The notes under the pieces were generated by a model. It saw only the letters and a program-made list of their open reading frames with translations. It was not told the DNA's origin and searched no databases. From an uncultured archaeon (GTDB lineage: Archaea > Thermoproteota > Nitrososphaeria > Nitrososphaerales > Gagatemarchaeaceae): DNA of 64,000 bases. Each line of letters opens with the position of its first letter. Positions within the stretch are counted from its first letter, which is position 1. Where the stretch lies: contig CAWCYD010000003.1 in the NCBI GenBank assembly GCA_963799775.1, positions 800,001 to 864,000 on the forward strand, in the 5' to 3' direction. The translations under genes and the position numbers were made by a program. Shown here one piece after another: positions 1 through 64,000 of this stretch.

Positions 1-473
1 TCGCCGCGGTCACGGGAGGGCTCGCCATGCAGGGCAAGGTGAAGGTCACGGCAGCCCTCTCGATCGTCCTATACGTCGTCTATATGGTCGACCCACTCTC
101 GTCCCCCATAATCAACGTCGGAGGCGTCCCTGTCCCCTTCCTGTGGATGCACATGCTCTCCCTCGTCGTATTCGTCGGCGTAGCCTACCTCAGAAGGATG
201 GGAGCGGGCTTCATCTCACTCGCGACGGGCCTTGCGTCCATCGTGTTCCTCTCGACGATGAACGCGCACGTCAGCGGGGCGATAATGTACGAGAACGTCC
301 TTGTGAGGATCAATCACACGGTGGCTGCGAGCTCCATCCACGGGCTGTGGAACATAATCTTCTACGCCTATCCGCTTGAGAGGGTGCTCTTCACGGTCGT
401 GGGCAGCATACTCGCAATAGGCTTCTTCAGGGCGATCCCGCCAGACAGGCTCCGCCAGATCCGACGGACCTAG
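1..473 (+). CDS. Integral membrane protein, 5' end outside window (ECF S-component-like, uncertain)
   Basis: ORF appears open from window edge; several hydrophobic helices. Confidence 0.55.
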   Translation, partial: AAVTGGLAMQGKVKVTAALSIVLYVVYMVDPLSSPIINVGGVPVPFLWMHMLSLVVFVGVAYLRRMGAGFISLATGLASIVFLSTMNAHVSGAIMYENVLVRINHTVAASSIHGLWNIIFYAYPLERVLFTVVGSILAIGFFRAIPPDRLRQIRRT

Positions 474-481
474 CAGGCTCG

Positions 482-1501
482 TCAGCGCAGGCTGCGCGCC
501 ACGGCCTCTGCCATGGCCCTGGTACCCGACCTTCCACCCATGTCATATGTCACTTGCTTCCCGGCAGATACGACCCTCATCGTGGCGTCGAAGACCGCCT
601 TGCCCGCGCTCTTCTCTCCGATGTACTCGAGCATCCAGGCGGCCGAGAGGATTGTCGCGGTAGGGTTGACCTTGTCCTTGCCCGCATACTTGGGCGTGCT
701 CCCGTGAGCCGGCTCGAACATAGCGTAGTCGTCCCCGAAGTTCGCCGAGTAGATCATGCCTATGCTGCCGACGAGGCCTGATGCCTCCTCCGAGAGGATG
801 TCCATGAACAGGTTCGTCCCCACTATGACGTTCCTGTCGAAGCGCTGCGGGTTCTTGACAAGCTGCTGCGAGAAGTTGTCAATCAAGATCTCCTCCAGCT
901 CGACTCCTGGAAAGGCCTTGGAGTTCTGCCTCGCTGCGTCGAGGAAGATCCCGTCAGTTAGCTTGAGTATGTTCGCCTTTGAGATGACGATCACCTTCTT
1001 CCATCCACGCTTCTTGGCCTCCTCGAGGGCGAATCGGGTCACCTTCGAGGATTTGTCCTTCGTTATCAGGCGGATGGCGACTGCTGCGTCGTCGCTCAGC
1101 TTGTACTCGATCCCTGAATAGAGACCCTCGGTGCCTTCGCGGACCATCACAAAGTCCACTGCTCCTAAGGGCCCCACCTGGTTCGGGAAGGTCTTGATCG
1201 GCCTGACGTTGGAATAGAGGTTGAACCTCTGGCGAATGCTGACGGCGACGCTCCTGGGCGTCCCCGGTCCAGAGAGGGTGGTCGTGGGCCCCTTGAAGCA
1301 GCAATCCGCTTCCTCCAGGGTGCGCCATGTCTCTTCAGGAATCATGGTGGGGCCGCCGTGCTTCTCCCACCACTCCGCGCCTGCTTCGCACTTCACGAAC
1401 TCTGCCTTCGTGCCGCTGGCCCTCAAGACTAGGAGCATCGCGTCGACGAGCTCCGGCCCGGTCCCGTCCCCTTTGATCAGCGCGACTCTCTTGCTCTTCA
1501 A
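482..1501 (-). CDS. Isocitrate/isopropylmalate dehydrogenase family protein
   Basis: GDGTGPEL, NVRP, RE.TEGLY, KANILK, NLFMDILS and FEPAHGS.P motifs. Confidence 0.95.
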   Translation of the reverse strand: MKSKRVALIKGDGTGPELVDAMLLVLRASGTKAEFVKCEAGAEWWEKHGGPTMIPEETWRTLEEADCCFKGPTTTLSGPGTPRSVAVSIRQRFNLYSNVRPIKTFPNQVGPLGAVDFVMVREGTEGLYSGIEYKLSDDAAVAIRLITKDKSSKVTRFALEEAKKRGWKKVIVISKANILKLTDGIFLDAARQNSKAFPGVELEEILIDNFSQQLVKNPQRFDRNVIVGTNLFMDILSEEASGLVGSIGMIYSANFGDDYAMFEPAHGSTPKYAGKDKVNPTATILSAAWMLEYIGEKSAGKAVFDATMRVVSAGKQVTYDMGGRSGTRAMAEAVARSLR

Positions 1502-1568
1502 TTCGACTGTCCTGCTCCGGCGAATGACGCCGCGACCAGAGCGGATTTAACGGTTGGCGGGTGCGCGG

Positions 1569-1898
1569 TCACTCCTCACCCTCTTCTTCCCACCAGTCCG
1601 GGACCACGATCTTGAACCCTGCTTGCTCCTGGTAGTCCTCCAGGAGCTCTTTCTCGATTCTAGAGACCCTAGACCCGGGAGGGCCGGACTTGGCCCACTC
1701 GAGCAGCTTCTCGACATTGGGCGACTCCCCCTGGAGGACCGCCTCTACCGTCCCGTCCTCTCTGTTTCTCGCCCACCCCTGGACGCCATGGCGGAGCGCG
1801 GCTTCCCTCATGGACGCTCTGTAGGAGACGCCCTGGACTAGCCCGAAGATCACGACCCGATAGGTGACGGGGCGCGAATCCCTAGGCGCCTCCGGCAA
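1569..1898 (-). CDS. acyP: Acylphosphatase
   Basis: GLVQGVSYR, GWARNREDGTVEAV and W...GPP motifs; true start probably near 1868. Confidence 0.9.
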   Translation of the reverse strand: MPEAPRDSRPVTYRVVIFGLVQGVSYRASMREAALRHGVQGWARNREDGTVEAVLQGESPNVEKLLEWAKSGPPGSRVSRIEKELLEDYQEQAGFKIVVPDWWEEEGEE

Positions 1899-2517
1899 AA
1901 GAAGACTGGATTATCCCCACTATGCCTTCCCTGATGAAGGCGATGCCGATGGCGGCTATGAGGAGCCCGACTATCCTTGTGAAGACCTGGGTCCCGTTGG
2001 TGCCAAGGGCCTTCTGGACCCACGAGGCCCTCTCCAAGATGATGTAGGCGAGCAGGGAGTTCAGCAGGATGACGAGGAAGTCCTCTAGCAGGCCGTAAGG
2101 GGGGTTGGCGTAGATCATCACGGTCGAGATCGCACCAGGCCCCGCTAGGAGAGGCGTCGCTAGGGGAAAGGCCGCGATCTCGGTCGCCGCTATCGTCCGG
2201 GTCTGCGAGATCTTTCCCCTGAGGTTGTCCAGGGCGATGATGAAGAGGATTATCCCGCCTGCGATCTTAAAGTCGTTTATCGTTATCCCCAGCAACCGGA
2301 AGATAAGCTGCCCGACCGTCGCGAAGACCAGGAGGATCACGGTGGCGATGATCACCGAGTCCCTGACGATGGCGCCCCTATGCTCCTTGTAGTCCTGGGT
2401 GAGAGCCAAGAAGACGGGCACCGTGCCGATCACGTCGAAGACCGAGAAGAGCAAGATGAACGAGGCGACGAAGGAAGAGACGTCGAAGGCGATCAGGGAG
2501 CTGATGTCAAAGGCCAT
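1882..2517 (-). CDS. MarC family membrane protein
   Basis: FKIAGGIILF and PLATPLLAGPGAISTV motifs. Confidence 0.93.
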   Translation of the reverse strand: MAFDISSLIAFDVSSFVASFILLFSVFDVIGTVPVFLALTQDYKEHRGAIVRDSVIIATVILLVFATVGQLIFRLLGITINDFKIAGGIILFIIALDNLRGKISQTRTIAATEIAAFPLATPLLAGPGAISTVMIYANPPYGLLEDFLVILLNSLLAYIILERASWVQKALGTNGTQVFTRIVGLLIAAIGIAFIREGIVGIIQSSFAGGA

Positions 2518-2611
2518 CGGCGACGGCTCGGTGAGGTGTCTTCGCGTAGAAAAAGAGTTCCGGTGAGCTAGCCGCCATATCATTGAAATACAAAGTCAGG
2601 TCGGGCCGGCA

Positions 2612-2979
2612 CGTGGCTCGTCTTGAGAACTACATCGCGGGGCTTGTGTACGCCTCCGTTGTGCTCGGCGTGCTCTTCCTCTATGTCCTGTACGGGCCCA
2701 CCCGGCATCCCAAGCTTCCTTTTCCCCTCGATACTTGTGGGAGAGATCATCTGGATCGTCTGCGCCGTCGCCGTCTATCGCAAGCTGAGGTGGGCGCCAT
2801 ACATGGCCGTGGTCCTAGCTGTCATAACGCTGGGCGTATCGCTTCCCCAACCTACCCACTATAGCTTCGCGGTGACAGGCCAAATCGTTGCCTTTTTGAT
2901 CTTCACCGGTGGGGCAGTCCTCCAGTTCGCGCTGATAGCGGCAGTGGCGTTGTTCGTGTTCAGGACAAGAAGAGCCTAG
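2612..2979 (+). CDS. Hypothetical membrane protein (probable frameshift near 2705)
   Basis: Hydrophobic N-part in ORF 2583..2864 and C-part in ORF 2623..2979. Confidence 0.55.
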
Positions 2980-3617
2980 GTCTTCTCCTCGAAGGCGGGC
3001 TCTTCGCCCTTGACGATGAAGACCACCGACTTGCCGATGTAGACCGCGTGGTCCGCGATCCTCTCGAGGTAGCGCAGGATGAGGGTCTGAGACAGGGCGC
3101 AACGGAGGTCTACCTTGCGCGACTTCATCAGCTTCGTGATGTAACCGCGATATGCGTCGTCGACGTTGTCGTCCATGCCCACTATCTTCATGGCGAGGTC
3201 GACGTCCTGTTTCGCGAAGGCCTCCACGCTCAACTTGATCATCTCCTTGGTCGTCTCGGCTGCGCTCTCTACAACCTCGTGCTCGCACTTTGTGAGGTCC
3301 CCGAATGTCTCCAGGACCTCCATGATGTCCTTGGCGTAGCGTCCGAACCTGTAAAACCCGTACGAGATCTCCATGCACGCCTTGATGTAGCGAAGGTCTG
3401 ATGCCACAGGCTGGAACCTGGCGATGAGCTCTATCGAGAGCTCGCTTACCTGGTCATCGAGATCCTTGAGCTTGTTCGACCACCTGCTTACGTCCTGGAG
3501 GTTCTTCCCGACGTGATACGCCTCGATTGCCGTAGCGACGGTCTGTTGGGAGAGCTCCCCCATCTGGAGCAGGAGGTTCCGGAGCCGGTCTATCCCAAGG
3601 TCCATGAGTCTGGCCAT
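2976..3617 (-). CDS. phoU: Phosphate signalling protein PhoU
   Basis: QPVASDLR, DDNVDD and LERIADHA motifs; last gene of the pst operon. Confidence 0.93.
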   Translation of the reverse strand: MARLMDLGIDRLRNLLLQMGELSQQTVATAIEAYHVGKNLQDVSRWSNKLKDLDDQVSELSIELIARFQPVASDLRYIKACMEISYGFYRFGRYAKDIMEVLETFGDLTKCEHEVVESAAETTKEMIKLSVEAFAKQDVDLAMKIVGMDDNVDDAYRGYITKLMKSRKVDLRCALSQTLILRYLERIADHAVYIGKSVVFIVKGEEPAFEEKT

Positions 3618-3624
3618 GCGACGA

Positions 3625-4473
3625 TCACCCGAATTTTCCCGTGATGTACCGCTCGGTCAGCTCTTTCTTCGGGTTCTCGAATAGTTGGGCGGTCTCCCCG
3701 AACTCGACTAGCTCCCCGAGGTAGAAGAAGGCCGTGTAGTCGGCCACTCGGGCCGCCTGCTGCATGTTGTGAGTGACGATGACTATCGTGTATTGCTTCT
3801 TGAGCTCGACCATGGCCTCTTCGATCTTCGCGGTCGCAGTCGGGTCGAGCGCCGAGGCTGGCTCGTCCATGAGGAGCACTTCAGGCTCTACGGCTATGGC
3901 CCTGGCGATGCAGAGCCTCTGTTGTTGTCCCCCCGAGAGGGCGGCTCCAGACTTGTGGAGCTCGTTCTTGACCTCCTCCCAGAGGAACGCCATCCTCAGG
4001 CTCTTCTCGACGACGCCGTCTAGGAGCTTCCTGTCCTTGACGCCTTTGAGCTTCAAACCCGCTGCGACGTTGTCGTAAACTGACATGGTGGGGAAGGGGT
4101 TCGGCTTTTGGAACACCATGCCTATCCTGCGCCTGACCACCACCGGGTCGACCTTTTGCGCGTAGATGTCCTCGCCGTCCAGAAAGACCTCTCCCTCGAC
4201 CTTTGCGGTGGGAGTGAGCTCATGGATCCTGTTGAGGCACCTGATGAAGGTGGTCTTTCCGCACCCTGACGGCCCCATTATGGCGGTGACGCACCTTTGG
4301 GGAAATTCGAGGTCGATCCCCTTGATGACCTCCGACTTTCCGAATCCCGCCTTCAGCCCCTTCGTCTTCATCTTCGAACCGAGGACGAGGGTGCTTGTCT
4401 CTGCTGACATGTTCAGCGCTCGGCTCGTCGCCTTACCCTCCCTCTCTTTCTGTGTTTCCATTGTCATCTCCAC
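3625..4473 (-). CDS. pstB: Phosphate ABC transporter ATPase
   Basis: [34 protein letters not shown] and YITGKFG. Confidence 0.97.
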
Positions 4474-4480
4474 CTAGTTC

Positions 4481-5350
4481 TCAGCCCTGACGTTTGCAAA
4501 CTTCCGCCCGACGGTCAGCCTCACCATAAGGTTCAGGGCCAACATTATCAGGATCAAGACTAGCGCGGCCCCCCAAGCCTTGTCCTGCCAGTCTCGGAAC
4601 GGCGAGGTCACCGTACACGTAGATGAGCAGCGGCACGGCAGCCGTTGGCTGCATGAGGCCCTTTGCGAAGTATGAGTTTCCCAGCGCTGTGAGGAGCAAC
4701 GGCGCAGTCTCGCCTGCCGCCCTGGCGATGGCGAGGAGAATTCCTGTAAAAAGCCCGGCCTTGCCGGTCGTTATGACGATGCTCAGTATGGTCTTCCACC
4801 TCGATATCCCCAAGGCCATCGACGCCTCCCTGAGGCTCTTGGGCACGAGCTTGAGGGACTCTTCGGTCGTCCTCGCGACTATCGGGATCATGATGATGGC
4901 CAGCGCGATCCCGCCAGCGAGGCCCGAGAACGTGCCGGTCGCCAGGACTACGACGATGAAGACAAAGATCCCTATCACTATCGAGGGGAACTCTGCCAAC
5001 ACGTCGTTCATGAAGCTTGAAACGGTGGAGAGTCTGGACTCTGGCCATTCTGAGAAGAATATCCCGGCGCCGACGCCCACGGGGATCGCGATGAGGGTAC
5101 CGATGCCGACCATTACGAAAGTGCCGACGAGCGCATTGGCGATGCCGCCTCCAGGGATCCCCACCGGCGTCGGCAGGTTGGTGAAGAAGGCGAGGTTTAG
5201 CACGGGTGCCCCCCGGTAGACTACCTCTCCGAGGATGAAGAGGAGAGGCGCGATTGCAACACACACGGCGGTGTATATCAGGACCGTCACGATCTGGTTG
5301 GTCAGTCGTCTTCGTCGGTCCATTCCAGAGATCGCAAAGATTTCTGTCAA
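4481..5350 (-). CDS. pstA: Phosphate ABC permease PstA (apparent frameshift near 4610)
   Basis: PSIVIG, REASMALG and ARAAGETAPL; C-terminus continues in another frame. Confidence 0.92.
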   Translation of the reverse strand: MTEIFAISGMDRRRRLTNQIVTVLIYTAVCVAIAPLLFILGEVVYRGAPVLNLAFFTNLPTPVGIPGGGIANALVGTFVMVGIGTLIAIPVGVGAGIFFSEWPESRLSTVSSFMNDVLAEFPSIVIGIFVFIVVVLATGTFSGLAGGIALAIIMIPIVARTTEESLKLVPKSLREASMALGISRWKTILSIVITTGKAGLFTGILLAIARAAGETAPLLLTALGNSYFAKGLMQPTAAVPLLIYVYGDLAVPRLAGQGLGGRASLDPDNVGPEPYGEADRRAEVCKRQG

Positions 5351-5363
5351 TCTAGTCGCGCTC

Positions 5364-6254
5364 CTATAGCCTGACCTTGGTCATCCGCGACATGCGCCAG
5401 AGGAGACTCCTCGCGAAGATGTTGATCGCGAGAGCGACGAAGAAGAGTATCAGGCCTAGCTCCACCAGCGCCGAGGTGCTCAGGGGGGACGAGCTCTCGG
5501 AGAATTGGTTCGCGATAGCGCTCGCGAGGGTGTACCCCGGAGAGAAGAGGGACGGGGAGATGTTCGTGGCGTTGCCGATCACCATTGTGACCGCCATGGT
5601 TTCGCCCACGGCCCTCCCCAGCCCCAGAATCGTGGCGCCGAACAGGCCGGACCGGGCGAACGGAAGGATCCCCTTGCTGATCACCTCCCAGTCGGTGCCC
5701 CCGATCGAGTACATGGCCTCGCGTTGGCTGTTCGGGACGGCATTCAAGACGTTCCTAGAGATTGCCGAGACCGTCGGAATTATCATGATGGCCAAGATCA
5801 CTCCCGCAGTAAGGAAATCCAGTCCGAACGGCGTCCCGTGGAAGATGGGGAGAAACCCAACGTACCTGTGCAGCGGCTTCTCGACGTAGGTCTTTATGAT
5901 CGGGCTCAGAAAGAACAAGCCCCACAGGCCGTATATCACGCTGGGGACGGCCGCGAGGAGCTCGACCGTGGTGCCGATAAGGTAAGATTCAGTACGGCGG
6001 CTCTTCAGCTTCTCCACCAAGAAGATGGCAACGGCGAAGCTTATCGGCAGGCCGAAGAGCAGGGCGAGCAGCGACGTCAGAACGGTCCCGTAGATGTAGG
6101 GCAGCGCCCCGTAGATGTTGTGCACGGGATCCCACACCCTTCCGGACAAGAAGCCGAGCCCGTATGCCTCAAGAGACACCTTGGATCCTACGAAGAGCTC
6201 GTAGGCAAGGGCGGCCAATAGCACTACAATGCCGATGGCGGCGGTCCCCACCAA
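5364..6254 (-). CDS. pstC: Phosphate ABC permease PstC (start may be up to ~60 bp upstream)
   Basis: ELLAAVPSVIYGLWG and GRAVGETMAV motifs. Confidence 0.95.
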   Translation of the reverse strand: MVGTAAIGIVVLLAALAYELFVGSKVSLEAYGLGFLSGRVWDPVHNIYGALPYIYGTVLTSLLALLFGLPISFAVAIFLVEKLKSRRTESYLIGTTVELLAAVPSVIYGLWGLFFLSPIIKTYVEKPLHRYVGFLPIFHGTPFGLDFLTAGVILAIMIIPTVSAISRNVLNAVPNSQREAMYSIGGTDWEVISKGILPFARSGLFGATILGLGRAVGETMAVTMVIGNATNISPSLFSPGYTLASAIANQFSESSSPLSTSALVELGLILFFVALAINIFARSLLWRMSRMTKVRL

Positions 6255-6356
6255 AGCCTTCAGGGCCCCGTCCCCTCTCAGGGGGAAGCCGAGGCCTCCG
6301 CCGCCCTTGTTCAGGGCGATCCCCTCGTAATCATAAAACAGGACCCCGCCCTAGGG

Positions 6357-7691
6357 CTAAGGTCCTGTGTAAAGAGGTGTTCCGTTGAAGGTGATTGTCT
6401 TTATGGTGGCGTCGTCTATCGCGACAACGTTAGCTGGCATCGGCACGTATCCGAGCTGAGTGCCCGCATTTTGCGCGTTGTTCACGACCCAGTGCAAGAA
6501 GTTCACGAGAGCCACGCCCTGTGCCTGACTTGCCTGCGCCTGGTAGACGACGATGTATGTGAATGTGGTGACTGGATAGATAGTGGTGTCCTTGGTGTCG
6601 TTGTAGATGTTGTTGATGATTGAGACGCTGGTCCAAGCCGCGTTCCCTGCCGGCAAGCCTGTTGCGCCTGCGGTCACTGCCGAAGCGATGTTGGTGAGGT
6701 TGGCGAGGACATAGTTGCCCGCGGCGTTGGCCACAGAGCCGTACGAGATGAGGCCTGCATTGACGATCTCATACGAGATTTCTAGAGGCCCTATCGCGTA
6801 TGGGTTGTTCTCTATGCAGCCGGCGACGCCTTCGTTCTTTGCGCAGCCGATGCCTGTTGGCCAAGCGACCAAGCTCCCGGTTCCGGGCCCTGCCTTCCAC
6901 GCGGCGCTTGAGTCAGTGAGATAGTTCGTGAAGGCGAACATGGTCCCGCTGGAGTCGGACCTGTGGACCACGACTATCGCTTGTGCTGGGAGGGTTATGG
7001 TTGGGTTCAGTGCGACGAGGGACGGGTCGTTCCACATCGTCACCTTGCCAAGGAAGATATTTGCAAGGACCGCGCCTGTGAATTTGACGCCGTTGCCGAT
7101 CCCCGGTAGGTTGTATGCTGGGACTACCGCGCTAGCCGACTCGGGAATCACTACGACTCCCGCGGGGAAAGCGGCGATCTGTGCAGCCGACGGGGGCGCG
7201 TCTGACGCACCGAAGTCGACGGTCTTCTGCGTGAGGTCGGTTATCCCTGCGCCGCTGCCGACGCTCTGATAGTTGACCTGCACGTTACCGGTGTACTGCT
7301 GGTATGCGAACGTCCATGAGGACATGAGAGGGTATACAAGAGTCGATCCCGCGCCGTTAAGAGACGCGGCGGCTCCTGTTGTCGTTGACGCTGTCGCAGT
7401 GGTCGTGGAGGTCGCAGTTGTGGTCGAGGTCGCAGTGGTCGTTGAAGTTGCTGTCGTAGTTTGGGTTGATGTGGCAGTCGAAGTTGCTGTCGTTGTTGCA
7501 GTTGTAGTTGCGGTTGAAGTCGCTGTGGTGGTTGATAAGTTTGTTTGAGTCGCAGTAACCGTCGAGGTCGCGGTAGTAGTTTTTTGGCTGCCAGAGGCGG
7601 CTAAGTATGCCCCTGCGCCCACTACTATTATTGCTACTATCGCAATCGCGCCGATTGCTGCTGTGCTAATTCCTGTTCTTACGAATTTCAT
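6357..7691 (-). CDS. pstS: Phosphate-binding protein PstS with N-terminal anchor and Thr-rich linker
   Basis: GAGSTLVYP, YQSVGSGAG, DFGASD and HRSDSSGT motifs. Confidence 0.96.
   Translation of the reverse strand: MKFVRTGISTAAIGAIAIVAIIVVGAGAYLAASGSQKTTTATSTVTATQTNLSTTTATSTATTTATTTATSTATSTQTTTATSTTTATSTTTATSTTTATASTTTGAAASLNGAGSTLVYPLMSSWTFAYQQYTGNVQVNYQSVGSGAGITDLTQKTVDFGASDAPPSAAQIAAFPAGVVVIPESASAVVPAYNLPGIGNGVKFTGAVLANIFLGKVTMWNDPSLVALNPTITLPAQAIVVVHRSDSSGTMFAFTNYLTDSSAAWKAGPGTGSLVAWPTGIGCAKNEGVAGCIENNPYAIGPLEISYEIVNAGLISYGSVANAAGNYVLANLTNIASAVTAGATGLPAGNAAWTSVSIINNIYNDTKDTTIYPVTTFTYIVVYQAQASQAQGVALVNFLHWVVNNAQNAGTQLGYVPMPANVVAIDDATIKTITFNGTPLYTGP
7378..7582 (-). repeat. Imperfect coding tandem repeat (TTATST-like Thr/Ser/Ala linker of PstS)
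   Basis: Translation TTTATSTTTATSTTTATSTTTATAS; ~18 nt imperfect units. Confidence 0.8.
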
Positions 7692-7997
7692 CTTCAAAAA
7701 GTGACCATGCCGCACCCGATATATGGCGTGCCGAATTATTCTATTGCTCAATATAGTGTCGAAGAACCTCTATGGGCGCTCTATATTTCATAGTGAAAGT
7801 AGGGGCGAATCGGACTCTTTTCCCCATAGACCGGCTCGAAGAAACCCAAAGTGAGCATTTGGGCTTGGCTTTTGGAGGATTCCTAGTGTAGATGCCTACG
7901 GTCCTGACACGCGGCGAACGCAAGAAATGGTAAGAGCGGCAATTTTTCCTTTATTTGCCGGAAGATATATAGAGCCACAATACGTGCCTTTGACGGA

Positions 7998-9022
7998 ATG
8001 GAAATCAGGAAGATACAGATCACAGGGGGAAACAGCTACGTTGTATCTCTGCCAAAGTCCTGGGTCAAAGATGCGGGGCTCAAGGCGAAAGACGCCGTGT
8101 TGGTGATGCCTCAGGCGGACATGTCTCTCTTGGTCATCCCAAAGAACGACCTCAGGAAGGAGACGAAGAGTGAGGTCCAGGTCGAGCTCCAGGAGAACTC
8201 CGACAGGGACATCGCCCTCAGATGACCTTCATCTCGTATTACCTCGCGGGCTACGACGTGATCAGGATGCGCATCAGCGGTTCGAGCTCGGGCCTGAGGT
8301 CTCACCTCAAGGAGGCGATAAGGAGGAAGCTGATCGGGATTGAGATAGTTGAGGAGACGTCGAACGGCATAACGACGCAGTGCCTCTCGGGTTACTCTGA
8401 CCTCCCTCTGAAGAAGGCCATCGAGAGGATGGCGATAATCGCGTCGGGGATGGTCCAGGACGCGACGATGTCGCTCCAGAGCGGCGACCTGGGGTTGGCT
8501 GAGGAGGTGAGCCAGCGCGACGACGAGGTCGACAGGTTCTACCATTTCATCGTGAGGCAGCTGAACATGGCTGTCCGGAATCGGGCGATAATCGAGGAGG
8601 TGGGCCTTCTTGCGGCGCGCGACTGCCTCGGCTACAGGCTGGCTGTGAAGAGCATCGAGAGGGTGGCTGACCACGCGGCCGGGATCGCCAGGCTCGTCCC
8701 CAGCCTGAGGACCAAGGCCCTCGGCAAGATAGCCAAGGAGGTCACGAAGATGAGCGAGCTCTCCCAGAAGGCTCGAAGTCAAGCTGTGGGCGCTCTGGTA
8801 GACTTGGACACGAAGAAGGCCAATGAAGCGATCAACCTTACGAAGAGGGTGATCGAGATGGACGAGAAGATGACAGGGGAGCTGCTCAGGCCCGGGATGG
8901 AGGCCACGACCGTAGGATGGTTCCGGCTCGTGCTCGAGAGTGTGAGACGGGTCGCAGAGTATGGCTCCGACATCGCGGAGATCGCGGTGGACCTGACCGC
9001 CAAAGAGCCGAACAACCTCTGA
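7998..9022 (+). CDS. AbrB-PhoU phosphate uptake regulator (frameshift near 8221)
   Basis: MEIRKIQITGGNSYVVSLPKSW AbrB domain, then YLAGYD, DDEVDRFY, IERVADH; divergent from pstS. Confidence 0.9.
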
Positions 9023-9032
9023 GCTGAGAAGC

Positions 9033-9823
9033 TCAGAAGACGGAATTGATCAGGCCGCCGTCAACAGTGAACATCCCTCCGTTGATGTAGGCGGCCCTCT
9101 CGCTAGCTAGGAAAGCCGCGAGCGAGCCCACCTCCTCGGGCTCGCCATATCGGCCGACCGGGATGCTCTTGGCCATCTCCTTGAAAGCCTCCTGGACGGT
9201 CGTCCCTGCCTTCGATGCCTTCTCCTCGGCCAGCCTTGACGACCGGTCTGTCCGGATGTAGCCCTGGATTATGCCGTTCGAGGTGACCCCGTAGGGGCCA
9301 AGCTCCCCGGCAAGCGACTTTGAAAGCCCCGCCACCGCCAATCTGACGGTGTTTGAGAGCACGAGGTTCGCGACAGGCTGCTTCAACGTCAACGACGTGA
9401 TGTAGATGAGCCTGCCCCACTTCCTCTCCTTCATCTTCGGCACGACGGCTTGGGTGAGCGTCACCGCGCTCAGGAGGAGGAGCCTCGTCGCTTCTTCCCA
9501 GTCCGCGTAGGAGAGGTCGGCGAACGTGCCAGCCTTTGGCGGCCCTGTGTTGTAGACCAGGACGTCGACGGGACCGAGCCTCTTGGAGACGGAATCGACG
9601 AGGACCTCCAGGTCCTTCCTTGAGGTCATGTCGGCGGTGATCGCGATGACCCCGCCCCCGTCTCTTCCGCGATCTTGTCCTTCGCGACCTGCAGGTTGGA
9701 ATCGTTCCTGGAGGAGATGGCCACCTTCATCCCTTCGCGGGCCAGGACACGCGCCGTCCCGAGCCCGATGCCCTTGCTCGCCGCCGTGACGAGGGCGACC
9801 TTGCCCTTTAGTCCTAGTTCCAC
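9033..9823 (-). CDS. SDR-family oxidoreductase (frameshift near 9655)
   Basis: VALVTAASKGIG, NTGPP, LSNTVR and GRYGEPEE across two ORFs. Confidence 0.9.
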
Positions 9824-9867
9824 GGCCCGGGCTTTCTCGCTTTCTCAGATATATCTGCTGGGCGGCC

Positions 9868-10971
9868 CTAGTCCTCGCGCCACTTGAAGAACCGGACCGC
9901 CAGCCCGAAGGTGACGATGGAGATGGCGATCAGAACTACGATGTCGGTGAGGGCGGACGTGTAGTTGCCATAGAGCATCACGCTGTTGAGGCCGTCGATG
10001 ACGTAGAAGAGGGGGAGCACGTGGGCGATGGCCTGGAGCGTCGGCGACATCGTCGAGACAGGGAAGAACGTCCCCGAGAGGAACATCATGGGGAAGGTCA
10101 CGAGGTTGCCGACCACGGCCGCGGACTCGACGCTCTTGGAGACGGTCCCAACGAGCATCCCTAGCGAGACGAAGAGGAACGGCCCGAGGAGGAGGAATGG
10201 GACTATCCCGATGGTGTATGTGATGTGGGCCCCGAAGAGGAGGGTTCCCGCCGTCGTCATGAGGAAGAATGAGACGAAGGTGAGGAGTATGTACCAGAGT
10301 ATCTTGGATACGAGCCACTCGGTCTTGGTCAAGGGGGTGAGCGAGAGCTGCTTGAAGATCTTGTCGCGCTTGTATTGCGAGCTGATGTTCACGAGCGCGA
10401 ACATCGGGCTCGTGAGGACGGAGAAGCCGATGAGACCGGGGACGAGGTAGTCTATGTAATGGAAGGTCTTCGAGGCTATCGTCTGCTGCTGGGTGCTCAC
10501 GATCGCTGTCGCGTTGGCTGCCTGAAGGTTGAACGCGGTCACGACGGCGTTCGTCACTCCTTCCACGATCCCGCTCGTGCTCGACGTGGGATTGCCGTAG
10601 ACTGTCACGCTGACGGGCGTCTTCGAGGCCAGGTCTGCCTGGAAGCCCGACGGGATCACGATGCCGTCGGTCTCCGAGTGCGACGTGAGATATTGGGTGA
10701 AGTTGACGCCCGCGGGAGCCGTTGTTATCTTCATCGTGTTGGTGCTGTTCAGGGCGTAGATGAAACCCTCGCTGGCAGCCGATCCGTTGTCGTTGTTTTG
10801 GATCGTCACGGGAACGGTCGTCGAGCCGGTGTTGGAGAAGATGGCGCCGAAGAGGAGTATGAGTATTATCGGGAAGATGAGGGAGAAGAACAGCCCGACC
10901 CTGCTCCTGATGTATCCGCGGGCGAAGACCTGAAGGTCCGCCCTCATCCTCTTCGGACTGAACCTGGGCAC
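9868..10971 (-). CDS. ABC-2 type exporter permease
   Basis: YIDYLVPG and PMMFLSGTFFP motifs. Confidence 0.92.
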   Translation of the reverse strand: MPRFSPKRMRADLQVFARGYIRSRVGLFFSLIFPIILILLFGAIFSNTGSTTVPVTIQNNDNGSAASEGFIYALNSTNTMKITTAPAGVNFTQYLTSHSETDGIVIPSGFQADLASKTPVSVTVYGNPTSSTSGIVEGVTNAVVTAFNLQAANATAIVSTQQQTIASKTFHYIDYLVPGLIGFSVLTSPMFALVNISSQYKRDKIFKQLSLTPLTKTEWLVSKILWYILLTFVSFFLMTTAGTLLFGAHITYTIGIVPFLLLGPFLFVSLGMLVGTVSKSVESAAVVGNLVTFPMMFLSGTFFPVSTMSPTLQAIAHVLPLFYVIDGLNSVMLYGNYTSALTDIVVLIAISIVTFGLAVRFFKWRED

Positions 10972-10975
10972 GGGC

Positions 10976-11776
10976 CTACCATCGCCTCTTGGGTTTAATC
11001 TCGGATGCGACGGTCTCGATGGAGACGCTTCCGGCCTCCTCTCCCACCAGCTTGACGAAGACGTCCTCTAGGCTCTCTCCGGGTTTGCCGGACCCGTGCT
11101 GCTGGATTATCTCTGGTGGGGTACCGGACGCGATGACCTTGCCATGGTTCATTATCGCTACCGCGTCGGCCAGCTCCTCCGCCTCGTCGAGGTAGTGGGT
11201 AGTGAGAAGCACGCTCCTGTCCTCGCTCTGCAGGTTCCTTATGACCTCCCACACCGCCCTCCTGGCTTGCGGGTCGAGGCCTGTAGTCGGCTCGTCAAGG
11301 AAGACCAATTGAGGGTCGTTCACGAGGGCAAGAGCGAGCCCCACCTTCTGCTTCTGTCCACCTGAAAGTCTTGAAAAGTAGACGTTGGCGGAGTCTTCCA
11401 GAATGACCTTCTTCAGGATCGCGTCCGCATCCGCCTTTACGCCGAAGAGCGCTGCGTAGTAGTTAATCGCCTCCTTCGGGGTGGCGTAGTCCACGAACTT
11501 GAAGCCCTGGGGGATCACGCCGATCTTCTTGTGGAGCTCGTAGCCTTGCTTCCAGGGGTCCATCCCGAGCACCTTCACCTCGCCCGAGTCCTGTTCCCTG
11601 AGGCCCTCCAGGATCTCTATCGTGGTCGTCTTTCCTGCGCCGTTTGGCCCCAGCAAGGAGAACACCTGGCCGTCCTTCACGGTGAACGAGATCCCGTCGA
11701 CCGCCTGAAGCTGGCCGTATGCCTTCTTCAGGGACGAGACCTCTATCGTGTTCACTGTGCGTCTACTCGCGGCCAC
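10976..11776 (-). CDS. ABC exporter ATP-binding protein
   Basis: GPNGAGKTT, LSGGQKQK and LDEPTTGLDP. Confidence 0.95.
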   Translation of the reverse strand: MAASRRTVNTIEVSSLKKAYGQLQAVDGISFTVKDGQVFSLLGPNGAGKTTTIEILEGLREQDSGEVKVLGMDPWKQGYELHKKIGVIPQGFKFVDYATPKEAINYYAALFGVKADADAILKKVILEDSANVYFSRLSGGQKQKVGLALALVNDPQLVFLDEPTTGLDPQARRAVWEVIRNLQSEDRSVLLTTHYLDEAEELADAVAIMNHGKVIASGTPPEIIQQHGSGKPGESLEDVFVKLVGEEAGSVSIETVASEIKPKRRW

Positions 11777-11828
11777 CTTCGTTTGGCTCTTTAATCTATT
11801 GTCCGAGGCAAGTCTTATAGAGAGCGCG

Positions 11829-12224
11829 CTGGCAGAATTCGCACGCCTGTTGTCACGATCAGCACTACTGGCGTACGATGACGCGTGCGGGCCATGCTCA
11901 AGCTTCCAGAAGGCGGTCGAGTTCCTCGATCGGAGGCACTCGTTGTCCTTCGCCTCCCTGCGGGAGGCCGACTCGAAGGGAGCGCTCTCCAGCGTGAGGC
12001 CCGTGGCCCGCTACCGCTCGTTTCATCTCGTCGTCCCGGGCAGCGGGGTCTTCAGCGGCTCTGAAGCGATCCTCCCCCTGGCGGCGATGCTCCTCCCGGG
12101 AACTGGGAGGCTCTGCAAGCTCTTGGACCGCGTCCCTGGCGTGCGCGGAACGATCTCGTTCGGATACTCGGCCCTCTCGAGGATGCACGACGTCGGGGCG
12201 TGCGCCAGCGGAGGACGGAGATGA
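11829..12224 (+). CDS. DCC1-like (DUF393) thiol-disulfide oxidoreductase; start approximate
   Basis: YDDACGPC motif, SFHLV...G...SGSEA. Confidence 0.75.
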   Translation: MAEFARLLSRSALLAYDDACGPCSSFQKAVEFLDRRHSLSFASLREADSKGALSSVRPVARYRSFHLVVPGSGVFSGSEAILPLAAMLLPGTGRLCKLLDRVPGVRGTISFGYSALSRMHDVGACASGGRR

Positions 12225-13228
12225 CGACCAAGCGCAAGACTGACGGCGCGAAGGTGGTCGCCAGTCAGCCGAGCAAAGCGCTCGGGTGGCTCTTGGAGGA
12301 GGACGAGCCTTCGATCAGGTATCTCGCCCTGACCCAGGTCCTGGGAAGAGCCGACGGCGACCCCGAGGTCAAGGCCGCCAAGAGGACGATCGCGAAGCAG
12401 GGGTGGGCGGCGCAGATCATGGCGAAGCAGAAGCCGGGCGGCTGGTGGGTGCACCAGGAGAACCTCTATCGCCCAAAGTATCTCTCGACCAACTGGATGC
12501 TCCTTATCCTCTCGGACCTGGGCATGACGAAGGAGTGCCCGAGGATACGCAGGGCAGCGGAGCTCTGGAGGGACCGGTTCTCAAAGGCCGACGGCGGGTT
12601 CGGTTCGGACGGCTCCAACAGGAGCCACCTGTGCATCGCAGGGAACACCGCCAGGGCGCTCATCAAGTTCGGATACTCGGACGATCCGAAGGTCAAGAGC
12701 GGGCTGGACTGGCTCGTGAGGAACCAGGCGGAGAACGGCGGATGGTCGTGCTTTGGGTCGGGAGGGAACCTCGACTCGTGGGAGGGCATGAGCGCGTTCG
12801 CGGCGCTCCCGATGGAGAAGTGGAACAAGAGCATCAAGAGGTCCGTCGAGAAGGGGGCGGAGTTCTACCTCCGCAAGACTCTAGACCAGCAGGGCGGACG
12901 CTACGAGCCGTGGTACAGGTTCCATTACCCGGTGCACTACTACTACGACCTCCTCGTGGGACTGGATTTCATGACGGCTCTTGGCTACGTAGATGACACG
13001 CGGCTCGACAAAGCCATCGCCCTTCTCAGGGAGAAGAGAGGCGAGGATGGGAGGTGGAACCTCGATGCTGTCCATCCCGACGTGGAAGGCGGGATGGCCG
13101 ATTGGTACTCGAAGCACGCGAACCAGGCGCCCACTCCTTTCGCGCTCGAGAAGCCGGGGCGTCCTAGCAAGATGATAACCCTGAGGGCGATGGTCGTCTT
13201 GAAGAGGATGGGCGAGGCGCCCAGCTAG
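12221..13228 (+). CDS. Prenyltransferase/squalene-cyclase-like repeat (alpha-barrel) protein
   Basis: QW-type repeats (QKPGGWW, QAENGGW, DGRW); FHYP.HYYYDLL. Confidence 0.8.
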   Translation: MTTKRKTDGAKVVASQPSKALGWLLEEDEPSIRYLALTQVLGRADGDPEVKAAKRTIAKQGWAAQIMAKQKPGGWWVHQENLYRPKYLSTNWMLLILSDLGMTKECPRIRRAAELWRDRFSKADGGFGSDGSNRSHLCIAGNTARALIKFGYSDDPKVKSGLDWLVRNQAENGGWSCFGSGGNLDSWEGMSAFAALPMEKWNKSIKRSVEKGAEFYLRKTLDQQGGRYEPWYRFHYPVHYYYDLLVGLDFMTALGYVDDTRLDKAIALLREKRGEDGRWNLDAVHPDVEGGMADWYSKHANQAPTPFALEKPGRPSKMITLRAMVVLKRMGEAPS

Positions 13229-13629
13229 TCGCTCGCCAGGAGGCGCGCCACTTTGGCTTGTATCTCGTCCCTGATCGCCCTGACCTGATCGACTGACTTT
13301 CCCTTCGGGTCGTCGATGTGCCAGTCGACCAGCTTCTTCTGCATCTTGGCCAGCATGGGCCTCGGGCAGACGCCTTCGACGGAGCAACCCATCGTGACCA
13401 CGACGCTCGCCTTGTCTATCATTCCGGTCGTGAGCATCTTGGGCTTGTTCTTGGAGAGGTCGATCCCTATCTCCTTCATGGCATCTACCACCACAGCGTT
13501 GACCTTGGGAGAAGGGACCGTCCCGGCGCTGGACGCGTCGCCTCCCAACGCCCTCGCGAAGGCCTCCGCCATCTGGCTGCGGCCCGCGTTCTCGACGCAA
13601 ACGAACAGCGGCGAACTTCTCTTGGTCAA
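13225..13629 (-). CDS. arsC: Arsenate reductase, LMW-PTP family
   Basis: FVCVENAGRSQMAE, SAGT.P, TMGC...CP and DW.IDDPKG; TTG start overlaps the upstream TGA. Confidence 0.88.
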   Translation of the reverse strand: MTKRSSPLFVCVENAGRSQMAEAFARALGGDASSAGTVPSPKVNAVVVDAMKEIGIDLSKNKPKMLTTGMIDKASVVVTMGCSVEGVCPRPMLAKMQKKLVDWHIDDPKGKSVDQVRAIRDEIQAKVARLLASD

Positions 13630-14341
13630 GGCACCCTCCTCAGGAACCTGAAGGTGAGGCCGGCCACCATCGCGCCCAGAAGCGGCCCTACGATGTAGAC
13701 CATCAGGTTCGCGTAGTAGCCCGAGAATAGCGAAGGCCCCAGGCTCCTGGCCGGGTTGAACGATGCGCCGGTCACACGGACCTATGAGCATGATCAGGAC
13801 GAAGAGCGTCGAACCGACGAGCGCCGCCTGCGCGACCGGCCGCTCCAAATGTGCCGAGGCTGTGAGGGCGGCGCACGCCAAGAGGAAATGTCCCTACCAT
13901 CTCGATGGCCACACCTGCGACCGGGCTGACCCCGGGTGCCAGACGCGTCGAACCGAGGAAGCTGGAGGCTGCCACGGTCCCGAGCGCCGTCTTGAGGACC
14001 AGGCCCGCTGCTAGGCCTCCGACAAGCTGGAAGACAAGGTAAGGGGCGACGAGCTCCTTCTTGGCCGACCCAGAGAAGCTGCTCGCGATCGTGATGGCGG
14101 GGTTGATGTGCGCGCCGGAAGACCGGCCAAAGGCCAGGATCATCGCCGCGACGGTGAGACCGAACACGGCCGAGACGAAGACAAGGCCGAGAATGGCCGG
14201 GAGGGACAAGAGAGAGGCGATGATGACAGAGGCGCACCCTACGAAGACGAGGGTGAACGTCCCTACCATCTCGGAGAGGAGCTCCTTCCGACGCCCGACC
14301 GAGGTGAGCGTCGAGAGACCCAGGGCCCTCGTCAAAATCAT
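13626..14341 (-). CDS. MIP-family aquaporin/aquaglyceroporin (two apparent frameshifts); start approximate
   Basis: E.VGTF, SGAHINPA and, in a shifted frame, TGASFNPARSLGP. Confidence 0.85.
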
Positions 14342-14417
14342 TGTGCGCGTCATAGGAGCTTCGTTACGCAAGAGCAACAACTCATCGGCCAGATCTTCTG
14401 GATTCGAGTAGGCGAGA

Positions 14418-14657
14418 TTACTGACTGCATTCTCCCTTGTACTTGCCGTCTGTCTTGACGACGAGGCCGTGGATGACCAGCCTCCGGACCACCCTCGAGA
14501 CGATCTCCTGGTGAAGGTTGGTCGCATCGCGGACCTGCCCGAAGGTGACGGGTGTCGTCGAGTTGCATATCACGCGGCACACTTGCGATTCTCTCTCGGT
14601 GAGCTCGACGCAGTCCGACTCTACGGTGCATGCTTCTCCGCAACACGCTAGCTCCAA
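14418..14657 (-). CDS. Small Cys-rich winged-helix protein, putative metalloid-sensing regulator
   Basis: N-terminal CCGEAC; wHTH-like TFGQVRDATNLHQEIVSRVVRRLVIHGLV; TATA-like ATAAATAG at 14691-14684. Confidence 0.65.
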   Translation of the reverse strand: MELACCGEACTVESDCVELTERESQVCRVICNSTTPVTFGQVRDATNLHQEIVSRVVRRLVIHGLVVKTDGKYKGECSQ

Positions 14658-14721
14658 AGCGGTCGAAACAGGGCGCTGAGGCCTATTTATTGACTCACCA
14701 GGTTAGCCAATGAAGCAAAAT

Positions 14722-14759
14722 TGGCGGGCCCGGAGAGATTTGAACTCTCGATCTCCAGC
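14722..14759 (-). tRNA. Orphan tRNA 3' half (positions 39-76, Arg-type acceptor) with encoded CCA
   Basis: GCTGG AGATC GAGAG TTCAAAT CTCTC CGGGCCC G CCA followed by ATTTT; no 5' half directly upstream. Confidence 0.9.
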
Positions 14760-14784
14760 ACGTCCTCGCGTTCGGCCACACTTG

Positions 14785-15429
14785 CTAGAGCAACTCTGCT
14801 AGCTGCACGAGCTTTCTACGTTTCTCGGGATGATTGAAGCCGATTCTTCGAGCGTATAAGCCAAGATTTCTTCTGTTGAATATGTCAAGCTCGTAAGCTT
14901 GCGACCAGTTTCTTCTGGTTGGTTTTTCACGAGAGTAGATTGCGCTTCGAATTCCGAAGGAGTCCCAAAGAAGCGTCGCTACGCTCTTCAGGCCAAGCTG
15001 GTTAGTCGATTTTGCCCGAACCTTGCATTTCGATATGATCGGCGAGAGATATACGTCACCATCCCCATCGAAAAATGATCGAAGCCACCTCGCCGCTGTC
15101 AGAATATTGAGCGAGGCGAAAGGAACGACCCAATTGCGTCGACCGAATGGCCCATATCGCATGATGTCAATTGCCATTGCTTTCCCATAGGCCCTAATCA
15201 CTCCTTCGGTTGGCCTATCGCGAGCTATGACGCCATATTCGAGTCGGACATGATCAGCGAACAACTTGCGAATAGATGCGTTTGGCTCCGCAAGTTGGAG
15301 AAGATAGGTCCATTTGGGATTTCGCTTTCGGTATCGGCTGCAGCACACAGTTCCATCAGCGCATAGCATTCCGTGCAAGGACGCTCTTCTCGGTGTGAGA
15401 AGTGGAAGAAAATCTGCTCGGCTGTGCAC
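14785..15429 (-). CDS. Free-standing two-motif LAGLIDADG homing endonuclease (intein/DOD-like)
   Basis: ASLHGMLCADG and RWLRSFFDGDG motifs, C-terminal IGFNHPEK; no intein splicing termini; visibly lower GC than flanks. Confidence 0.88.
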   Translation of the reverse strand: MHSRADFLPLLTPRRASLHGMLCADGTVCCSRYRKRNPKWTYLLQLAEPNASIRKLFADHVRLEYGVIARDRPTEGVIRAYGKAMAIDIMRYGPFGRRNWVVPFASLNILTAARWLRSFFDGDGDVYLSPIISKCKVRAKSTNQLGLKSVATLLWDSFGIRSAIYSREKPTRRNWSQAYELDIFNRRNLGLYARRIGFNHPEKRRKLVQLAELL

Positions 15430-15490
15430 AATAATCTATCGCTGCCGAGTATTTCACGGCCACCGTCAAGTTTCAACACTCACCGGCTAC

Positions 15491-15496
15491 AAAAAA
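15491..15496 (-). terminator. Oligo-T terminator after tRNA-Arg
   Basis: TTTTTT two bases after the discriminator base. Confidence 0.6.
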
Positions 15497-15497
15497 G

Positions 15498-15592
15498 CGG
15501 GCCCGGCCGGATTTGAACCGGCGACCCCCAGCTTCGCAGGCTGACACACCCAGCATGGTTTGATGCCCTGATCCGTACTAGGCTACGGGCCC
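15498..15592 (-). tRNA. tRNA-Arg(GCG) with a 19-nt intron at position 29/30
   Basis: GGGCCCG acceptor; anticodon loop CT-GCG-AA (anticodon 15537-15535); T arm GCCGG-TTCAAAT-CCGGC; intron 15560-15542 forms a BHB motif; followed by C-T6. Confidence 0.93.
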
Positions 15593-15614
15593 CAAGCCCT
15601 GTCGAGATATGACA

Positions 15615-17265
15615 CTAGTTATGTTTTCCAGATGCCGAAGTCGCTTCTTGTAGCCTGTTGGCGACATTGGCGATCCCCGCATCCAAGACATAGGGACCTA
15701 GCCTCGGACCCTTCTGCGCGCCGAGCAAGATGCCGTATACCGCGGGGAAGAACTCGCCAGCCTGGAGGCCGCTAGCCCTCATCGCGCCGAAAGCCGCGGT
15801 CTGCACGTCGTCGGCAGTGTGCACCTTGGCGAGGGCTGCCGCGAACTCTTCTATCGACTTTCTTTGCTTCTCGGATAGCTCTGGGAGCTCCTGTTCCTGA
15901 AGAAGCGATGCCGCTCCCTCCCTCTTGGCCCATGCAGCTGCCCACCCCATCCTCTTGACGAGGTCAGGGCCCGGGGCTTCCTTGATCATCCCATAGTTTG
16001 TCAGTCGCTTGGAGACGTACTCGACGAGCGAGCCTTCCGGCGCGGTCGAGGCCAGCTGCGCGAGGAGCCTGTAGGGAACGTGGATGCCCGGCTTGGCGGG
16101 GACCTTGAGGAGATTGGTGTATTCGTAGAGCCCCCGGAGCCGCGCGTCCTTCAATGCATTGGGGTCCTCTTCTTGGAGAAGTAGTAGTCCTCGAGCTCGT
16201 CGAACTCGTCCATGTAGACGGGGACGTCGTCCACCGAGATGCTCCTCGCCCCGACGATGCGCTTGAACATGAGGAGCCTGACGCTCTCTGGAGACGCGTA
16301 CGTGAGCCAGTCGTGGATCGTGATGACGTTCCCGACCGACTTGCTCACCTTCCTGCCACTCTTGTCCTGGAACATCTCGTACCTTGCGTGATAGGGGGGC
16401 GGATGTCCGAGGATGTTCTCGCTTATCCAGTCGTTTATCTTGACTGACTCTGCGATGTCCTTGCCGTAGGCCTCGAATCGGATGTCCAGCGCGCCCCACC
16501 TCGCCGCGAACTCGCTCTTCCATATCAGCTTCCCCTCTCCCTCCGTCACCTTCCTGTCGCCCTCGTGCCCGCAGCCCGCTATCACCTTCTCACCAAGCTC
16601 GGCGCTCGCGCACTTGTAGTGGACCGTCTGCGCGACCGGGTCATACGAGGAGACCACGGTCGTGTACAGCCTGCCGCAGTTCTGGCATATCGGGGTGTAA
16701 GGCAGGACCGTGAGGTACTTCTCCTGCCCCGTCAGCTCCTTGATCATCTTCCCCACGAGCTGGGCGTTGTCGAGTATCTTCGTGATCTGAGGGTTGAGGA
16801 GCCCGCTCTTGTAGACCTCCGCCCCGCTCTTGAAAGTGTAAGGTATGCCCAGGTCGTCCAGCGCGGCCCTTAGGAGCCCCCCCGTGTGGGCGCCGAAGGA
16901 CTTGTGGCAGCCGAACGGGTCGGGGATGCGCGTGACTGGGTGTGCGATGTAGTCCTTGAGCCATTCAGGGAATCCGGCCGGGACTTCCTCAGGCCGTCGA
17001 GGTCGTCGGAGTAGGCGATCAGCTCCGACCTGTAGCCTTGGGTCTCGAGCGCGAGCTTGATGCCGTAGCTCCTTATCGCGTCGCCGACGCTCCCGATGTG
17101 CGGTATCCCGGAGGCGCCGAGGCCGCTCTCGACGCGTAGGAGCGAAGTGTCCCTGCCAAGGGCCTTCTCGCGCTCCAGGAGCTCGCTTGCTACCCTGTCG
17201 AGCCACGTGCCCCGTCCGATGACCTTGGTCTCCTGCGACGACACTGGACGGACCAGACGCTCCAC
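15615..17265 (-). CDS. lysS: Class I lysyl-tRNA synthetase (two apparent frameshifts, ~16985 and ~16170)
   Basis: ASGIPHIG, YSDDLDGLRK, CQNCG, FEAYGKD, KVSKSVGN and GPRLG across three ORFs. Confidence 0.93.
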
Positions 17266-17290
17266 CGATTAAAAAGATGGCTGCGGTCTC

Positions 17291-19465
17291 TTATCGGTAG
17301 TAGGGGACCGCTACCTTCTCCATCGGCTTGCTCTCGCGCGAGGAGCGCACCTTCTTGACGGCGTCCTTGAAGTGGTCGAAGGTCACAACCGCCTCTTCGA
17401 GGTGCTTCTTGGCGTCGTCAGGCCTTGGATATTTGGCCACGTACTCTTGGAGCACCATCGAGACGGCCGTGTTGACAAGGGCCGCGACGTCGGCGCCGCT
17501 GAAGCCTTCGGTCATGTCGACCAGGGGCTTTAGGTCCTTCCTGACGGCATCTGTGATCTGCTTGCCCTCCATGTTTATCTTGAGTATCTGCTCTCTCGAT
17601 TCCTTGTCGGGCATCGGTATCGGGATCACCTTGTCGAACCTGCCTGGCCTCACGAGCGCGGGGTCCACCATGTCTATCCTGTTCGTCGCGGCGAGGACCA
17701 CGACGCCGTTCAGCTGCTGGATCCCGTCGAGCTCGGTGAGCAGCTGACTCACCACCCTCTCGGTGACCATGCTGTCCCCTCCCATCCCTCGCGTCGGCGC
17801 CAGGGCGTCGATCTCGTCGAAGAATATGATGCAAGGTGCGGCCTGACGTGCCCTGCGGAAGACCTCCCTCACTCCGCGCTCCGACTCTCCGACCCACTTG
17901 CTGAGCAGCTCTGGGCCCCTGACGCTGATGAAGTTGGCCTCGCTCTCGGTCGCTACTGCCTTTGCGAGCATCGTCTTGCCGGTGCCCGACGAGCCATAGA
18001 GGAGGATGCCCTTCGGCATGTTGTAGCCTATCGCCGCGTAGAGGTCTGCGAACTTTAGCGGCCATTCCACGGCCTCTTGCAGCTCCCTCTTGACGCCGTC
18101 CAAGCCTCCCAGGTCGGCCCACTTTACGTCGGGCGTCTCCAGGTAGACCTCGCGCATCGCGGAGGGCATCACGTCCTTGAGGGCGCCTTCGAAGTCCGCC
18201 ATCGTGACGATGAGCTTGTCGAGTATCTCCGGGCTCAGCCTCTCCTCCTCCAGCTTGAGCTCGGGCAGCATCCTGCGCAGCGTCTTCATCGCAGCCTCTT
18301 TGCAGAGGTACTCCGCGTCGGCACCGACGAACCCGTGGGTCACTGCGGCGAGCTTCTCGAGGTCGACGTCAGGCGTGAGCGGCATGTGCCTTGTGTGGAT
18401 CTGGAGGATCTCGTATCGTCCCTTCTTGTCTGGGACCTTGATCTCGATCTCGCGGTCGAATCGTCCGGGTCTCCTTAGCGCCGGGTCGATAGCGTTGGGT
18501 CTGTTCGTCGCGGCGATGACGATGACCTTGCCCCTGGCTTCCAGGCCGTCCATCAGGGACAGCAACTGGCTTACCACTCTGCGCTCGACCTCGCCCGTCA
18601 CCTCCTCCCTCTTCGGGGCGATGGAGTCGATCTCGTCGATGAATATGATGGTCGGGGCCTTCTCCTTGGCTTCCTTGAATATCTCCCTCAGCCGGGCCTC
18701 TGACTCTCCGTAGAACTTGCTCATGATCTCCGGGCCTGAGATGGGGATGAAGTGCGCGTTGCTCTCCGTCGCGACCGCCTTTGCTAGCAGCGTCTTGCCA
18801 GTCCCTGGAGGCCCGTACAGGAGCACTCCCTTTGGAGCCTCCACACCGAGCTTCTCGAAGATCTCGGGGTGGCGCAGAGGGAGCTCTATCATCTCCCGGA
18901 CCTTTTGGATCTCGTCCTTGAGGCCGCCGATGTCCTCGTAGGTGACCTGCGGGACGCCGCGGAGCGCCTCGCCCTTTTCAGAGATGACGAAGACGGTCCT
19001 CTGGGTGATGAGGGCTGCCTCCGCCACCGGGCTCACGGCCATGACCTGGAAGGTCAGCCTCCCTCCAAAGTAAGGAATCATCACGTTGTCGCCCTTGGTG
19101 ACAGGGACGCTCTCCAGTGTGTCTGCGAGGTATCTCTCGTCGATCGGCGGGACCGCCTCCAGGGGAGCGACCACAACCTTCTCCGCTGGCGGTGCCTTGA
19201 CCTTGCGGACTATCACCATGTCTCCGATGGCGACGCCGGCGTTGTTTCGGATGAGCCCGTCAATCCTTACGATGCCCCTCCCTTCGTCTGACGGATAGAG
19301 CGGGAGGCATTTCGCGACCGTGCGCCTCTTGCCCTTTATCTCGATGACGTCGCCCGTCGAGGCATCCAGAGCGTCCATCGCGTCGTAGTCGATCCTTGCG
19401 ACTCCTCGACCTACGTCTCTGGTGTACGCCTCCAACACCTTCAGTTGGACTTGCTGCTGACTCAT
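17291..19465 (-). CDS. cdc48: CDC48/VAT AAA+ ATPase
   Basis: [12 protein letters not shown]-domain, two AAA modules ([16 protein letters not shown]), RRPGRFD. Confidence 0.97.
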
Positions 19466-19613
19466 GCCTCGATCACGTTCGGACAACGCTATTGCCTCTG
19501 TATCCCTTATTAGCCTTGTGCCTAAGTTTTAAGGCATTAGCGAATCTTAGTTCTGTCGGTTCGTTCGGTCGCTCCGCGGCTCCTGCGGCATAGAGCTTAT
19601 CTCTTCTTGGGAA

Positions 19614-20522
19614 GTGGTCTCGAACACTTTGGACGAGGACGTTCTCATCATGGTCACGAACGACGACGGCGTGACCAGCCCCGGTATCATCGCCCTCGCC
19701 GACGCGGTCTCGGCCCTCGGCAGCGTCATGATCATAGCGCCCGACGGCGAGAAGAGCGCAGCCGGTATGAGCCTAACCTTTCACAGGCCTCTGCGCATCA
19801 CGAAGGTGCACGTGGGGAGGAGGGTCTGCTACGCGATCTCGGGAAGCCCGGCCGATTCGACCATGATAGGGATACACAACCTCCTTCCGAGGAGGCCAGA
19901 CGCCGTAGTCTCCGGGATCAACAAGGGGGAGAACCTCACCATCCAGGACATCTTCGCCTCGGGGACCGTGGCGGCGGCGCTCTCGGCGGCGCTGCTCGGG
20001 ATACCAGCCATCGCCTTCTCACTCGAGATCCCTGCTGGGAGGAACGTCATACATGGCAGGAATTAACCGGGGTTCGCCATCCCCGCGCGGATCGCCGCGG
20101 AGATGACCAGGGAGGTCTTGGAGCACGGGATGCCCAGAGGGGCGGAAATGCTGAACGTGAACTTCCCGTGGAAGACGAGCTGGGACACGAGGATCAAGAT
20201 CACGTCGCTCGAGGGGAGGAAGTGGAGGGACTCCGTCCTTGAGAGGGATGACCCGCGGGGCAGGCCCTACTACTGGCTCTGGGGCTCGAGGATGCCCCAC
20301 TTCAAGAAGAACTCCGACGCTTACGCGATCCACAAGGAAGGGGTGATCTCCGTCTCACCGCTCAACCTGGATTTCACAGCAAAGTCGACTCCGGAGATAA
20401 GGAAGTTCGAGACGAGGGTGACTTCGAGGCTGAAGGAGATGGCCGAGACCGTCGATAGCAGGCATAAAGGTTCTACTGCATCGAACGTCCGGCGTGATGC
20501 AGTTTCGAGGCATCGACTCTGA
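19614..20522 (+). CDS. surE: 5'/3'-nucleotidase SurE (frameshift near 20062; 3' end invaded by a TnpB element)
   Basis: VTNDDG, GSPADS, SGINKGEN, SGTVAAA, LNVNFP and DPRGRPYYW. Confidence 0.92.
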
Positions 20523-20620
20523 GGATTAGCGGCTCTCCTACGTATTCCGCTGTCCCCTTCATTGCTTCTCTTGCCTCGCCTTCTTTCTGTTGCGAACTGT
20601 CGAACCTCAACCGCCCTCTT
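20450..20620 (-). ncRNA. Putative omegaRNA (scaffold plus ~20 nt guide) of TnpB element A
   Basis: Nucleotide blocks conserved across three copies: GGGCGGTTGAGGTTCGAC, GGCGAGGCA, TAATCCTC.GAGTCGATGCCTCGAA, AGAACC. Confidence 0.7.
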
Positions 20621-21741
20621 CTGGAGATGTTGAGAACAGCGACTGTATCCCGTTCCCACCATCTTCTGCATGTCGGGCACCACAACTGGCGATAGTGCTC
20701 AAGATCGTCTCGGACGGCCTCTTGGAGTCTCTCCCCGCATCGAGGACAATCCATTGTAGTGCGCCTCGTTTCTCTCTTTGATAGCGTGACTACGGGAACC
20801 TCTTCCCATGCTGCCTTGTACTCTACTTGCCTCTTCACTTCGCGGAAGGGCCATGAATTCATTCTTGCTCTGAACTTCTTTCCTTGGCCGTTTCCTTTAC
20901 GATAGAGGCTGCGAATGCCACTGATTTCTTCGAAGACTATGGCTTCGTGGTTTGCCTTGGCATCGACTACGATCTCCTTCGTGACTGCATGAATGATTTG
21001 CCTTATTCTCTGAGTCTGTCTCTTGCCATATTTTGATGCAATTTGTCGTCGAATTCTCGAGTCATTCCGCTTAAATGATGCCACGATATTTCGGGTCGTC
21101 TCGGCGATCTCAACAGCTCTTGTGACGTCGAAGTAGGTTACCTTCTTACTATTTCCAGCAGTAACGTTGCGAACATTTCTGTCAATTCCCACGAAATCAG
21201 TGATGCCTGAATTTGTCTTGACCTCTTTCGAGTAGGAGATAGAAACAGACGTTAGCGTCAACGTGAAGGATCTAATCTTCACGGTTGGGTCTGATAATAT
21301 GATGTTCTGAGTATGGGGGCTCAGAGGAATATACTCAGAACGCCCTGCCGCCAGCGGAACTCTGAGCTTGCCGTCCTGAATCTTCAAGCTGTAACACGAG
21401 ATGATGAATGGCTTTGATACGTAAGGAATCTTGGTTCGCATTCCTCTCTTGATCGATTTTCGTCGAGCCGAGAGTATTCCTGAGGCTTTTGTTATCGCAG
21501 TCAGCCGATACTGCGAATAGAACATATACCTACTCAGACGAGGGTAGCAAAGGAACGACAGCCTCTTCCTGGAAGCCGCTAGACCACTCTCGGTCTCGAA
21601 CTTCAGTGCTTCCCGGATGCACTCGTTAACCATTCGGCGAAAGTCCTCGAGAAGAGCGAGCATACTCGAGGTCGGGACGTAGTTTTGCTTGACTGCCTTG
21701 AAGGCTCGCACATCATCACAGATGGTGCCACTATTTCAGCG
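20470..21741 (-). mobile_element. Transposase-less TnpB element A (Cas12f-like clade)
   Basis: Left motif ATGGG|CGCTGAAATAG 30 bp before ATG; right end ...hairpin-AGAAC(C) shared with the copies at 30 kb and 45 kb. Confidence 0.75.
20473..21711 (-). CDS. tnpB: RNA-guided endonuclease TnpB
   Basis: RuvC GIDRN / IVFEE / RDTVAVLNI intact; CPRC..CPTC zinc finger. Confidence 0.92.
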   Translation of the reverse strand: MRAFKAVKQNYVPTSSMLALLEDFRRMVNECIREALKFETESGLAASRKRLSFLCYPRLSRYMFYSQYRLTAITKASGILSARRKSIKRGMRTKIPYVSKPFIISCYSLKIQDGKLRVPLAAGRSEYIPLSPHTQNIILSDPTVKIRSFTLTLTSVSISYSKEVKTNSGITDFVGIDRNVRNVTAGNSKKVTYFDVTRAVEIAETTRNIVASFKRNDSRIRRQIASKYGKRQTQRIRQIIHAVTKEIVVDAKANHEAIVFEEISGIRSLYRKGNGQGKKFRARMNSWPFREVKRQVEYKAAWEEVPVVTLSKRETRRTTMDCPRCGERLQEAVRDDLEHYRQLWCPTCRRWWERDTVAVLNISRRGRLRFDSSQQKEGEAREAMKGTAEYVGEPLILRVDASKLHHAGRSMQ

Positions 21742-21816
21742 CCCATGAGCCGAAGCAGGGACAGACCAGAAGCATAAATAGTAATCCAGCACACGCGAAC
21801 TCGTAGACGCTTCCCA

Positions 21817-22404
21817 ATGAAGAAATCGGAAGGCGTTGTCGGAAGAGGAGACGCCGGCGCCAATCAGAAAGAACCAGCACCTTCACCTGTCGCCGAGTCG
21901 TTCGGGACAGGCTTGCCCATGGGTTCGCTCAATGGGATAGTCGTGGTGCCGCTTTCCAAGGCGGTCAGGTTGTTGCTGCCTCCTCTGTTCGTCTCCTCCC
22001 TCCCAAGGAAGGCGATAGGGTTCTCGTTTCCCAGAGGGGCGGAGGGGAAGCTCCTCGGTAGCGCGCTCCTTGCTGGGACCATCGCGCTCTCCTATCTGAT
22101 GGACAAGGCGTTTGGGATCTTCGCGGGTGTCGGCATCGTCTGGCTCATGGGAGTGACCTCCCTTGTGATCCTATACAACTCGAGCGGACAAGGCGTCGCG
22201 TTCGTGAAGCAGATGTGCTCGACCTGCAGGCTCCGCCCGATAATAGAGGAGCACGAGATGATGCACCTCAACGGCGAGCCTTCGGAGGAGGCCGTGTGGA
22301 GGGAGGCCAGGAAGAAGTACTCCTACGACAGCCTGGGGCTTGGGACTGACCCCAAGATACACACCTTCTGTCCGATCGCTAAAAGGTTGAAAGAGACCCC
22401 ATAG
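21817..22404 (+). CDS. Hypothetical membrane protein with CxxC/His/Cys cluster
   Basis: Two TM helices, then CSTCRL..EEHEMMH...HTFC. Confidence 0.6.
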   Translation: MKKSEGVVGRGDAGANQKEPAPSPVAESFGTGLPMGSLNGIVVVPLSKAVRLLLPPLFVSSLPRKAIGFSFPRGAEGKLLGSALLAGTIALSYLMDKAFGIFAGVGIVWLMGVTSLVILYNSSGQGVAFVKQMCSTCRLRPIIEEHEMMHLNGEPSEEAVWREARKKYSYDSLGLGTDPKIHTFCPIAKRLKETP

Positions 22405-22425
22405 CGCGAAGGGCGACTCTCGGCA

Positions 22426-24249
22426 ATGGTTCACAGGGTAGCTGGGCTAGACGACAATCTTTGTCACTCCGACAAGTGCGGCCTAGAGTGCATCAAGAAC
22501 TGCCCGGTGAACATCAACGGGGACGAGTGCATCATCCTCGGGGAGGAGAAGCTCGCGGTCATCTCCGAACAGCTCTGCATCGGGTGCGGCATCTGCGTCA
22601 AGGTCTGTCCTTTCGACGCGATCACTATACTCAACCTGAGCGAGGAGCTCCAGGAGGAGAAGATCCACCAGTACGGCATCAACACTTTCAGGCTCTATCG
22701 CCTCCCCACCCCCCGAAGGGGGCAGGTCGTCGGGCTCGTCGGGAGGAACGGGACAGGCAAGTCCACGGCCCTCCAGATCCTCTCTGGGCAGCTGGTCCCC
22801 AATCTCGGTGACTACGAGCACCCCGCGAGCTGTGGCCTGCTGCTAAAGTATCTGAGCGGGAAGGAGCTCAAGGAGCACTTCGAGAAGGTCGCGAGAGGAG
22901 AGGTCAAGATCTCCCTCAAGCCACAGGCCGTCTACAAGCTGCCTGAGGTCTGGAAGAAGGACGTCTCCTCGTTGCTCACGAAGATGGACGAGACGGGTGA
23001 CAAGGAGAGAGTCGTAGAGGCGCTCGGCCTCCACGAAGCCCTGGAGAAGAACGTCGGAGAATTGAGCGGAGGCGAGCTCCAGAGGGTCGCGATAGCGGTA
23101 GCGGCCTTGAAGGACGCGGACATGTATCTCTTCGACGAGCCCTCTTCCTTCAACGACGTATACCAGAGGCTCGCGGTCTCGAAGCTCATCCGCTCGATCG
23201 CCGAGAGGAACAAGTACGTGGTCCTCGTCGAGCACGACATCACCTTCCTTGACTACGCAAGCGACTACGTCCAGATACTCCACGGGGAACCCGGCGTCTA
23301 CGGGATCGTCTCCTCGCTCTACCCTTCGAGAAGCGGCATCAACGCGCTCCTGGAGGGGTTCCTGCCCAACGAGAACACCAGGTTCAGGGACAAGAGCGTA
23401 ACCTTCGATGTCACCACGAGCGTCGAGGCCCAGCAGTCGGAGGAGGTTGTCGCCAGATATGGCGAGCTGAGAAAGTCGTTCCCGGGGTTCGAACTGGACG
23501 TCAAGGCGGGAGAGATGACGGCCGGGACCATCTTCGGCGTGATAGGCGCGAACGCGCTCGGCAAGACGACCTTCCTGAAGGTGCTCGCGGGGGAGGAGAA
23601 GCCCGACTCTGGCGGGGTGAGCCTGGGCGTGAGGATCGCCTTGAAGCCGCAGTATCTCAAGGCCGACTACCCGGGGACCGTCCAGGAGTTCATCAACGAG
23701 AAGGTGGGGAAAGGTTTCGACGACACCAACCTCCAGACATACCTCGCCGGGCCCTTGAGGATAGAGAAGCTCTTCGCCCGGGAGGTCTCCGACCTCAGCG
23801 GCGGTGAGCTGCAGAAGCTAGCGATAATCTCGACCTTCGCCGCCGAGGCAGACATGTACGCGCTGGACGAGCCGTCGGCCTTCGTGGACGTGGAGGACAG
23901 GTTCGTGATAGCCAAGGCGATGGGGAGGCTGGTGAAGGCGAGGGGAAAGACCGCCGTGATCATCGACCACGACATCCAGCTCCTGGACCTGATCTCGGAC
24001 AGGATGATCGTCTTCACCGGCGACCCAGGCAGGAAGGGCTCGGCGACGTCGCCGCTGGGCAAGGAGGAGGGGATGAACACGTTCCTCAGCGAGATCGGTC
24101 TCACCTACCGCCGCGACATCAAGAGCCGCAGGCCCAGGGTGAACAAGCCCGACAGCAAGAGGGACAGAGAGCAGAAGGAGACGGGCCAATACTACTACGC
24201 CGCGAGGCAGGGGCAGCCCGAGGGGGAGGAAGAGGAGGCGGAGGCTTGA
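22426..24249 (+). CDS. ABCE1/RLI ribosome recycling ATPase
   Basis: N-terminal Fe-S motifs (C..C...C...CP, CIGCGICVKVCP), two ABC domains, RPRVNK..S..DREQK. Confidence 0.97.
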   Translation: MVHRVAGLDDNLCHSDKCGLECIKNCPVNINGDECIILGEEKLAVISEQLCIGCGICVKVCPFDAITILNLSEELQEEKIHQYGINTFRLYRLPTPRRGQVVGLVGRNGTGKSTALQILSGQLVPNLGDYEHPASCGLLLKYLSGKELKEHFEKVARGEVKISLKPQAVYKLPEVWKKDVSSLLTKMDETGDKERVVEALGLHEALEKNVGELSGGELQRVAIAVAALKDADMYLFDEPSSFNDVYQRLAVSKLIRSIAERNKYVVLVEHDITFLDYASDYVQILHGEPGVYGIVSSLYPSRSGINALLEGFLPNENTRFRDKSVTFDVTTSVEAQQSEEVVARYGELRKSFPGFELDVKAGEMTAGTIFGVIGANALGKTTFLKVLAGEEKPDSGGVSLGVRIALKPQYLKADYPGTVQEFINEKVGKGFDDTNLQTYLAGPLRIEKLFAREVSDLSGGELQKLAIISTFAAEADMYALDEPSAFVDVEDRFVIAKAMGRLVKARGKTAVIIDHDIQLLDLISDRMIVFTGDPGRKGSATSPLGKEEGMNTFLSEIGLTYRRDIKSRRPRVNKPDSKRDREQKETGQYYYAARQGQPEGEEEEAEA

Positions 24250-25052
24250 GGATGAAGCTCTCGAGACAAGACGAGCTCCCAGCCTCCATCGAGAGCGGGA
24301 TAGACGTGATCGGCGACATCGCGATCGTCAAGCTCCGGCCGGAGTCCAACGCTACGGACGCGGAGATATCTGCGGCCATCCTCAAGGAGATGAAGCACGT
24401 GAAGTGCGTCTACGGACAGGAGGGCGGCATCGAGGGGGACTTCCGCCTCAGGAAGCTCCGCCACCTCGGAGGGGAGAAGCGGACCACGACGCTGCACAAG
24501 GAGAACGGGATAAGGCTCCGACTCGACGTCGAGACTTGCTACTTCTCGCCTCGGCTGTCGACGGAGAGGCTCCGCATTGCGCAGAGCGTTACCAATGGCG
24601 AGAGAGTGCTCAACATGTTCGCCGGCGTAGGGCCGTACTCCGTGCTGATAGCAAAGAAGACCAGGGTCTGGAGCTGCGAGCTGAACTCGGCAGCTTTCCG
24701 TTACCACGTCGAGAACAACAGGCTGAACAAGGTGGAGGAACGGGTCACCATGATCGAGGGCGACGCGATGTCGCTCCCTCAGACGCTGGAAGGGGGATCT
24801 CCCTTCGACAGGATCCTGATGCCCCATCCCTCCCAGTCGAACCTCTTCCTTCCCGCTGCCCTCTCACTTGTTGCGCCGGGCGGGGTGATACACTACTACA
24901 GGCACATGACGGGAGAAGACGTGCCTGAGGCGGAGAAGAACCTCAGGGCGGAGATAGAGACCACGGCCCCGGAGGCGTCGGTCAGGTCGATGAGGAAGGT
25001 CCGTCTGATCGGGCCGCGCTACGTCGAGCTCGTCGCTGAGCTAACGGTCTAG
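24246..25052 (+). CDS. Trm5/Taw2-family tRNA methyltransferase
   Basis: DVIGDIAI, HKENG, YFSPRLSTER and NMFAGVGPY. Confidence 0.9.
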   Translation: MRMKLSRQDELPASIESGIDVIGDIAIVKLRPESNATDAEISAAILKEMKHVKCVYGQEGGIEGDFRLRKLRHLGGEKRTTTLHKENGIRLRLDVETCYFSPRLSTERLRIAQSVTNGERVLNMFAGVGPYSVLIAKKTRVWSCELNSAAFRYHVENNRLNKVEERVTMIEGDAMSLPQTLEGGSPFDRILMPHPSQSNLFLPAALSLVAPGGVIHYYRHMTGEDVPEAEKNLRAEIETTAPEASVRSMRKVRLIGPRYVELVAELTV

Positions 25053-26685
25053 AAAGCTAGCTGCTGGCTGTATCTGTAGAGGTGGACTATCACCGAGAAG
25101 GTGATGAAGATCACACCGAGCTCGAAGAGCGCTATCGCGTTGAACCCGTCTGCGACGGCCTGCACTGCGAAGAGGTTCATTATCACCTGGACGGCTATCA
25201 GGAGGAAGATTATCCCCACGAGCCACTCCCTTGAGAGGAACGACAGGTTGCTTGGCTGGAGCGCCCTCCTCACCCTCTCCTTCGCGTTCATGAAGTTGAT
25301 CACGGAGTAAGTCAGGGCGAAGCAGGTCACGGCGAGGATCAGCATCGAGCCGAAGTAGACGGTCGGGTTCACATACAGCCTCTGAAGCGTGCTCAGCGAA
25401 GTGTTGGGGTTGACGTACGCCCCCCAGCTCGTGGTCACGATGGACCTCGCCGATGCTCGTGATGCCGAGCGCGGCGAAGAACGGCCGCTCCTTCCAGCTC
25501 AACTTCTTCGAAGTGTCGACGAAAGGCACGACGGCGAACATCAGTAGCCATAACACCGGGACCAGTCCCGCCATCGTGAACTTGTCAAGTTCGGTCCGCA
25601 GCAGGGCGTAGAGGCTGGTCAGGTACCACTCTGGGATCGTCAACTGGCCGTTTGCCGGGCTATAGGCGGTCCCAAGCTGGACCGGGAACAGTGCCGCGAT
25701 TATGAAGATCCCGCCCATCACTGAGGCGACGATGGGGAGGTCGAAGACAAGGTAGCGCGGGAAGTGGAAGAAGGTGAGCAGTATCATCACCATCGGAAGT
25801 ATGAAGACGTGGGCCGCGAAGAGTCGGAGGATGAAGTCGTTGAAGCCGGCGCCGAAGGTGGCGAGGCGTATCATCGAGCCTGTTACAGGGCCTATAGACG
25901 GAGATGAGTTGGCGAGCGACGCGCCTATCTCGATCGCGAGTCCCGCCCTCTGGTTGAAGATGATGTCGTAGCCGGTGAAGGCCTCGAGGACCGTGATGAG
26001 CCCGAAGAGGACGCCTGTGACCCAGATCACCTCGTTCCTGATCTTGAACCTGCCGCTGAAGTACTGGTAGTAGAGGTGGAGCGCTGCGAGCAGCACCATC
26101 GCGTTGGATGCGGTGTAGTGTATGTCTCTGATGAACCAACCGAACGGCACGTTGTTGGTGATGTTAGAGACGCTCGTGAAGGCGCAGGAGAAGATGCCGC
26201 AACCCGGCAGGGTCGGCTCGTAGTAGATCATTAGGAGGCCGCCCGTGATGCCGAGGAGCAGGAAGACCATGCCGGTCAACACTCCCAGGAAGCCCAGAGG
26301 GCTGACGAACTTCTTGGGGAAGGTGAATTTCAGGCCCAAGAAGACCGTCCTCTCGAAACGGTCGACTATGTAGTTCCAGAGCTTCTCTATCATGTTGGGG
26401 GGCGGCGGAGGGGGCTTCGGCGCGGCAGAGGGAGCCATCGGGGGGCGCGGAGCGGCCATGGGCGGCATCGGTGCCGCGCCCGCAGGCCTGGGGGGCGTGG
26501 GTGCCATCGGGACTCCTGGCCGTGGTGCAGGAGGAAGCGTGCTCGTCGTGCCCGGGGGAATAGGCGGAGGCGGTGCCGCGGGAGGTGCGGTCGCCTGAGA
26601 TCCAGCGGCGGGCACCGAGCCAGGACGAGGAGGGGCCGGGATGGACCTTCTTCTTCTCGTCGGGCTTGCTATCGTCGGATGACAA
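25049..26685 (-). CDS. petB: Cytochrome b (bc complex) with Pro-rich N-terminus; apparent frameshifts ~26610 and ~25445
   Basis: GWFIRDIH..ASN, LHL, W.TG, FTGY, H.FILP and PEWY motifs. Confidence 0.9.
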
Positions 26686-26704
26686 TCTCGAAACTCACCT
26701 TCTC

Positions 26705-27511
26705 CTACTTTGGGTCGTACCCGCCTGTGAACGCGCCGCTCCCCAGGTTCCGGCCGTAGCCGACCACGCCGTTGTGGTCGACGTCCCAGAGCGGGGGCAC
26801 CACTTGCAGGTTGCCCGCCGAGTCCGTCGCGAGGGTGAGCAGTGGGATCGCGTTCGTCGGAGGGGGCTGCTGCGCTGCAGGCCCGATGAGCGCCTTCCCG
26901 ACAGGCTCGTTCCCGGCCCCGTTCTGGCCGAGCCCCACAGAATAACCGCTGCCGTGACAAGGACACTCGTACAGCTCGTGCGTGGGTTGGCCTGCCGTGT
27001 AGCCGTTCTCGCCAGAGTCAGTGGACTGGGTAGCGTTGTAGTTGGGACTGCACCAGAGGTGGACGCAGACCTTGCTGAATGCGACGAAGGCGCTTGCGTT
27101 GGTCTGGTCCCCTCCCAGCTCCTTCGGGAGCCTGATGAGCGCGAACTTTACGAAGGTGTTCGGGTTCTGACCGTCGGTGTTTGGGTCGCCCGAGGAAGGA
27201 TACGTCATCGTCCATGTGCTGTTTGGTGGGAAGAGCGCGACGTTGTTGACGTTGACCGTCTTCCCTGCCGCGTTGCCGTTCGACGAGTTGTTGTCTAGGA
27301 CTATCGTCTCGCTCTTGGTCGCCGTGGTGCTGCCGCTCGAGGACGCGGAGAGGAAGGTGCCGAACGGGACCCAAGGGGCGAGCGCTAACAGGCCGCCGAT
27401 GACCGCGAATAGCGTCAGGAACCTTCGCCTTGACTTTGCGGGCGGAGCCGCTGGGCGAGGGGGCGCCGGCGGCGCGGGAGGCGCAGAGCTGTTCGTGAGT
27501 TTCTCGGACAT
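26705..27511 (-). CDS. Rieske iron-sulfur protein
   Basis: SRRRFL Tat motif; CVHLWC and CPCHGS; upstream of petB. Confidence 0.95.
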   Translation of the reverse strand: MSEKLTNSSAPPAPPAPPRPAAPPAKSRRRFLTLFAVIGGLLALAPWVPFGTFLSASSSGSTTATKSETIVLDNNSSNGNAAGKTVNVNNVALFPPNSTWTMTYPSSGDPNTDGQNPNTFVKFALIRLPKELGGDQTNASAFVAFSKVCVHLWCSPNYNATQSTDSGENGYTAGQPTHELYECPCHGSGYSVGLGQNGAGNEPVGKALIGPAAQQPPPTNAIPLLTLATDSAGNLQVVPPLWDVDHNGVVGYGRNLGSGAFTGGYDPK

Positions 27512-27907
27512 CTCTAGTTCTCCATTTCCGCGCAAAGCGCTAGCGGCGTCTGCCGGCCAGCCGCTGTGCACTCCTCACAGACAGCAACTCTATGCGTCGT
27601 CTGCAATATGGCTGCCGAGTTCAACCACACCTTTACGCCGTTTTTAAGCTTACATCTGTCGACGGCGCGATAACTGAATCTTCAGTTCGTGACTCGCGCG
27701 TGGGCGCCTAGATACGTTCTCCCACGTCCTAAAGGGAAACGCGCTTTGGGGGCCATCCGATTCTGTCGTAGATGCGAGAAGAAGACCAACCATGAGAAAC
27801 TGAAGAAGACTGCATATCAGGGTGGAAGTTGACTCATCCCAAACGCCGACGAGGAGTTAACGGAACAAATCTTATTACCCCTAAATTCGCGACTAGCGCC
27901 ACACGTA

Positions 27908-28783
27908 ATGAGCCAGCCGAAGGGTTCTATCGGCGTAGCAGTCGCAGTCGCCGTGTTGATTGTCATCGCCGTCACCTCTCTTGGATACTATCAGTTCGTC
28001 TACTGCAGCCCTTCGACCTGCAGCACCAGCACCACGAGCACGACGGTTGCGACTTGTGCGCCACCTGCGTGCATCACCATCCAGATGCTCACCGGGGCAG
28101 CGTCCCTCACCACGACCGCGTTTGCGCCTGACTCTGCAAAGTTGGTGATCGGGGTCAACAACACGTTCCAGGTATACAACAACGACTCCCAGTCGGGCGG
28201 AGTCTCTCACACGTTGACGGCCGACGACTGCAAGACTACCACGACTGCCTGCACCTTCGACACCGGGATCATGGCATATGGCGCGTATTCGAAGATATTC
28301 ACGATAACGACGCCCGGCACGTATGCATACTACTGCCAGATCCATCCGACGACGATGGTCGGGACGATAACGGTGGTCGCAGGGAACAACGGCAGGACCG
28401 TCCCTCCGCCCAACCCCTCGACCACGACCGCGAGCGCCTCTACCAGCACCTCAAGCGGCGCGCCGAGCAGCAGCGCCGCGACGCAGGGCGTATCGGTCTC
28501 CATCCCGAGCGGGTCTGGGCTACCGGCGGGGGCCCCAGGATACGCCCCGGACAAGATCACGGTCGTGCTTGGTGTCAACAGCACCGTCACTTGGACCAAC
28601 AACGACTCTGTTCCGCACACCGTGACCTCCCTCAACATGACGGGCGGTTCGCCTGTCTTCGACTCTGGGCCAATGAGCGCGGGAGCCACATTCACCTTCA
28701 ACTTCTCGCAGCCCGGGACTTATCTGTACAAGTGCAACTTCCACGCCTGGATGACAGGGACAGTGGTCGTCAAGTCCGCCTGA
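27908..28783 (+). CDS. Membrane-anchored double cupredoxin (blue copper) protein
   Basis: SHTL...YYCQIHPTTM and PHTV...YKCNFHAWM type-1 Cu ligand sets. Confidence 0.92.
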   Translation: MSQPKGSIGVAVAVAVLIVIAVTSLGYYQFVYCSPSTCSTSTTSTTVATCAPPACITIQMLTGAASLTTTAFAPDSAKLVIGVNNTFQVYNNDSQSGGVSHTLTADDCKTTTTACTFDTGIMAYGAYSKIFTITTPGTYAYYCQIHPTTMVGTITVVAGNNGRTVPPPNPSTTTASASTSTSSGAPSSSAATQGVSVSIPSGSGLPAGAPGYAPDKITVVLGVNSTVTWTNNDSVPHTVTSLNMTGGSPVFDSGPMSAGATFTFNFSQPGTYLYKCNFHAWMTGTVVVKSA

Positions 28784-29339
28784 GGGCCGCGGCCCTGGCT
28801 AGAAGAGCAGCGACCCTGACGGGCTCCGGAACCCCTCCCTGCAAAGTGAATGCGTCAAGGACGGCCTTCGACTCCTCCTCAGTGATGCCCGCGTTCCGGA
28901 CGTAGACGATGTGGCCCGTGTTCAGCGTGACGCGCGTGCGCCCGCCGAGCCTCTGGTATCTCTCGATGCGCGACTCTGGGTCCTTGAAGTGCCGCCGTAT
29001 GGCCTGCTCGATCCCGGAGGATTCCTTGTACGTGAGGCAGACGACCGGGATGTGGGACCGCTCCGCGATCTCGTCGACGTCGACGACGTTGTATCGGCTG
29101 ATTATGCACCCGGAGAGGATGATCAGGTTGATGTCGGCGCGGCGGAGCCGCCGATACATGCGAAGCAGGGAGCTCGTCGCGTCCTCTCCTCCGACCGTCG
29201 CAGACCCGAGGACAAAGCCGTCGATGACGAGGTCGCCCCTCATCACGACCCCCGCGAGCGACGACTTCGCGGCGGAGGGACGGAAGCTCTCAGCAACCCC
29301 GAGCGCCCTGATACCCTTCTTCGCGAGATGGAGCCGCAA
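28770..29339 (-). CDS. DUF99 / endonuclease V-like protein
   Basis: LGVAESF, GVVMRGD..IDG, YNVVD and PEPVRVA. Confidence 0.85.
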   Translation of the reverse strand: MRLHLAKKGIRALGVAESFRPSAAKSSLAGVVMRGDLVIDGFVLGSATVGGEDATSSLLRMYRRLRRADINLIILSGCIISRYNVVDVDEIAERSHIPVVCLTYKESSGIEQAIRRHFKDPESRIERYQRLGGRTRVTLNTGHIVYVRNAGITEEESKAVLDAFTLQGGVPEPVRVAALLARAAALRRT

Positions 29340-29385
29340 CCTTGGTCTCTGTCCTCAGCGGATGGCTCGGTCGACGGTGCTTGAG

Positions 29386-29448
29386 CGAGGCTCAGTCAAA
29401 TGCCTTCTCTTCACAAAGTTGTCGTAACTCTGATACATCATTGCCTCG
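29386..29448 (-). ncRNA. C/D box methylation-guide sRNA, probably targeting 23S rRNA
   Basis: Terminal stem CGAGGC/GCCTCG; C box ATGATGT; C' GTGAAGA; D box CTGA; guides TCAGAGTTAC and AAGGCATTTG; TATA CTTATAAC ~25 bp upstream. Confidence 0.85.
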
Positions 29449-29490
29449 GCCCTTCGAGCGTCCCTCCGGTTATAAGGACGCGCGTGGCGA

Positions 29491-29997
29491 TCAGATGAAG
29501 AGCAGCCCTTCGTCGAAACGCGTGACGTTTGCCAGGAAGTCCTTGAGCACGAAGAGCGGCACGACGGGGACCCCAGCGACAACGCGCACGCCGTTGTCCA
29601 CCATGGTGAGGAGCATCGGTAGGAGGGCCTTGTCCGTGGCGTCGAGCCTCAGCTTGTACTGCCTGGTCCTCTCGGCCTGGGCGAGCGCGAGCTTCTCCAG
29701 CGTCGCGTAGCCCACGCCCCTCCTCCAGTGCTTGCAGTCCACCGACAGCCCCATCGTCTGCGACTCGGCCAGGAGGTCCAGTTGCCTGCGCGGCTTGCGG
29801 AGGAAGACGTTCCTCCTCACAGAGTAGCCGGCGGCGCTAATCGCTTCTGCGCAAAAGTCCTCGAACTCCGACCACGTGAGGCCTCTCGAGACCACCTCGG
29901 CGTCGCGCCCTGCCCTGATCTCCTGCAGCGCGGCCAGGACAGCGCCCGGGCCTCTCGACCTCGGCTCGTGGGAGCTTGAGAATGCCTCAGGCCTCAA
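29491..29997 (-). CDS. PD-(D/E)xK restriction-endonuclease-like (Mrr-cat/NERD-like) protein
   Basis: LTWSEFEDF, RQLDLLAE and VDCKHW. Confidence 0.8.
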   Translation of the reverse strand: MRPEAFSSSHEPRSRGPGAVLAALQEIRAGRDAEVVSRGLTWSEFEDFCAEAISAAGYSVRRNVFLRKPRRQLDLLAESQTMGLSVDCKHWRRGVGYATLEKLALAQAERTRQYKLRLDATDKALLPMLLTMVDNGVRVVAGVPVVPLFVLKDFLANVTRFDEGLLFI

Positions 29998-30016
29998 TGC
30001 AAGTCTCCGGGCTGTA

Positions 30017-30210
30017 CCGCGATTTTAACCCTAGCGGTTCTGTTAGGTTCTCTGGACAAGCATTTCCGCAAATCCATTCGTACCTAACTTCGAGGCATCG
30101 ACTCTGAGGATTACCGGCTCTTCTTGTTGAGAGCTCCATTCTTTCAGCGGGTTCCCCTTCACCGCTTCAACTGCCTCGCCTTGCGAACGGTCGAACCTCA
30201 ACCGCCCCCT
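30017..30210 (-). ncRNA. Putative omegaRNA of TnpB element B
   Basis: Same conserved scaffold blocks as element A. Confidence 0.7.
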
Positions 30211-31373
30211 ACGTGAGATGTTCATGACAGCAACCACATCCCTGTCTGTCCATCTCTCGCACTTTTGACACCATAGCTGCCTGTAGTGTTCCTCATCTTC
30301 TCTAGATGCCACTTGGAGTCTCTCCCCGCATCGTGGACAATCCATAGTCGTACCTCGCGTCTCACTCTTGGTAAGAGTGATCACTGGCACCTTACCATCC
30401 TCCCATGCAGCCTTGTATTCGACCTGCCTCTTCAACTCGCCCCATGGAGCAGAGTTCATCCTGCCTCTGTACTCCCGTCCCTGCCCATTCCCCTTGCGAT
30501 AGAGGTTCCTGATGTCTTTGATGTCCTCGAAGACGATCGCCTGACGGTTCTCACTGGCCCTGGAGACGATGTCCTTTGAGACGCGATGCAGAATTTGGTT
30601 CACCCTTTCCTTACGCCTTTTACCATACTTCTCGAAGATCTTCTTTCTGATTCTCACGTCATTCCTCTTGAAGGAGCCGACGATGCTCCTCGTGTTATGC
30701 GCTATCTCGACTGCCTTTGAGATGTCATAGTGGATGACCCGCTCTTCATCTCCGACTGTGATGTTTCTCAGGTTTCTGTCGACCCCGACGAACCCATTGA
30801 CTTCAATTTCATGCCCTTGCTTGTCAGTCTGCTTCGCCACGCACAGTGACAAAGAATCGCCTGTCAATGTGAAGGAGCGGACGGTCACCCGCGGCTTTTG
30901 CGATAATGCCTCGAGCGTGTGCGCGTTGAGAGATATCTTCTCGAATTGGCGTTCGCCGACTGGTATGAGCAGGAAGCCATCTGTCATCTTGAACCCGTAG
31001 CACGAGACGAGGACGGGTCTTGAGACGTACGGATCCTTTGTTCGAAACCCTCTCCTCATCGATTTCCGTCTGGCTGCTAGTATGCCAGCTGCCTTGGATA
31101 TCGCGCAAAGGGTGATTCCGGAGTACCCACCATGGCGGGCCCTGAGCTCTTTGTAGGCAAGAAGCGAGAGCTTCTTCATCGAGGGAGTCCTACCTTCATT
31201 GTTCTGCCGCTCGAATTCTAGTCCGATTCGGATGCAGTCGTTGGTCATCTGGCGGAAGTTCTCCATCAGAGATAGGAGGTTGGGGTTCGGCTCTACGGCT
31301 AACCTTTGCCTGATTGATTTCCTTACGACGGACCTGCGACAACGCGCCAATAATTTGGCTGACTACTTAACCG
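30037..31373 (-). mobile_element. Transposase-less TnpB element B (Cas12f-like clade)
   Basis: Left motif ATGGG|CGGTTAAGTAG; right end GTTAGGT..ACCTAAC hairpin then AGAAC(C). Confidence 0.75.
30043..31350 (-). CDS. tnpB: RNA-guided endonuclease TnpB
   Basis: RuvC GVDRN / IVFED / RDVVAVMNI; CPRC..CQKC. Confidence 0.92.
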   Translation of the reverse strand: MARCRRSVVRKSIRQRLAVEPNPNLLSLMENFRQMTNDCIRIGLEFERQNNEGRTPSMKKLSLLAYKELRARHGGYSGITLCAISKAAGILAARRKSMRRGFRTKDPYVSRPVLVSCYGFKMTDGFLLIPVGERQFEKISLNAHTLEALSQKPRVTVRSFTLTGDSLSLCVAKQTDKQGHEIEVNGFVGVDRNLRNITVGDEERVIHYDISKAVEIAHNTRSIVGSFKRNDVRIRKKIFEKYGKRRKERVNQILHRVSKDIVSRASENRQAIVFEDIKDIRNLYRKGNGQGREYRGRMNSAPWGELKRQVEYKAAWEDGKVPVITLTKSETRGTTMDCPRCGERLQVASREDEEHYRQLWCQKCERWTDRDVVAVMNISRRGRLRFDRSQGEAVEAVKGNPLKEWSSQQEEPVILRVDASKLGTNGFAEMLVQRT

Positions 31374-31458
31374 CCCATACACTTGTTCCAGGTCCATAGA
31401 ACTTGACGGAACTTTCCAAAGGCAATCCATATACGCCCGAGGGAGGATTTCAGCCCCC

Positions 31459-31641
31459 ATGCGGCACTCCGTCCGCGTGCTCCTGGTGGGAGTCGCCCTC
31501 CTGCTCGGGGCCCTGGCGAGCGACCTCATAGGCTCAAACCTCCAGATCCTCGGGGTGCTCGTGATCTCGTTCGCGCTCGCTGTCGCGGGCGCCATTGTCG
31601 CCATGAGGGGCATGCTGGAGTTCTTCGGCGACGTATTCTAG
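31459..31641 (+). CDS. Small two-TM hypothetical protein
   Basis: 60 aa hydrophobic ORF with a TATA-like CATATA ~25 bp upstream. Confidence 0.6.
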   Translation: MRHSVRVLLVGVALLLGALASDLIGSNLQILGVLVISFALAVAGAIVAMRGMLEFFGDVF

Positions 31642-32613
31642 TAGAGCCAGCACGCGGTCCAATGCCCAGGCTCGATCTCCTTGAGCTGGGGCTCGTTCGT
31701 CTTGCACGTCTCCATGACGAACGGGCACCTCGGATGGAACTTGCAGCCGGACGGGTGCTCTGTCGAGAGGGCGAGATCGCCCTTGACGTTTATCTTCCTG
31801 GAGACGTCCTTGAGGCTCGGGTCGATCGTCGGAGAGGCCTGGAGGAGCGCCTGCGTGTAAGGGTGCAACGGCCTGTCGATCACCCTGGCCGCGGGGCCGA
31901 TCTCCGCAATCTTGCCCAGGTACATGACGGCGATGCGGTTCGCCGCTACCCTCGCGACCGCCATCTCGTGGGTGATGAAGAGGAACGCGGTCCCTCTCTC
32001 CTTGGCCTCCCTCTCGAATATGTGGAGGATGTCGCCTTTGAGGGAGGCGTCGAGCATAGAGACGGGCTCGTCTGCGACGACGACCGCCGGATTGAAGATC
32101 AGGCCCTAGCTATTCCGATCCTCTGTCTTTGGCCGCCAGACAATTGGAAGACGTAGCGGGTGAGGAGCTCCTCAGGAAGGCCGACACGCGTGAACACCTC
32201 GTGGATAAGACGGGAGATCTCCTCCGCCTTCTTCACTCCCTGAGACTGGAGCGGTATGCGTAGGGTGTCGTACACCCTCATGTTGGGGTCGATGGAGGAG
32301 AATGGGTCTTGGAAGATCATCTGGAGCCGCCTGCGGAGCTGCTTCCATTGTTTGCCCTTGGCCTTGCCCACGTCAATCTCCTGACCGCCGTCGAAGAGGG
32401 TGATCTTGCCAGAGGACAGCGCAGAGAGCCCGATCGCCGTCCTGCCAAGAGTGGTCTTGCCCGACCCGCTCTCACCGACGAGAGCGACGATCTCGCCCTT
32501 CCCCACCTCCAAAGAGACGCCGTCCACCGCCTTGACGACTTTAGCCTCCTCGAGGAGCCTCTTCTTTGTGAAGAAGACTTTCGCGTCCTCGATCTTCAGC
32601 ACTGTCTCCCTAG
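31638..32613 (-). CDS. Oligopeptide ABC ATPase OppF/DppF-like (frameshift ~32100)
   Basis: GESGSGKTT, FQDP, LSGGQRQR; C-terminal GCKFHPRCP...ACW. Confidence 0.9.
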
Positions 32614-33566
32614 TATAGCCAGCAAGCAACTCTCTCTCGTCCTACCCCCTTCAATTCGGGCATCTGTTTGCAGACCTCCATCGCGAACGGACATCGAGGC
32701 ATGAACCTGCACCCCGGGGGGAGGTTCGCCAAGTCCGGAAGGAACCCGGGGATGCCCTTGATCTCGTTACTGGTGAGCGTCGGGGTCGATCCCGAGCAGG
32801 CCCTGGCTGTAGGGATGCTTGGGTTTGGCGAAGAAGTCAGACGACGCCCCCTCCTCGACGACACCGCCCGCGTACATCACGTAGAGCCTGTCGACCGCCT
32901 CGGAGATCAGGGCCAGGTCGTGGGTGATGAGCAGGATCGAGATACCCAGGTCTTTCCTCAGCGCCTTCAGGAGGTTCATGATGTGGACCTGAGTGATCAC
33001 GTCCAGCGCCGTGGTGGGCTCGTCTGCGACCAGCACCTCGGGCTCTAGGGCGAGGGCCATCGCGATGAACGCTCTCTGCTTCTGACCTCCCGAGAGCTCG
33101 TGAGGATACCTCCTCGCGATCGTCTCGTCCAGCTCGACGAGCTCTAGCTGTTCGCGCACCACCTTGTCCGTCCCCTCCTTCCCGTGGAGGTTCAAGACCT
33201 CCTTGATCTGCGAGCCTATCGTGAAGACCGGGGTGAAGCCGTTCATGGACCCCTGGAAGACCATGGCCATCTTCTTCCACCGATACTCTCGCCTGAACTT
33301 GTCCTCGTCTAGCTTCAAGATGTCCGTCCCCTGGAAGAGAGCCTGGCCGGCGACCACCTTCCCTGGCGGTGTCAGGAGGCGGAGAAGGCCCAGGGCGAGG
33401 GTGCTCTTCCCCGCGCCGCTCTCTCCGACGATTCCGACTATCTCGTGCTCGTCCAAGCTTAGGTCGACGTTGTCGACGGCCTTGACATCGCCCCGGGAGG
33501 TCGGAAAGTAGATGCTGAGGCCTTTGGCTTCTAAGAGGATGGTTTCTCGGACCTCGATGTGTTCAT
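32610..33566 (-). CDS. Oligopeptide ABC ATPase OppD/DppD-like (frameshift ~32790)
   Basis: GESGAGKST, YPHELSGGQKQR, ADEPTTALD and GCRFMPRCP. Confidence 0.9.
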
Positions 33567-34945
33567 TTCGCATTGACCCGCGGGGCAACTATCCTGTCCA
33601 GGGCGAACCCCACAAGGACGAACGGGACGGCGACGACCACTATCATGAGTCCGGGGAAAAGCACCCACCACCACCAACCGAATAAGGCTGCCTCCTGGAT
33701 GAACGCGTCGTCAAGGATCCCGCCCCATGTGACGACGTTCGCGGGGGCGATGCCTAGGAACGCCAGCGTCTGGGCGAGCAGGATCCCAGCAGGGATCCCG
33801 AGGACCGTGTACGCGATCGAGACGGGCGTGAGCCTGGGCATGAAGTGCGTGAAGAACGTGCGGAAGGAGGAGATGCCCATCGCCTTGTCGGCCTCCACGT
33901 AGGTCTGCGACTTTACCGACAATGCCACAGACCGGGCGATGATGGCGTAGAACGGCCAAGAGAGTGCCGCGATGAGGAGCGCCTCGACAAGGAGAGACAG
34001 GGACACGCTGTAGGAGAGGGCGACGATGAATGGAAGGGCCGGAAGGGCCAGGAAGACGAGTGTCACCCATTGCATGACGCCATCCTTCCTTCCTCCTATG
34101 AACCCTGAGATGCCTCCGAAGACGACGCCGAAGAGCACCCCGACCACGGAGGTCACGGCGCCCAGCTCCAGGGCGTAAGGTAGGCCCAGGAGCATGCCAA
34201 GCTGGATCGGCCTGCCATAGAGGTCCGTCCCCATCAGGCCGAAAGAGTCTCCGTTTATCGTCACGGTGGTCGCCTTTGCGTTGACGGTCACAGGGGCGCT
34301 GCTGACCAGGTCGATCCTGACGTGGTAGGTCCCGTGTAGTACAGGGTTGGTCAGAAGTTGAGGGCCGTCTTGGTTGAACAACGCCCTGAGCTCTTGCAGC
34401 GACGAGACCGTCGCGAGAGGATAGCCCTGCTGGGATTGGATGAACTGTTGCACCCACTGCAGGATGGTCGGGTCCGAGACGTCGTAGCCGGTCCCAGACG
34501 AGGGATCCGATATGTAGATGACCGCTCGGACGCCGTCGGGTTTGGCCCAGGTGACCTCGGCCTCGAGCAGCGACCCCGAGAACTGCGGGACGAACCGTAG
34601 GTCAGTGGGAATCTTTGCCGACGACCACTGGAAGGTGTAACTCCCGCTGTAGTTGTAGGTCGAGGACCCCTGCGGGGAGGCGTTAGTCCAAGTCGTGCTA
34701 GGGAGGTCTATCGTTGGAGAGACGTCCTCGCCAAGGTAGGCGACCCAGGTCGGGGGGGCCTTCGCAGGGTTGGCCTGCCACGACTTTGGATTGTTCCAGG
34801 TGCTTGAGATGTTGGGTGGATAGGAGACGAGGGCGAAGACGGAGAGGCCTATGAGTATGACAAGGAGGACGAGGCCGGCCATGCCCGATCTGGACTTTGA
34901 GAACTCTCTGAGATAGCTGGTCTTTCCACTCAACCAATGCCTCAC
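33563..34945 (-). CDS. Peptide ABC permease (OppC-like) with large extracellular loop; start approximate
   Basis: MGTDLYGR, YVEA..AMG and WWWVLFPG. Confidence 0.88.
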   Translation of the reverse strand: MRHWLSGKTSYLREFSKSRSGMAGLVLLVILIGLSVFALVSYPPNISSTWNNPKSWQANPAKAPPTWVAYLGEDVSPTIDLPSTTWTNASPQGSSTYNYSGSYTFQWSSAKIPTDLRFVPQFSGSLLEAEVTWAKPDGVRAVIYISDPSSGTGYDVSDPTILQWVQQFIQSQQGYPLATVSSLQELRALFNQDGPQLLTNPVLHGTYHVRIDLVSSAPVTVNAKATTVTINGDSFGLMGTDLYGRPIQLGMLLGLPYALELGAVTSVVGVLFGVVFGGISGFIGGRKDGVMQWVTLVFLALPALPFIVALSYSVSLSLLVEALLIAALSWPFYAIIARSVALSVKSQTYVEADKAMGISSFRTFFTHFMPRLTPVSIAYTVLGIPAGILLAQTLAFLGIAPANVVTWGGILDDAFIQEAALFGWWWWVLFPGLMIVVVAVPFVLVGFALDRIVAPRVNAK

Positions 34946-35994
34946 CCTGACTTTATGCGCGGATCCAGGAGACCATACATCATCTCCCCGAGATACAGCC
35001 CGAGCAGCAGTATTATCGTGAGAACGAACGTAGACGCTATGATGACCGGCAGGTCGTTCACGAGTATCGAGTCGTAGGTCAGGAGACCGAGCCCGGGCCA
35101 TCTGAAGACGACCTCGACGGTGATCGCGCCGCCGAAGGACCCAGCGACAGCGAGGACAGCCTGCGTAGCGATGCTGGGCGAGACGGTCCTAAGCACGTGC
35201 CCGAAGAGGAGCCTGTTCTCCGAGATACCCCGAGCCCTTGCGGTGAGGACAAAGTCCTCGCCCATCGTGGAGACTACGAGGCTCCGGATCACGTACGCGA
35301 ATCCGCCGACATTGACGACGAAGAAAGCGGCAAGAGGGAGGGCAAGGTGGTCCAGAAAGTCACCGAAGTGCCCCAAGAGCCCCGGCGGAGGAGGGACAGA
35401 TATTATCCCTCCCGAGGGGAAGAGGTTGAGCGAGTACGCAAAGAAGGCTATGAAGAGGAAACCTACCCACCAAATAGGGAGGCTCGAGTGGAACACTGCG
35501 ATGAAGGGGATCGACCTGTCAAGCTTGCCGCCGGTCGACTTGGCAGCGAAGAGCCCTATGACGCTCCCTGCGAAGACCACCAGGAGCGTCCCGGTGGTGA
35601 AGAGCAAGATGGTGTTCGGTAGATAGGCCGCGATGATGTTCGAGACGACGTTTGACCCGTTGGGGGCGAGCTCGAAGAAAGAGTTTCCAAACTGGAACGT
35701 GAACAGGTGATACAGCTGGAGGACGAACTTAACTGGGAGCGGCTGGCTGAACCCAAACTGCCCGAGGAAGTTGGCCTTGTACGAGGCCACCAGCCCCTGC
35801 ACCTGAGCCTGGCTGAGGCTTCCGTGGGAAGCCTTCACGAGCGACTGCTGATAGGTCTGTGCCAGGCTCGCGGCCTGGTCAATGATCACCTTCTGCAGCG
35901 CTGGGTAGATCCCAACGTAGAGGATCGACACGGTGGCGACTAGGGCCGCGGCGTATGAAATCGACTTTACGAGGACGAACCTCTTGTAAGTCAA
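34942..35994 (-). CDS. Peptide ABC permease (OppB-like)
   Basis: LPNTILL, DFVLTARARG, EVVFRWPGLG and LDPRI. Confidence 0.92.
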   Translation of the reverse strand: MTYKRFVLVKSISYAAALVATVSILYVGIYPALQKVIIDQAASLAQTYQQSLVKASHGSLSQAQVQGLVASYKANFLGQFGFSQPLPVKFVLQLYHLFTFQFGNSFFELAPNGSNVVSNIIAAYLPNTILLFTTGTLLVVFAGSVIGLFAAKSTGGKLDRSIPFIAVFHSSLPIWWVGFLFIAFFAYSLNLFPSGGIISVPPPPGLLGHFGDFLDHLALPLAAFFVVNVGGFAYVIRSLVVSTMGEDFVLTARARGISENRLLFGHVLRTVSPSIATQAVLAVAGSFGGAITVEVVFRWPGLGLLTYDSILVNDLPVIIASTFVLTIILLLGLYLGEMMYGLLDPRIKSG

Positions 35995-36130
35995 CCAAGA
36001 TTCTGAAGGCCTGGGCGGGATTTAATCGTATCTCATGGAGAAATACGATGGAGCGGGAGCGCGTGGATCAGAAAATCGTAGGATGGGACCGGCTCTATTG
36101 GGCCTGGTCCCCTGCTGCGCTTTGAGGCCT

Positions 36131-38839
36131 CTAGACCTTTCGGCGCCGGCTGAACAGGAAGCCCGCGGCCACGATGACGATGAGTACGACCACTCCGATT
36201 CCGATGTATAGGGTCGTGTTGCTGCTACTCGTTGTCGTGGATGTCGTGCTGGTCGTCGATGAGCTCCCTGTCGAGCTGCTCGTCGACGAGCCACTCGAGG
36301 AAGTGGACGAGCCCGCCGTGATGGTGATCGAGGTCACGTACGGCTTTATCAGCTTCGAGGTCGGAGAGTCCGCCAAGACGGAGAGCGTGTATTGCGCTGC
36401 CGCCAGACTGTTCGGCAACTTGACCGTCGTCACTCCGTTGGATCCGGTGAGGTACGAGTTGCTGAAGACGACCTTTCCACCTGCTACCAACTGGACGAAG
36501 ATCGTCGCGTTGTTCGCCGGGACGGACTTCGTCGGCTGTCCGTCGGGGGCCTGGAGCGCGGTCACGTTGAACGAGCCGCCTGCGGTCAGGGTTGGCGGTG
36601 GTGTAGCCAGCGCTGTGATGACGACAGGAGAGGCCCATACGTCGGGATTCCCGATGCTACCCGCGTTGAAGCCAGGGTTCGGCTTCATGACGAGGTAGGC
36701 GGGTGAGGAGGACGCAGAGTACTGCGAGATGTAGAACGCCCCGTCGCTCATGACACCCACGCCGTTCGTGTTGATGAAGTTGATCGCCGCTTGGTATCCA
36801 GCGGATGCGGTCGAGGCGGTCACCCAGCTCTGTCCGGTCATCGACTGTAGCTGTGTGATCTCCACCGGCACCGTCGAGCCAGCAGCTGTGAGCGCCGCTT
36901 TCACGTTAGCGACGTCGGTCGGGTTCAAGAGGCTCAGCCAGGAGATCTTGTTCGTGGTCGCCGTCCCGGTCGAGAAGGCAGCCTGCCCGCTTGTGACGAC
37001 CTGGTTCATCGCGACATACAGCTGCCAAGGCTCCATCCCGGCGCCGTCCACCTGGCCCGAGAAGCCAAGAGGCGAGAGGACGTCGGCTATCACTCCGTAG
37101 GCAGCGAAGTTGGCGTCGGGGAAGTAGGTCCCGGTGGTGTAGATCTCGAGCGATGTCGAGTTCAGCACCTTGAAGCCTACCACCTGCGATGACTCTACCG
37201 AGTAGAGACCGTGCTCCTGGCCAGTGTCGTATAATGGACTGCCCTTCGTGACCACGCGCTGCATCTCGATGTATTGCCACAGCATGTCGGCCAGCGTGAC
37301 CGGCTGGCCGTCAGCCCAAGTCGTGTGGCTGAGGTAGGGCGCCATGTTGACCGTCACGTCGTTCTGTGCCATTGCGCCAGAGGCGACTGTCGCCCAGCTG
37401 TCGGAGCTCCCGTTGAACCATATGGCGCTGGAAGGCACGGGGACATTGCCGCTGAAGGAGTTCGCGTTGTCAGTGAATTTCATCCCTGTCGAGTAGGGGT
37501 ATCCTGTAGACGGACCGTAGGCAAAGATCGGGAGCTGACCCGCTGCCTGCATAGAGTCAGAATATGCGTCGTTGTCTCCGCCTACCGGGTTCACCGCCCC
37601 GTTCGTGATGTGCCGGACGCCCATCTTCAGGGCGTTCGCCGTCCCTGAGGCGTCAGAACTTGAGGTCGACATTGTGATGTAGTTCTGGTAGTTGCCGAAC
37701 GGGTCGGTAAGGAAGTTCGTCGTCACGCCGGAGACGGCTGAAGACGCCGCGTATGGCGCCAAGGACGTCCCGAGTGTGATGTAGGTCGCTCCGAGGACGC
37801 CGTAATAGGTCAGGTTGCTCAAGAGAGCGTTCCTCTGGGCGAGCGAGCTGAAGTTCGACTGGAGGAGGGGAATCGCGTATGTGTCGGCCTTGTTGTAAAG
37901 GTTGGTCGATGCCTGCTCCTGGGTAGTGTTGTCCCATCCGCCGATCCAGTTCGGACCGTAAGAGTCGGAGGCCGGCAGGTCGTCGTAGTAGCCTGCTGAA
38001 TAGAAGTTCAGCGCGTTGCTGTCAAAGTATCCCCAGATCTGGGAATTCGACGCAGGGTAGATGTCCCATGTCGCGTTCGCGGGGTCACCGCCGAACACGA
38101 CACTCTCCGCCGTCGAGAGCGTCCCCGTTATCTGGTTGGTCGCGAAGCCCAATTTTTGGAGCTGGGTCTGCAGATACTGCATGAAGGCCTGCCTGATCGG
38201 GTCGTCAGTCCTGATGAACAGGTTTACCGTGACAGGCTTACCTTCCCACGTGTATCCGCCGGTGTGGCTGTAGGTTACGCCGTTCTTCGTCAGCGTGTTA
38301 TAGATGGTCTGGTTCGCGTACGCGAAGTTCAGGGTCACGTTAGAGAAAGGCGCTACTCCCGCCGCCACTACGGAGCTGTCTGGCTCTGCGCATACGGCGG
38401 CCACGCACTGGATGAAGTTGCCACCGTTGATAGTCTGACCAAAGTAGTTCCTATCGATCACGTAGTTGAGGGCGAACCTCACCGACTGGTAGTAAAACGG
38501 ATTGTAACAATGGCACGCTCCTCCTGTGGTGTTCTGCGGGTTGACGTAGATACCATAGATTGAGGCGGGCGCCACGTACTGACTGTAGCTCGACGGTAGT
38601 CCCGTGCTTGCCGCCGGAGTCAGGGCAAAGTCGTAAGCATCGATCTTGTTGGCCTGCAAGTCAGCCACGCCAGATGCGTCGTTACCACCATAGTCGATGA
38701 AAGTAATGGAATTAAGAGTGGGCTTTGCGGGACCACTCGCCGAGTAAGCCATCTTCACCAGCGGGAGTGCGCTGAGCAGGAAGAGGAGGACTAAAACTAT
38801 AGGCAGTACCTTCTTGGTCCTTCCGGATGCCTTGAACAT
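36131..38839 (-). CDS. Family-5 extracellular solute-binding protein with Ser/Thr linker and C-terminal TM anchor
   Basis: NPF...VRFALNY.IDR, IRTDDPIR, WADGQPVT; S/T-rich stalk then TM plus RRRK. Confidence 0.9.
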   Translation of the reverse strand: MFKASGRTKKVLPIVLVLLFLLSALPLVKMAYSASGPAKPTLNSITFIDYGGNDASGVADLQANKIDAYDFALTPAASTGLPSSYSQYVAPASIYGIYVNPQNTTGGACHCYNPFYYQSVRFALNYVIDRNYFGQTINGGNFIQCVAAVCAEPDSSVVAAGVAPFSNVTLNFAYANQTIYNTLTKNGVTYSHTGGYTWEGKPVTVNLFIRTDDPIRQAFMQYLQTQLQKLGFATNQITGTLSTAESVVFGGDPANATWDIYPASNSQIWGYFDSNALNFYSAGYYDDLPASDSYGPNWIGGWDNTTQEQASTNLYNKADTYAIPLLQSNFSSLAQRNALLSNLTYYGVLGATYITLGTSLAPYAASSAVSGVTTNFLTDPFGNYQNYITMSTSSSDASGTANALKMGVRHITNGAVNPVGGDNDAYSDSMQAAGQLPIFAYGPSTGYPYSTGMKFTDNANSFSGNVPVPSSAIWFNGSSDSWATVASGAMAQNDVTVNMAPYLSHTTWADGQPVTLADMLWQYIEMQRVVTKGSPLYDTGQEHGLYSVESSQVVGFKVLNSTSLEIYTTGTYFPDANFAAYGVIADVLSPLGFSGQVDGAGMEPWQLYVAMNQVVTSGQAAFSTGTATTNKISWLSLLNPTDVANVKAALTAAGSTVPVEITQLQSMTGQSWVTASTASAGYQAAINFINTNGVGVMSDGAFYISQYSASSSPAYLVMKPNPGFNAGSIGNPDVWASPVVITALATPPPTLTAGGSFNVTALQAPDGQPTKSVPANNATIFVQLVAGGKVVFSNSYLTGSNGVTTVKLPNSLAAAQYTLSVLADSPTSKLIKPYVTSITITAGSSTSSSGSSTSSSTGSSSTTSTTSTTTSSSNTTLYIGIGVVVLIVIVAAGFLFSRRRKV

Positions 38840-38932
38840 TGCCCGTCCTTTTGGAAAACGGCTATTTTAACTTGACATTCTCTGGGCACTATAGCGCACT
38901 GTAGGAGACATTGAGGGAGGGCAGCGCTCGAC

Positions 38933-39238
38933 CTATGCCTCGGGCCACGTCGACTGTCTTGGGCCTTTGAGGATGCTCAACGCATAGACTCCATCGACGA
39001 CGATGAGGACCAGGAGGACGACCTGCTGCCAGTCGACGCTCAGTATCCCGGGGATGTGGGTGGTCCCGTTGGTCGCAGAGGTGATGAAGAATAGAGGGTA
39101 GCGGACCATGTCGGGCGCGAAACCCTCGTGCTGCAAGTAGGCGATCCGCAGGCCGTAGTTCTCGGTTATCAGCACGAAGATCGCGATGAGGAACACGTTC
39201 GCGACGACGGCCTCCAGCAGGGGAAGCAGCTTCATCCG
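38933..39238 (-). CDS. Hypothetical membrane protein; start approximate
   Basis: Two TM segments; ..GILSVDWQQV. Confidence 0.55.
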   Translation of the reverse strand, partial: RMKLLPLLEAVVANVFLIAIFVLITENYGLRIAYLQHEGFAPDMVRYPLFFITSATNGTTHIPGILSVDWQQVVLLVLIVVDGVYALSILKGPRQSTWPEA

Positions 39239-39326
39239 CGAAGCCGGCCACCGAACCCCTTCTAAAGAGTTAGGCGGATGGAGCCCCAACCCTTAACAAT
39301 CTCAGACAGGCGACCCAGCGAATCTC

Positions 39327-39959
39327 TTGCAGCTCTCGAAGAACGCCAGCAGGGGGCTCACCTACGTCCTGGTGGTCGTCGTGATCGTGGTCGCGGCGCA
39401 GCTCGTCGTGGGGAGCGCTCTCGGCTCGTCGCCGGTCTACGTGGTCGTGAGCAAGAGCATGGTGCCCACGCTCCAGATCGGCGATCTGGTCATCACGCAG
39501 AGCGTCAAGTTCAGCGACATCCATGTCGGTCAGGTCATAGTCTTCGTAAACCCGACCCCCGAGGGGAACTGCCCGAACCCCTCGGGCCTCACCGTCGTCC
39601 ACAGGGTGGTCGAGATAACGGGCAGCGGGCTGATCACGCAGGGAGACGACAGGGTCACCAATCCACGACCTGACGAGCCCGACTCGTGGCCCCCTATACC
39701 GCCGCAGTGCGTCAAGGGGGTCGTGGTCCTCGCCGTCCCGTACCTGGGATTGATCTCGATGCTAATCCCATACCCGTGGAACTACGCCCTCGTAGGGCTG
39801 ATACTCATTTTCGTGTTCCTCTCTGAGCTTAGGCCTGCCCCAGGGCAAGAGAGACAGGGAACCGAACAGGGCGCCGGCGCGAAGGCTGAGTCTAGTGGGA
39901 GTGGGCTACAGGGGCCTGGGGAGCTGTCTCCGCGTCGCGGGACCTCTCCGCTTCCATGA
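39327..39959 (+). CDS. Signal peptidase I (S26B, Sec11-type)
   Basis: VVSKSMVPTLQIGDL, VVHRV, TQGD and VPYLG. Confidence 0.9.
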   Translation: MQLSKNASRGLTYVLVVVVIVVAAQLVVGSALGSSPVYVVVSKSMVPTLQIGDLVITQSVKFSDIHVGQVIVFVNPTPEGNCPNPSGLTVVHRVVEITGSGLITQGDDRVTNPRPDEPDSWPPIPPQCVKGVVVLAVPYLGLISMLIPYPWNYALVGLILIFVFLSELRPAPGQERQGTEQGAGAKAESSGSGLQGPGELSPRRGTSPLP

Positions 39960-40257
39960 GCCTCTTTGCGAACCACATGCTTATCACCACTGTCGCGATG
40001 GTGAGGGTGACCCAAGCGGGGATGAAGACCCAGGCGAAGGACGTCGACGTGCTCGCGACGATGGTCCCTCCCCGGGCGAACAGAGCGACCCCCCAGGTCA
40101 AGACAGCGAAACCGATCATCACGAGCGTTAACAGCAATAGCCTCTTTGGAGAGGACTTGTACGAGATTCCGTGCATCCCGGATTGGCTTTGAGAGTCTGA
40201 CAAGGACTTCCTTTCTCCTCTCTCGAACCCCCAGCCGTTGTCGGATTTAATGTTCAC
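39892..40257 (-). CDS. Hypothetical two-TM protein
   Basis: Hydrophobic helices; convergent overlap with the signal peptidase. Confidence 0.5.
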   Translation of the reverse strand: MNIKSDNGWGFERGERKSLSDSQSQSGMHGISYKSSPKRLLLLTLVMIGFAVLTWGVALFARGGTIVASTSTSFAWVFIPAWVTLTIATVVISMWFAKRLMEAERSRDAETAPQAPVAHSH

Positions 40258-40308
40258 GCTCAGAAATCGACGACGGTGCTTTTATACCCATTATATAGTC
40301 CAGCCGCT

Positions 40309-40481
40309 CGGCCGGACCAGTTCCCCGGCCTTGTCTTCAGGCTGAAGACCCCCAAGACAGCGACGCTGATATTCAGCTCGGGGAAGATGGTCTGCACGGG
40401 AGCGAAGAGGGAGAGCGAGGTTTCAGGGCCGTGAACAACCTCCACGTGCTTCTCGAAGAGAAGAACCTGATGATCTACTAG
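40309..40481 (+). pseudogene. tbp: TATA-binding protein remnant (single fused repeat, no start codon)
   Basis: PDQFPGLVFRLKTPKTATLIFSSGKMVCTGAKRESEV, then after a frameshift RAVNNLHVLLEEKNLMIY*; not in the ORF track. Confidence 0.85.
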
Positions 40482-40494
40482 ATCCGCCTATCAC

Positions 40495-41825
40495 ATACGA
40501 GCGAGAAAACCCACGTGCTTCAGCCGTGGGATGAAAGCGAGCGTGGGGGCTTAAATATGGTAAGACGACAGTATGATGTGCCCGTAGCTCTCCGCTTCCG
40601 ACTCTATCCGACGGGCAAGGAGGAGAGGAAGATGCTTTGCACCCTCGAAGCGACGAGACATCTCTGGAACGATGCGCTCGCGCACAGAAAGGCGAGATGG
40701 GAATCAAACAAGAGATCGACGTCATACAACATGCAGGCGGCAGTACTCACATCGGAACGCAAGGAAATCGCAGAGCTAGGTGGCCTGCACTCCCAGGTCG
40801 GTCAGGACGTCCTGAGGAGGCTCGACAAGGCCTTCAGATCGTTCTTCGCGCAGCGCGCTGGCTATCCGAGGTTCAAGAAGCGCTCGACTGCTGGCTCCTT
40901 CACGTATCCCCAGGCCTACAACCGGTCAGCGAAGCCCGATGTTCCGAGACGGAGGCTCTATCTCTCAAAGATCGGCAACATCAGGACCGTCTTTCACCGG
41001 CCGCTCCCGAAGGACGCGCTCCTGAAGACGTGCACCGTGGTGAGGGAGCCAGACGGCAAGTGGTTTGCATCGCTCGTCTTCGAGGACATCCTGCCGTTGC
41101 AGAACATCATGACGAGATTCGTCTCGCCGGTCGGCATCGACCTCGGCCTAAAGTCGCTGATAGTCACGAGCGACGGCACGGAGGTAGAGCACCCACGATT
41201 TCTCAGAAGAGCGGAGAAGAGACTCAAACACCTTCAGCGAGCATTCTCTCGCAAGAAGAAGGGCTCGAAGAACAGGTTCAAGGCCAGAAAGAGGGTCGCG
41301 GCGCAGCACGCCAAGGTCAGGAGGCAGCGTACGGACTTGAACCACAAGCTCTCGACGGCGCTCGTGAGACGGCACGACCTCCTCGCCTTCGAGGACCATT
41401 CGCATCAGGAACCTGGTGCGGAACCACAAGCTGGCAAAGTCCATCCATGACGCTGGATGGGGTCAGCTCGTGAGGCTCGCGGAGTACAAGGCGCTCTCAA
41501 AGGGGAAGCGCGTAGTCAGAGTCGATTCCGCGTACTCGACCCAGGAGTGCTTCCATTGCGGCGCGCTCAACAAGATCGATCTCGACGTACGAGAGTTCGA
41601 CTGCATCGGTTGTCGTCGCCATCTCAGACGCGACCACAACGCGTCGTGCATCGTGCTGAAGCGAGGACTCGCAATGGTAGGGCAGGGCATGCCCGAACTC
41701 AAGCCTGTGGAGATGGAACCTCTACTCGTCCAGACAACTGGGCGAGCAAGCTCTATCTGTGAAGCAGGAACTACACGCCCGCAAGGGCTGGAATCCCACG
41801 GCCAAATGCCGTGGGAGGATGTCAC
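40495..41825 (+). mobile_element. IS200/IS605 (IS1341-type, tnpB-only) element
   Basis: Preceded by TCAC; left hairpin CCCACG..CGTGGG 40510-40530; right hairpin TCCCACGGC..GCCGTGGGA 41794-41816; ends GGATGTCAC. Confidence 0.85.
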
Positions 41826-41847
41826 CTCTTGTTTACCTGAGAAGTGA
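40578..41847 (+). CDS. tnpB: TnpB, classical IS605 OrfB type (frameshift ~41400)
   Basis: FRLYPT, GYPRFKK, GIDLGL, AFED, DAGWGQL, STQECFHCG and RDHNAS. Confidence 0.92.
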
Positions 41848-42449
41848 CGGCGTGCGCTTCCTCGGCGGAGAGCAGGGCCTTTCCCCTGAGTATCTTCACG
41901 AGCTCTAGGATGTCGGTCATCGCGTGCAGCTTGACGCCCTGCTTCTTCATCGCCGAAGAGCCTCCCTCCAGCCTGTCGATCACTACAGAGGCGCTCTCGA
42001 CGTCGCACCCCTCCGCCCTTATCGCATCTATCGCGGCGAGGATGGAGCCCCCGGTGGTCACGACGTCGTCTATTACGATGGACCTTCCATCCAGGCCTCG
42101 TCACCCCTTCCACGAGCTTGCCCTTCCCGTGGTCCTTCTCGTCCTTTCGCACGTAGATCATCGGCTTCTCGAGCGTGAGCGCTATCGGAGAGGAGAGCGT
42201 CAGGCCCACGGTCGGGATGCCCGCGATCGCGTCGTAGCTCGTCTCCTTGAACTCGTGCTTCAGGAACTCGGCGTACGCGCTCGTGAGCGTCTTGTACGCG
42301 CCAGGATAGCTTGGGATCGTCCGCAGGTCGATGTAATACGAGCTTATCCTGCCGCTGGAGAGCGTGAAGGTCCCGAACTGGATGGCCTTGACCTTGACGA
42401 GGACCATGGCCAGCTCCTCCAAGAGCTCCTTTCTGCGCTTCCACGCCAT
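41822..42449 (-). CDS. pyrE: Orotate phosphoribosyltransferase (frameshift ~42085)
   Basis: FGTFTLSSG..SSYYIDLR, RK..KDHG and DDVVTTGGS (shifted frame). Confidence 0.93.
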
Positions 42450-42555
42450 GGGACGAGGTCTCCGGAGGCGATACTAAAAGTTGCTATCGGCGGGCGCAGA
42501 ATTGGGACAACCTTGATAGACGAGGGGCTGATGGGTCTCGCGACCGAAGACCTCC

Positions 42556-43656
42556 ATGGAAATCTGGGTCCCCTACGGCGACGTCGAGTCACTTGTCACC
42601 CTCATGCAGGAGAACCTCGCCGAGACTTTCGACCCAAAGCCCGAGTCCCACCTTGACGAGATAGTCGTCCCGCTCTCGGAGAAGATGAAGACCGCTGAGT
42701 GCGTGCTCATCTGCGACGACAAGCCCGCCACGCTGAAGGTGGTGAAGGCGCTGCTCGCGAAGGTCCCGAGGGACGGGAAGAGGTTCCTCGCGCCCAACCC
42801 GCGGAAGGTTGAGGCGGCGGTCCCGGAACTCAAGGATGGTGTGGAGAGGCTCCGAGCGCCCGGAGAGCCCGCGTCTGAGGACGGCGAGGGTGGGAAGCTC
42901 TCGCCTGACGTCTCCGGGACGGCAAGGAAGCTGGCGATATCTACCGGCGAGCCCGATCCGTTGCTGGGGTTCATCGATGCACCTGTCTCCCTCGCGCTCG
43001 CGTGCATAGACGGCGCGAGGAGGACCGCATACAGGAGGCGAGACGGAGACGGCCCGCAGCCTCTGCGGGAGGACTCCCCGAGCCACGCGGCTGTCCGTGA
43101 AAAGGCCGAGGCGGTCCAGGGGGCCGATTACGCCACGATAATCACCCGCGGAGGAGAGCCTTACTCCATCATCGAGGGCGACGCGCTGAAACAGGCGCGG
43201 GCCCACTACATGGTGGCGGAGGCTCCGCAGGCCAAGGGCATCATAGTCGGCGCCGGGGGAAAGGGGTACGACGACACGCTCTCACACGCGATCAGGCTCT
43301 CTCTGGACGCGTTGAAGGGCGTGAGGAAGGGAGGGGAGATCGTGATCGTGGCGGAGTGCAGAGAAGGCATAGGCTCCGAGGCGCTGCAGACGTACTTGAT
43401 GGGTAGGATGACAGAGAGCTTCCTGAAGAAGGGCGCCTACGTCGAGGGGCTAGAGGAGATCTCCTACGTCACCGAGCTCAGCGACAAGTACTCCGTCACT
43501 CTCATCTCTTCGCTGCCAGAGCTTTACGCGGGAGGGAGGCTGAAGTTCAGGACGGCCCGCGGGTCCGTCGAGGCCCTGGGCAAGGTCTTCTCCTCGATAG
43601 GCCGCGGGGCCAAGCTCAACGTCGTAACGCGCGCCTGTGAGACCGTGCTCCCCTAG
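42556..43656 (+). CDS. LarA/lactate-racemase-like domain protein (degenerate)
   Basis: EIWVPYG start, GAGGKGYD..L, VRKGGEIVIVAECREGIGS. Confidence 0.7.
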   Translation: MEIWVPYGDVESLVTLMQENLAETFDPKPESHLDEIVVPLSEKMKTAECVLICDDKPATLKVVKALLAKVPRDGKRFLAPNPRKVEAAVPELKDGVERLRAPGEPASEDGEGGKLSPDVSGTARKLAISTGEPDPLLGFIDAPVSLALACIDGARRTAYRRRDGDGPQPLREDSPSHAAVREKAEAVQGADYATIITRGGEPYSIIEGDALKQARAHYMVAEAPQAKGIIVGAGGKGYDDTLSHAIRLSLDALKGVRKGGEIVIVAECREGIGSEALQTYLMGRMTESFLKKGAYVEGLEEISYVTELSDKYSVTLISSLPELYAGGRLKFRTARGSVEALGKVFSSIGRGAKLNVVTRACETVLP

Positions 43657-44834
43657 AGGGGGAAGGTGGCGAAGCTCTGCGGCACCGGGACGCAGAGCAG
43701 GCCGATGACCACGACGAGGACGAAGGCGAGCCTCCTCGAAGCTGAGAGCCCCGTGATCGAGTCGAGCGTCTCGCCCTGGACCTGGAACGCCGCCATCAGG
43801 AAGACGAGGAGGAAGACGACCCAGTAGTTCGGGAGGTCCGTGAGCAGCAACAGGATGCCGGCGACCCAAGTCGCTGACCTCCTGCCCCTCTCCCCCATGG
43901 CGAGCCTCGCCATCCTCCCTCCGTCGAAGAGCCCGGCCGGCATGAGGTTGAAGAACGCGAGAAGGAGCCCCAGCCAGGCCGCGATCTCGATCGGCGAGAA
44001 GATCAGCGTCCCGCCTGGAGGTATCTGCGGCATCATCCCCAGGCTCTGCGCGAGCGACAGTGTCCCCTGCTGGAGGATGCTGGGGTTAGTCTGGATCGTG
44101 GAGGTCTGGTTTGCGCTTATGAGGGCGCTGTACTGGGCCTGCGTCAGGACCGCGGACGTCCCTGCCGCGAGGAAGGAGACGACCACGGCGACGACGAGCA
44201 TCGCGATGGCTCCTATGAGATAGAAGTCGAAGAGCTTGTCCTTGTTGGCGGGCGCGGTCCCCGGGAAGCTCACCGAGCCGAAGGTCGGGAGGAAGTACAT
44301 CGTGGGGAGAGGGATGAAGATGGGGAGGTTCGGTATGTAATAGGAGAAGAAAGAGAAGTGCCCCTTCTCGGATGCGAGCCTCTGGGCAAAGTATCTCACG
44401 GCGAAGACCACCGCGAGCGCGACGACGAACCCGGTCGCCATCTCCAGCGTGGAGGCCCCCGGCGCCACCTGGGGGAAGATGAGCGCCACGACGTATCCCG
44501 TGACGAGCACGGAGAGGATGGCGAGGAGGAAGAGGAAGGTTGGCGTGCTGAGCGTGATCGCCGGCGGTCGCTTCACCGGCGCTGGGTTCTTTATCACGAC
44601 CAGGGTCGCGTTCTCCCTGTCGCCGTAGAGCTGGGCGGAGTAGTCCGGCTTCCTCAGCTCCTCGAGGAGCTTCAGGAAGTTCTGGCCTGACTTTGCATCG
44701 TAGACGACCTTGTACTCCGCGGCCCCCTCCTCGGTCACGAAGTAGTCCTTGACGGAGAAGAGCGACCTCACAGCGGCGTCGACGTCCGTGTTGATCGACA
44801 AGTGCCTGCTGCGCGTCGCCCCTTGGAACCGCAT
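43653..44834 (-). CDS. M50 site-2 protease homologue lacking HExxH
   Basis: YYIP...PTFG, LFD, AAWLGL and FNLMPAGLFDGGR present; RYFAQ where HExxH is expected. Confidence 0.75.
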   Translation of the reverse strand: MRFQGATRSRHLSINTDVDAAVRSLFSVKDYFVTEEGAAEYKVVYDAKSGQNFLKLLEELRKPDYSAQLYGDRENATLVVIKNPAPVKRPPAITLSTPTFLFLLAILSVLVTGYVVALIFPQVAPGASTLEMATGFVVALAVVFAVRYFAQRLASEKGHFSFFSYYIPNLPIFIPLPTMYFLPTFGSVSFPGTAPANKDKLFDFYLIGAIAMLVVAVVVSFLAAGTSAVLTQAQYSALISANQTSTIQTNPSILQQGTLSLAQSLGMMPQIPPGGTLIFSPIEIAAWLGLLLAFFNLMPAGLFDGGRMARLAMGERGRRSATWVAGILLLLTDLPNYWVVFLLVFLMAAFQVQGETLDSITGLSASRRLAFVLVVVIGLLCVPVPQSFATFPL

Positions 44835-44908
44835 TAAAGGTTAGGGAAGTAGAAGTTCGGGAAGCGACCAACCTTATTTAGGACGGGGGCCGCGCGCGGA
44901 GAGGCGGA

Positions 44909-45415
44909 ATGCAAAAGTCGATCCTAGGGAGCACGGGGGATTATACTCTGAGATACGCCGAAGGCTCCGACGTCCCTAGCGTCATCAAGGTCAACGCAGA
45001 GACGCTACCCGAGCACTACTCGGAGTACTTCTACTACGAGGTCCTGAACGAGTTCCCTGAGACGTTCATCGTCGCGCAGCTGGGCAACGAGATAGTCAGC
45101 TACATCATGTGCAGGATAGAGTACGGGCTCTCCGTGATGAAGAGGTTCGGGCTTGCGAGGAAGGGGCACATCATCTCCATCGCCACGATGCCCCCGCACA
45201 GAGGGAAGGGCGTGGGGACGGCGCTTATCCAGAGGACGATGGAAGAGATGAAGAAAGGAGGGTGCAGGGAGGTGTTCCTGGAGGTCAGAGTCACGAACGA
45301 CGACGCCGTGAGGCTCTACGGTAAGCTGGGGTTCCAGGTGACCGGGACGATGCAGGGCTACTACAAGGACGGCGAGTCCGCCTACCTCATGGCGCAGCAG
45401 CTCGGTTCTACATAG
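44909..45415 (+). CDS. rimI: RimI/Ard1-family N-acetyltransferase
   Basis: LPEHY, GHIISIA, RGKGVG, LEVRVTN and YYKDGE.AYLM. Confidence 0.93.
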   Translation: MQKSILGSTGDYTLRYAEGSDVPSVIKVNAETLPEHYSEYFYYEVLNEFPETFIVAQLGNEIVSYIMCRIEYGLSVMKRFGLARKGHIISIATMPPHRGKGVGTALIQRTMEEMKKGGCREVFLEVRVTNDDAVRLYGKLGFQVTGTMQGYYKDGESAYLMAQQLGST

Positions 45416-45550
45416 TCTCCCTAGGGAGACGCAGCTTCGAGGCATCGACTCGGAGGATTAGCGGCTCCCCTTCGTGTTCCACGTTCCCCTTCATTGCTTC
45501 ACTTGCCTCGCCTTTCTTCCTCGAACGGTCGAACCTCAACCGCCCCCTCT
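45385..45550 (-). ncRNA. Putative omegaRNA of TnpB element C
   Basis: Same conserved scaffold blocks as elements A and B. Confidence 0.7.
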
Positions 45551-46685
45551 GGGAGATATTCATGACCGCGACCACATCACGGTCTTGCCATCTCCCGCAG
45601 ACACGACACCACAAGTGGCGATAGTGATCGCCATCGTCACGTCTTGCCGCTTGGAGTCTCTCCCCGCATCGCGGACAATCCATTGTAGTGCCGCTCGTTT
45701 CACTTCTGGAAAGAGTGAGGGTCGGAATCCCCGCCCACCCTGCCTTGTATTCAATCTGCGTTTTCAATTCTCCGAAAGGCCACGAATTCATTTCGGCCCT
45801 GTATCTTCTGCCTCGCGGGTTCCTCTTCGAGTAGAGTCCCCTGATTCCCCTAAGATCCTCGAAGACGATTGCCCCCCTTTCCTCTGTGGCTAATTCGACA
45901 ATCCTTCTTGAGATGAGGTGCAAGAACTGCTTCACCCGGTTAGCCCTGCGGCGGCCGTACTTTGAGCGAATTTGTTGTCCTATCCTGGCATCGTTTCGTC
46001 TGAAAGAGCGAACTATCGCCCGTGTGTTTTCCCCGATGTCGACGATGGGCCCCATCTCGAAGCGAAACACCTTCCTATGATTACCGACCGTCACGTTGCG
46101 AAGGTTTCGGTCGATTCCGATGCAATCGTTGACGTCTAGGGCGGGGATTTCACTGGTTTCTTTGGCAATCGTTATGCAAAGAGACTCGGGTGTCAAGGCG
46201 AACGAACGGATTTTCGTTGACGGGTCGGACAGCGCTGAAATTGTGTGGGGGCTCAAAGATATCGATTCAAATTTGTCGGAATCAACATGAAAGATGAGAG
46301 CCTGACCCTCGACCTTGAAGCCGAAGCACGAGACAAGCAGAGGTCTCTTGACATAAGGACTTGAGGTCGGGAAGCCTCTCCTGATTGACTTCTTTCGTGA
46401 GGCCAGGATTCCGGCTGCCATTGATGAAGCGCAAGAGGCGTAACTGGCATATCCACCATACCGGCTCCGAATTTGTCTGTACGAAAGAGACGAGAGTTTT
46501 TTCATCGAAGGGGTCTGATTATCAGCAGATGTCTTTTCACATTCCAACCCGATCCGAATGCAGTCATTGACCATCTGCCGAAAGTCCTCCATGAGTCGAA
46601 GGCTTTCGGCGGTCGGTAGGAACCTCTGTTTGATTCCCTTTAGAACACGGGCCACAGGATTAAAATCGGCATTGCCCTATAAGCG
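45405..46685 (-). mobile_element. Transposase-less TnpB element C (Cas12f-like clade), inserted in the rimI 3' end
   Basis: Left motif GTGGG|CGCTTATAGG 30 bp before GTG; right end GTCTCCC-TA-GGGAGAC hairpin then AGAAC(C); removal restores a rimI stop overlapping the lig start. Confidence 0.8.
45408..46655 (-). CDS. tnpB: RNA-guided endonuclease TnpB
   Basis: RuvC GIDRN / IVFED / RDVVAVMNI; CPRC..CRVC. Confidence 0.92.
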   Translation of the reverse strand: MARVLKGIKQRFLPTAESLRLMEDFRQMVNDCIRIGLECEKTSADNQTPSMKKLSSLSYRQIRSRYGGYASYASCASSMAAGILASRKKSIRRGFPTSSPYVKRPLLVSCFGFKVEGQALIFHVDSDKFESISLSPHTISALSDPSTKIRSFALTPESLCITIAKETSEIPALDVNDCIGIDRNLRNVTVGNHRKVFRFEMGPIVDIGENTRAIVRSFRRNDARIGQQIRSKYGRRRANRVKQFLHLISRRIVELATEERGAIVFEDLRGIRGLYSKRNPRGRRYRAEMNSWPFGELKTQIEYKAGWAGIPTLTLSRSETSGTTMDCPRCGERLQAARRDDGDHYRHLWCRVCGRWQDRDVVAVMNISQRGRLRFDRSRKKGEASEAMKGNVEHEGEPLILRVDASKLRLPRETM

Positions 46686-46713
46686 CCCACACGCTCCGAG
46701 AATTGACGACCTT

Positions 46714-48402
46714 TTGAATTCGAGTACCCCGTTCCTCGAGCTCGCGGAGGCCCTCGAGAAGGTCAGGCTGACGAGGGGAAAGAACGACAAGGTCTCGACG
46801 CTGGCGGCGCTACTCGCGAAGCTCAAGGGCGAAGACGAGGTCGAGTTCACCGCCCGCTTCGCCGCCGGGAGGTCGACGCGAAAGGGGAGCGAGGACGAGA
46901 CCCAGGTGGGATACTCGACGCTGGTCGACGTGCTGCGGGAGACGACGGGGGTCACCGAGTCAGAGCTGGGCAAGAGCTACCTCAAGCACGGTGGCCTCAG
47001 CGAGACCTTCGCGGAGTTCATCGGGAGGAGGAAGGAGGCGACCCTCTTCGACGGCCAGGGGGCGGGCCTGAGCATTCTGGACGTGGCGTCGACGTTCGAG
47101 AGGATCACGGCCGCGCACGGGAAGGGGTCGAGCGGGCTGAAGAAGGAGCTGGTGAAGTCGCTCATCCTGAGGAGCCAGACGCCCCTGGAGGCGAAGTACA
47201 TCGTCAAGATCCTGAGCAAGGAGATGAGGATAGGGCTGGTCGAGGGACTGGTCGAAGAGGCCGTCGCCCAGGCCTTCGGCGGGGAGCTGGGGAGGGAGAA
47301 GGTGAAGGAGGCGTACCTCATGCTGGGGGACATCGGCCTCCTCGCCCGGGAGGCGAAGGGGGGCCGTCTCGCGGATGTCAGGATAGAGCCGATGCGCCCG
47401 ACCAACTTCATGCTCGCCGAGCCGATGGCCTCCCCCGAGGAGATCGCGGAGTACTTCAAGGAGAGCGAGCTCTACGCCGAGTACAAATACGACGGCGTGA
47501 GGGCACAGGTCCACAAGAAAGGGGGAGAGGTGAGGGTCTTCTCGAGGCGTCTCGAGGACATCACCTCCAGCTTCCCGGAGGTGGTCGAGGCCGTCAAGGC
47601 CTCGGTGCACGACCTGATACTCGACGGCGAGATAGTGGCGTTCGACGAGGAGAAGGGGCCGCTCTCGTTCCAACTCTTGCAGCGGAGGCTGAGGCGCGCG
47701 GACACGGGAGAGTCCATGCGCATCGCACCGGTGAGCTACTTTTGCTTCGACGTCCTCTACATCGACGGGAAGAGGGTCACGGACGAGCCGTTCCACAAGA
47801 GGCGCGCGATGCTCTGGAAGGTGCTGGAGGGGACGAGCATCAAGCGCGCGGACACCACGACCGTCAGGACGGCCGAGGAGATTGCCGACTACTTCAGACA
47901 GAGCAGGTCCCTCGGCTACGAGGGTCTGGTCCTCAAGGAGGCCTCGAGCCCCTACACGCCAGGGAGGCGGGGCAGGTACTGGGCGAAGCTCAAGGAGGAG
48001 CTGGACACCCTCGACGTGGTGATAGTCGCCGCCGAGTTCGGGCACGGGAAGAGGGCCGGGAAGATCAGCGACTACACCTTCGCTGTGAGGGACGGCGCCT
48101 CCCTCAAGGTCATCGGGAAGGCCTACTCGGGCCTCACCGACAAGGAGATCGACGAGATGATGGTCAGGATAAAGAGGCTCACGGAGGGGAAGGTGGACTA
48201 CAGGATGGCCGTGAGGCCCGAGCTGGTCCTGGAGGTCGCGTTCGACAGCATCCAGAAGAGCGACAGGCACGACAGCGGCTACGCGCTCAGGTTTCCGAGG
48301 ATAAAGCGGATCAGGGACGACAAGAGCGTCGCAGAGATAGACACGCTGGAGAGGGTCAGGGAGATCTACGAGGGTCAGAAGGTCAAGGCCGACGCCGCGT
48401 AG
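46714..48402 (+). CDS. lig: ATP-dependent DNA ligase
   Basis: EYKYDGVRAQ, LDGE, FDVLY, EGLVLK, W.KLK and LRFPRIKRIRDDK; probable TTG start at 46714. Confidence 0.95.
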   Translation: MNSSTPFLELAEALEKVRLTRGKNDKVSTLAALLAKLKGEDEVEFTARFAAGRSTRKGSEDETQVGYSTLVDVLRETTGVTESELGKSYLKHGGLSETFAEFIGRRKEATLFDGQGAGLSILDVASTFERITAAHGKGSSGLKKELVKSLILRSQTPLEAKYIVKILSKEMRIGLVEGLVEEAVAQAFGGELGREKVKEAYLMLGDIGLLAREAKGGRLADVRIEPMRPTNFMLAEPMASPEEIAEYFKESELYAEYKYDGVRAQVHKKGGEVRVFSRRLEDITSSFPEVVEAVKASVHDLILDGEIVAFDEEKGPLSFQLLQRRLRRADTGESMRIAPVSYFCFDVLYIDGKRVTDEPFHKRRAMLWKVLEGTSIKRADTTTVRTAEEIADYFRQSRSLGYEGLVLKEASSPYTPGRRGRYWAKLKEELDTLDVVIVAAEFGHGKRAGKISDYTFAVRDGASLKVIGKAYSGLTDKEIDEMMVRIKRLTEGKVDYRMAVRPELVLEVAFDSIQKSDRHDSGYALRFPRIKRIRDDKSVAEIDTLERVREIYEGQKVKADAA

Positions 48403-49915
48403 AAGGCCCTCAGCTCCTTCGCCAGGGCCTCGTAGTCGCTCACGCCGCGCCCCACCAAGCCGTCGAGGAACGCCGTCCTCCTCTCCAGCTCCGATGATAT
48501 CCTCTTCGAAGAGTGGCCGAACCCTTCCGCCCTCCTCCCCAAGCTCGCCGAGCCGTCTCTCTGGGCGGTCGCCCCATCGCGAGAGTAGACGCCCGCCCAG
48601 GTGAGGCCGGGGCCTTCCCCTATGGGCTCGATGACGCTCTGGACGAACCGGTGCCCTCCGTTCCCCCTCACCATGAACACGACCGCGTCGATGAGTCCAA
48701 GGGAGGCGTGCGATATCGAGAGCGGAGGCTGGGTCAACCTTGCCGTGAGCCCTTCCGCGTTCGAGGCGTGGAAGGTCGTCAGGCATCCCGTCCCCGTGGC
48801 CGCCGCCTGGAACAGGGCCTGCACCTCCTCTCCTCTGGACTCGCCCAGCACCACAAAGTCGGGCCTCTCCCGAAGGCTGAGCTTGACCAGGTCGAAGAGG
48901 GTGACGTCGACGCCGCTGGCCCGCCGCGTGTAGCGGGTGTGCAGGGGCTTCCATCCTCCCTGTGGGAGAGTGATCTCCCGGGTGTCCTCTATCGAGATGA
49001 CCTTCCAGTTTGGGTTGAGGACCGTCGCGAGTGCGTTCAGGAGAGTGGTCTTGCCAGAGGCCGTCACGCCGGCGAGCATCACGAAACCCTTCATCTCGAG
49101 GAGGAGCCAGAGGTAGGCCGTGACCGCGGCGTCGATGGTCCCCGAGCGGATGAGCTCAGAGACCGTGTACGGGGTGGCGCGGAGCTTCCTGATGCTGAAG
49201 GAGCTCCCGAGCGAGGTGACCTCCTTGCCCCACGTCGCGGCGAGGCGGTAGCCCTCAGGCAGGACGCAGTCCACCACGGGAGAGGATACCGAGAGCGACC
49301 TTCCGGAGCGCTGGACTAGCCGCGCGACTGCGCTGTTGAGCTGCTCCTGGTCGTGGAAGACGACGTTGCTCTCCAGCCAGCCCTGCGAGTTGTAGCGCTT
49401 GTGCCAGACCTTGACGGGCCTGCCCGGGCCTTCGCAGGAGACGTCCTCGAGCTCCGGGTCCCTCAGGAGAGGGTCGACGAGGGAGTAACCAAGGATCTCG
49501 CGCATGAGGTAGTGGGTCACGGCCTTCGCCTCCTCCTTCTGGTCGGCAGAGCTCCCGACCAGGTAACCCGCTCGCCTGAGCTCGGCCAGGAGATAGCCCA
49601 GGGGGTCGACTGAGATGACGGGCGAAGGGGCGAGCCAGGTAGAGAGGCAGTCGATGGCCTCGGCTACGGTCGACGACACCTCGGGCGTCAGGTAGGGCTC
49701 CTTGAGGAGGTAGAGGCCCTTGCCCCGGTCGTCATAGATGTAGACCGCGAAGCTCGACTTGTAGCGCGCGCCGGCCGGGGTCCGCAGCTCGTATTCCACC
49801 ATGTAGTTCTCGATGAGGCGGCCTCCGTGAGGCGGGTCGAAGGACTGTGCATCGAGCCCCTGGCTGTGGGCGAAGCCCAGCTCACGCCGGGGCCTGGCCA
49901 GACGGGCGAGCCCGC
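48375..49915 (-). CDS. Type IV pilus/archaellum-family assembly ATPase (VirB11/FlaI-like); start approximate
   Basis: LEDVSC.G, GVTASGKTT, SIEDTRE, LRERPD..VLGESRG and TTFHA. Confidence 0.92.
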
Positions 49916-50316
49916 TAAACCGAGACGTCCAAGCTCTTGGAACCAAAGACAAGGCTCATCTCCCCGTGCTGTCCAGCGGCGATCGACACCGCGCAGATGT
50001 TGCCGGGTTGGAGCGTCCCTGCGCAGTTGGTGGCATACTGGACCGTCCCGCCGTTCAAGTAGGTGGCCGAGATCTTCCCCTGCACCCACCCGTAGTCGTA
50101 GACCCAGACGTAGGAACCGCTCGAGTTCGACTGCACCGAGACCAGGGCGAGCAGGAGCCCGGATTCGTTTGCCTGACTCTGCGAGTTCGAGGAGAGGAGG
50201 TCACCGGAGCTCTTCACCGACCCGAACGCCACCGCCGAGATGCCCCCGAGCAACGCTATCGTTACGATGAGTACCGCGAGGGAAGAGACTAGCTCGCTCA
50301 CTCCCCGCCGCTTCCT
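49915..50316 (-). CDS. Type IV pilin-like protein
   Basis: In-frame RKRRG|VSELVSSLAVLIV class III signal just upstream of the tracked GTG; start codon unclear. Confidence 0.7.
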   Translation of the reverse strand, partial: RKRRGVSELVSSLAVLIVTIALLGGISAVAFGSVKSSGDLLSSNSQSQANESGLLLALVSVQSNSSGSYVWVYDYGWVQGKISATYLNGGTVQYATNCAGTLQPGNICAVSIAAGQHGEMSLVFGSKSLDVSV

Positions 50317-50317
50317 C

Positions 50318-50956
50318 TCAAAGCGAGACGTCGTCGAAACCCCCGCTTGATGTGATGAGGATGCTTCCGCCAGCGCCGCTCGAGGGGACGTAGAACGCGA
50401 AGGATGTCCCGGAGAGCGGGCCTTGAGACGGGATCGAGGACAGGTCAGGAGACGACGCCGACCAGTGGGACGGGACCGTCTGTCCCCCGGGCAGCGTTAT
50501 CGTGCACTGGTGCCCGCCGTCGATCATTATCTCCTGCCAGCCTGGCGCTACGGCCTTCGAGGTCGCCCAGGTCCCGGAGATCCATGACTGACCGTCAGTG
50601 GAGACCTGGACGGAACCTGATTGGGATGCTAGGACCGAGAAGAACGTCGTGTCCCCGGGGGCGCAGAGGGAGCTCGACGTCGTGTAGCTCGAGCCGCTCG
50701 CGGCGATGATCCCTGAAACCGAACTGACGGAGTCGATGCTGAAGGAGGAGAGGGAGGTCGCCTCCGACGAGTTCACATCGACGAGCTCCACGACAGGGGA
50801 ACCGCCTATGGACATCGTGTGGTTCGCGAAGACGGGCTGTGGGGCGACGGTCGACTCCTTCCTCATCCCGTCGTAGATTATGGAGACCAATGCGAGGGAT
50901 ATCACGATGAGGATGACGGTGGCCTGGAACTGAGCCACGGCGCGGCGGATCTTCAT
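50318..50956 (-). CDS. Type IV pilin-like protein
   Basis: MKIRRA|VAQFQATVILIVI class III signal peptide. Confidence 0.75.
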   Translation of the reverse strand: MKIRRAVAQFQATVILIVISLALVSIIYDGMRKESTVAPQPVFANHTMSIGGSPVVELVDVNSSEATSLSSFSIDSVSSVSGIIAASGSSYTTSSSLCAPGDTTFFSVLASQSGSVQVSTDGQSWISGTWATSKAVAPGWQEIMIDGGHQCTITLPGGQTVPSHWSASSPDLSSIPSQGPLSGTSFAFYVPSSGAGGSILITSSGGFDDVSL

Positions 50957-50964
50957 CCCTAGGC

Positions 50965-51420
50965 TCAGGCCTGGATGTTGAACGCCTTGGCCACCTGGTC
51001 GCCCACCACCGTCACGGTGAACGTCGAGAACGTGGGGACCTGGAAGTTCGTCTTCACCTTCGCCGCGAGGAGGTCGCCGGGCTGCATGAGCGCCCCGCCT
51101 GAGGTCGTCGAGATCAGCGTGATGTTGGCGCCTGCGCCGGTCTCCTTGAACTGGTTCGTCGTCGAGCCATAGGTGATGTCTATCGCCTGCAGGGTGACCG
51201 GGACGTTGCCGTCGTTCTTGATGTCGAGCGTCATCGTCTCCCCGTCCATCGCGACGTTGCTGTCGAGGATCGTGACGGACGGGTTCTTCACCTCCGCTAC
51301 GACCATCTGGCGGAAGGTCGTGTAGAGTATGCCGCCCAGCATCAGCGTTATCACGACCAAGATCACGGTCGCGAGGAACGGGCTGATCCCCGCCCTCCTT
51401 GAGTTCGTTCTGAAGTTCAA
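50965..51420 (-). CDS. Type IV pilin (probable major pilin)
   Basis: RRAG|ISPFLATVILVVIT; IKNDGNV motif; own TATA (ATTAAATA) upstream. Confidence 0.85.
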   Translation of the reverse strand: MNFRTNSRRAGISPFLATVILVVITLMLGGILYTTFRQMVVAEVKNPSVTILDSNVAMDGETMTLDIKNDGNVPVTLQAIDITYGSTTNQFKETGAGANITLISTTSGGALMQPGDLLAAKVKTNFQVPTFSTFTVTVVGDQVAKAFNIQA

Positions 51421-51463
51421 CGCCCTAGTACGCCCCGACCGTATTTAATCGCCCACAGCCTCC

Positions 51464-53080
51464 TCAGACCACGCCGAACGCCAGGAGAGAGACAAGGGTC
51501 GAGGCCATGAGGATCGGCAACGCGGCCTCGTGCCTCACGGTCTGAGTGAGCATCTTCGAGAGGAGCAACCCAGAGAGGAGCGAGACGGTTGAGACGGACA
51601 GGATGAGCGAGGACTCTGACGCATGGACCGCAAGCAGCGGGATGCCGACAGGGACGTTCTGCTGGGCGAACCCCGCAAGAAGCGAGATCGAGGCGACGGA
51701 GATGACGGGGACGATCGCCCCCACGAGCAAGAACGTGATCATGGACTGGGAGACGCTCTTCCTTGCGTCGACGACGCGCCTGAAGAGAGAGGACAACTCC
51801 TCCAGGTGCTCGAAACCCGCCCCCGTGTCGAACGCGACAGAGAGCATCGCGAAACCCATCCTTACGAGCCATGACGGGTGGGAGACCCTTCTCTGGGCCT
51901 CAGTCGGGACGAGCCCCAGCCTGATCGACTGGTAGAATCTCAGCAGCGGCTCCTTCACCGAGGTGTAGCCGTCCGCAGCGGAGCTCAGCCTCGACAGGGC
52001 CTCGGGGAGACTGACGCCAGCCTTGCTCTCCTCGGAGATGTCGTGCAGCATGGTCGCCACCTCTTCCTCGCCCTTTCGAATGATGGCGTGGTGTTTCCTG
52101 GTCTGGTAGAATCCGATGACGGAGACCGAGAGCGGGACGACGACGTATCCTACGGCGTCGAGCAGCCGGGCCTGGAACGCGACCGTCGCGATCGCCCACG
52201 CGGCGATGGATGCCAGCAGCCAGAGCGTCCGCGGAGGCCGGTCGTAGGCGACGGGTTGGATGGAGTCGGTCAGAAACAGGAAGAACACGGCCATCATCCC
52301 CAGCACGCCGAAGGCGGCGAAGAACAGGTAAGAGGAGGAGAAGCCCGGGACCGAGGCGCCGATCATCTCCAGGCCCACGGGGAAGAGGGCGAGAAGTATG
52401 AACGTCACCTCGGCGAGCGAGCCCATCGACGCGCCGAACGAGGACCACGACTGCTCGAGCTTCTGGAGCTGGAACGAGGTCTCGTGCTGCACGAACTCCG
52501 AGACGTCCTTGCCCGTGCTCAGCGTCTTCAAGAACCCGTGGACGAAGGTCGTTAGCCTCGCGCTGGGGTGCCTCTCGAAGGAGCTCTCCGCGACGGCGAC
52601 CGGGGCTCCCGGCACGAACGCGTCGTCCCTCGCGAGGATCTCGCCCTCTTTCGAGAAGGCCGGGAAGACCTTCGCCCCCATCGCGGCTACCCGCTTGAGA
52701 CCGTCCTGGAGGGTGGGGTTGGCCTCGTGCGAGAAGACGGAGAGGGTCATCAGGAGGAATGGGAGTTCCGCGTCGACGGCCCGTCGCCTCGCGTTCGACC
52801 TGGAGAGCAACCAGACCACCGGCATGAGCTGCATCAACGCCAGTCCGCAGACGATGAGCCCGGCCTGCTCGAGCGGGACACAGACGAGCGCCAGCAGCTC
52901 GAGAGGCGCTGCGAGAACGAGGAGCGAGACGACGAACCTGGAGTACGTCCTGGGCGACATGAAGACCGACGCGGCCGAGAGCATCGGGCCTAACCTGGCC
53001 TGGAGTCGCCCGGCGAGGGCCGGGAGCGGGCAGATGGAAGCCAGGCGGTTCACCACGGCCTCCGTGGTTGCGGATTGCAC
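51464..53080 (-). CDS. TadC/FlaJ-like pilus platform membrane protein
   Basis: AVDAELPFLL and LHDISEESKAGVSL.EAL (two T2SS-F-like domains). Confidence 0.85.
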   Translation of the reverse strand: MQSATTEAVVNRLASICPLPALAGRLQARLGPMLSAASVFMSPRTYSRFVVSLLVLAAPLELLALVCVPLEQAGLIVCGLALMQLMPVVWLLSRSNARRRAVDAELPFLLMTLSVFSHEANPTLQDGLKRVAAMGAKVFPAFSKEGEILARDDAFVPGAPVAVAESSFERHPSARLTTFVHGFLKTLSTGKDVSEFVQHETSFQLQKLEQSWSSFGASMGSLAEVTFILLALFPVGLEMIGASVPGFSSSYLFFAAFGVLGMMAVFFLFLTDSIQPVAYDRPPRTLWLLASIAAWAIATVAFQARLLDAVGYVVVPLSVSVIGFYQTRKHHAIIRKGEEEVATMLHDISEESKAGVSLPEALSRLSSAADGYTSVKEPLLRFYQSIRLGLVPTEAQRRVSHPSWLVRMGFAMLSVAFDTGAGFEHLEELSSLFRRVVDARKSVSQSMITFLLVGAIVPVISVASISLLAGFAQQNVPVGIPLLAVHASESSLILSVSTVSLLSGLLLSKMLTQTVRHEAALPILMASTLVSLLAFGVV

Positions 53081-53131
53081 TACCCCTAAGGAAGGTTTCG
53101 CTTAAAAGCGGCAACGCAGTCGCGGGGCGGC

Positions 53132-53752
53132 GTGTATTACCAGCTGCTGATGCTGGCCTCGTTCCTACTCGCTGGCTACCAGGACGCACGCGAGCGGCTG
53201 GTCTCGGACTACTACTGGATCCCCGGGATAATCGCCGTCGTCCTCGTCGTCGTCTTCCTGCCCTCGATGGACTTCCTCCTCGTCGCGAGGATAACCCTGA
53301 TAGGGGTCATCGCCTTCGCCTTCACCTGGTTCGGGTTCATCGGTCAGGCGGACGCGATAGCGCTGGCCTTGATCTCCTCAGACCCCACCCCTTACGCCCC
53401 CATCCCCGTCCTCCTTGCCACCGGAGCGGTCGCGATAGCCCACATCGGGTATCTCTACGTTTCCGGCACTGCTAGGAAGGCTCACCTCATTACGCTCGAG
53501 GAGTTCAGGACCCAGGCGAAGTGGATACCAAAGGCGCTCGTCATCAACGGCGAGCGCCGCGAGATAACGAACGACGTGAACGTCTCCAGGGAGCTGGCCG
53601 AGGAGCACGCGGATTCGGGCCCGAAGGACTCCACCACGATGGTGGAGGTGCAGTACGGCGTGCCTCAGGTGACCTACATCACGGCGGGGGTCGTCATCTA
53701 CTACGTCTACCTTTTGATCTTCCAGCCGCACATGTTCTTCGCCTTCCCCTAG
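53132..53752 (+). CDS. Prepilin peptidase (A24-like)
   Basis: YQDARER.VSD, GQAD (GxxD) and V.YGVPQV.YI. Confidence 0.8.
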   Translation: MYYQLLMLASFLLAGYQDARERLVSDYYWIPGIIAVVLVVVFLPSMDFLLVARITLIGVIAFAFTWFGFIGQADAIALALISSDPTPYAPIPVLLATGAVAIAHIGYLYVSGTARKAHLITLEEFRTQAKWIPKALVINGERREITNDVNVSRELAEEHADSGPKDSTTMVEVQYGVPQVTYITAGVVIYYVYLLIFQPHMFFAFP

Positions 53753-53772
53753 GCGAAGCCCCGACCTCGCGT

Positions 53773-54574
53773 TCACGCGTCGAGCTTGATGAGCTCGAAC
53801 TCGCAGTATTTGCCGCCCATCGCGATGCACTGGGTCTCGGTGCACCTCATGGGGACGCCGAGCCCGAAAGGTGCCCTCTGATCCACTCGCTGTTCGGCAT
53901 CTTTGTGTGCTTGCCCTGGCACTCTATGTTGTCATATATCGTGACGATGAAATGGAGCGAGTCGAAGTCCGCGATCACCAATTCGGCTCGGCCTATCCCG
54001 TTGGCGCTGTAGAGCTTCAGCGCCTCGTTGATGAAGCGCTTGAGGTCGCCTTTGATTATCGCCTGAATGGATCCGGCTGCCAATGCGCCCATCGCGAAGC
54101 CTTCCTGGTACGAAATGACCGTCCCGCCAGAGCCGAACTGCTCGCCCATCGCTGAGAGCATCCTCTGGAGCACGTCCTGGCCGATGAGCAGGGCTTACTC
54201 CTCGCGGTTGTCACGATCGGGAAGAAGAGATCGTCGACAATGAAGTCGCTCCCGCCTGCGATCCGCAGGTCTTCGAGGAAGTCGAGCTCGGACAGAAAGA
54301 GTCTGAGCCCTTCTCTGGTGACAGCGTAGTCGGGACAATCGAGAAAGACGTTCCATTTGCCGCCCTTCTGGTCGATGTCAGTCACGTTGCAGCTGAGGAT
54401 GAGGATCCCCTTCTTCTTCAGAACCGAAAAGAGCTTCGACAAGGCGGCCTTTGCCAACTCCGCCTTGAAGGCCACCTGGAAGAGCCTATGGCCGGGCTTG
54501 TAGATCACCGTGACAAGTTCTCTTGCCCCGAAAGGCACGGTCGGACCCGCAAGCTCTGCACTCGTCTTTGCCAT
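53773..54574 (-). CDS. ACT-like plus V4R domain protein (frameshifts ~54195 and ~53860)
   Basis: GIGRAE, IEC, RGHLSG and ETQCIAMGGKYCEF. Confidence 0.78.
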
Positions 54575-54701
54575 TCTTGCAAAGAAAATCGCGCAGGGCC
54601 AGTATTTGTGTGATTGGGCGTTTTCCATAGATGAGAATGGCAAGTTCGCTCGAGGCAGAACAGTAAAATGCTCAGCCCAGTCGCGGTCGTGCCAGAAAGC
54701 A

Positions 54702-55520
54702 ATGACAAACTGGGAGTCCATCCTGAAGGAGGCAGGCGAGCAGGTGCAGAGCATCGCGGACCAGTACAAGGGAAGGAAGAGCGGCCTAGAGGCGATGGGC
54801 CAAGGGGCGGGAGGCGACATCACGATGAAGGTGGATGCTGACGCGGAGAAGGCGATCATGGACATCATCAAGGGCCAAGTCGAGGACGTGAGGTTCGTCA
54901 CCGAGGAGGCGGGGGTTGTCGGTCCCGCGGGCGCTTCTTGGATTGTGATCATCGACCCGATCGATGGCTCAGGCAATTACGCAAGGAGGCTGCCCTTCTA
55001 CTGCACCTCGATAGCGGTCCTTGACGGGCCGACGCTGAACGAGGCGAAGCACGGGCTGGTCCGCGACCTCGTCAGCGAGGAGACGTATTACGCGGAGCGG
55101 GGAGCCGGAGCTGAGAGGGACGGGACGCCGATTAGCACGTCGAAGGCGAAGAACCTCAAGGACTCCTGCGTCGGGATCGACATGTCCAAGGCCCCGAGGG
55201 CGACCGTGGAGAGGCTCGTCCCGCTGATAGCGGCGGTGAGGAAGCCGGCGCACCTTGGAGCGAACGCGCTGGAGATGGCCTTCCTGGCGGACGCGAGGAT
55301 AGACGCGTTCGTGGACATGCGCGACAGGATGAGAGTGGTGGACTTCGCCGCAGGCTACCTGATCGCGAAGGAGGCGGGGGCCGTCATGTCCGACCCGCAG
55401 GGAGGGCCGATCAACACGAAGATCTCGCTCGAGGAGAAGTTCAACGTCGTCGCCTCGTGCAACGCCACGCTGCACGAGAAGATCCTGAACCTGATCAGCC
55501 AAGCAAGCGAGCACGCCTAA
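54702..55520 (+). CDS. Inositol monophosphatase / FBPase IV
   Basis: GAGGD.T..VD..AE, TEE and IDPIDGS.N. Confidence 0.92.
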   Translation: MTNWESILKEAGEQVQSIADQYKGRKSGLEAMGQGAGGDITMKVDADAEKAIMDIIKGQVEDVRFVTEEAGVVGPAGASWIVIIDPIDGSGNYARRLPFYCTSIAVLDGPTLNEAKHGLVRDLVSEETYYAERGAGAERDGTPISTSKAKNLKDSCVGIDMSKAPRATVERLVPLIAAVRKPAHLGANALEMAFLADARIDAFVDMRDRMRVVDFAAGYLIAKEAGAVMSDPQGGPINTKISLEEKFNVVASCNATLHEKILNLISQASEHA

Positions 55521-55599
55521 TCCTTAGGCGGCTTACGTTCGAGGCGGACGAGAAGAGATCGCGGAATCAAACGTATAACTCGCCCTCTTCGATTGACTT

Positions 55600-56209
55600 G
55601 CGCTTGAATCCGCGACCTGAAACCTCTAAGGTAAGGGGCAGGGCATTGGTCATTATTGGAATAGTGGTCGTTGTATTGGTGATAGCCGTGGCCTACAGTG
55701 GGTTCGGCTTCAGCTCAACTCGAGCGAGCTTCTCCAGCTCGTCGACCCTCTCGTCAAGCTCGCCCATCCCCGCGACGGCCTCATATGAGGAATCCGCGTC
55801 CAACTCCACCGTGCCTTCCGGCGGTCTCAACATATCCAACATGTTCGCCGACGTGATAGCCTACAGTCTCTCCACGCCCACTAGCAACTCGTCATCGATA
55901 GCCGACGGGAGCACCTTCCATGGGTCTCCGGGAGAGACGATCTCGGTCCTTTTCGTGGTTGTCTACCAGGACTGCTCCCTCCAATGCCCAAGCGAGATCA
56001 CCTCTGTGACTGCCTCTACGCCAGGTTTCACGGTCACTGGAACCGCTCCCTCACTTCCGGTCCCCTTCCAAGGGTGCGGGTACATCTGCTCAGACGCCTC
56101 GCCTTCGATGGTGGCCCCGGAAGGCAAGCAAGTCGCGGTCACTGTGAATGTCCTGACCCCTTCAACACCCTACGAGGGCACTCTAACGCTCGTTGCTCAA
56201 ACGGCCTAG
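55600..56209 (+). CDS. Membrane-anchored Ser-rich secreted hypothetical protein; start approximate
   Basis: N-terminal TM, Ser-rich linker, beta-rich domain with Cys pairs. Confidence 0.6.
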
Positions 56210-56220
56210 CAGAGTTGTGC

Positions 56221-56814
56221 TCAACCTCTCACCCAGTCGGATCTCGCGAAGTCCTGCAGGCTCCGGAAGAGAGCGTCGGCGGCTGGATGGTCCGGCTTGT
56301 TCCTGATCATCACGAACCTTACGCCTACCGCCCTAGCAGCGTTCAGATCGTTTATCCTGTCCCCGACAAAGTACGCCTCCTCGTCCCGCGACTCGAGCTT
56401 CTCGAGCGCCATCCTGAGCTGGGTCGGCCTGTCCATCGAGTCCTCGCGGGTGAAAGTGGAACCAAAGTAGCGGTGGATGTCCAACCTGTCGAGAATCTGA
56501 TCGCAGGCGAGTCTTCCCTGCATCGTGACAAGTGAGAGCTTCGCCTTCTTGGATAGAGTCACCAGAGCCTCCACCGCTCCCTCAGCTAGCTTTGCCCGCG
56601 GGATCGCCTTTGCCTCGTAGTCGTCGATGGTCCGCATGATGGGACCGAGCAGAATGGGATCCTTGGCGACCAAGGTCTGCACGTCCAAGAAGAACGGGCT
56701 GAACTTGAGGTCGGTCCCGGTGAGCTTCCGGAGCTCTTGACGCACCTCGTGCCACTCTACCGGGAGGCTGATGAGCGTCTCATCAAGGTCGAAGACGACG
56801 TACCTGCCGCCCAC
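56221..56814 (-). CDS. HAD-family hydrolase
   Basis: FDLDETL and VGDRINDL.AAR. Confidence 0.9.
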   Translation of the reverse strand: MGGRYVVFDLDETLISLPVEWHEVRQELRKLTGTDLKFSPFFLDVQTLVAKDPILLGPIMRTIDDYEAKAIPRAKLAEGAVEALVTLSKKAKLSLVTMQGRLACDQILDRLDIHRYFGSTFTREDSMDRPTQLRMALEKLESRDEEAYFVGDRINDLNAARAVGVRFVMIRNKPDHPAADALFRSLQDFARSDWVRG

Positions 56815-56826
56815 GTTCGGGCCCGA

Positions 56827-57912
56827 CTACAACACCTTCTGCTTTGACCCGTCGTCTTCCCGCCACAGGTAGGCGCCCACGTCCATGTCCCTCAGGAGGT
56901 AGTAGCCCTCCGGGATGAGGTCAGTCTGCGGGGGCATGTCCTTCACGTCCTCGCCCATCCCGAGCCTCACGTAGAGGTCCGCGAGGTTCGCGTACTGGGG
57001 GAGGCCTAGGTGCGTGACCGCGATGTAGCCCCACAGGGGCATCGTGGAGTGGAACTTGCCGGCGTCGACCTCTGTGATGCAGGGCTTGCCGGTCGAGGAC
57101 TCCTTGACGTCGACCGAGTAGGCGCCGTTGGGCCTGGGGTCGATCGCTTTCACCGCTCTCTGACCGAGTTCGTTCAGGCCCGGATAGCGGATTGTCCTCG
57201 AGACCGAGGGGGTCCCGGTTATCCCTGACGGCGAGATGTGCTTGAAGGGATACTCGAGCCTCTCGCGCGAGAACGAGGTCACGAGGTCGCCGTCCTTCCA
57301 GATGCTGTCCCATGCGATGTTCCTCCCGGGCAGGAATTCCTGGAGGATGAACTCGTCGTAGCCCGCCGCCCCCCTCTTCACCCAGAGCTCCACCCAGAGG
57401 CTGGCTTCTGCAGCGTTTTGGCAGAGCAGGCTCAGCCTTCCTCCCGCCCCGCGCCTCGCGCGCACCCAGAGGGGCCTTCCGAGCTTGGAGAAGGCCTTTC
57501 GGATGTCGCCCTTGCTGGTGATGAAGACCGTCTTCGCCACTGGCACCGCCTTCGCCTCCAGCTTCTTCTGGGAGAGGAGCTTGTCCTGCCCTACCCGCAT
57601 CACGCTCGCGGGGGGCAGAAAGACCTTGCACGGGACGCGCTCCCTCTTGCTCGAGATGACGTAGGCCTCGCTCGACGGCTGGGGGTGGAGGAAGTCGGCG
57701 TTCTCCTTCTTCGCGATCTCGGCCACCCGCGAGACGAAGTCGCGGTCGCTGTGCCGAGGAGTGAGATACCTGGCGTCGACGTCGGGATAGAGCAGGTGGT
57801 ACTTGTTGAAGTCCGTCCCGACGATGTAGTAGTCCCTGTGCGAGGCCCTGAGAGCGCGGACAAAGTTGACGCCCGCAAGCCCCCCCGACCCGGTCACCAC
57901 GACGCGCGTCAT
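56827..57912 (-). CDS. ATP-grasp protein (carbamoyl-phosphate-synthase-like)
   Basis: VTGSGG.AG.N, QDK, G.P.WVRA..GAGG, QEFLPG and ITEVDAG. Confidence 0.82.
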   Translation of the reverse strand: MTRVVVTGSGGLAGVNFVRALRASHRDYYIVGTDFNKYHLLYPDVDARYLTPRHSDRDFVSRVAEIAKKENADFLHPQPSSEAYVISSKRERVPCKVFLPPASVMRVGQDKLLSQKKLEAKAVPVAKTVFITSKGDIRKAFSKLGRPLWVRARRGAGGRLSLLCQNAAEASLWVELWVKRGAAGYDEFILQEFLPGRNIAWDSIWKDGDLVTSFSRERLEYPFKHISPSGITGTPSVSRTIRYPGLNELGQRAVKAIDPRPNGAYSVDVKESSTGKPCITEVDAGKFHSTMPLWGYIAVTHLGLPQYANLADLYVRLGMGEDVKDMPPQTDLIPEGYYLLRDMDVGAYLWREDDGSKQKVL

Positions 57913-59161
57913 CTTCCTCGCTTGCCTCCCGAGAACCCCAGCTTGAACCCTGCGCCCGAGGGCGACACCAGGGTGACCCCTCCCCTCTTCGTGGTGGTTC
58001 CAGACGCCACCTGCATGCGCACCCCGGCTTCCGTCTTTGCCACCAGCGTGAGTCTCTTCGGCGGAACTCGGGAGAACCTGAATCCTCTCCCATCTCCGTC
58101 GAACCTCAGCGGGGCAGCTCGCGGGCCCTCCACCAGGTCGCGATGTCCTCTCCGCTCCCCACGAAGACATCTTTCCTCCGACCCAGCTCCTTCAGGATGT
58201 CCCAGTAGATCCTCCCGCCCCTCATCCGCACGGCCTCTTGGTGCCAGAGCAGAGTGAATAGACCTTCGACCTCTTTCACCATCCCCATCGCCTTTCGGAC
58301 GTCCTCGTGCCCCTCCTCCTCGCTCTTCTTCAGGTATCCCCACAGCGTGGTGTCCATCAGCGACAACGGGAGCTCGAGCAGCCTCATCGGCCTCCATTGC
58401 TCGTCGGGAGGGTGGAACGGCGTGGCGAGCCCGAGCTTGAACCCTAGCTTGTCGTTGTTGCCCACCGTGGTGTCGTAATCGAAGCCGCAGTCTTCGAATA
58501 TCTTCCATGACTTCGCCCAGTCGAACCTGAGGTAGTGCTCCCTCAAGCCTACGGGGCGGATTCCCAAGCCCTTGGTCAGCCTCTCGACGGCTTTCTTCAT
58601 CTCCCGCTCCGAGTCGTGCGTCCCAAAGTCGCCGTGCAGCCCGATCTCCCACCCCTTGGAGCGAAGCCTCGAGGCCGGCTTCCTCACCTTCTCGAGCGAG
58701 TACTCTGCCGAGAGGAAGTAGAAGCTGGAACGGAGGCCTTGGGCCGCTTCCTTCTCCCCGATGAGCTCGATGTTGTCGTAGAGCGAAAGTTGCCCCTTCT
58801 CAGCCTTTGCAAAGTCGGCAGGGCTGAATCGCTCCCGCGTCTTCAGGGCATGTTCCCACGGATGCTCGATGTTGTCCACGTCGTGGGTGAGGCAGACGGC
58901 GAAGCTCTTCGCGTCGGGCCACCGGGCCTTGCGGACGAAGAAGCCTTCGTCCTCGAGTCGCGCATCCTCGAGCTCGCGGAGGAAGGCGAGGGTCCGGGTC
59001 TCGATCGAAGGAGTCGCCGAGTCCTTCGGAGGGGCGCCCCTCATCACGGATGACAGCTCGTCCACGATGTCGCTTGGGACTTCATCTGGGCGGAGCGACC
59101 TGGAGACCAGGCCCAAGCTGCTCTCGAGAAAGTCTGCGGCGAATTGCGATCGGGCGGTCAA
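57909..59161 (-). CDS. Polysaccharide deacetylase family protein (frameshift ~58115)
   Basis: LTHDVD, EIGLHG, REHYL, YDTT, PLSLMD and LLWHQ. Confidence 0.88.
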
Positions 59162-60126
59162 CTTGCCTCGGTCCCCTGTCGAACGGGGGGGAAGATGTGG
59201 GCCAGGTGCGCCTCTATCTTTCGCTGCACGCCCTCGAACGGGGCCGTCGCGTCGACCACGGGATAGCCCCTCTTCTTGGCCAGGCTGAGATATTCTTGTC
59301 TCTCAGACTCGAGCACCTCTCTTGGATAGTGGATGTGGGCCACCCTCTCGTCGATGACCTGCAGTGACCTCTCGACCGGGACGTCGAGTATGATGGCGAA
59401 GGCAGGCCTGGGCGAGAGGTAGAGGCCCGAGATGGGCCGGACGGGATACCCCAAGGCCTTGTACTTGACGTAGGTGCTCCAGATGAACCTGTCGTAGATG
59501 ACGACCTTGCCCTCGACCCTGCAGCCTAGCGAGCTGGAGATCTGTAGTATCAGGTTGTCAAGCAAAGAGGCGACGGGCCTGAGCGGGTTCCCGCCGCGCC
59601 TGAAGCGGAATCGCTCGGGGACGCCCTGGCTGACGCTGCTTGGTGACTTTTCAGGGGGCGGAGCGAGGCGCTCGACGAATAGATACCTGTGAAACGGCAT
59701 GACGCTGCAGGAGTATCCCCTCGCCTCGAGCCACTCTCCCGTGGCCGTGGAGTGCGAGGACTTGCCTGCGCCGTCGATCCCTAGCAGGGCCACGGAGCCG
59801 CCTTTTTGCCCTGTCGAGAGCGCGTGGAGTGCCCTCCTTTGCGACTCGTCGTTGAGGTAGACGCCCGCGAAGAGGAGAAGGATTCCCGAGGCGGGGAAGA
59901 TGAAGGCGTGGACGAGGGTCACCAGATATCCTCCGAGCGACGCGAGGAAGACGCGAAGCGCGTTCGGGAGGTCGTTGAGCGGGTCGAGGTGCTTCGCGAA
60001 GCTCATCGCTATCCCATAAGCCGCGAACGCTGCTCCGAAGAATAGGGGAAGGAATATTCCAGCAGGCCGGAGGAGAAGCGAGAGCGCAAGGGACGCCAAG
60101 AAGAAGATGAACGAAATCAGCTTCAT
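59158..60126 (-). CDS. Thymidylate-kinase-like P-loop kinase fused to an N-terminal membrane domain
   Basis: About 4 TM helices, then GIDGAGKSS, IYDRF and ILDVP. Confidence 0.78.
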   Translation of the reverse strand: MKLISFIFFLASLALSLLLRPAGIFLPLFFGAAFAAYGIAMSFAKHLDPLNDLPNALRVFLASLGGYLVTLVHAFIFPASGILLLFAGVYLNDESQRRALHALSTGQKGGSVALLGIDGAGKSSHSTATGEWLEARGYSCSVMPFHRYLFVERLAPPPEKSPSSVSQGVPERFRFRRGGNPLRPVASLLDNLILQISSSLGCRVEGKVVIYDRFIWSTYVKYKALGYPVRPISGLYLSPRPAFAIILDVPVERSLQVIDERVAHIHYPREVLESERQEYLSLAKKRGYPVVDATAPFEGVQRKIEAHLAHIFPPVRQGTEAS

Positions 60127-60230
60127 CTTCAAGGAGCGATATCCATCTCTCGTGCTGTCCCTGCAAGACGCCCTAATTATCTCCACGCGCGCAGCGTATA
60201 CGCTAAAATATCGCCTTGACATCATGTTTC

Positions 60231-60422
60231 ATGAGCGAAAGAGTGCCACTCTCCAAAACCGAGGAGCAACTGCTCGACTACATCCGGACCAACACCGAGT
60301 CAGGAAGGACAGTCTGGCTCAGCGAGGCCATTGAGGCGCTCGGATTGAACCCTCCAGAGGCCGTCCACGGTGCAAAGAGACTGGAAACTCTCGGACTTTT
60401 GAAACCAAAGCCGAGTGAGTAG
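60231..60422 (+). CDS. Small winged-helix-like protein
   Basis: LLDYIR...VWLSEAIEALGL....V...AKRLE..GLL. Confidence 0.55.
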   Translation: MSERVPLSKTEEQLLDYIRTNTESGRTVWLSEAIEALGLNPPEAVHGAKRLETLGLLKPKPSE

Positions 60423-60425
60423 GTC

Positions 60426-60599
60426 GTGTCCGTCGCAGGACGCACTTTTGCCATCGACATAGAGGGCCGGAAGATCGTATGCTACTCGGGCCGAGAACCT
60501 CAGGTGAACAATTTTGACAGACTGCGGCGAATAGAATATGAGTTTTCGGTTGTCTTGGACGGCGACCTGAACTACTGCTTTGTGGACATCCCATATTGA
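60426..60599 (+). CDS. 57-aa hypothetical ORF below the track cut-off
   Basis: GTG...TGA open frame (MSVAGRTFAIDIEGRKIVCYS...VDIPY) starting 3 bp after the upstream stop. Confidence 0.35.
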   Translation: MSVAGRTFAIDIEGRKIVCYSGREPQVNNFDRLRRIEYEFSVVLDGDLNYCFVDIPY

Positions 60600-60680
60600 G
60601 GAAGCTCATAAGCGCCAAAGCGTAACGGAAGGAGTCACGCCAAAATTCTTATCCACTAACGCCAAAGCCAACACGACCGA

Positions 60681-62183
60681 GTGACCGCCTCCATCTCCCT
60701 TCGAAGGACCGGCCTCGTCGTGTTCGCGGCGAGGATAGCCAGCATCTTCTCGGGGCTAGTCTTCCTGGTGATGATGACGCGGTCGCTCTCCGACCAGCAG
60801 TTCGGGCTGTATGAGGTTATCACGGACATCGTGACCTTCGCCGCTTACCCCGCGGGCCTCGCCGCCTTCTGGGCGACGCGAGACATCGCCCGCGGCAAGA
60901 TGTCGGGGAGGACGGCGGTCGTCCTCAACCTCGCTCTCAGCTCGCTCGGTATTGTGTTCTACCTCGCCCTCTCCTACTTCAGCGCCGCGAAGATCTCGTC
61001 GGCGAGCATCGACACCCTCCTCTTCGCCGTCATCCTCGTCCCCGTGGCGTACTTCAACCAGGCCGCGAACGCGGTCGTGCAGGGGCACAGGCCCGTGGTC
61101 CTAGGATACGCGGTGATCTTCTCGGAGGCGGCGAAGCTCCTGGTGGCGTATCCGCTCCTCATCGTCTACAAGGTGGGAATCGAAGGCGTGATCGTGGCCG
61201 TGCTGGTCGCGAACATCGCGCAGGGGGTCTCCTCGGTAGCCCTGGCGGGCGACGCCCTCGCGGACCCTCTGAGCGCGCAGCAGGCGAAGAGGTGGCTGGG
61301 GAACTCGTGGCTCCCCCTCCTCACGTCCCTCCCGATAGTCCTAGGCATCGCCGACACCTACGTCGCGTCGCTCGCCGAGTCGAGCACGGTCCTTGTCGGC
61401 CACTATCAGGCCGCATATTCTGTCGCCAGCTTGGCGGGCTACTCGCTATATCTCGCGGCTGCCATGTATCCTCTTCTGCTGAAAGGAGGCAGCGACGAGG
61501 TCACATCGATGACCCTGGACCTGGCTCTCGCGTTCGGGATCCCCATGGCCGTCGGGGCCGCGGTCCTCGCGCGCCCGGTCCTCCGCCTGCTCAACCCGCT
61601 CTCCCTCTACGTCGACGCGAGCACCGCCCTGGGCTTGCTCGCGATAGCGTCTTTGGTGAACACGGTCTCCGTGCTCTTCGACTGGACGCTCCTCGGCAGG
61701 GACAGGGTTGACGTGGACGAGTCGGCCACCTTCCGTGACTTTTTGCGTAGCAACATCTTCTTCGTCGCGAAGGTGGACCTGACGATCAGCGCGGTCTATC
61801 TCGCGGCCGTCTACCTGACCGTCACCTATTCGAGGATGGCGGGCCTCGCGATCGGGCCTACCCTCGACATCTGGGCATCGGCCCAGCTCGCGGTCTTCAC
61901 CTTCTTCATCTTCGTCAAGATGGCAAGGATCAAGAGCATGGGGAAGCTCGCCATCCCTCGCTCCATCGGCTACTACGTGGCCGGGGCCGGGATAATGGCG
62001 GTGGTCCTCTATGCGCTCGAGCCTCTGGTCGACCTCCACCATGGCGCCTTCTTCCTCGCTGGAGAGCTGGTGGCGGCCAGCGTGGTGGGCGTCTCCGTCT
62101 ACGGGGCCTTTGTCCTCGCGCTCGACAAGGAGATGAGAGGCTTCATCCGCAGGGCCTTGAGAGAGACCCTCGCAGGGCCTTAG
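60681..62183 (+). CDS. Polysaccharide flippase (Wzx/MOP-like)
   Basis: About 12-14 TM helices, TRSLS..QFG.Y, VGHYQAA; next to a glycosyltransferase. Confidence 0.8.
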   Translation: MTASISLRRTGLVVFAARIASIFSGLVFLVMMTRSLSDQQFGLYEVITDIVTFAAYPAGLAAFWATRDIARGKMSGRTAVVLNLALSSLGIVFYLALSYFSAAKISSASIDTLLFAVILVPVAYFNQAANAVVQGHRPVVLGYAVIFSEAAKLLVAYPLLIVYKVGIEGVIVAVLVANIAQGVSSVALAGDALADPLSAQQAKRWLGNSWLPLLTSLPIVLGIADTYVASLAESSTVLVGHYQAAYSVASLAGYSLYLAAAMYPLLLKGGSDEVTSMTLDLALAFGIPMAVGAAVLARPVLRLLNPLSLYVDASTALGLLAIASLVNTVSVLFDWTLLGRDRVDVDESATFRDFLRSNIFFVAKVDLTISAVYLAAVYLTVTYSRMAGLAIGPTLDIWASAQLAVFTFFIFVKMARIKSMGKLAIPRSIGYYVAGAGIMAVVLYALEPLVDLHHGAFFLAGELVAASVVGVSVYGAFVLALDKEMRGFIRRALRETLAGP

Positions 62184-63238
62184 GCGGACCCGGAGACCAG
62201 CCACCTCAGGGCGGTGACCTCGTCCTCGTGCATGGCCGTGAGCTCCTCGTGCTTCTCCTTCACCTTTGCGACCCACAGTGCCCTCTCCGATTCTGAGAAG
62301 AGTATCTTGATCCTCGTGCGGACCGCCTCGACGGTGGAGTCGCAGTAGAGGAACGCCTCGCCGAATATCTCCTCGACCACAGGCTGCCTGGAAGAGACGA
62401 CGGGGAGGGAGCTCGCGGCGAACTCGAAGAGCACGTGCGATAGCGTGTAAGGCTCGTCCGTGATGTTGAGCGCAAAGTCCGCGGTGGCCTTCAGGGTCTC
62501 GTAGACCTCCTTCTCGAGGAAGCCGGCGTATCTCACGTTGGGGGCCAGCCGGACCCTCGCCAGCCTGCCCTCCAGCTTCGCCCTCGGGCCGCTGATGACG
62601 AGGGAGATGCCGGAAGTTATCTCCTTGCCCACGGCCTCTGCCTCGACCTCTATCCTCTCGAGAGGGTGGCCGCCGTGGGAGGCGATGGCGAGGAGGGGGC
62701 CTTCCGCCATCTTCCGCTTGAGGGCGGGGTCCGGGCTCCTCGGGTTCTTGGGCACGTAGTCGTGGTAGACAAGCACCTTCCTCGCTCCCATCTTCTCCAG
62801 CATCCGCGCCCAGAGCCCGTGAGGGGCCGTGTTGGCGTCCGCGGACTGAGAGACCATCCTCTCGAGAAGAGCGATGGCACGAGAGAGGGGGTCCCTCCCG
62901 CCCAGCGTCTTCACGCTCCAGATGGAGTGGTGGTCGACGACGAGCTTCGCGCCTGAGAGCTGGCAGTAGAGGAGGCAGGTCAGCGGGCAGAAGACCGGGG
63001 GGTTCTGGGCGTAGACGACTTTTGGGCGCTTCGCCGAGAGCAAAACGAGAGTTCGAAAGAAGAGAACAAGGTAGCGGATAGGAGCAAAATACCGGGGCCC
63101 ATAGAGGAAGGTGATGCTCGCGCGCTCCGCGCCAAGAATCTGCGCAATCTCGTCAGCGCGGTCCCCAAACGGAGACCAACTCAAAAAAATCATCCTGGGC
63201 AAAGAAACCTGAACGTCACTGCGGTGCAATCTTGCCAC
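62180..63238 (-). CDS. GT-B (GT4-like) glycosyltransferase
   Basis: YAQNPP, VVDHH, GFL...Y...AD and E......PVVSS. Confidence 0.82.
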   Translation of the reverse strand: MARLHRSDVQVSLPRMIFLSWSPFGDRADEIAQILGAERASITFLYGPRYFAPIRYLVLFFRTLVLLSAKRPKVVYAQNPPVFCPLTCLLYCQLSGAKLVVDHHSIWSVKTLGGRDPLSRAIALLERMVSQSADANTAPHGLWARMLEKMGARKVLVYHDYVPKNPRSPDPALKRKMAEGPLLAIASHGGHPLERIEVEAEAVGKEITSGISLVISGPRAKLEGRLARVRLAPNVRYAGFLEKEVYETLKATADFALNITDEPYTLSHVLFEFAASSLPVVSSRQPVVEEIFGEAFLYCDSTVEAVRTRIKILFSESERALWVAKVKEKHEELTAMHEDEVTALRWLVSGSA

Positions 63239-63480
63239 TGAAAAAGCATCCTAGAGAATGCTCTCGCGGCATGAGTGCATAGTGATTTAGCACATTTGAG
63301 TTCTCGACCGGAAGAAAGTTGTCAGGTTGCAGGGCTCATCATGCCAGGCTCGAGTCCTAGTCCGCTCGAGCGGAACAAGCTCGGACCGGCCCGAAGCTAA
63401 GTGCAGACAGAGGTCCCCGTGCTGAAGGCTCAGTCACTGACACAATCGGCTGGGACCTTGCCGGCGACCCTCTGAAAAAG

Positions 63481-63816
63481 TCAGTTGCGGCTTTTCTCGA
63501 GCACCGAAAGGCGTGCCTTGATATCGGCGAGGTCCTGAATGAAGGGCAGCCTCTGCTCCAATGCGTCGATCTTCACTTCTAGGGTCTCGAACCGGGCATC
63601 GAGCTTCTCGTCAAGGGAATCTAGTCGCCTGTCTGTCGAATCCGACCTTTCGTCGAGCTTCTGGTCCAGCGCCCGAAGGCGAGAATCGAAGAGTTGCTCC
63701 AAATGGTTGGATTCTTCCTTCATGATGGAACGCACCCTCGACTCCATGGTCGGAATCAAGAGCCTCTCAACCCACCCTGGAACTTTCTGGCTCTCAAATC
63801 TACGGGACGTGACCAT
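63481..63816 (-). CDS. Coiled-coil heptad-repeat hypothetical protein
   Basis: PGWVERLLIP followed by (LD.KLD.RF)-type repeats. Confidence 0.65.
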   Translation of the reverse strand: MVTSRRFESQKVPGWVERLLIPTMESRVRSIMKEESNHLEQLFDSRLRALDQKLDERSDSTDRRLDSLDEKLDARFETLEVKIDALEQRLPFIQDLADIKARLSVLEKSRN

Positions 63817-63883
63817 TTTCCCTGCCTCGACCGACCTCTCTGGGAGGCGTGGGTGCTTATATAGAAATCTCAGCCGATAGTGT

Positions 63884-64000
63884 ATGAAGGCGGTTAAGGG
63901 AGTCAAGTTCGCGTACCAGCCCACTCCTCAGACTCTCGAAGTCCTAACGGCGTTCAGAAGCATGGTCAACGATGCCATCCGGATTTGCCTCGACGAGGAC
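63884..64000 (+). CDS. tnpB: TnpB element D, N-terminus only (runs off the window)
   Basis: MKAVKGVKFAYQPTPQTLEVLTAFRSMVNDAIRI matches the N-termini of the other three (e.g. LEDFRRMVNECIR); GTGGG|TGCTTATATAG 30 bp upstream. Confidence 0.8.
   Translation, partial: MKAVKGVKFAYQPTPQTLEVLTAFRSMVNDAIRICLDED

Follow-up and report, generated by a model that had tools for sequence, protein, structure and literature searches.

A free-standing LAGLIDADG endonuclease gene between two unlike 3' parts of an archaeal tRNA-Arg(GCG) gene: a probable homing cassette

Homing endonucleases that move outside introns and inteins have been described in several settings. The mobile ORFs of fungal mitochondria encode LAGLIDADG or GIY-YIG enzymes, and those treated in PMC3630166 include ORFs at atp6 of Allomyces macrogynus and at atp6, atp9, cox2, and nad3 of Glomus sp. 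In intronless homing, as outlined in PMC2988022, an endonuclease gene is inherited preferentially through break repair, flanking markers are co-converted, and the cut site need not equal the gene's own insertion point. The same account describes collaborative (trans) homing, in which a free-standing endonuclease targets the insertion site of an endonuclease-less intron. Integrative elements of the Caldiarchaeum type have been proposed, in the account given in PMC3293823, to be connected with intron gain and with tRNA fragments scattered over the genome. Full-text literature searches, with subscription journals outside their coverage, returned no description of such a homing cassette at archaeal tRNA genes. 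The locus analyzed here is a free-standing LAGLIDADG gene lodged between a complete tRNA-Arg(GCG) gene and a second, different tRNA 3' part.

Architecture of the lysS-linked tRNA-Arg(GCG) locus

The window is the whole 64,000-nt stretch of archaeal DNA that was analyzed, and all coordinates refer to it. Reading along the minus strand, lysS is followed by an intron-bearing tRNA-Arg(GCG) gene, a T6 run, an endonuclease ORF, 25 nt, and an orphan tRNA 3' part. Everything from the tRNA onward lies where an earlier note on this DNA had placed it. The upstream neighbor, lysS (15615..17206, minus strand), encodes a class I lysyl-tRNA synthetase. Its ORF at 16151..17206 matches Pfam PF01921 tRNA-synt_1f (E 2.9e-81), the C-terminal part runs on in another frame (ORF 15615..16523), and its 3' end is 22 nt ahead of the tRNA; the lysS 3' end and the tRNA are collinear in congeners. 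The first host gene on the other side is a small ORF of 79 aa for a winged-helix regulator (14418..14657, minus strand), assigned from weak Pfam matches to MarR_2 and TrmB that are both below the cut-off. It is followed by a MIP channel gene (13772..14527) and an LMWPc/ArsC-like gene (13225..13881). In the congener G018, a stretch homologous to the regulator ORF occurs ~1.1 kb past the tRNA-Arg(GCG) gene. A downstream flank common to the window and G018 was considered and rejected, as no likeness was visible by eye beyond the CCA and T run; the regulator gene, about 1 kb further on, is the sole match downstream.

The resident tRNA gene occupies 15498..15592 (minus strand) as a pre-tRNA without an encoded CCA. 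It scores 48.2 bits against Rfam RF00005 (gathering score 29), and ARAGORN calls a 76-nt tRNA-Arg(GCG) once the intron has been removed in a script. On the raw window ARAGORN miscalls the anticodon because of the intron. The earlier description of a complete tRNA-Arg(GCG) is thus upheld, with the addition of a 19-nt intron that had gone unmentioned. Among ARAGORN calls for the whole genome, this is the single gene with a GCG anticodon. The intron is non-canonical and lies in the 5' strand of the anticodon stem (15542..15560, minus strand), as delimited by comparison with the intron-less allele of G021; its insertion point is after position 29, plus or minus 3 because of a repeated TCA. An intron with similar sequence at the same position is found in G013, G011, G017, G015, G005, G008, and L043. 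The idea that the intron is a relic of a deleted cassette was set aside, as its likeness to positions 39–48 is vague. The 3' part of the resident gene (positions 39–73; 15498..15532, minus strand) has variable loop GGGTC and T stem GCCGG/CCGGC. A T6 run directly 3' of the gene (15491..15496, minus strand) is likely a terminator, and G005 has T5 in its place. Minimum free energy folds of an 886-nt stretch (z −1.5) and of the 96-nt pre-tRNA (z −1.0) gave no cloverleaf and no useful signal.

The endonuclease gene (14785..15429, minus strand; 214 aa) has a GTG start and a TAG stop and is single-copy in the 2.47-Mb genome. Pfam PF14528 LAGLIDADG_3 is matched with E 4.7e-11 and 43.2 bits (cut-off 22.5) by a profile that covers the second domain alone (residues 113–197). 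The two motifs read LHGMLCADG (motif 1) and FFDGDGD (motif 2). Across 17 sequences the motif 2 residues F120, D121, G122, D123, G124, and D125 do not vary, and the DG of motif 1 is conserved in every alignment row covering it. The AlphaFold2 model (pLDDT 90, pTM 0.88) predicts a two-domain alpha-beta-beta-alpha-beta-beta-alpha fold, for which the best Foldseek matches in the PDB are intein endonuclease domains and I-DmoI (probability 1.00, E 8.5e-9 to 1e-7). A TATA-like box (GAAATACT; 15448..15455, minus strand) 19–26 nt 5' of the start codon is a putative promoter of the gene; L040 has a comparable box at comparable spacing (AAATACT ... TTGTG), as do L042, L043, and L048 with CATATAC. An intein was rejected, as stop codons delimit the reading frame at either end (216 aa open) and it lies between a tRNA and a tRNA fragment. 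Between the two tRNA 3' parts no ORF other than the endonuclease matches a protein family, in agreement with the claim that the insert lacks an integrase.

From the stop codon, a 25-nt spacer (14760..14784, minus strand) leads to the displaced tRNA-Arg 3' part (14722..14759, minus strand). Positions 39–73 are at 14759..14725 and CCA at 14724..14722, followed by T4. Its variable loop is AGATC and its T stem GAGAG/CTCTC. The resident and displaced parts share GCTGG, TTCAAAT, and CGGGCCCG; reading confirms the reported differences in the variable loop (GGGTC vs AGATC) and in both T-stem strands (GCCGG/CCGGC vs GAGAG/CTCTC). The longest identical blocks between them are 9, 7, and 5 nt, enough in principle for an att overlap region of 6–8 nt. 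The displaced part matches the genome's own tRNA-Arg(CCG) gene ~36 kb away at 35/36 nt (E 5.7e-11). From variable loop to CCA (positions 44–76) the two are identical, so by sequence comparison the displaced part is not a chance match. A 3' part identical to the displaced one is the working half of the tRNA in G018 and in locus L040.

Continued use of the displaced part, whether through a giant spliced insert after position 38 or as a split tRNA joined in trans, is hardly credible. As the earlier note held, either 3' half fits the single 5' half: ARAGORN calls tRNA-Arg(GCG) also when the 5' part and the orphan part are joined in a script, and the orphan retains a perfect T arm and CCA. Against such use, a complete tRNA ending in T6 precedes the ORF, and an Rfam search of 14000–16200 at E up to 10 found no group I intron or other RNA family. 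The 39 archaeal group I introns covered by the account in PMC6125680 are all in rRNA genes. The complementary 5'-half gene that the earlier note had raised as an alternative was looked for, and nowhere else in the genome is there a 5' half in which this acceptor and this anticodon arm recur; nor does a complement of the 18 nt before the orphan part occur elsewhere in it. The corresponding remnant has shrunk in L044 and L040 and is therefore not conserved as a working piece.

Related loci and distribution

Eight distinct loci have readable upstream sequence: the window, G021, L040 (=L041), L042, L043, L044, L048, and L049. In all eight, a tRNA-Arg(GCG) gene on the same strand ends 40–80 nt before the ORF, and the N-terminus of a further protein, P0008, is a read-through of tRNA-Arg(GCG); homologs are thus tied to the tRNA, as the earlier note had supposed. 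Homologs at these tRNA-linked loci have 45%–56% identity, and all related loci are at one genomic place, after lysS. The nearest homologs of the protein reach 77%, 70%, and 65% identity. Rfam confirms five of the metagenome tRNAs and misses the two-intron tRNA of L040/L041, which was read by eye. Downstream sequence is available for the window, G021, L040, L042 (=L045), L043, L044, L046, and L048 (=L047), and each of these eight distinct loci has a tRNA-Arg 3' remnant 0–60 nt past the ORF. The order of host tRNA, inserted 3' end, ORF, and displaced 3' end is found in the window and seven further distinct loci. Resident and displaced T stems are unlike in all six loci where both can be read.

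The remnants differ in extent. They start at about position 29–32 in L042, L046/48, G021, and L040, at 39 in the window, at 48 in L043, and at 54 in L044; the remnant is cut back to the T loop in L044 and to 11 nt in L040. The tail of protein P0018 translates a GCCGG-type remnant followed by a flank like that of G013, and the tail of P0003 has five residues in common with a GAGAG-type remnant. A side observation is that in two cases, L042 (~29/30) and the window (39), the remnant start equals the intron site of the alternative allele type.

Close homologs of the endonuclease are present in 2 of the 97 genomes of the family and 2 of 23 congeners, and DNA comparison found no endonuclease homolog in 40 relatives. 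One copy, at L047/L048, is frameshifted. In four pairs of sequences dN/dS is 0.09–0.17, by which the protein is under purifying selection. The patchy distribution, the one decayed copy, and purifying selection form the signature of a selfish element; the first two, together with the mosaic loci described below, are indirect signs of homing. A scan of genome contigs with the protein alignment as query produced 128 pattern matches, of which none was confirmed, and a scan of viral contigs gave two partial matches at 30%–33% identity and no viral vector in that collection. One soil-metagenome DNA run contains 0.17 of the sampled words, and no RNA run was listed as containing them. From three sequencing runs came three contigs of 151 nt that equal the window (depth 2), together with many fragments from relatives; no read contig from them joins across the cassette, so they are uninformative on cassette-free alleles or expression. 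Separately, 13 loci with distant LAGLIDADG_3 ORFs include six in which the ORF is no more than ~150 nt from a tRNA-Met or tRNA-Pro gene, and in two of the six a short 3' remnant lies on the far side.

The locus could instead be a non-autonomous or decayed integrative element whose tyrosine recombinase is elsewhere or lost, with integration at the anticodon loop or 3' end, the replacement tRNA 3' part having come as attP and the endonuclease gene being mere cargo. We regard this as unlikely, although it has several points in its favor. Integrases classically leave behind a replaced tRNA 3' end and a partial copy of the tRNA that has been displaced, and several remnants start at the anticodon loop (positions 29–32), a known integrase crossover site. 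At the same tRNA end, G016 and G024 carry vapBC-like toxin-antitoxin pairs that are followed by short tRNA 3' remnants and lack the endonuclease. These insertions make the tRNA end a general insertion hot spot and mean that duplication of the 3' part is possible without this endonuclease. The account in PMC3293823 describes for Caldiarchaeum an insertion that encodes a recombinase and has a tRNA fragment on one side and an intron-bearing tRNA on the other. Against an integrative element, no recombinase or integrase gene was found between the repeats in any of nine distinct loci. The integrase-bearing island that the earlier note had considered was also searched for in relatives and not found; between the repeats, relative and metagenome loci contain the endonuclease gene alone. 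The cargo never varies in endonuclease family, orientation, or spacing, even where protein identity falls to 45%, and passive cargo would not stay linked to one tRNA for so long. Selection on the endonuclease counts against it too, and the shortness of the identical blocks in the window (9, 7, and 5 nt) may do so. Each T stem of the window is consistent within itself, which shows that no crossover took place within the T arm.

Allele exchange and a proposed homing cycle

Among 16 congeners, the T stem of tRNA-Arg(GCG) is GCCGG in 11, GAGAG in three, and GAGGG in two; that of the sister tRNA-Arg(CCG) is GAGAG in 9 of 9. At least three intron positions for tRNA-Arg(GCG) occur within the one genus, and its natural alleles include a GAGAG type with a 37/38 intron, a GCCGG type with a 29/30 intron, and a GAGGG type that has no intron. 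The resident half of the window had been described as a specially recoded version, a claim that fails: ten further congeners have GCCGG/CCGGC with the 29/30 intron as their usual allele, free of the endonuclease. Both the window and L043 have GCCGG as resident stem and GAGAG as displaced stem, and in L042 and L048 the order is reversed, within one endonuclease clade.

Identities to relatives bear on which half is native. The flank of L042 is nearest to that of G011 (86%), its whole tRNA is of the G016 type (99%), and its remnant is of the GCCGG type, the T-arm type of G011 itself. By these comparisons L042 shows a mosaic of flank versus tRNA, which fits a displaced native end and an inserted foreign end, as does P0018, where the remnant is followed by a flank like that of G013. 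L043 runs counter to the simple model. The endonuclease-free genomes G011 and G017 are the best matches to its flank (83%–84%), and their alleles share 97% identity with its resident tRNA, so that here it is the resident copy that looks native and the remnant that looks foreign. The resident tRNA of the window is 97% identical to that of G013. As the resident type is the common congener allele, either half of the window may be the incomer; the sole pointers to a native displaced half are its T-arm identity to the genome's own tRNA-Arg(CCG) and the synteny with G018. The proposal that the host half was displaced downstream fits L042 and P0018 and is contradicted in L043, and both orders occur. 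A degenerate remnant right after the tRNA is common to three endonuclease-free congeners.

These comparisons also bear on a single ancestral entry beside a tRNA fragment or tandem copy, followed by vertical inheritance and many losses, with the gene now immobile (decaying or domesticated) and the differing tRNA parts due to ordinary allelic recombination. Such a history would agree with the shared genomic place of every locus after lysS, with the deep divergence of both host flanks and endonucleases, and with the one decaying copy. It is quite improbable, as a great number of independent losses would have to be assumed to leave the gene in 2 of 23 congeners and 2 of the 97 genomes of the family, and both the start points and the types of remnants vary within one endonuclease clade. 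The L042 mosaic stands against it as well, the dN/dS values argue for a working protein, and no tandem tRNA-Arg(GCG) genes were found in relatives among the loci read.

We consider it probable that the gene encodes a free-standing homing endonuclease specific for the lysS-linked tRNA-Arg(GCG) gene and spreads by break repair. In our best reading, 15532..14760 (~770 bp) is a minimal selfish cassette around this gene. We infer that the enzyme cleaves the cassette-free allele. It would make a double-strand break in a cassette-free tRNA-Arg(GCG) gene. A cassette-bearing copy would serve as repair template, its left homology supplied by the tRNA 5' part and its right homology by the trailing tRNA remnant or the flank. 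The working tRNA 3' part and the endonuclease gene, sometimes with the whole tRNA and its intron, would be copied in, and the former 3' part would be stranded downstream. The target probably includes the anticodon arm, since the genome's own tRNA-Arg(CCG), identical at positions 44–76, would otherwise be cut too. The resident copy would be immune through its intron, its different variable loop and T stem, or both. A point against this reading is that the remnants of L042, L046/48, and G021, from positions 29–32 onward, would retain most of a target in the anticodon arm or T arm.

If the enzyme does cut cassette-free alleles, this would be a chromosomal archaeal homing system with a tRNA as host gene, made harmless by bringing a spare part and not by splicing as an intron or intein. 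To our knowledge, the spare-part strategy has so far been documented for protein genes of fungal mitochondria. Introns at many odd positions, compensatory stem differences between closely related species, and orphan tRNA halves are old puzzles of archaeal tRNA genes, and the proposed cycle would offer a concrete, testable mechanism for all three. It would also provide a monomeric LAGLIDADG family that is compact (~200 aa) and whose natural target is defined and highly conserved; engineered meganucleases are usually derived from enzymes of this sort. Should the enzyme not cut, this essential, single-copy tRNA gene is a clear hot spot for insertions all the same.

A wider reading is offered tentatively and is open to more doubt than belief. 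The cassette may be one member of an undescribed archaeal selfish class of free-standing LAGLIDADG genes that home into tRNA genes and carry a working replacement for the tRNA part they displace. Pointers to it are the three T-stem types and several intron positions of this tRNA against the one T-stem type of its sister, the reciprocal pairings of resident and displaced stems, the degenerate remnant common to three endonuclease-free congeners, and the distant LAGLIDADG_3 ORFs near tRNA-Met or tRNA-Pro genes. Within the genus, rounds of invasion and loss could swap whole tRNA-Arg(GCG) alleles, with their intron position and T arm, between species. Short tRNA introns and compensatory T-stem changes might then act as immunity against the endonuclease, and the orphan fragments left behind might be raw material for split or fragmented tRNA genes.

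Comparison with known systems

The predicted monomeric two-domain LAGLIDADG fold is shared with I-DmoI, I-Tsp061I, PI-PfuI, and the Tli VMA intein. I-DmoI matches the endonuclease model with Foldseek probability 1.00 and a TM-score, normalized to the target, of 0.70–0.74; sequence identity to the archaeal intron and intein enzymes is 12%–17%. Enzymes of the I-DmoI type are inside rRNA introns or inteins, where insertion is harmless, whereas the cassette enzyme is free-standing and is harmless by leaving a complete tRNA ahead of itself.

Like phage T4 SegB, an example of intronless homing treated in PMC2988022, the endonuclease gene is free-standing in a tRNA gene region. In contrast, SegB is a GIY-YIG enzyme that is phage-borne and targets a tRNA intergenic region, and the treatment of it there describes no duplicated or replaced tRNA half. 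Collaborative homing, in the same account, offers the parallel of a free-standing endonuclease adjoining a gene with an intron, which could give the resident allele protection. The introns concerned here are short, protein-spliced archaeal tRNA introns and not the group I introns of that account, and the coincidence of remnant start and intron site is seen in two cases. As in integrase elements and the Caldiarchaeum tRNA-Thr locus presented in PMC3293823, the tRNA is rebuilt with element sequence and a partial copy stands at the other end. Integrase elements carry a recombinase and usually kilobases of cargo; the cassette is ~770 bp with the endonuclease gene alone.

The fungal mitochondrial mobile ORFs share the most with the cassette. 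In the account of PMC3630166, a gene core is followed by a divergent inserted 3' end, a free-standing ORF, and the native 3' end, now displaced; the two ends are unlike in sequence; and the elements are patchy among relatives, with a horizontal origin inferred for the inserted end. The archaeal locus departs from the cases covered there in that its host gene is a chromosomal tRNA and not an organelle protein gene, its "recoding" consists of compensatory T-stem changes and introns and not of synonymous codons, its ORF is never an in-frame fusion with the host gene, and in at least one locus, L043, the resident and not the displaced copy looks native. By analogy, our best reading takes the cassette to be the tRNA counterpart of these fungal ORFs with their replacement 3' gene ends.

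Layout of the cassette

All elements of the cassette and its flanks lie on the minus strand. The end of lysS, coding for a class I lysyl-tRNA synthetase (Pfam PF01921, E 2.9e-81), is followed after 22 nt by a tRNA-Arg(GCG) gene (15592..15498; Rfam, 48.2 bits), a single C, a T6 run, and a spacer of ~60 nt. Next come a 214-aa endonuclease ORF (15429..14785), a 25-nt spacer, and an orphan tRNA 3' part (14759..14722) that ends in CCA with T4 after it. Downstream of the cassette (13225-14657) is an arsenic-resistance-like trio: a small winged-helix ORF with Pfam matches below cut-offs, an MIP channel, and an LMWPc/ArsC-like phosphatase. lysS is split over two frames (16150-16530); the PF01921 ORF ends at 16151, with the C-terminal part encoded by an overlapping ORF (15615..16523), reflecting either a real frameshift or an assembly indel error. 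The earlier note described the cassette elements correctly to the base and called the tRNA correctly, but overlooked a 19-nt intron after position 29. Because of this intron, ARAGORN miscalled the raw tRNA; with the intron removed in a script, the call was tRNA-Arg(GCG), and no other gene listed by ARAGORN for the 2.47-Mb genome has this anticodon.

The ORF matches Pfam LAGLIDADG_3 (E 4.7e-11), and both motifs are present, with acidic residues kept across 17 homologues. Its AlphaFold2 model is confident (pLDDT 90, pTM 0.88) and, among PDB structures, is most like intein endonuclease domains and I-DmoI, an enzyme from an archaeal intron. The ORF is bounded by stops, occurs once in the genome, and has a tRNA on one side and a tRNA fragment on the other; it is therefore free-standing. 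No intron family was matched around it in Rfam at E up to 10. Judged by its sequence surroundings, it is neither an intein nor inside a recognisable intron. Homologous loci share a TATA-like box, located 19-26 nt upstream of the GTG in the window, which suggests that the gene may have its own promoter and a leaderless mRNA.

The orphan part runs from position 39 to 73 and ends in CCA. Its GCTGG, T loop, and acceptor strand are the same as those of the resident part, the one within the complete tRNA. The variable loops differ (resident GGGTC, orphan AGATC), as do both T-stem strands, in a compensatory manner (GCCGG/CCGGC versus GAGAG/CTCTC). From the variable loop through CCA, the orphan part matches, at 35/36 nt, a tRNA-Arg(CCG) gene of this genome located at a distance of 36 kb, which has the same 5' part too. 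The orphan type is also the working half of tRNA-Arg(GCG) in a congener (G018) and a metagenome locus (L040). We regard the orphan part as a real tRNA piece, probably from local stock. A split tRNA is unlikely, since the genome holds elsewhere neither a 5' half for it, which the earlier note had named as a refutation of its reading, nor a complement to the 18 nt preceding it; that the orphan half is in use at all is highly improbable.

Homologous loci and the tRNA end as an insertion site

A protein search returned 23 proteins, all metagenomic, with 46-77% identity apart from the window's own. Among the 97 genomes representing the family, only that of the window and that of the congener G021 had close homologues in a profile search, and a class-wide search gave weak matches only (13 of 401 genomes, the window's own included). 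A metagenome scan yielded 11 loci with endonuclease homologues. Counting identical sequences once, upstream sequence was available for eight loci (the window, G021, L040/41, L042, L043, L044, L048, and L049). In each, a tRNA-Arg(GCG) on the strand of the ORF ends 40-80 nt ahead of it, in most cases directly behind the lysS end. Rfam confirmed this tRNA in L042, L043, L044, L048, and L049; the two-intron tRNA of L040/41 was missed by Rfam and identified by eye. Likewise, all eight loci with downstream sequence (the window, G021, L040/41, L042/45, L043, L044, L046, and L047/48) have a tRNA-Arg 3' remnant at most 60 nt past the stop. Remnants start near positions 29-32 in four loci, at 39 in the window, at 48 in L043, and at 54 in L044; that of L040 retains only 11 nt of the anticodon loop and stem. 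Three database proteins support the linkage because their called ORFs run into neighbouring tRNA sequences: the N-terminus of P0008 reads through a GAGAG-type tRNA (types named by T stem), the C-terminus of P0018 reads through a GCCGG-type remnant into flank like that of G013, and a five-residue tail of P0003 fits a GAGAG-type remnant. In the loci read, the proposed association of homologues with an upstream tRNA and a downstream tRNA 3' part is thereby borne out.

Apart from the endonuclease gene, neither a recombinase nor any other gene was found between the repeats in any locus read, in keeping with the claim that the cassette is integrase-free. The main rival explanation, integration by a recombinase acting in trans or since lost, is unlikely, as the cassette's content is constant, single-gene, and recombinase-free across deep divergence. 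In its favor, the tRNA-Arg(GCG) end is a general insertion hot spot. Two related genomes carry PIN-domain toxin and antitoxin pairs (G016, L012 338-992; G024, L017 2291-2901) behind the tRNA, each with another short 3' remnant on its far side, about 0.7-1.1 kb downstream of the tRNA. G008 has only the first 20-odd nt of the tRNA behind lysS (L013, about 2228-2250), followed by unrelated sequence; the complete gene, with a 29/30 intron and a GAGAG T stem, is on another contig (L075). G008 is rearranged here, with the breakpoint inside the tRNA gene.

The endonuclease tree has three well-supported clades, and dN/dS within one of them is 0.09-0.17. The gene is frameshifted after the second motif region in L047/48 and intact over the 156 residues seen in its near-twin L046. 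The patchy distribution, the one frameshifted copy, and the dN/dS values point to a gene that is selfish yet still functional; that it was inserted only once and then inherited vertically is quite improbable.

Other open frames were seen near tRNA genes. In G018 (L011), a 302-aa frame (2266-3171) fills a 1.1-kb gap between lysS and tRNA-Arg(GCG); it has two LAGLIDADG-like motifs by eye, no Pfam match at E up to 0.01, and no endonuclease-profile match. In six of 13 loci examined (L030, L037, L050, L053, L054, and L056), a distant free-standing LAGLIDADG_3-like ORF (20-40% identity) has a tRNA gene no more than ~150 nt away, in either orientation. The neighbouring tRNA is tRNA-Met (CAT anticodon, initiator and elongator not distinguished) or tRNA-Pro, and in one case the call is unclear; in L053 and L054, 17-18 nt of the tRNA-Met 3' end recur beyond the ORF, on the side away from the tRNA.

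tRNA-Arg(GCG) alleles and the proposed direction of exchange

lysS followed by tRNA-Arg(GCG) is the usual order in 40 related genomes, where the endonuclease gene was not detectable by DNA. Among 16 congeners read, the T stem is GCCGG in 11, GAGAG in three (G018, G016, and G008), and GAGGG in two (G021 and G012). GCCGG occurs with the 29/30 intron, as in the window (G013, G011, G017, G015, and G005), with a canonical 37/38 intron (G002 and G009), or without an intron (G001, G014, and G010). The sister tRNA-Arg(CCG) has GAGAG in 9/9. tRNA-Arg(GCG) is unusually polymorphic within the genus in intron position and T stem, and the resident half, presented in the earlier note as recoded and cleavage-resistant, is ordinary among congeners. 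Introns also seem to be shared between Arg isoacceptors: the first ~30 nt of a ~50-nt D-loop intron in the genome's own tRNA-Arg(CCG) (G000:C3:779587-779719) resemble the D-loop intron of tRNA-Arg(GCG) in L040 (about 2830-2975), and an intron sits at the corresponding position in the tRNA-Arg(CCG) of G022.

In all six loci where both T stems are readable, that of the resident tRNA is unlike the displaced one. The resident is GCCGG and the displaced GAGAG in the window and L043, the reverse holds in L042 and L048, and G021 and L044 have a GAGGG resident and a GCCGG remnant. L043 and L042 have opposite orders and endonucleases of one clade (68% identity). The claim that the displaced half is native and the resident half incoming agrees with L042, but not with L043. 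The lysS flank of L042 is closest to G011 (86%), its whole tRNA is of the G016 type (99%), and its remnant is GCCGG, G011's own type; this fits an imported tRNA that displaced the native half, with the entire tRNA converted. L043 has its best flank matches in L040, G011, and G017 (83-86%), and the tRNAs of G011 and G017 are 97% identical to its resident copy; in this locus it is the resident that looks native and the remnant that looks foreign. No flank compared with that of the window exceeds 80% identity. The claimed direction is favored there by the T arm of the orphan part, which is the same as in this genome's tRNA-Arg(CCG), and by a downstream regulator gene shared with G018. That the resident type is common among congeners is neutral or speaks against it. 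A cyclic history could reconcile all loci: invasion with one allele type, loss of the endonuclease, and invasion from a lineage with the other type. G016 (L012), G017 (L010), and G018 (L011), which are endonuclease-free and have resident tRNAs of different types, share a degenerate tRNA-like remnant ~20 nt after the tRNA (an anticodon-loop piece, a T-loop-like stretch, and the acceptor strand, within the first 60 nt). It may be the footprint of a lost cassette.

Predicted target site and comparison with known systems

From position 44 onward, the displaced part has the same sequence as this genome's tRNA-Arg(CCG) gene, and an enzyme reading only this stretch would cut that gene as well. If a GAGAG-type allele is what the enzyme attacks, the predicted target would therefore have to extend into the anticodon arm, in which the two isoacceptors differ. 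The window's resident copy could be resistant through its 29/30 intron or through its variable-loop and T-stem changes. A 37/38 intron is present in the resident copies of L042 and L048 and missing from their remnants, which does not account for the tolerance of remnants keeping positions 29-32 onward.

The earlier note's observation is confirmed and its interpretation is supported in part only. In a broader reading, which is less likely than not, endonucleases would drive the turnover of alleles, introns, and fragments of tRNA genes, perhaps including those for tRNA-Met and tRNA-Pro. Full-text searches of the open literature yielded no description of a tRNA-half-swapping endonuclease cassette in archaea. 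Every one of 39 reported archaeal group I introns lies in an rRNA gene (PMC6125680), Caldiarchaeum has a tRNA fragment linked to a recombinase (PMC3293823), and the word LAGLIDADG is absent from a catalogue of integrated elements of Thaumarchaeota (PMC6563490). Phage T4 SegB is a known free-standing endonuclease in a tRNA region, and "intronless" and "collaborative" homing are likewise known (PMC2988022). In fungal mitochondrial mobile ORFs, a foreign 3' gene end is inserted and the native one displaced (PMC3630166). The anatomy of the window's cassette is like theirs, and the cassette probably applies the mobile-ORF strategy to an archaeal tRNA gene.

What the first reader, a model, noticed from the sequence alone, without database searches (positions are those of the whole stretch)
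20470..46685. Family of minimal, transposase-less Cas12f-like TnpB elements bounded by TGGG and AGAAC(C)
Seen: three complete, mutually divergent tnpB genes (elements 20470-21741, 30037-31373, 45405-46685) plus a fourth starting at 63884; the complete ones retain all RuvC D-E-D residues. Each has RTGGG followed by a TATA-like box (CGCTGAAATAG, CGGTTAAGTAG, CGCTTATAGG, TGCTTATATAG), with the start codon 30, 23, 30 and 30 bp after TGGG. Each complete copy ends in a hairpin plus AGAACC. I see no left-end subterminal hairpin, and there is little room for one (about 58 bp to lig in C, 67 bp to the divergent gene in D). No Y1 or serine transposase is present in the window. Inference: TGGG(Y) is the target-adjacent motif and the element is only promoter, ORF and omegaRNA, spreading by RNA-guided homing or an unknown trans mobiliser rather than by IS605 peel-and-paste. 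From memory a TGGG TAM was reported for an IS607-associated TnpB; this needs verifying, and these right ends do not finish in GG.
Basis: partly seen in the sequence, partly recalled or inferred. Interest (0 to 1): 0.82.

Follow-up and report, generated by a model that had tools for sequence, protein, structure and literature searches.

The report
TnpB passengers on IS6-type transposon ends
The three TnpB genes are real RNA-guided nuclease modules, but they sit inside inverted-repeat elements that duplicate about 8 bp on insertion and share their ends with IS6-type transposase elements, so TGGG is an internal promoter motif and not the target motif.

Summary
Three divergent tnpB genes (52-56% aa identity) keep the RuvC D-E-D residues. 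Each has TGGG plus a TATA-like box 23-30 nt before the start codon, and each ends in a hairpin plus AGAACC. The genome assembly has no Y1 or serine transposase. A covarying omegaRNA of about 150 nt ends exactly at AGAACC.

Empty sites in sister genomes place the left end of element A 26 nt upstream of TGGG, with a 7-bp target duplication. Relatives show perfect 8-bp duplications and imperfect terminal inverted repeats (GGYTCTGTYAA...). The same 22-nt repeat bounds elements carrying a SWIM + IS240/IS6-type DDE transposase, also with 8-bp duplications. In 80 metagenome loci, 19 repeat copies lay next to such a DDE, 15 next to TnpB and none next to both.

These are therefore non-autonomous TnpB and omegaRNA-only passengers, most likely moved in trans by an IS6-type transposase. 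They are not IS605 or IS607 elements. TGGG lies where an archaeal BRE would sit and also occurs at non-TnpB genes.

The motif next to the target is TR, or TTR in 14 of 17 soil-MAG insertions. It lies just 5' of the duplication, only in omegaRNA orientation. That is my predicted TAM. DDE-linked TnpBs are known, but I found no report of an IS6 partner.

The parts
20469..21771 (-). Element A (1303 bp): right terminus ...TAGAACC at 20469, left terminus TTCTGG... at 21771. It is absent from 5 sister genomes.
   Evidence: Empty sites in L026-L030. The left inverted repeat is degenerate.
20462..20468 (-). Right-end copy of the 7-bp target duplication of A (TTTATGC on the - strand). It would be the first bases of the omegaRNA guide.
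21772..21778 (-). Left-end copy of the target duplication of A. It is preceded by CTA and is the TATA box (GCATAAA, + strand) of the divergent gene at 21817.
20473..21711 (-). tnpB of A (412 aa)
20469..20616 (-). omegaRNA scaffold of A. It overlaps the 3' end of tnpB and ends at AGAACC.
   Evidence: Alignment A1, 35 pairs, covariation
21731..21745 (-). TGGG (21742-21745) plus TATA-like box CGCTGAAATAG. This is an internal promoter module 26 nt inside the left end.
30036..31413 (-). Element B. The right terminus is 30036 (AGAACC-TAAC-AGAACC). The left terminus is about 31413, inferred only from the inverted repeat GTTCCGTCAAGTTCTATGGAC versus the right end read as reverse complement, GTTCTGTTAGGTTCTCTGGAC. 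TGGG is at 31374-31377. No duplication was found, and the flanks are rearranged relative to sister genomes.
30043..31350 (-). tnpB of B (435 aa)
45404..46725 (-). Element C. The right terminus is 45404, with a clean junction AGAACC|GAGCTGCTG. The left end is at or before 46725 and is not sharply defined. About 75 bp of target, including the lig start codon and promoter, is replaced. An orthologous copy is present in G018. TGGG is at 46686-46689.
45408..46655 (-). tnpB of C (415 aa)
63819..64000 (+). Left end of a fourth element (D type). The left terminus is about 63819 (TCCCTGCC...), set by likeness to its paralogue at C3:538 kb, whose inverted repeat and 9-bp duplication are clear. TGGG is at 63850-63853 and the ATG at 63884.
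40515..41847 (+). Fifth TnpB, of a different family (HTH_OrfB_IS605 + OrfB_IS605 + TNB), frameshifted. It has the same TGGGGGCTTAAATA promoter motif at 40544.

Best explanation
A, B and C (and D) are non-autonomous transposable elements. Each consists of a left terminal inverted repeat, an archaeal promoter (TGGG in the position where a BRE would sit, plus a TATA box, probably giving a leaderless mRNA), tnpB, and an omegaRNA whose scaffold overlaps the 3' end of tnpB and ends at the right terminus ...CAGAACC. Their termini are imperfect inverted repeats (GGYTCTGTYAAsTCTyCGTCGG in well-kept copies), and insertion duplicates about 8 bp of target. The same termini and the same 8-bp duplication bound elements that encode a SWIM-zinc-finger + IS240/IS6-type DDE transposase. 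I infer that this transposase moves the TnpB elements, and short omegaRNA-only derivatives, in trans. In this genome A, B and C look like old, stranded copies: they are 52-65% identical to their paralogues, and no DDE element with the matching repeat was found here. The guide would be the duplicated 8 bp plus the right flank. An empty allele carries that same sequence preceded by TR/TTR, whereas the occupied allele has ACC there. I therefore predict that TnpB-omegaRNA cuts empty alleles next to a TTR-like TAM and favours copying of the element (homing), as shown for IS605/IS607 TnpBs. Shown here: the boundaries, duplications, inverted repeats, shared ends, RNA covariation and motif statistics. 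Inferred: trans-mobilisation, nuclease activity, the TAM and homing.
For: (1) Element A is empty in 5 sister genomes. The junctions give a 1303-bp insert flanked by TTTATGC on both sides.
(2) Elements of relatives have empty sites in this genome, with these duplications: L070 CTTCTTC 7/7, L065 GAAAAAGT 8/8, L062 5/7, and L060 and L063 degenerate.
(3) Own paralogues: 416992 TTCGTCGC 8/8, 465125 7/8, 665407 7/8, D538 GGAGGAATA 9/9, 958398 8/8.
(4) In five soil MAGs, 34 repeat pairs were fetched. 15 of 34 have perfect 8/8 duplications and 19 of 34 have at least 7/8.
(5) Left end versus right end (reverse complement): 8 of 32 cognate pairs score above the 95th percentile of non-cognate pairs.
(6) The 22-nt repeat of the DDE element L096 (2643 nt, duplication CCAACGCG 8/8, PF13610 6e-16, best NCBIfam hit IS6) has 41 matches with at most 5 mismatches in 1.0 Mb of TnpB loci, against 0.4 expected. 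The matches lie at left and right termini.
(7) Independent test: a metagenome scan with the repeat pattern gave 83 matches in 80 loci. 19 lay next to an IS6-type DDE, 15 next to TnpB, 0 next to both, 41 next to neither, and 8 at contig ends.
(8) Both long repeat-bounded elements examined (L245 3098 nt, L263 3830 nt) encode SWIM + PF13610 proteins and have 8/8 duplications.
(9) omegaRNA: 21 sequences, 35 pairs, 97% of cells paired, 13 pairs with compensatory changes. 0 of 500 shuffles reached the observed values (except the count of further pair types, 86 of 500), and slid controls paired at most 42%.
(10) TTR lies just 5' of the left-end duplication in 14 of 17 oriented insertions with at least 7/8 duplications (background 2.1%, p 3e-21). 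The mirror motif occurs in 2 of 17. omegaRNA-only elements show it in 10 of 10.
(11) In the window's genus, a hand tally gives TA 8, TG 5, CA 1 of 14.
(12) The IS6 family makes 8-bp direct repeats (PMC7986276, passages).
Against: No IS6-type DDE lies within 4 kb of any of 53 wider TnpB loci. No repeat match had both genes, so the link rests on shared ends only.

PF13610 was found in 0 of 5 soil MAGs that hold 12-52 repeat copies each. Contigs there often break at the repeat, so an autonomous copy may be unassembled, but that is an excuse, not data.

This genome's two IS6-type elements have related but different repeats (GATACTCTTGCG..., GATTCTGTTACG...).

Across 23 genus genomes, TnpB and DDE co-occur in 13, TnpB alone in 4, DDE alone in 3, and neither in 3. 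That is no clear association.

A, C and several relatives have poor or no left inverted repeat. B and C have no duplication. 15 of 34 soil-MAG pairs have 6/8 or less.

The L096 DDE scores 106 bits on NF033587, under the cut-off of 125.

A symmetric DDE transpososome is not expected to choose an orientation relative to TTR, so the origin of that bias is unexplained.

No expression or cleavage data exist.
Confidence: 0.72

Rival explanations
1. One reading: minimal elements bounded by TGGG and AGAACC, with TGGG(Y) as the TAM, spreading by RNA-guided homing alone.
For: RTGGG sits at a fixed distance from the start codon in all four window copies and in most paralogues. TGGG is a proven TAM of an IS607 TnpB.
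Against: The empty sites of A put the junction 26 nt upstream of TGGG. Inverted repeats and duplications lie 12-77 nt upstream of TGGG in B, D538 and the soil-MAG copies. Copy 958398 lacks TGGG. The motif also occurs at non-TnpB genes and in another TnpB family with different ends.
Confidence: 0.03
2. Ordinary IS1341-type (IS200/IS605) elements moved by a Y1 TnpA supplied in trans, or IS607-type elements moved by a serine recombinase.
For: The TnpB proteins hit TIGR01766 and weakly IS200_TnpB / IS607_TnpB. Solo tnpB genes with very divergent copies are typical of archaeal IS1341-type elements (PMC3119063, passages).
Against: No PF01797 or PF00239 match in the genome. Both families lack terminal inverted repeats and target duplications, while these elements have both.
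Confidence: 0.03
3. The inverted-repeat and duplication architecture is real, but the mobiliser is another enzyme not yet identified (a different DDE family or a plasmid- or virus-borne enzyme). On this reading the IS6-type elements merely share or have captured similar ends.
For: 0 of 5 soil MAGs rich in these elements has a PF13610 hit. DDE and TnpB are never in one element. 41 of 83 metagenome repeat matches have neither gene nearby.
Against: Three complete DDE elements (L096, L245, L263) have these exact ends as their own termini, with 8/8 duplications and nothing TnpB-like inside. 19 of 83 repeat matches flank such a DDE. An 8-bp duplication is the IS6 hallmark.
Confidence: 0.1
4. In this genome A, B and C are no longer mobile selfish elements but retained (exapted) genes: for example RNA-guided nucleases or regulators serving the host, or promoter donors.
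For: Copies are only 52-65% identical yet keep intact ORFs, catalytic residues and omegaRNA structure. C is orthologous in G018 at 84% aa identity. Its left end now supplies the only plausible promoter and start region of the DNA ligase gene. No matching DDE was found in this genome.
Against: A is an insertion specific to this lineage. Relatives carry insertions that are empty here. The guides are simply the flanking DNA, as in mobile copies. This reading is compatible with the main explanation for the origin of the elements.
Confidence: 0.12

Closest known systems
DDE-transposase-associated TnpB branches (Altae-Tran et al. 2023, PMC10691335; passages read)
   Same: TnpB sits inside elements with inverted terminal repeats. 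The tnpB 3' end lies within 250 bp of an end. Solo TnpBs surrounded by the same ends as transposase-bearing elements were taken as trans-mobilised.
   Different: The DDE partners named in what I could read are IS630 (that paper) and ISL2, IS630 and IS1031 (review PMC13565253). IS6/IS240 is not named. Here TnpB and DDE were never seen in one element. The figures and supplements of the PNAS paper were not visible, so an IS6-type branch may be listed there.
IS6 family insertion sequences (IS26, IS240; review PMC7986276, passages)
   Same: 8-bp target duplication, short terminal inverted repeats, and a DDE_Tnp_IS240 / NF033587 transposase in the partner elements. MITEs are known in the family.
   Different: Typical members are about 0.8 kb, and only one passenger-carrying member is listed in the review. 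The partners here are 1.9-3.8 kb, have a SWIM zinc finger and carry cargo (a PIN-domain gene). The TnpB elements carry no transposase at all. The likeness of the repeat to the canonical IS6 repeat start is from my recall only.
IS200/IS605 IS1341-group and IS607 TnpB elements (ISDra2, CboIStron)
   Same: A TnpB with an omegaRNA overlapping its 3' end and ending at the right terminus. The guide is the flanking DNA. The right-end terminal bases differ from the TAM, which allows self/non-self discrimination. omegaRNA-only derivatives exist (PATE-like).
   Different: Those families have no inverted repeats and no duplications, and their TAM abuts the left end. Here an 8-bp duplication lies between the TAM-like motif and the left end, and the mobiliser is a DDE enzyme.
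Fanzor in eukaryotic DDE transposons
   Same: An RNA-guided TnpB-type nuclease riding in TIR/TSD transposons (review PMC13565253).
   Different: This case is prokaryotic, and the element is non-autonomous. In Fanzor elements the fixed duplication (for example TA) is read as part of the TAM. Here the duplication varies in sequence and would be part of the guide.

Membership tests
TnpB / OMEGA RNA-guided nuclease | RuvC-like D-E-D triad and zinc finger (TNB domain) | tested here: met
   PF07282 hits. D, E, RD and CxxC..CxxC are invariant in 29 sequences. NF040570 scores 81-97 bits against a cut-off of 100.
TnpB / OMEGA RNA-guided nuclease | Structured omegaRNA at or overlapping the 3' end of the gene, ending at the element terminus | tested here: met
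   35 pairs, 13 with compensatory changes, 97% paired, controls passed. No Rfam family matches.
TnpB / OMEGA RNA-guided nuclease | RNA-guided, TAM-dependent DNA cleavage | not testable with these tools
   Only an orientation-specific TR/TTR motif next to the would-be target is seen.
IS200/IS605 (IS1341 group) | No terminal inverted repeats and no target duplication | tested here: not met
   Inverted repeats and 7-9 bp duplications are present.
IS200/IS605 (IS1341 group) | Y1 HUH TnpA partner available | tested here: not met
   No PF01797 match in the assembly, which is 81.7% complete.
IS607 | Serine recombinase partner; ends in GG; TAM (TGGG in CboIStron) abutting the left end | tested here: not met
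   No PF00239 match. The right end ends in CC. TGGG is 26 nt inside element A.
IS6 family (as non-autonomous derivative) | 8-bp target site duplication | tested here: met
   15 of 34 perfect 8/8 in the soil MAGs. 8/8 in 416992, 958398, L065, L082 and L107. 7/7 in A and L070.
IS6 family (as non-autonomous derivative) | Terminal inverted repeats shared with elements encoding an IS6-type DDE transposase | tested here: met
   L096, L245 and L263. 41 hits against 0.4 expected. 19 of 83 repeat matches lie next to a DDE. The G000 DDE passes NF033587 (145 bits against 125); the L096 DDE does not (106 bits).
IS6 family (as non-autonomous derivative) | Own transposase gene | tested here: not met
   None inside A, B or C, and none within 4 kb of 53 loci. 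Hence 'non-autonomous'.
IS6 family (as non-autonomous derivative) | Replicative cointegrate mechanism | not testable with these tools
   -
DDE-associated TnpB branches of Altae-Tran 2023 | Phylogenetic placement in one of branches DDE-1 to DDE-6 | not tested
   The tree and supplements are not available here.

The most novel reading that the evidence does not exclude
TnpB-omegaRNA and an IS6-type, probably replicative, DDE transposase form a two-part system carried on separate elements that share ends. The transposase pastes TnpB elements and omegaRNA-only mini-elements so that the 8-bp duplication becomes the guide seed directly 3' of a TTR TAM. The strict orientation bias (14 of 17, and 10 of 10 for mini-elements) would mean one of two things. 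Either the TnpB ribonucleoprotein takes part in target choice, or insertions are rapidly driven to fixation by cutting empty chromosome copies in a polyploid archaeon. The second would be a gene drive for a transposon that never excises.
Probability: 0.3. Interest if true: 0.8.

Novelty: new variant of a known kind. Interest (0 to 1): 0.62.

Why it matters
Current explanations of why TnpB is kept in transposons rest on scarless excision by Y1 or serine transposases, followed by re-cutting of the donor joint. An abundant archaeal TnpB lineage (Nitrososphaeria-type and soil 'Bathyarchaeota' MAGs) rides on IS6-type ends, which are thought to transpose without excision. It has also spawned omegaRNA-only mini-elements. 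This lineage would test whether homing works without excision. It also gives a concrete prediction (TAM TTR, with the guide starting in the target duplication) and candidate enzyme/end pairs for assays. For annotation, left ends of such solo TnpB elements should not be set at the promoter motif.

Tried and rejected
1. A gapped global aligner to place insert junctions misplaced several. I read the junctions by eye instead.

2. B: no empty site could be rebuilt, because its two flanks map to opposite strands about 7 kb apart in G016. No duplication was found.

3. C: no duplication and no left inverted repeat. The left junction is a replacement of about 75 bp.

4. The automatic duplication search with at most 1 mismatch in 220 nt had a high background (control 4 of 21) and tested only 21 elements. 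I used only its exact or inverted-repeat-adjacent hits.

5. The L096 repeat has only 5 weak hits in the own genome (about 2 expected), none at A, B or C. The window copies have diverged ends.

6. The DDE loci L098 and L103 have one good repeat each, but the second end was not resolved.

7. The resident IS6 element at C3:418 kb was considered as the direct mobiliser of sub-family 2. Its repeat differs, so this was left open.

8. General-promoter test. In 197 TATA-like sites upstream of ORFs, 7 have TGGG at -7. tRNA promoters use A-rich upstream boxes (aragorn found 18 tRNAs). So TGGG is not the common BRE, but it is not TnpB-specific either.

9. Rfam found no omegaRNA family.

10. The look-up of sequencing runs listed no RNA holder.

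12. No structure prediction, complex prediction or large protein search was run, because the family assignment was clear without them.

13. The literature search for an IS6-TnpB link listed no paper holding both terms in the sense meant. Supplements were closed, so the SI of PMC10691335 could not be checked.

Full report
WHAT IS THERE. The window (G000:C3:800001-864000, about 60% G+C) holds three intact tnpB genes on the minus strand: 20473-21711, 30043-31350 and 45408-46655. A fourth starts at 63884. All three hit PF07282 and score best on NCBIfam guided_TnpB. They share only 52-56% identity. In an alignment of 29 family members the RuvC D, E and D residues and the four zinc-finger cysteines are invariant. 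The hairpin + AGAACC at the 3' end is also there.

The genome has 24 TNB-domain matches falling into several families. It has no Y1 or serine-recombinase match (assembly 81.7% complete by markers).

THE RIGHT END AND THE RNA. I aligned the last 175 nt of 21 elements (A, B, C and 18 from sister genomes). The DNA there is far more conserved than the 52-60% protein identity would predict. RNAalifold gives 35 pairs in 7 helices. 97% of cells are paired and 13 pairs carry compensatory changes (for example UA/CG 11:10 and UA/GC 12:9). 0 of 500 shuffles reached the observed values, except for the count of further pair types (86 of 500). Sliding the partners by 1-3 columns drops pairing to 28-42%. The structure ends a few bases before the invariant (T/C)AGAACC, and similarity between copies stops exactly after it. 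This is an omegaRNA scaffold overlapping the tnpB 3' end. Rfam has no match.

THE LEFT END IS NOT AT TGGG. Five sister genomes have the empty site of element A. On the element's strand the empty site reads ...CTATTTATGC|CTGCTAC.... The occupied site reads ...CTA-TTTATGC-[TTCTGGTCTGTCCCTGCTTCGGCTCA-TGGG-CGCTGAAATAG...tnpB...TAGAACC]-TTTATGC-CTGCTA. The insert is 1303 bp (20469-21771). It begins 26 nt upstream of TGGG and is flanked by a 7-bp direct repeat.

Element C has a clean right junction, and an orthologous copy sits at the same site in G018. Seven other sister genomes are empty there. On the left, about 75 bp of target, including the start codon and promoter of the DNA ligase gene, has been replaced. 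Element B lies at a synteny break, so only its right junction is defined.

TARGET DUPLICATIONS AND INVERTED REPEATS. Elements of sister genomes that are empty in this genome show duplications. L070 has CTTCTTC 7/7, L065 has GAAAAAGT 8/8, L062 has 5/7, and L060 and L063 are degenerate. L056, L066, L073 and L081 have none that is clear. The own paralogues show 8/8 (416992, 958398), 7/8 (465125, 665407) and 9/9 (D538).

Many copies carry at the left end an inverted copy of the right terminus. In L059 the pair is GGTTCTGTCAACTCTCCGTCGG / GGTTCTGTCAGGTCTTCGTCGG. L067, L077 (20/21), L066 (14/14), B, 1746653, 416992 and D538 show the same. In a cognate versus non-cognate test, 8 of 32 exceed the 95th percentile. 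A, C and others have decayed left repeats.

Five soil MAGs holding relatives have 12-52 copies of the repeat each, while the reversed-pattern control gives 0-1. I fetched 34 inverted pairs: 15 have perfect 8/8 duplications and 19 have at least 7/8. About half of the pairs are 150-630-nt mini-elements that keep only the left end and the omegaRNA region.

THE PARTNER. This genome has two IS6-type DDE genes (PF13610; one passes NCBIfam IS6 at 145 bits against a cut-off of 125). Homologues occur in 16 of 23 genus genomes. Their elements have their own inverted repeats and 8-9-bp duplications.

One of them, L096 (2643 nt, duplication CCAACGCG), ends in GGTTCTGTCAAGTCTCCGTCGG. That is the TnpB-element repeat. 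It contains nothing TnpB-like. This 22-mer has 41 matches with at most 5 mismatches in 1.0 Mb of TnpB loci, against 0.4 expected, and the matches sit at left and right termini.

As an independent test I scanned the metagenome collection with the repeat pattern. Of 83 matches in the 80 loci returned, 19 have an IS6-type DDE gene just inside, 15 have a TnpB, none has both, 41 have neither, and 8 are too near a contig end to tell. The two long elements bounded by two exact repeats (L245 and L263) both encode SWIM + PF13610 proteins of 373 and 398 aa. Both have perfect 8-bp duplications.

The IS6 family is defined by 8-bp direct repeats and short inverted repeats (PMC7986276, passages).

Against the partner model, DDE and TnpB are never in one element. 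0 of 5 soil MAGs has a PF13610 hit. The genus shows no clear co-occurrence: both genes in 13 genomes, TnpB only in 4, DDE only in 3, neither in 3.

WHAT TGGG IS. TGGG lies directly 5' of the TATA box, inside the left end, where an archaeal BRE would sit (recalled knowledge of archaeal promoters). The same TGGG(C/T)G(C/G/A)TTAAATA occurs upstream of non-TnpB genes, for example window 51455, C3:972369, 763802, 952896 and 1774919. It also occurs in the unrelated IS605-OrfB-type TnpB family, whose similarity likewise runs at least 30 nt further upstream. It is rare among 197 generic TATA-like sites (7 of 197). tRNA promoters use A-rich boxes. So it is a promoter flavour favoured by these elements. 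It is neither a boundary nor a TAM.

THE TARGET-ADJACENT MOTIF. I oriented 32 soil-MAG elements by their omegaRNA. In the 17 with at least 7/8 duplications, the three bases 5' of the left-end duplication are TTR in 14 (background 2.1%, p 3e-21). Position -2 is T in 16 of 17 and position -1 is a purine in 17 of 17. The mirror motif after the right-end duplication occurs in 2 of 17. The mini-elements show TTR in 10 of 10. All 17 duplications differ in sequence, so these are separate insertions.

In the window's genus, my hand tally gives TA 8, TG 5 and CA 1 of 14. The motif is present in the empty alleles.

In an empty allele the sequence TTR + [duplicated 8-mer + right flank] is intact. In the occupied allele the same target is preceded by ACC at the right end. 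At the left end it is interrupted after 8 nt. This is the self/non-self logic shown for IS607 (TGGG against TCGG). I therefore predict a TTR/TR TAM, with a guide that begins in the duplication. Why a DDE insertion should be oriented relative to TTR is unexplained. It could be a target preference of the transposase, help from TnpB, or fast selection by homing.

COMPARISON AND NOVELTY. TnpBs linked to DDE transposases, with inverted repeats and with solo copies sharing those ends, were reported by Altae-Tran et al. 2023 (PMC10691335, passages). The partner families named in the texts I could read are IS630, ISL2 and IS1031 (PMC13565253). IS6 is not named, and my searches listed no IS6-TnpB report. 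Figures and supplements were not visible. The IS6 review lists one passenger-carrying member and two MITEs. I rate this as a new variant of a known kind.

The window's own copies are old. No matching DDE was found in this genome, paralogues are 52-65% identical, and C is orthologous in a sister species and now carries the ligase promoter region.

LIMITS. Everything about mobility, expression, cleavage and the TAM is inferred from sequence. No RNA run was listed. The lineage labels come from the record titles.

Noticed in passing
window 40515-41847 (+): A fifth TnpB of another family (HTH_OrfB_IS605 + OrfB_IS605, then a TNB domain in a second frame), apparently frameshifted. Its promoter carries the same TGGGGGCTTAAATA motif at 40544. 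Intact paralogues lie elsewhere in the genome, along with mini-copies at C3:356731 and C3:444759 that keep only the promoter and the C-terminal/omegaRNA part.
   Followed up: partly
window 63819-64000 and G000 C3:537.6, 645.3-646.6, 2023.4 kb: All four D-type copies (83-91% aa identity, different sites) have the tnpB reading frame split at the same place: N-terminal ORFs of 203-226 aa and C-terminal open frames of 213-248 aa. One copy differs from the others by one extra base there. This could be a shared frameshift in copies that still transposed, or a programmed frameshift.
   Followed up: partly
window 46686-46730: The left end of element C replaces the original promoter and first ~7 codons of the DNA ligase gene seen in 7 sister genomes. 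Ligase must now start near TTG 46714, about 36 nt from the palindromic TATA (46678-46683) shared with tnpB. The same arrangement holds in G018.
   Followed up: partly
window 21772-21830: Element A inserted into the TATA box (GCATAAATAG) of the divergent gene starting at 21817. The duplication regenerates the box on the gene's side.
   Followed up: no
window 29326-31455: Element B sits at a synteny break: its two flanks map to opposite strands about 7 kb apart in G016. Next to its right end is an Mrr_cat restriction-endonuclease-like ORF (29491-29997) that most sister genomes lack at this position.
   Followed up: partly
G000 C3:416839-420070: An IS6-type element (22-bp repeats, 301-aa DDE) abuts the left terminus of a TnpB element. 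The same 8-mer (GCGACGAA on the + strand) occurs three times: at the TnpB right end, at the junction, and beyond the IS. So two insertions used the same 8 bp.
   Followed up: partly
G000 C3:688300, C3:1156986, C3:1017583: Short remnants or mini-elements that keep a left end with promoter and the omegaRNA region but no tnpB.
   Followed up: partly
window as a whole: Five of the genome's 24 TNB-domain matches lie in or at the edge of this 64-kb window, where about 0.6 would be expected if they were spread evenly.
   Followed up: no
L158 (G039:C31:1179-3453), L263:3083-3589: Elements bounded by the same repeat and an 8-bp duplication carry other cargo. L158 has an ORF with a Fic/Doc-like motif (by eye) plus a 100-aa SWIM-finger remnant and no DDE. 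L263 has a PIN-domain ORF beside the transposase.
   Followed up: partly
L096:720-840 and 3240-3362: The DDE element has a second, inner inverted-repeat pair (CTGTAAACTTTCGACGGAT) about 45 nt inside each terminus. It may be a second transposase-binding site.
   Followed up: no
G000 C3:1511454-1511536: The same intergenic region is occupied by family members in opposite orientations in two sister genomes (L060 in G017, L066 in G005) and is empty here.
   Followed up: no

Follow-up and report, generated by a model that had tools for sequence, protein, structure and literature searches.

A TnpB-only insertion sequence that appears to interrupt a conserved archaeal rimI-lig gene pair and has probably spread sideways

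Insertion sequences of the IS1341 group (IS200/IS605 superfamily, e.g., ISDra2 TnpB) carry no transposase of their own. They encode a TnpB of about 400 aa with the RuvC residues D-E-D and a zinc ribbon, and a structured RNA extends over the 3' end of the gene up to the right end of the element. Inverted repeats and target duplications are not expected in IS200/IS605 elements. Homing by TnpB and its omega-RNA reportedly keeps the transposon in place where it was donated from, a finding of Meers et al. from 2023. To our knowledge, comparative evidence for a TnpB-assisted spread between genomes is scarce. Two further reports are of use here. PMC10691335 describes TnpBs which are associated with DDE transposases and have inverted terminal repeats, and solo TnpBs which are mobilised in trans. 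PMC4615843 reports non-coding RNAs which overlap archaeal IS1341-type tnpB genes in sense at their 3' ends.

The locus presented here lies in a 64,000-nt stretch of DNA, henceforth the window, from the archaeal genome G000. The sequence comparisons support the view that a TnpB element, copy C of its family, interrupts a conserved pair of genes, rimI and lig: lig is located directly 3' of rimI on the same strand in 29 of 30 genome loci, and in the 30th the contig ends. The features are as follows.

44909..45415, plus strand: rimI-like GNAT acetyltransferase gene (Pfam PF00583; TIGR01575 at 84.9 bits, cut-off 86.4); native up to CTC 45401-45403, with GST* (3 codons and stop, 45404-45415) from the right end of the element
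45385..45403, minus strand: predicted guide-supplying flank, made up of the final 19 nt of native rimI in reverse complement; the role is assigned by the TnpB paradigm
45404..46703, minus strand: TnpB-only insertion sequence, its extent best estimated at 1,300 nt from the ends of 20 copies, the empty sites of copies A and E and the L044 alignment
45404..45550, minus strand: omega-RNA-like scaffold, which overlaps tnpB at its 3' end (RNAalifold, 17 copies)
46655-45408, minus strand: tnpB, 415 aa, GTG start (PF07282, E=1.7e-13), overlapping the convergent rimI by 8 nt (45408-45415)
46677..46689, no strand assigned: TATA-like box (TATAAG/CTTATA) and TGGG (CCCA on the plus strand at 46686-46689) of the left end
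46704..46713, plus strand: probable old rimI stop TGA (46704-06) and 7-nt native spacer CGACCTT, from the L044 alignment and ACGACC in L045 and L055
46714..48402, plus strand: ATP-dependent DNA ligase gene lig, TTG start (PF04675, PF01068, PF04679; TIGR00574 at 359.8 bits)

Judged by its sequence, the TnpB of copy C is intact and resembles the IS1341 group in size, RuvC triad and zinc ribbon. GIDRN, FEDL and DRD (D/E/D) align with the equivalent motifs of the solved TnpB-like chains 9j09_A and 9yyg_A, as do both CxxC cysteine pairs; we take these to be the RuvC catalytic and zinc-ribbon motifs. The score against the TIGR01766 domain (59.4 bits) exceeds the cut-off of 32, and that against NCBIfam NF040570 guided_TnpB (97.2 bits) remains just below the cut-off of 100. 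TnpB and Cas12f chains of the PDB match copy C TnpB, ISDra2 TnpB (8exa/8h1j) with E=6e-4. Evidently, the gene has evolved under purifying selection (84.3% aa identity without gaps to the copy in genome G018, dN/dS 0.20). Copy C is single-copy, and no relative above 60% aa identity was found except this G018 twin.

The 3' 150 nt of the element are predicted to adopt a conserved omega-RNA-like fold. The consensus of 17 copies contains 31 pairs, 9 of which show compensatory changes; no Rfam family matched the scaffold. The scaffold ends in a hairpin which is specific to each copy (45414-45432) and lies ahead of AGAAC; TATGTAGAACC comes after it. The variable 25-50 nt ahead of AGAAC were considered as the guide and rejected because they form this covarying hairpin. 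A structured RNA which reaches the right end is again as in the IS1341 group, and the ncRNAs of PMC4615843 likewise cover an archaeal tnpB 3' end, in another archaeal group; here the RNA element is predicted from sequence. The transposase domain Y1 TnpA (PF01797) had no match in G000, an assembly which is 82% complete, while the controls matched in 6 of 14 genomes. A non-autonomous TnpB-only insertion sequence is the best explanation for copy C.

The ends of the family depart from what is known of IS200/IS605 elements. Several copies display inverted terminal similarity of 20-25 nt and flanking duplications of 7-8 nt, and outside the left end no conserved TAM can be seen: the flanks beyond the ends defined by inverted repeats have no motif common to the copies compared. 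Of the 29 distinct copies that were scored, six (B, E, L151, L158, L196, L207) have inverted similarity with z of at least 4. By eye, flanking 8-mers match in L151 (8/8), A (7/8) and E (6/8), and none is duplicated in B, C, L196, L199, L202 or L207. The symmetric ends of several copies, and a solo tnpB no more than about 250 bp away from an end, are reminiscent of the elements in PMC10691335; unlike the DDE-associated ones described there, copy C itself has no inverted repeat (z -1.3 to 0.3, its G018 twin included). G018 lacks copies A, D and E at the corresponding sites. The flanks of D are too diverged for an empty-site test, and copy B was unusable for one since in G008 its flanks are inverted and separated by 7 kb.

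The right end of copy C can be placed at 45404 with an uncertainty of 1 nt, and AGAAC(C), proposed earlier as its terminus, is supported. The left end is uncertain among 46685, the choice of the first-pass annotation, 46703, which we prefer, and 46711. Across copies the core (Y/R)TGGG-CGC-TTAAATAG is kept; by eye, 14 of 20 copies have TGGG exactly. Inserted DNA continues for 12-30 nt beyond TGGG, and so do the inverted-repeat similarity and the MITE-like copies. TGGG, formerly regarded as the outer boundary, is thus probably internal to the left end. The possibility that TGGG is a genuine TAM which adjoins an 8-nt target duplication (ACACGCTC versus AGCAGCTC, 5/8) was discarded as too weak and in conflict with copy A. 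The TATA-like box nearby (46677-84), 29 nt upstream of the lig TTG, is together with TGGG the likely tnpB promoter.

Natural alleles without the element permit a view of the original junction. We compared 23 close empty alleles of the closest clade (8 genomes and 15 metagenome contigs); the closest have about 82-85% RimI identity, and none of these comes from the lineage of G000 itself. In 22 of the 23 the RimI stop directly follows CTC (codon 165), in one it follows codon 166. The spacer between rimI and lig comprises 15-87 nt, in two alleles about 330 nt, and the genes never overlap. Overlaps were found exclusively in relatives at 50-60% identity. Among the 64 metagenome loci that are more distant, 30 have a lig alignment which begins 4 nt before the end of rimI, and ATGA was directly seen only in L023. 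In the other clade of the genus TGA is followed by 6-7 nt and ATG, and in run X1 contigs of a relative leave the window exactly after 45403 and continue with TAA. Among sequencing runs a single soil-metagenome run contained part of the stretch (share 0.13, low depth); it yielded no contig bridging the junction and no joint skipping the element and is uninformative on excision.

The nearest empty allele, L044, reads CTC TAG cggtgg-CCGACC-gtc TTG TCG AG.., i.e., a 15-nt spacer which contains CGACC and precedes a TTG; the N-terminus of its ligase (..PFLELAEALE) resembles that of the window. Therefore TGACGACC..TTG (46704-46716) in the window would be native flank. L045 and L055 have a similar ACGACC after the rimI stop. 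Aligned to L044, the deletion of 45404-46703 scores 76.5, the join of the first-pass annotation 71.5 and a join at 46711 68.5. The best reconstruction is probably the removal of 45404-46703, which would yield QQL*, a 7-nt spacer and the TTG of lig, a tight arrangement without overlap; against it, G018 has TCG in place of the proposed old TGA, and the 28 nt separating TGGG from lig differ by about 30% in the two carriers. The lig start at TTG 46714, proposed earlier, is corroborated twice. L044 has the homologous TTG, and in G018, where the frame of lig reaches back no further than 30 nt, the homologous TTG is the only in-frame start.

G018 carries the same insertion allele, colinear with 80.4% identity over 4.9 kb including the element, and with the same GST*. 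The identity of its rimI is 0.86-0.91 with empty alleles and 0.838 with G000, and that of its lig 0.80-0.87 and 0.772, respectively; G000 itself is equidistant to G018 and to the empties. In trees both genes of G018 are nested among the empties, and an AU test rejects a clade of G000 and G018 (p=0.0025). The dS of tnpB (codons 1-340) is 0.44 (CI 0.34-0.55) versus 0.73 (0.64-0.83) for the pooled flanks, CIs which do not overlap; GC3 is 0.60 in the tnpB comparison versus 0.86-0.91, and composition could account for part of the lower dS. A local chimera in the G018 contig is unlikely; both genomes are metagenome-type assemblies. G018 is a second carrier, by these results not the closest relative of G000, and the insertion probably spread sideways. 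As the carriers are probably not sisters and tnpB is younger than its flanks, the allele would have moved between lineages by homologous recombination, possibly through TnpB-assisted homing.

On balance we lean towards the following view. A TnpB-only insertion sequence of 1.3 kb would have entered in antisense between CTC 45401-03, the last codon of rimI, and the most likely original stop TGA 46704-06. Before insertion a tight pair would have existed: a RimI ending in ...QQL* as in relatives, 7 nt of spacer and the lig TTG, probably co-transcribed. The allele, including the short native spacer and the lig start TTG AAT, would later have been transferred and is now common to two non-sister lineages. 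Whatever tied lig expression to rimI would have been removed by the insertion, and the ligase would now depend on read-through across the antisense tnpB or on the left end of the element. For annotation, the insertion turns the C-terminus of RimI into LGST* (as encoded ...AQQLGST*, TAG at 45413-15). That the element supplies this replacement stop had been noted before and holds in both carriers.

A bolder reading, which we entertain tentatively, is that of a cross-species homing element whose guide is fixed on the final, conserved 19 nt of rimI. The 20 nt past AGAAC on the minus strand are indeed the guide quoted by the first-pass annotation; its match 3' of TGGG is no independent support because it is true by construction. 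Against the empty alleles this guide has 0-2 mismatches in 20 of 23; those of the L018/L048 type have none, with TCA or CTA on the TAM side. Since the guide taken from the flank fits the conserved 3' end of rimI in species without the element, cutting of empties by TnpB may have aided the spread. TnpB and omega-RNA would have cut element-free rimI-lig alleles of another lineage, and the element would have been copied in by recombination, taking along some 40 nt of donor spacer as well as the donor lig start; the rimI stop, the lig promoter and the ATG of the recipient would have been replaced. Thereafter an intact (dN/dS 0.2), single and no longer transposable copy would have been kept. A guide from the flank which matches empties is as in TnpB homing, and the non-sister distribution is as expected from homing and recombination. 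In contrast to the described system the case is made across species and by comparison only, and TGGG stands beside the target in none of the 23 natural empty alleles. An allele which occurs in non-sister species, is younger than its flanks and has a guide matching most empties offers a concrete natural case for bench tests.

A longer left end is improbable. The element would then occupy 45404-46711 with the terminus GGTCGTCAATTCT as in copy B; RimI would have ended in QQLF*, its TGA (46715-17) lying over the lig TTG, and coupling would have been real with a C-terminus and boundaries different from those first proposed. Upstream of TGGG, copies B and C do have AAAG-(G/T)TC(C)GTCAA(G)TTCT in common, of which CGTCAA(G)TTCT would suit an end at 46711; the stretch of copy B pairs with its right end (z 5.6). 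Yet (C)CGACC is native post-stop spacer in L044, L045 and L055, the alignment to L044 is the worst of the three, and no relative has QQLF*.

Vertical inheritance, i.e., an insertion older than the whole clade followed by repeated losses and no transfer, is likewise unlikely. The junctions are identical in both carriers, and nucleotide divergence between the two copies amounts to 13%; therefore the event is old. But several independent losses would be needed, each of which recreates a stop after CTC, and they must also yield a common TATA-bearing spacer unrelated to the flank of the carriers. The non-overlapping dS intervals and the AU test stand against it, and G018 combines a junction of the G000/L044 type with genes of the other type.

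We see little chance for the model of the first-pass annotation, an element at 45405-46685 with TGGG as TAM and AGAAC as right end, whose excision would restore a RimI ending in QQLAHTLRELTTF* coupled to lig by TTGA. Its arithmetic is correct: joining 45404 to 46686 gives a frame which closes with ...MAQQLAHTLRELTTF*, and the TGA at 46715-17 overlaps the TTG at 46714-16. Conservation between copies begins at TGGG and stops at AGAAC, and 4-nt overlaps are common in the distant relatives mentioned above. The model predicts the empty junction CTC-G-CCCACACG. Inspection of the junction in element-free relatives, the check proposed for it, revealed a different RimI end and a spacer ahead of lig; neither AHTLRELTTF* nor the TTGA overlap occurs in any of the 23 close empties. 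G018 has TTT instead of TTTT, and the frame lacks the TGA there. The CGACC..TTG which L044 shows to be native, the poorer alignment of this join to that allele and the insert DNA beyond TGGG in copy A, inverted-repeat copies and MITE-like minis argue against these boundaries. The restored frame, offered as independent support for them, is about what chance provides. Of 58 plausible boundary pairs (2 right by 29 left ends) 19 lead to the TGA at 46715, 13 to that at 46704 and 26 to a read-through fusion; with the frame given, the probability of no earlier stop is 0.80, and the chance expectation of a match is about 0.26 (a prior of about 1 in 4). ORF restoration is a weak criterion for boundaries of insertion sequences when ends are known to within a few nucleotides. 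As to TTGA elsewhere in the window, it is present at ABCE1/trm5 (24246-49, with an in-frame ATG two codons downstream), and was not seen at aquaporin/arsC: the MIP/LMWPc junction has GTGA at 13772-75, where ORF calls are crude. The observation is thus partly confirmed, its interpretation partly supported.

It is quite doubtful that an immobile TnpB was domesticated for a host function, with an antisense omega-RNA on the rimI 3' end or the left-end TATA as a lig promoter: single copy number, isolation from relatives (G018 twin apart), no recognisable left inverted repeat and the dN/dS would suit it, yet the catalytic triad is intact, which is not so in known exapted TnpBs, and purifying selection is equally expected of a homing element. 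In its favour, too, TATAAGCGCCCA is invariant, 12/12 identical between G000 and G018 within a stretch which is otherwise about 30% diverged, and the 29-30 nt to the TTG resemble, by eye, the 23-33 nt from TATA to start in 5 empties.

The window is archaeal; genes on it include those for Cdc48, class I LysRS, ABCE1, Trm5 and an ATP-dependent ligase. Between the last sense codon of rimI and its stop sits an intact TnpB-only element, copy C, which splits a formerly tight rimI-lig pair. One insertion allele is common to two non-sister species. The features are:

44909-45415, + strand, rimI (GNAT), C-terminus ...AQQLGST, then stop
46655-45408, - strand, tnpB, 415 aa
after tnpB, + strand, lig, ATP-dependent DNA ligase gene, TTG start at 46714-16

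rimI and tnpB are convergent with an 8-nt overlap (45408-45415), and the right-end sequence CTATGTAGAACC contains the stop codon of each gene, a TAG on its own strand. Aligned to solved TnpB-like chains, TnpB displays the RuvC D/E/D motifs and two CxxC pairs. Across 17 family copies the last ~150 nt share a conserved fold of 31 pairs, 9 with compensatory changes, whose last part, just before AGAAC, is a hairpin that differs from copy to copy; no Rfam family matches it. A Y1 TnpA was not found in the window's own genome (G000, 82% complete). This genome carries five copies of the subfamily (53-57% aa identity) and more distant tnpB genes. Among 61 genomes of the family, only the twin in a second genome, G018, has a tnpB more than 60% identical to copy C. 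A 311-aa ORF at 40515-41450 with HTH_OrfB_IS605 and OrfB_IS605 domains, lacking a TNB/zinc-ribbon match, probably derives by truncation from a tnpB of a different family. Copy B (30036-31373) lies at a synteny break; in genome G008 its flanks are ~7 kb apart in opposite orientation.

lig directly follows rimI in 29 of 30 genome loci, the remaining one being cut by a contig end. The closest clade (RimI 76-86% identical to the window's) supplies 23 empty alleles with a visible RimI end, from 8 genomes and 15 metagenome contigs. In 22 of these the homologue of CTC 45401-03 is RimI's last sense codon; in the other the stop comes one codon later. In a public run, contigs of a relative match the window up to exactly 45403 and then go on with TAA. 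The spacer in the close empties is usually 41-87 nt long and contains a conserved CAATATAGG box. Two otherwise empty loci, L019 (G013) and L054, have a rimI-lig gap of ~330 nt versus ~50. In this clade the ligase seems either to start at varying positions or to begin with non-ATG codons: metagenome loci L041-L043, L045 and L046 have ACG where neighbours have ATG, and TTG occurs in L044, L046 and the window. The window's TTG is backed by G018, where the open lig frame reaches only 30 nt upstream, leaving TTG as the sole in-frame start.

The first-pass annotation had joined 45404 to 46686, so that RimI ends in QQLAHTLRELTTF with its TGA (46715-17) overlapping the ligase TTG (46714-16). The calculation is sound, yet chance predicts as much. 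Among 58 plausible boundary pairs 19 end at this TGA, 13 at TGA 46704 and 26 yield a RimI-Lig fusion; with the frame fixed, the probability of no earlier stop is 0.80. Thus the pattern is expected about one time in four. Neither the extended C-terminus nor the overlap occurs in any of the 23 close empties, and matching the guide to the reconstructed allele is circular. The interpretation built on the join, with an extended RimI, TTGA coupling and TGGG as boundary, is not supported. The idea was reasonable a priori because overlaps are frequent in distant relatives (30 of 64 metagenome loci by alignment offset; ATGA is directly visible in L023). As for the parallels claimed within the window, TTGA does exist at ABCE1/trm5 (24246-24249), but an in-frame ATG follows two codons later; the MIP/LMWPc junction (aquaporin/arsC) reads GTGA (13772-13775) rather than TTGA.

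The nearest empty allele is L044, the row closest to the window in the RimI+Lig tree. It reads CTC TAG, a 15-nt spacer with CCGACC, then TTG TCG AG, and its ligase is similar to the window's at the N-terminus (..PFLELAEALE). The window's TGACGACCTTTTGAATTCGAG (from 46704) can be aligned to this junction, and (G)ACGACC directly follows the stop in L045 and L055 as well; the window's CGACC..TTG is thus native flank. Deleting 45404-46703 gives an alignment score to L044 of 76.5, the reader's join 71.5 and a longer left end (to 46711) 68.5. For copy C a left terminus at 46703 is favoured over 46685 and 46711. The deletion of 45404-46703 restores CTC TGA (QQL, then stop), followed after 7 nt by the TTG start; genes are arranged likewise in the genus's other clade (TGA, 6-7 nt, ATG).

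The right end, AGAAC, is present in all 18 copies having one, and the next base is C in 14. When copy A (20469-21771) is compared with eight empty sites, homology ceases just before GGTTCT. At the left, conservation among copies begins at TGGG and a TATA-like box, and TGGG had been taken as the boundary. The inserted DNA reaches farther out in other family copies. Copy A has 26-30 extra nt outside TGGG. Inverted similarity of the ends (20-25 nt, z at least 4) is seen in 6 of 29 distinct copies scored. In MITE-like derivatives of genome G021 conservation extends ~30 nt outside TGGG; these join the left end to the omega-RNA/right-end region without tnpB, are ~260 nt long and mutually 89-93% identical:

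L182:1927-2183
L183:2013-2276
L184:1881-2144

A fourth, more diverged, is found in L185. Together, copy A, the inverted-repeat copies and the minis suggest that TGGG is probably internal to the left end and does not act as a TAM in the flank. An inverted repeat of this kind is missing from copy C and from its G018 twin, which means that their left terminus has decayed or is short; hence 46685 and 46711 stay in play beside the favoured 46703. Family copies such as A, L151/L197, L161 (copy E) and L207 can show GGTTCT...AGAACC inverted similarity of their ends, flanking duplications or both: the inverted match of L207 is near-perfect (25 nt, z 17), and duplications surround A (7 nt, TTTATGC), L151 (8/8, GCCTGAGA) and E (6/8). 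Neither feature would be expected of an IS200/IS605-type element, and both hint that a different transposase moves these copies.

G018 carries the element at the identical site, again with RimI ending in GST, and it aligns colinearly with the window for 4.9 kb (80.4% identity). The two TnpB proteins align without gaps at 84.3% identity, with a dN/dS of 0.20. Nucleotide identities of the flanking genes are:

G018 vs empty alleles: rimI 0.86-0.91, lig 0.80-0.87
G018 vs G000: rimI 0.838, lig 0.772
G000 vs empty alleles: rimI 0.80-0.84, lig 0.75-0.78

In the RimI+Lig tree G018 is nested among the empties, and a G000+G018 clade is rejected (AU test, p=0.0025). Judged from these sequences, G018 is not the window's sister. 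The dS of tnpB is 0.44 (CI 0.34-0.55; codons 1-340) versus 0.73 (0.64-0.83) for pooled flanking genes. With its short spacer and TTG AAT, the G018 junction belongs to the G000/L044 type; by eye, its lig has returned to the sequence of its own clade by around codon 11. Copies A, D and E have no counterpart at their G018 sites. All this is most simply explained by transfer of the insertion allele from one lineage to another, with recombination taking place within the 3' end of rimI and the 5' end of lig, both conserved. In 20 of the 23 empties the target differs from the flank-derived guide at 0-2 positions, and the base triplet on the TAM side is complementary to the stop codon, being TCA 12 times, CTA 9 times and TTA once. 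TnpB-assisted homing may thus have aided this spread. Another family copy has one insertion site common to a second species pair (L146 in G016, L147 in G022), with both flanks homologous and an upstream gene C-terminus ..YQLNAVKV.
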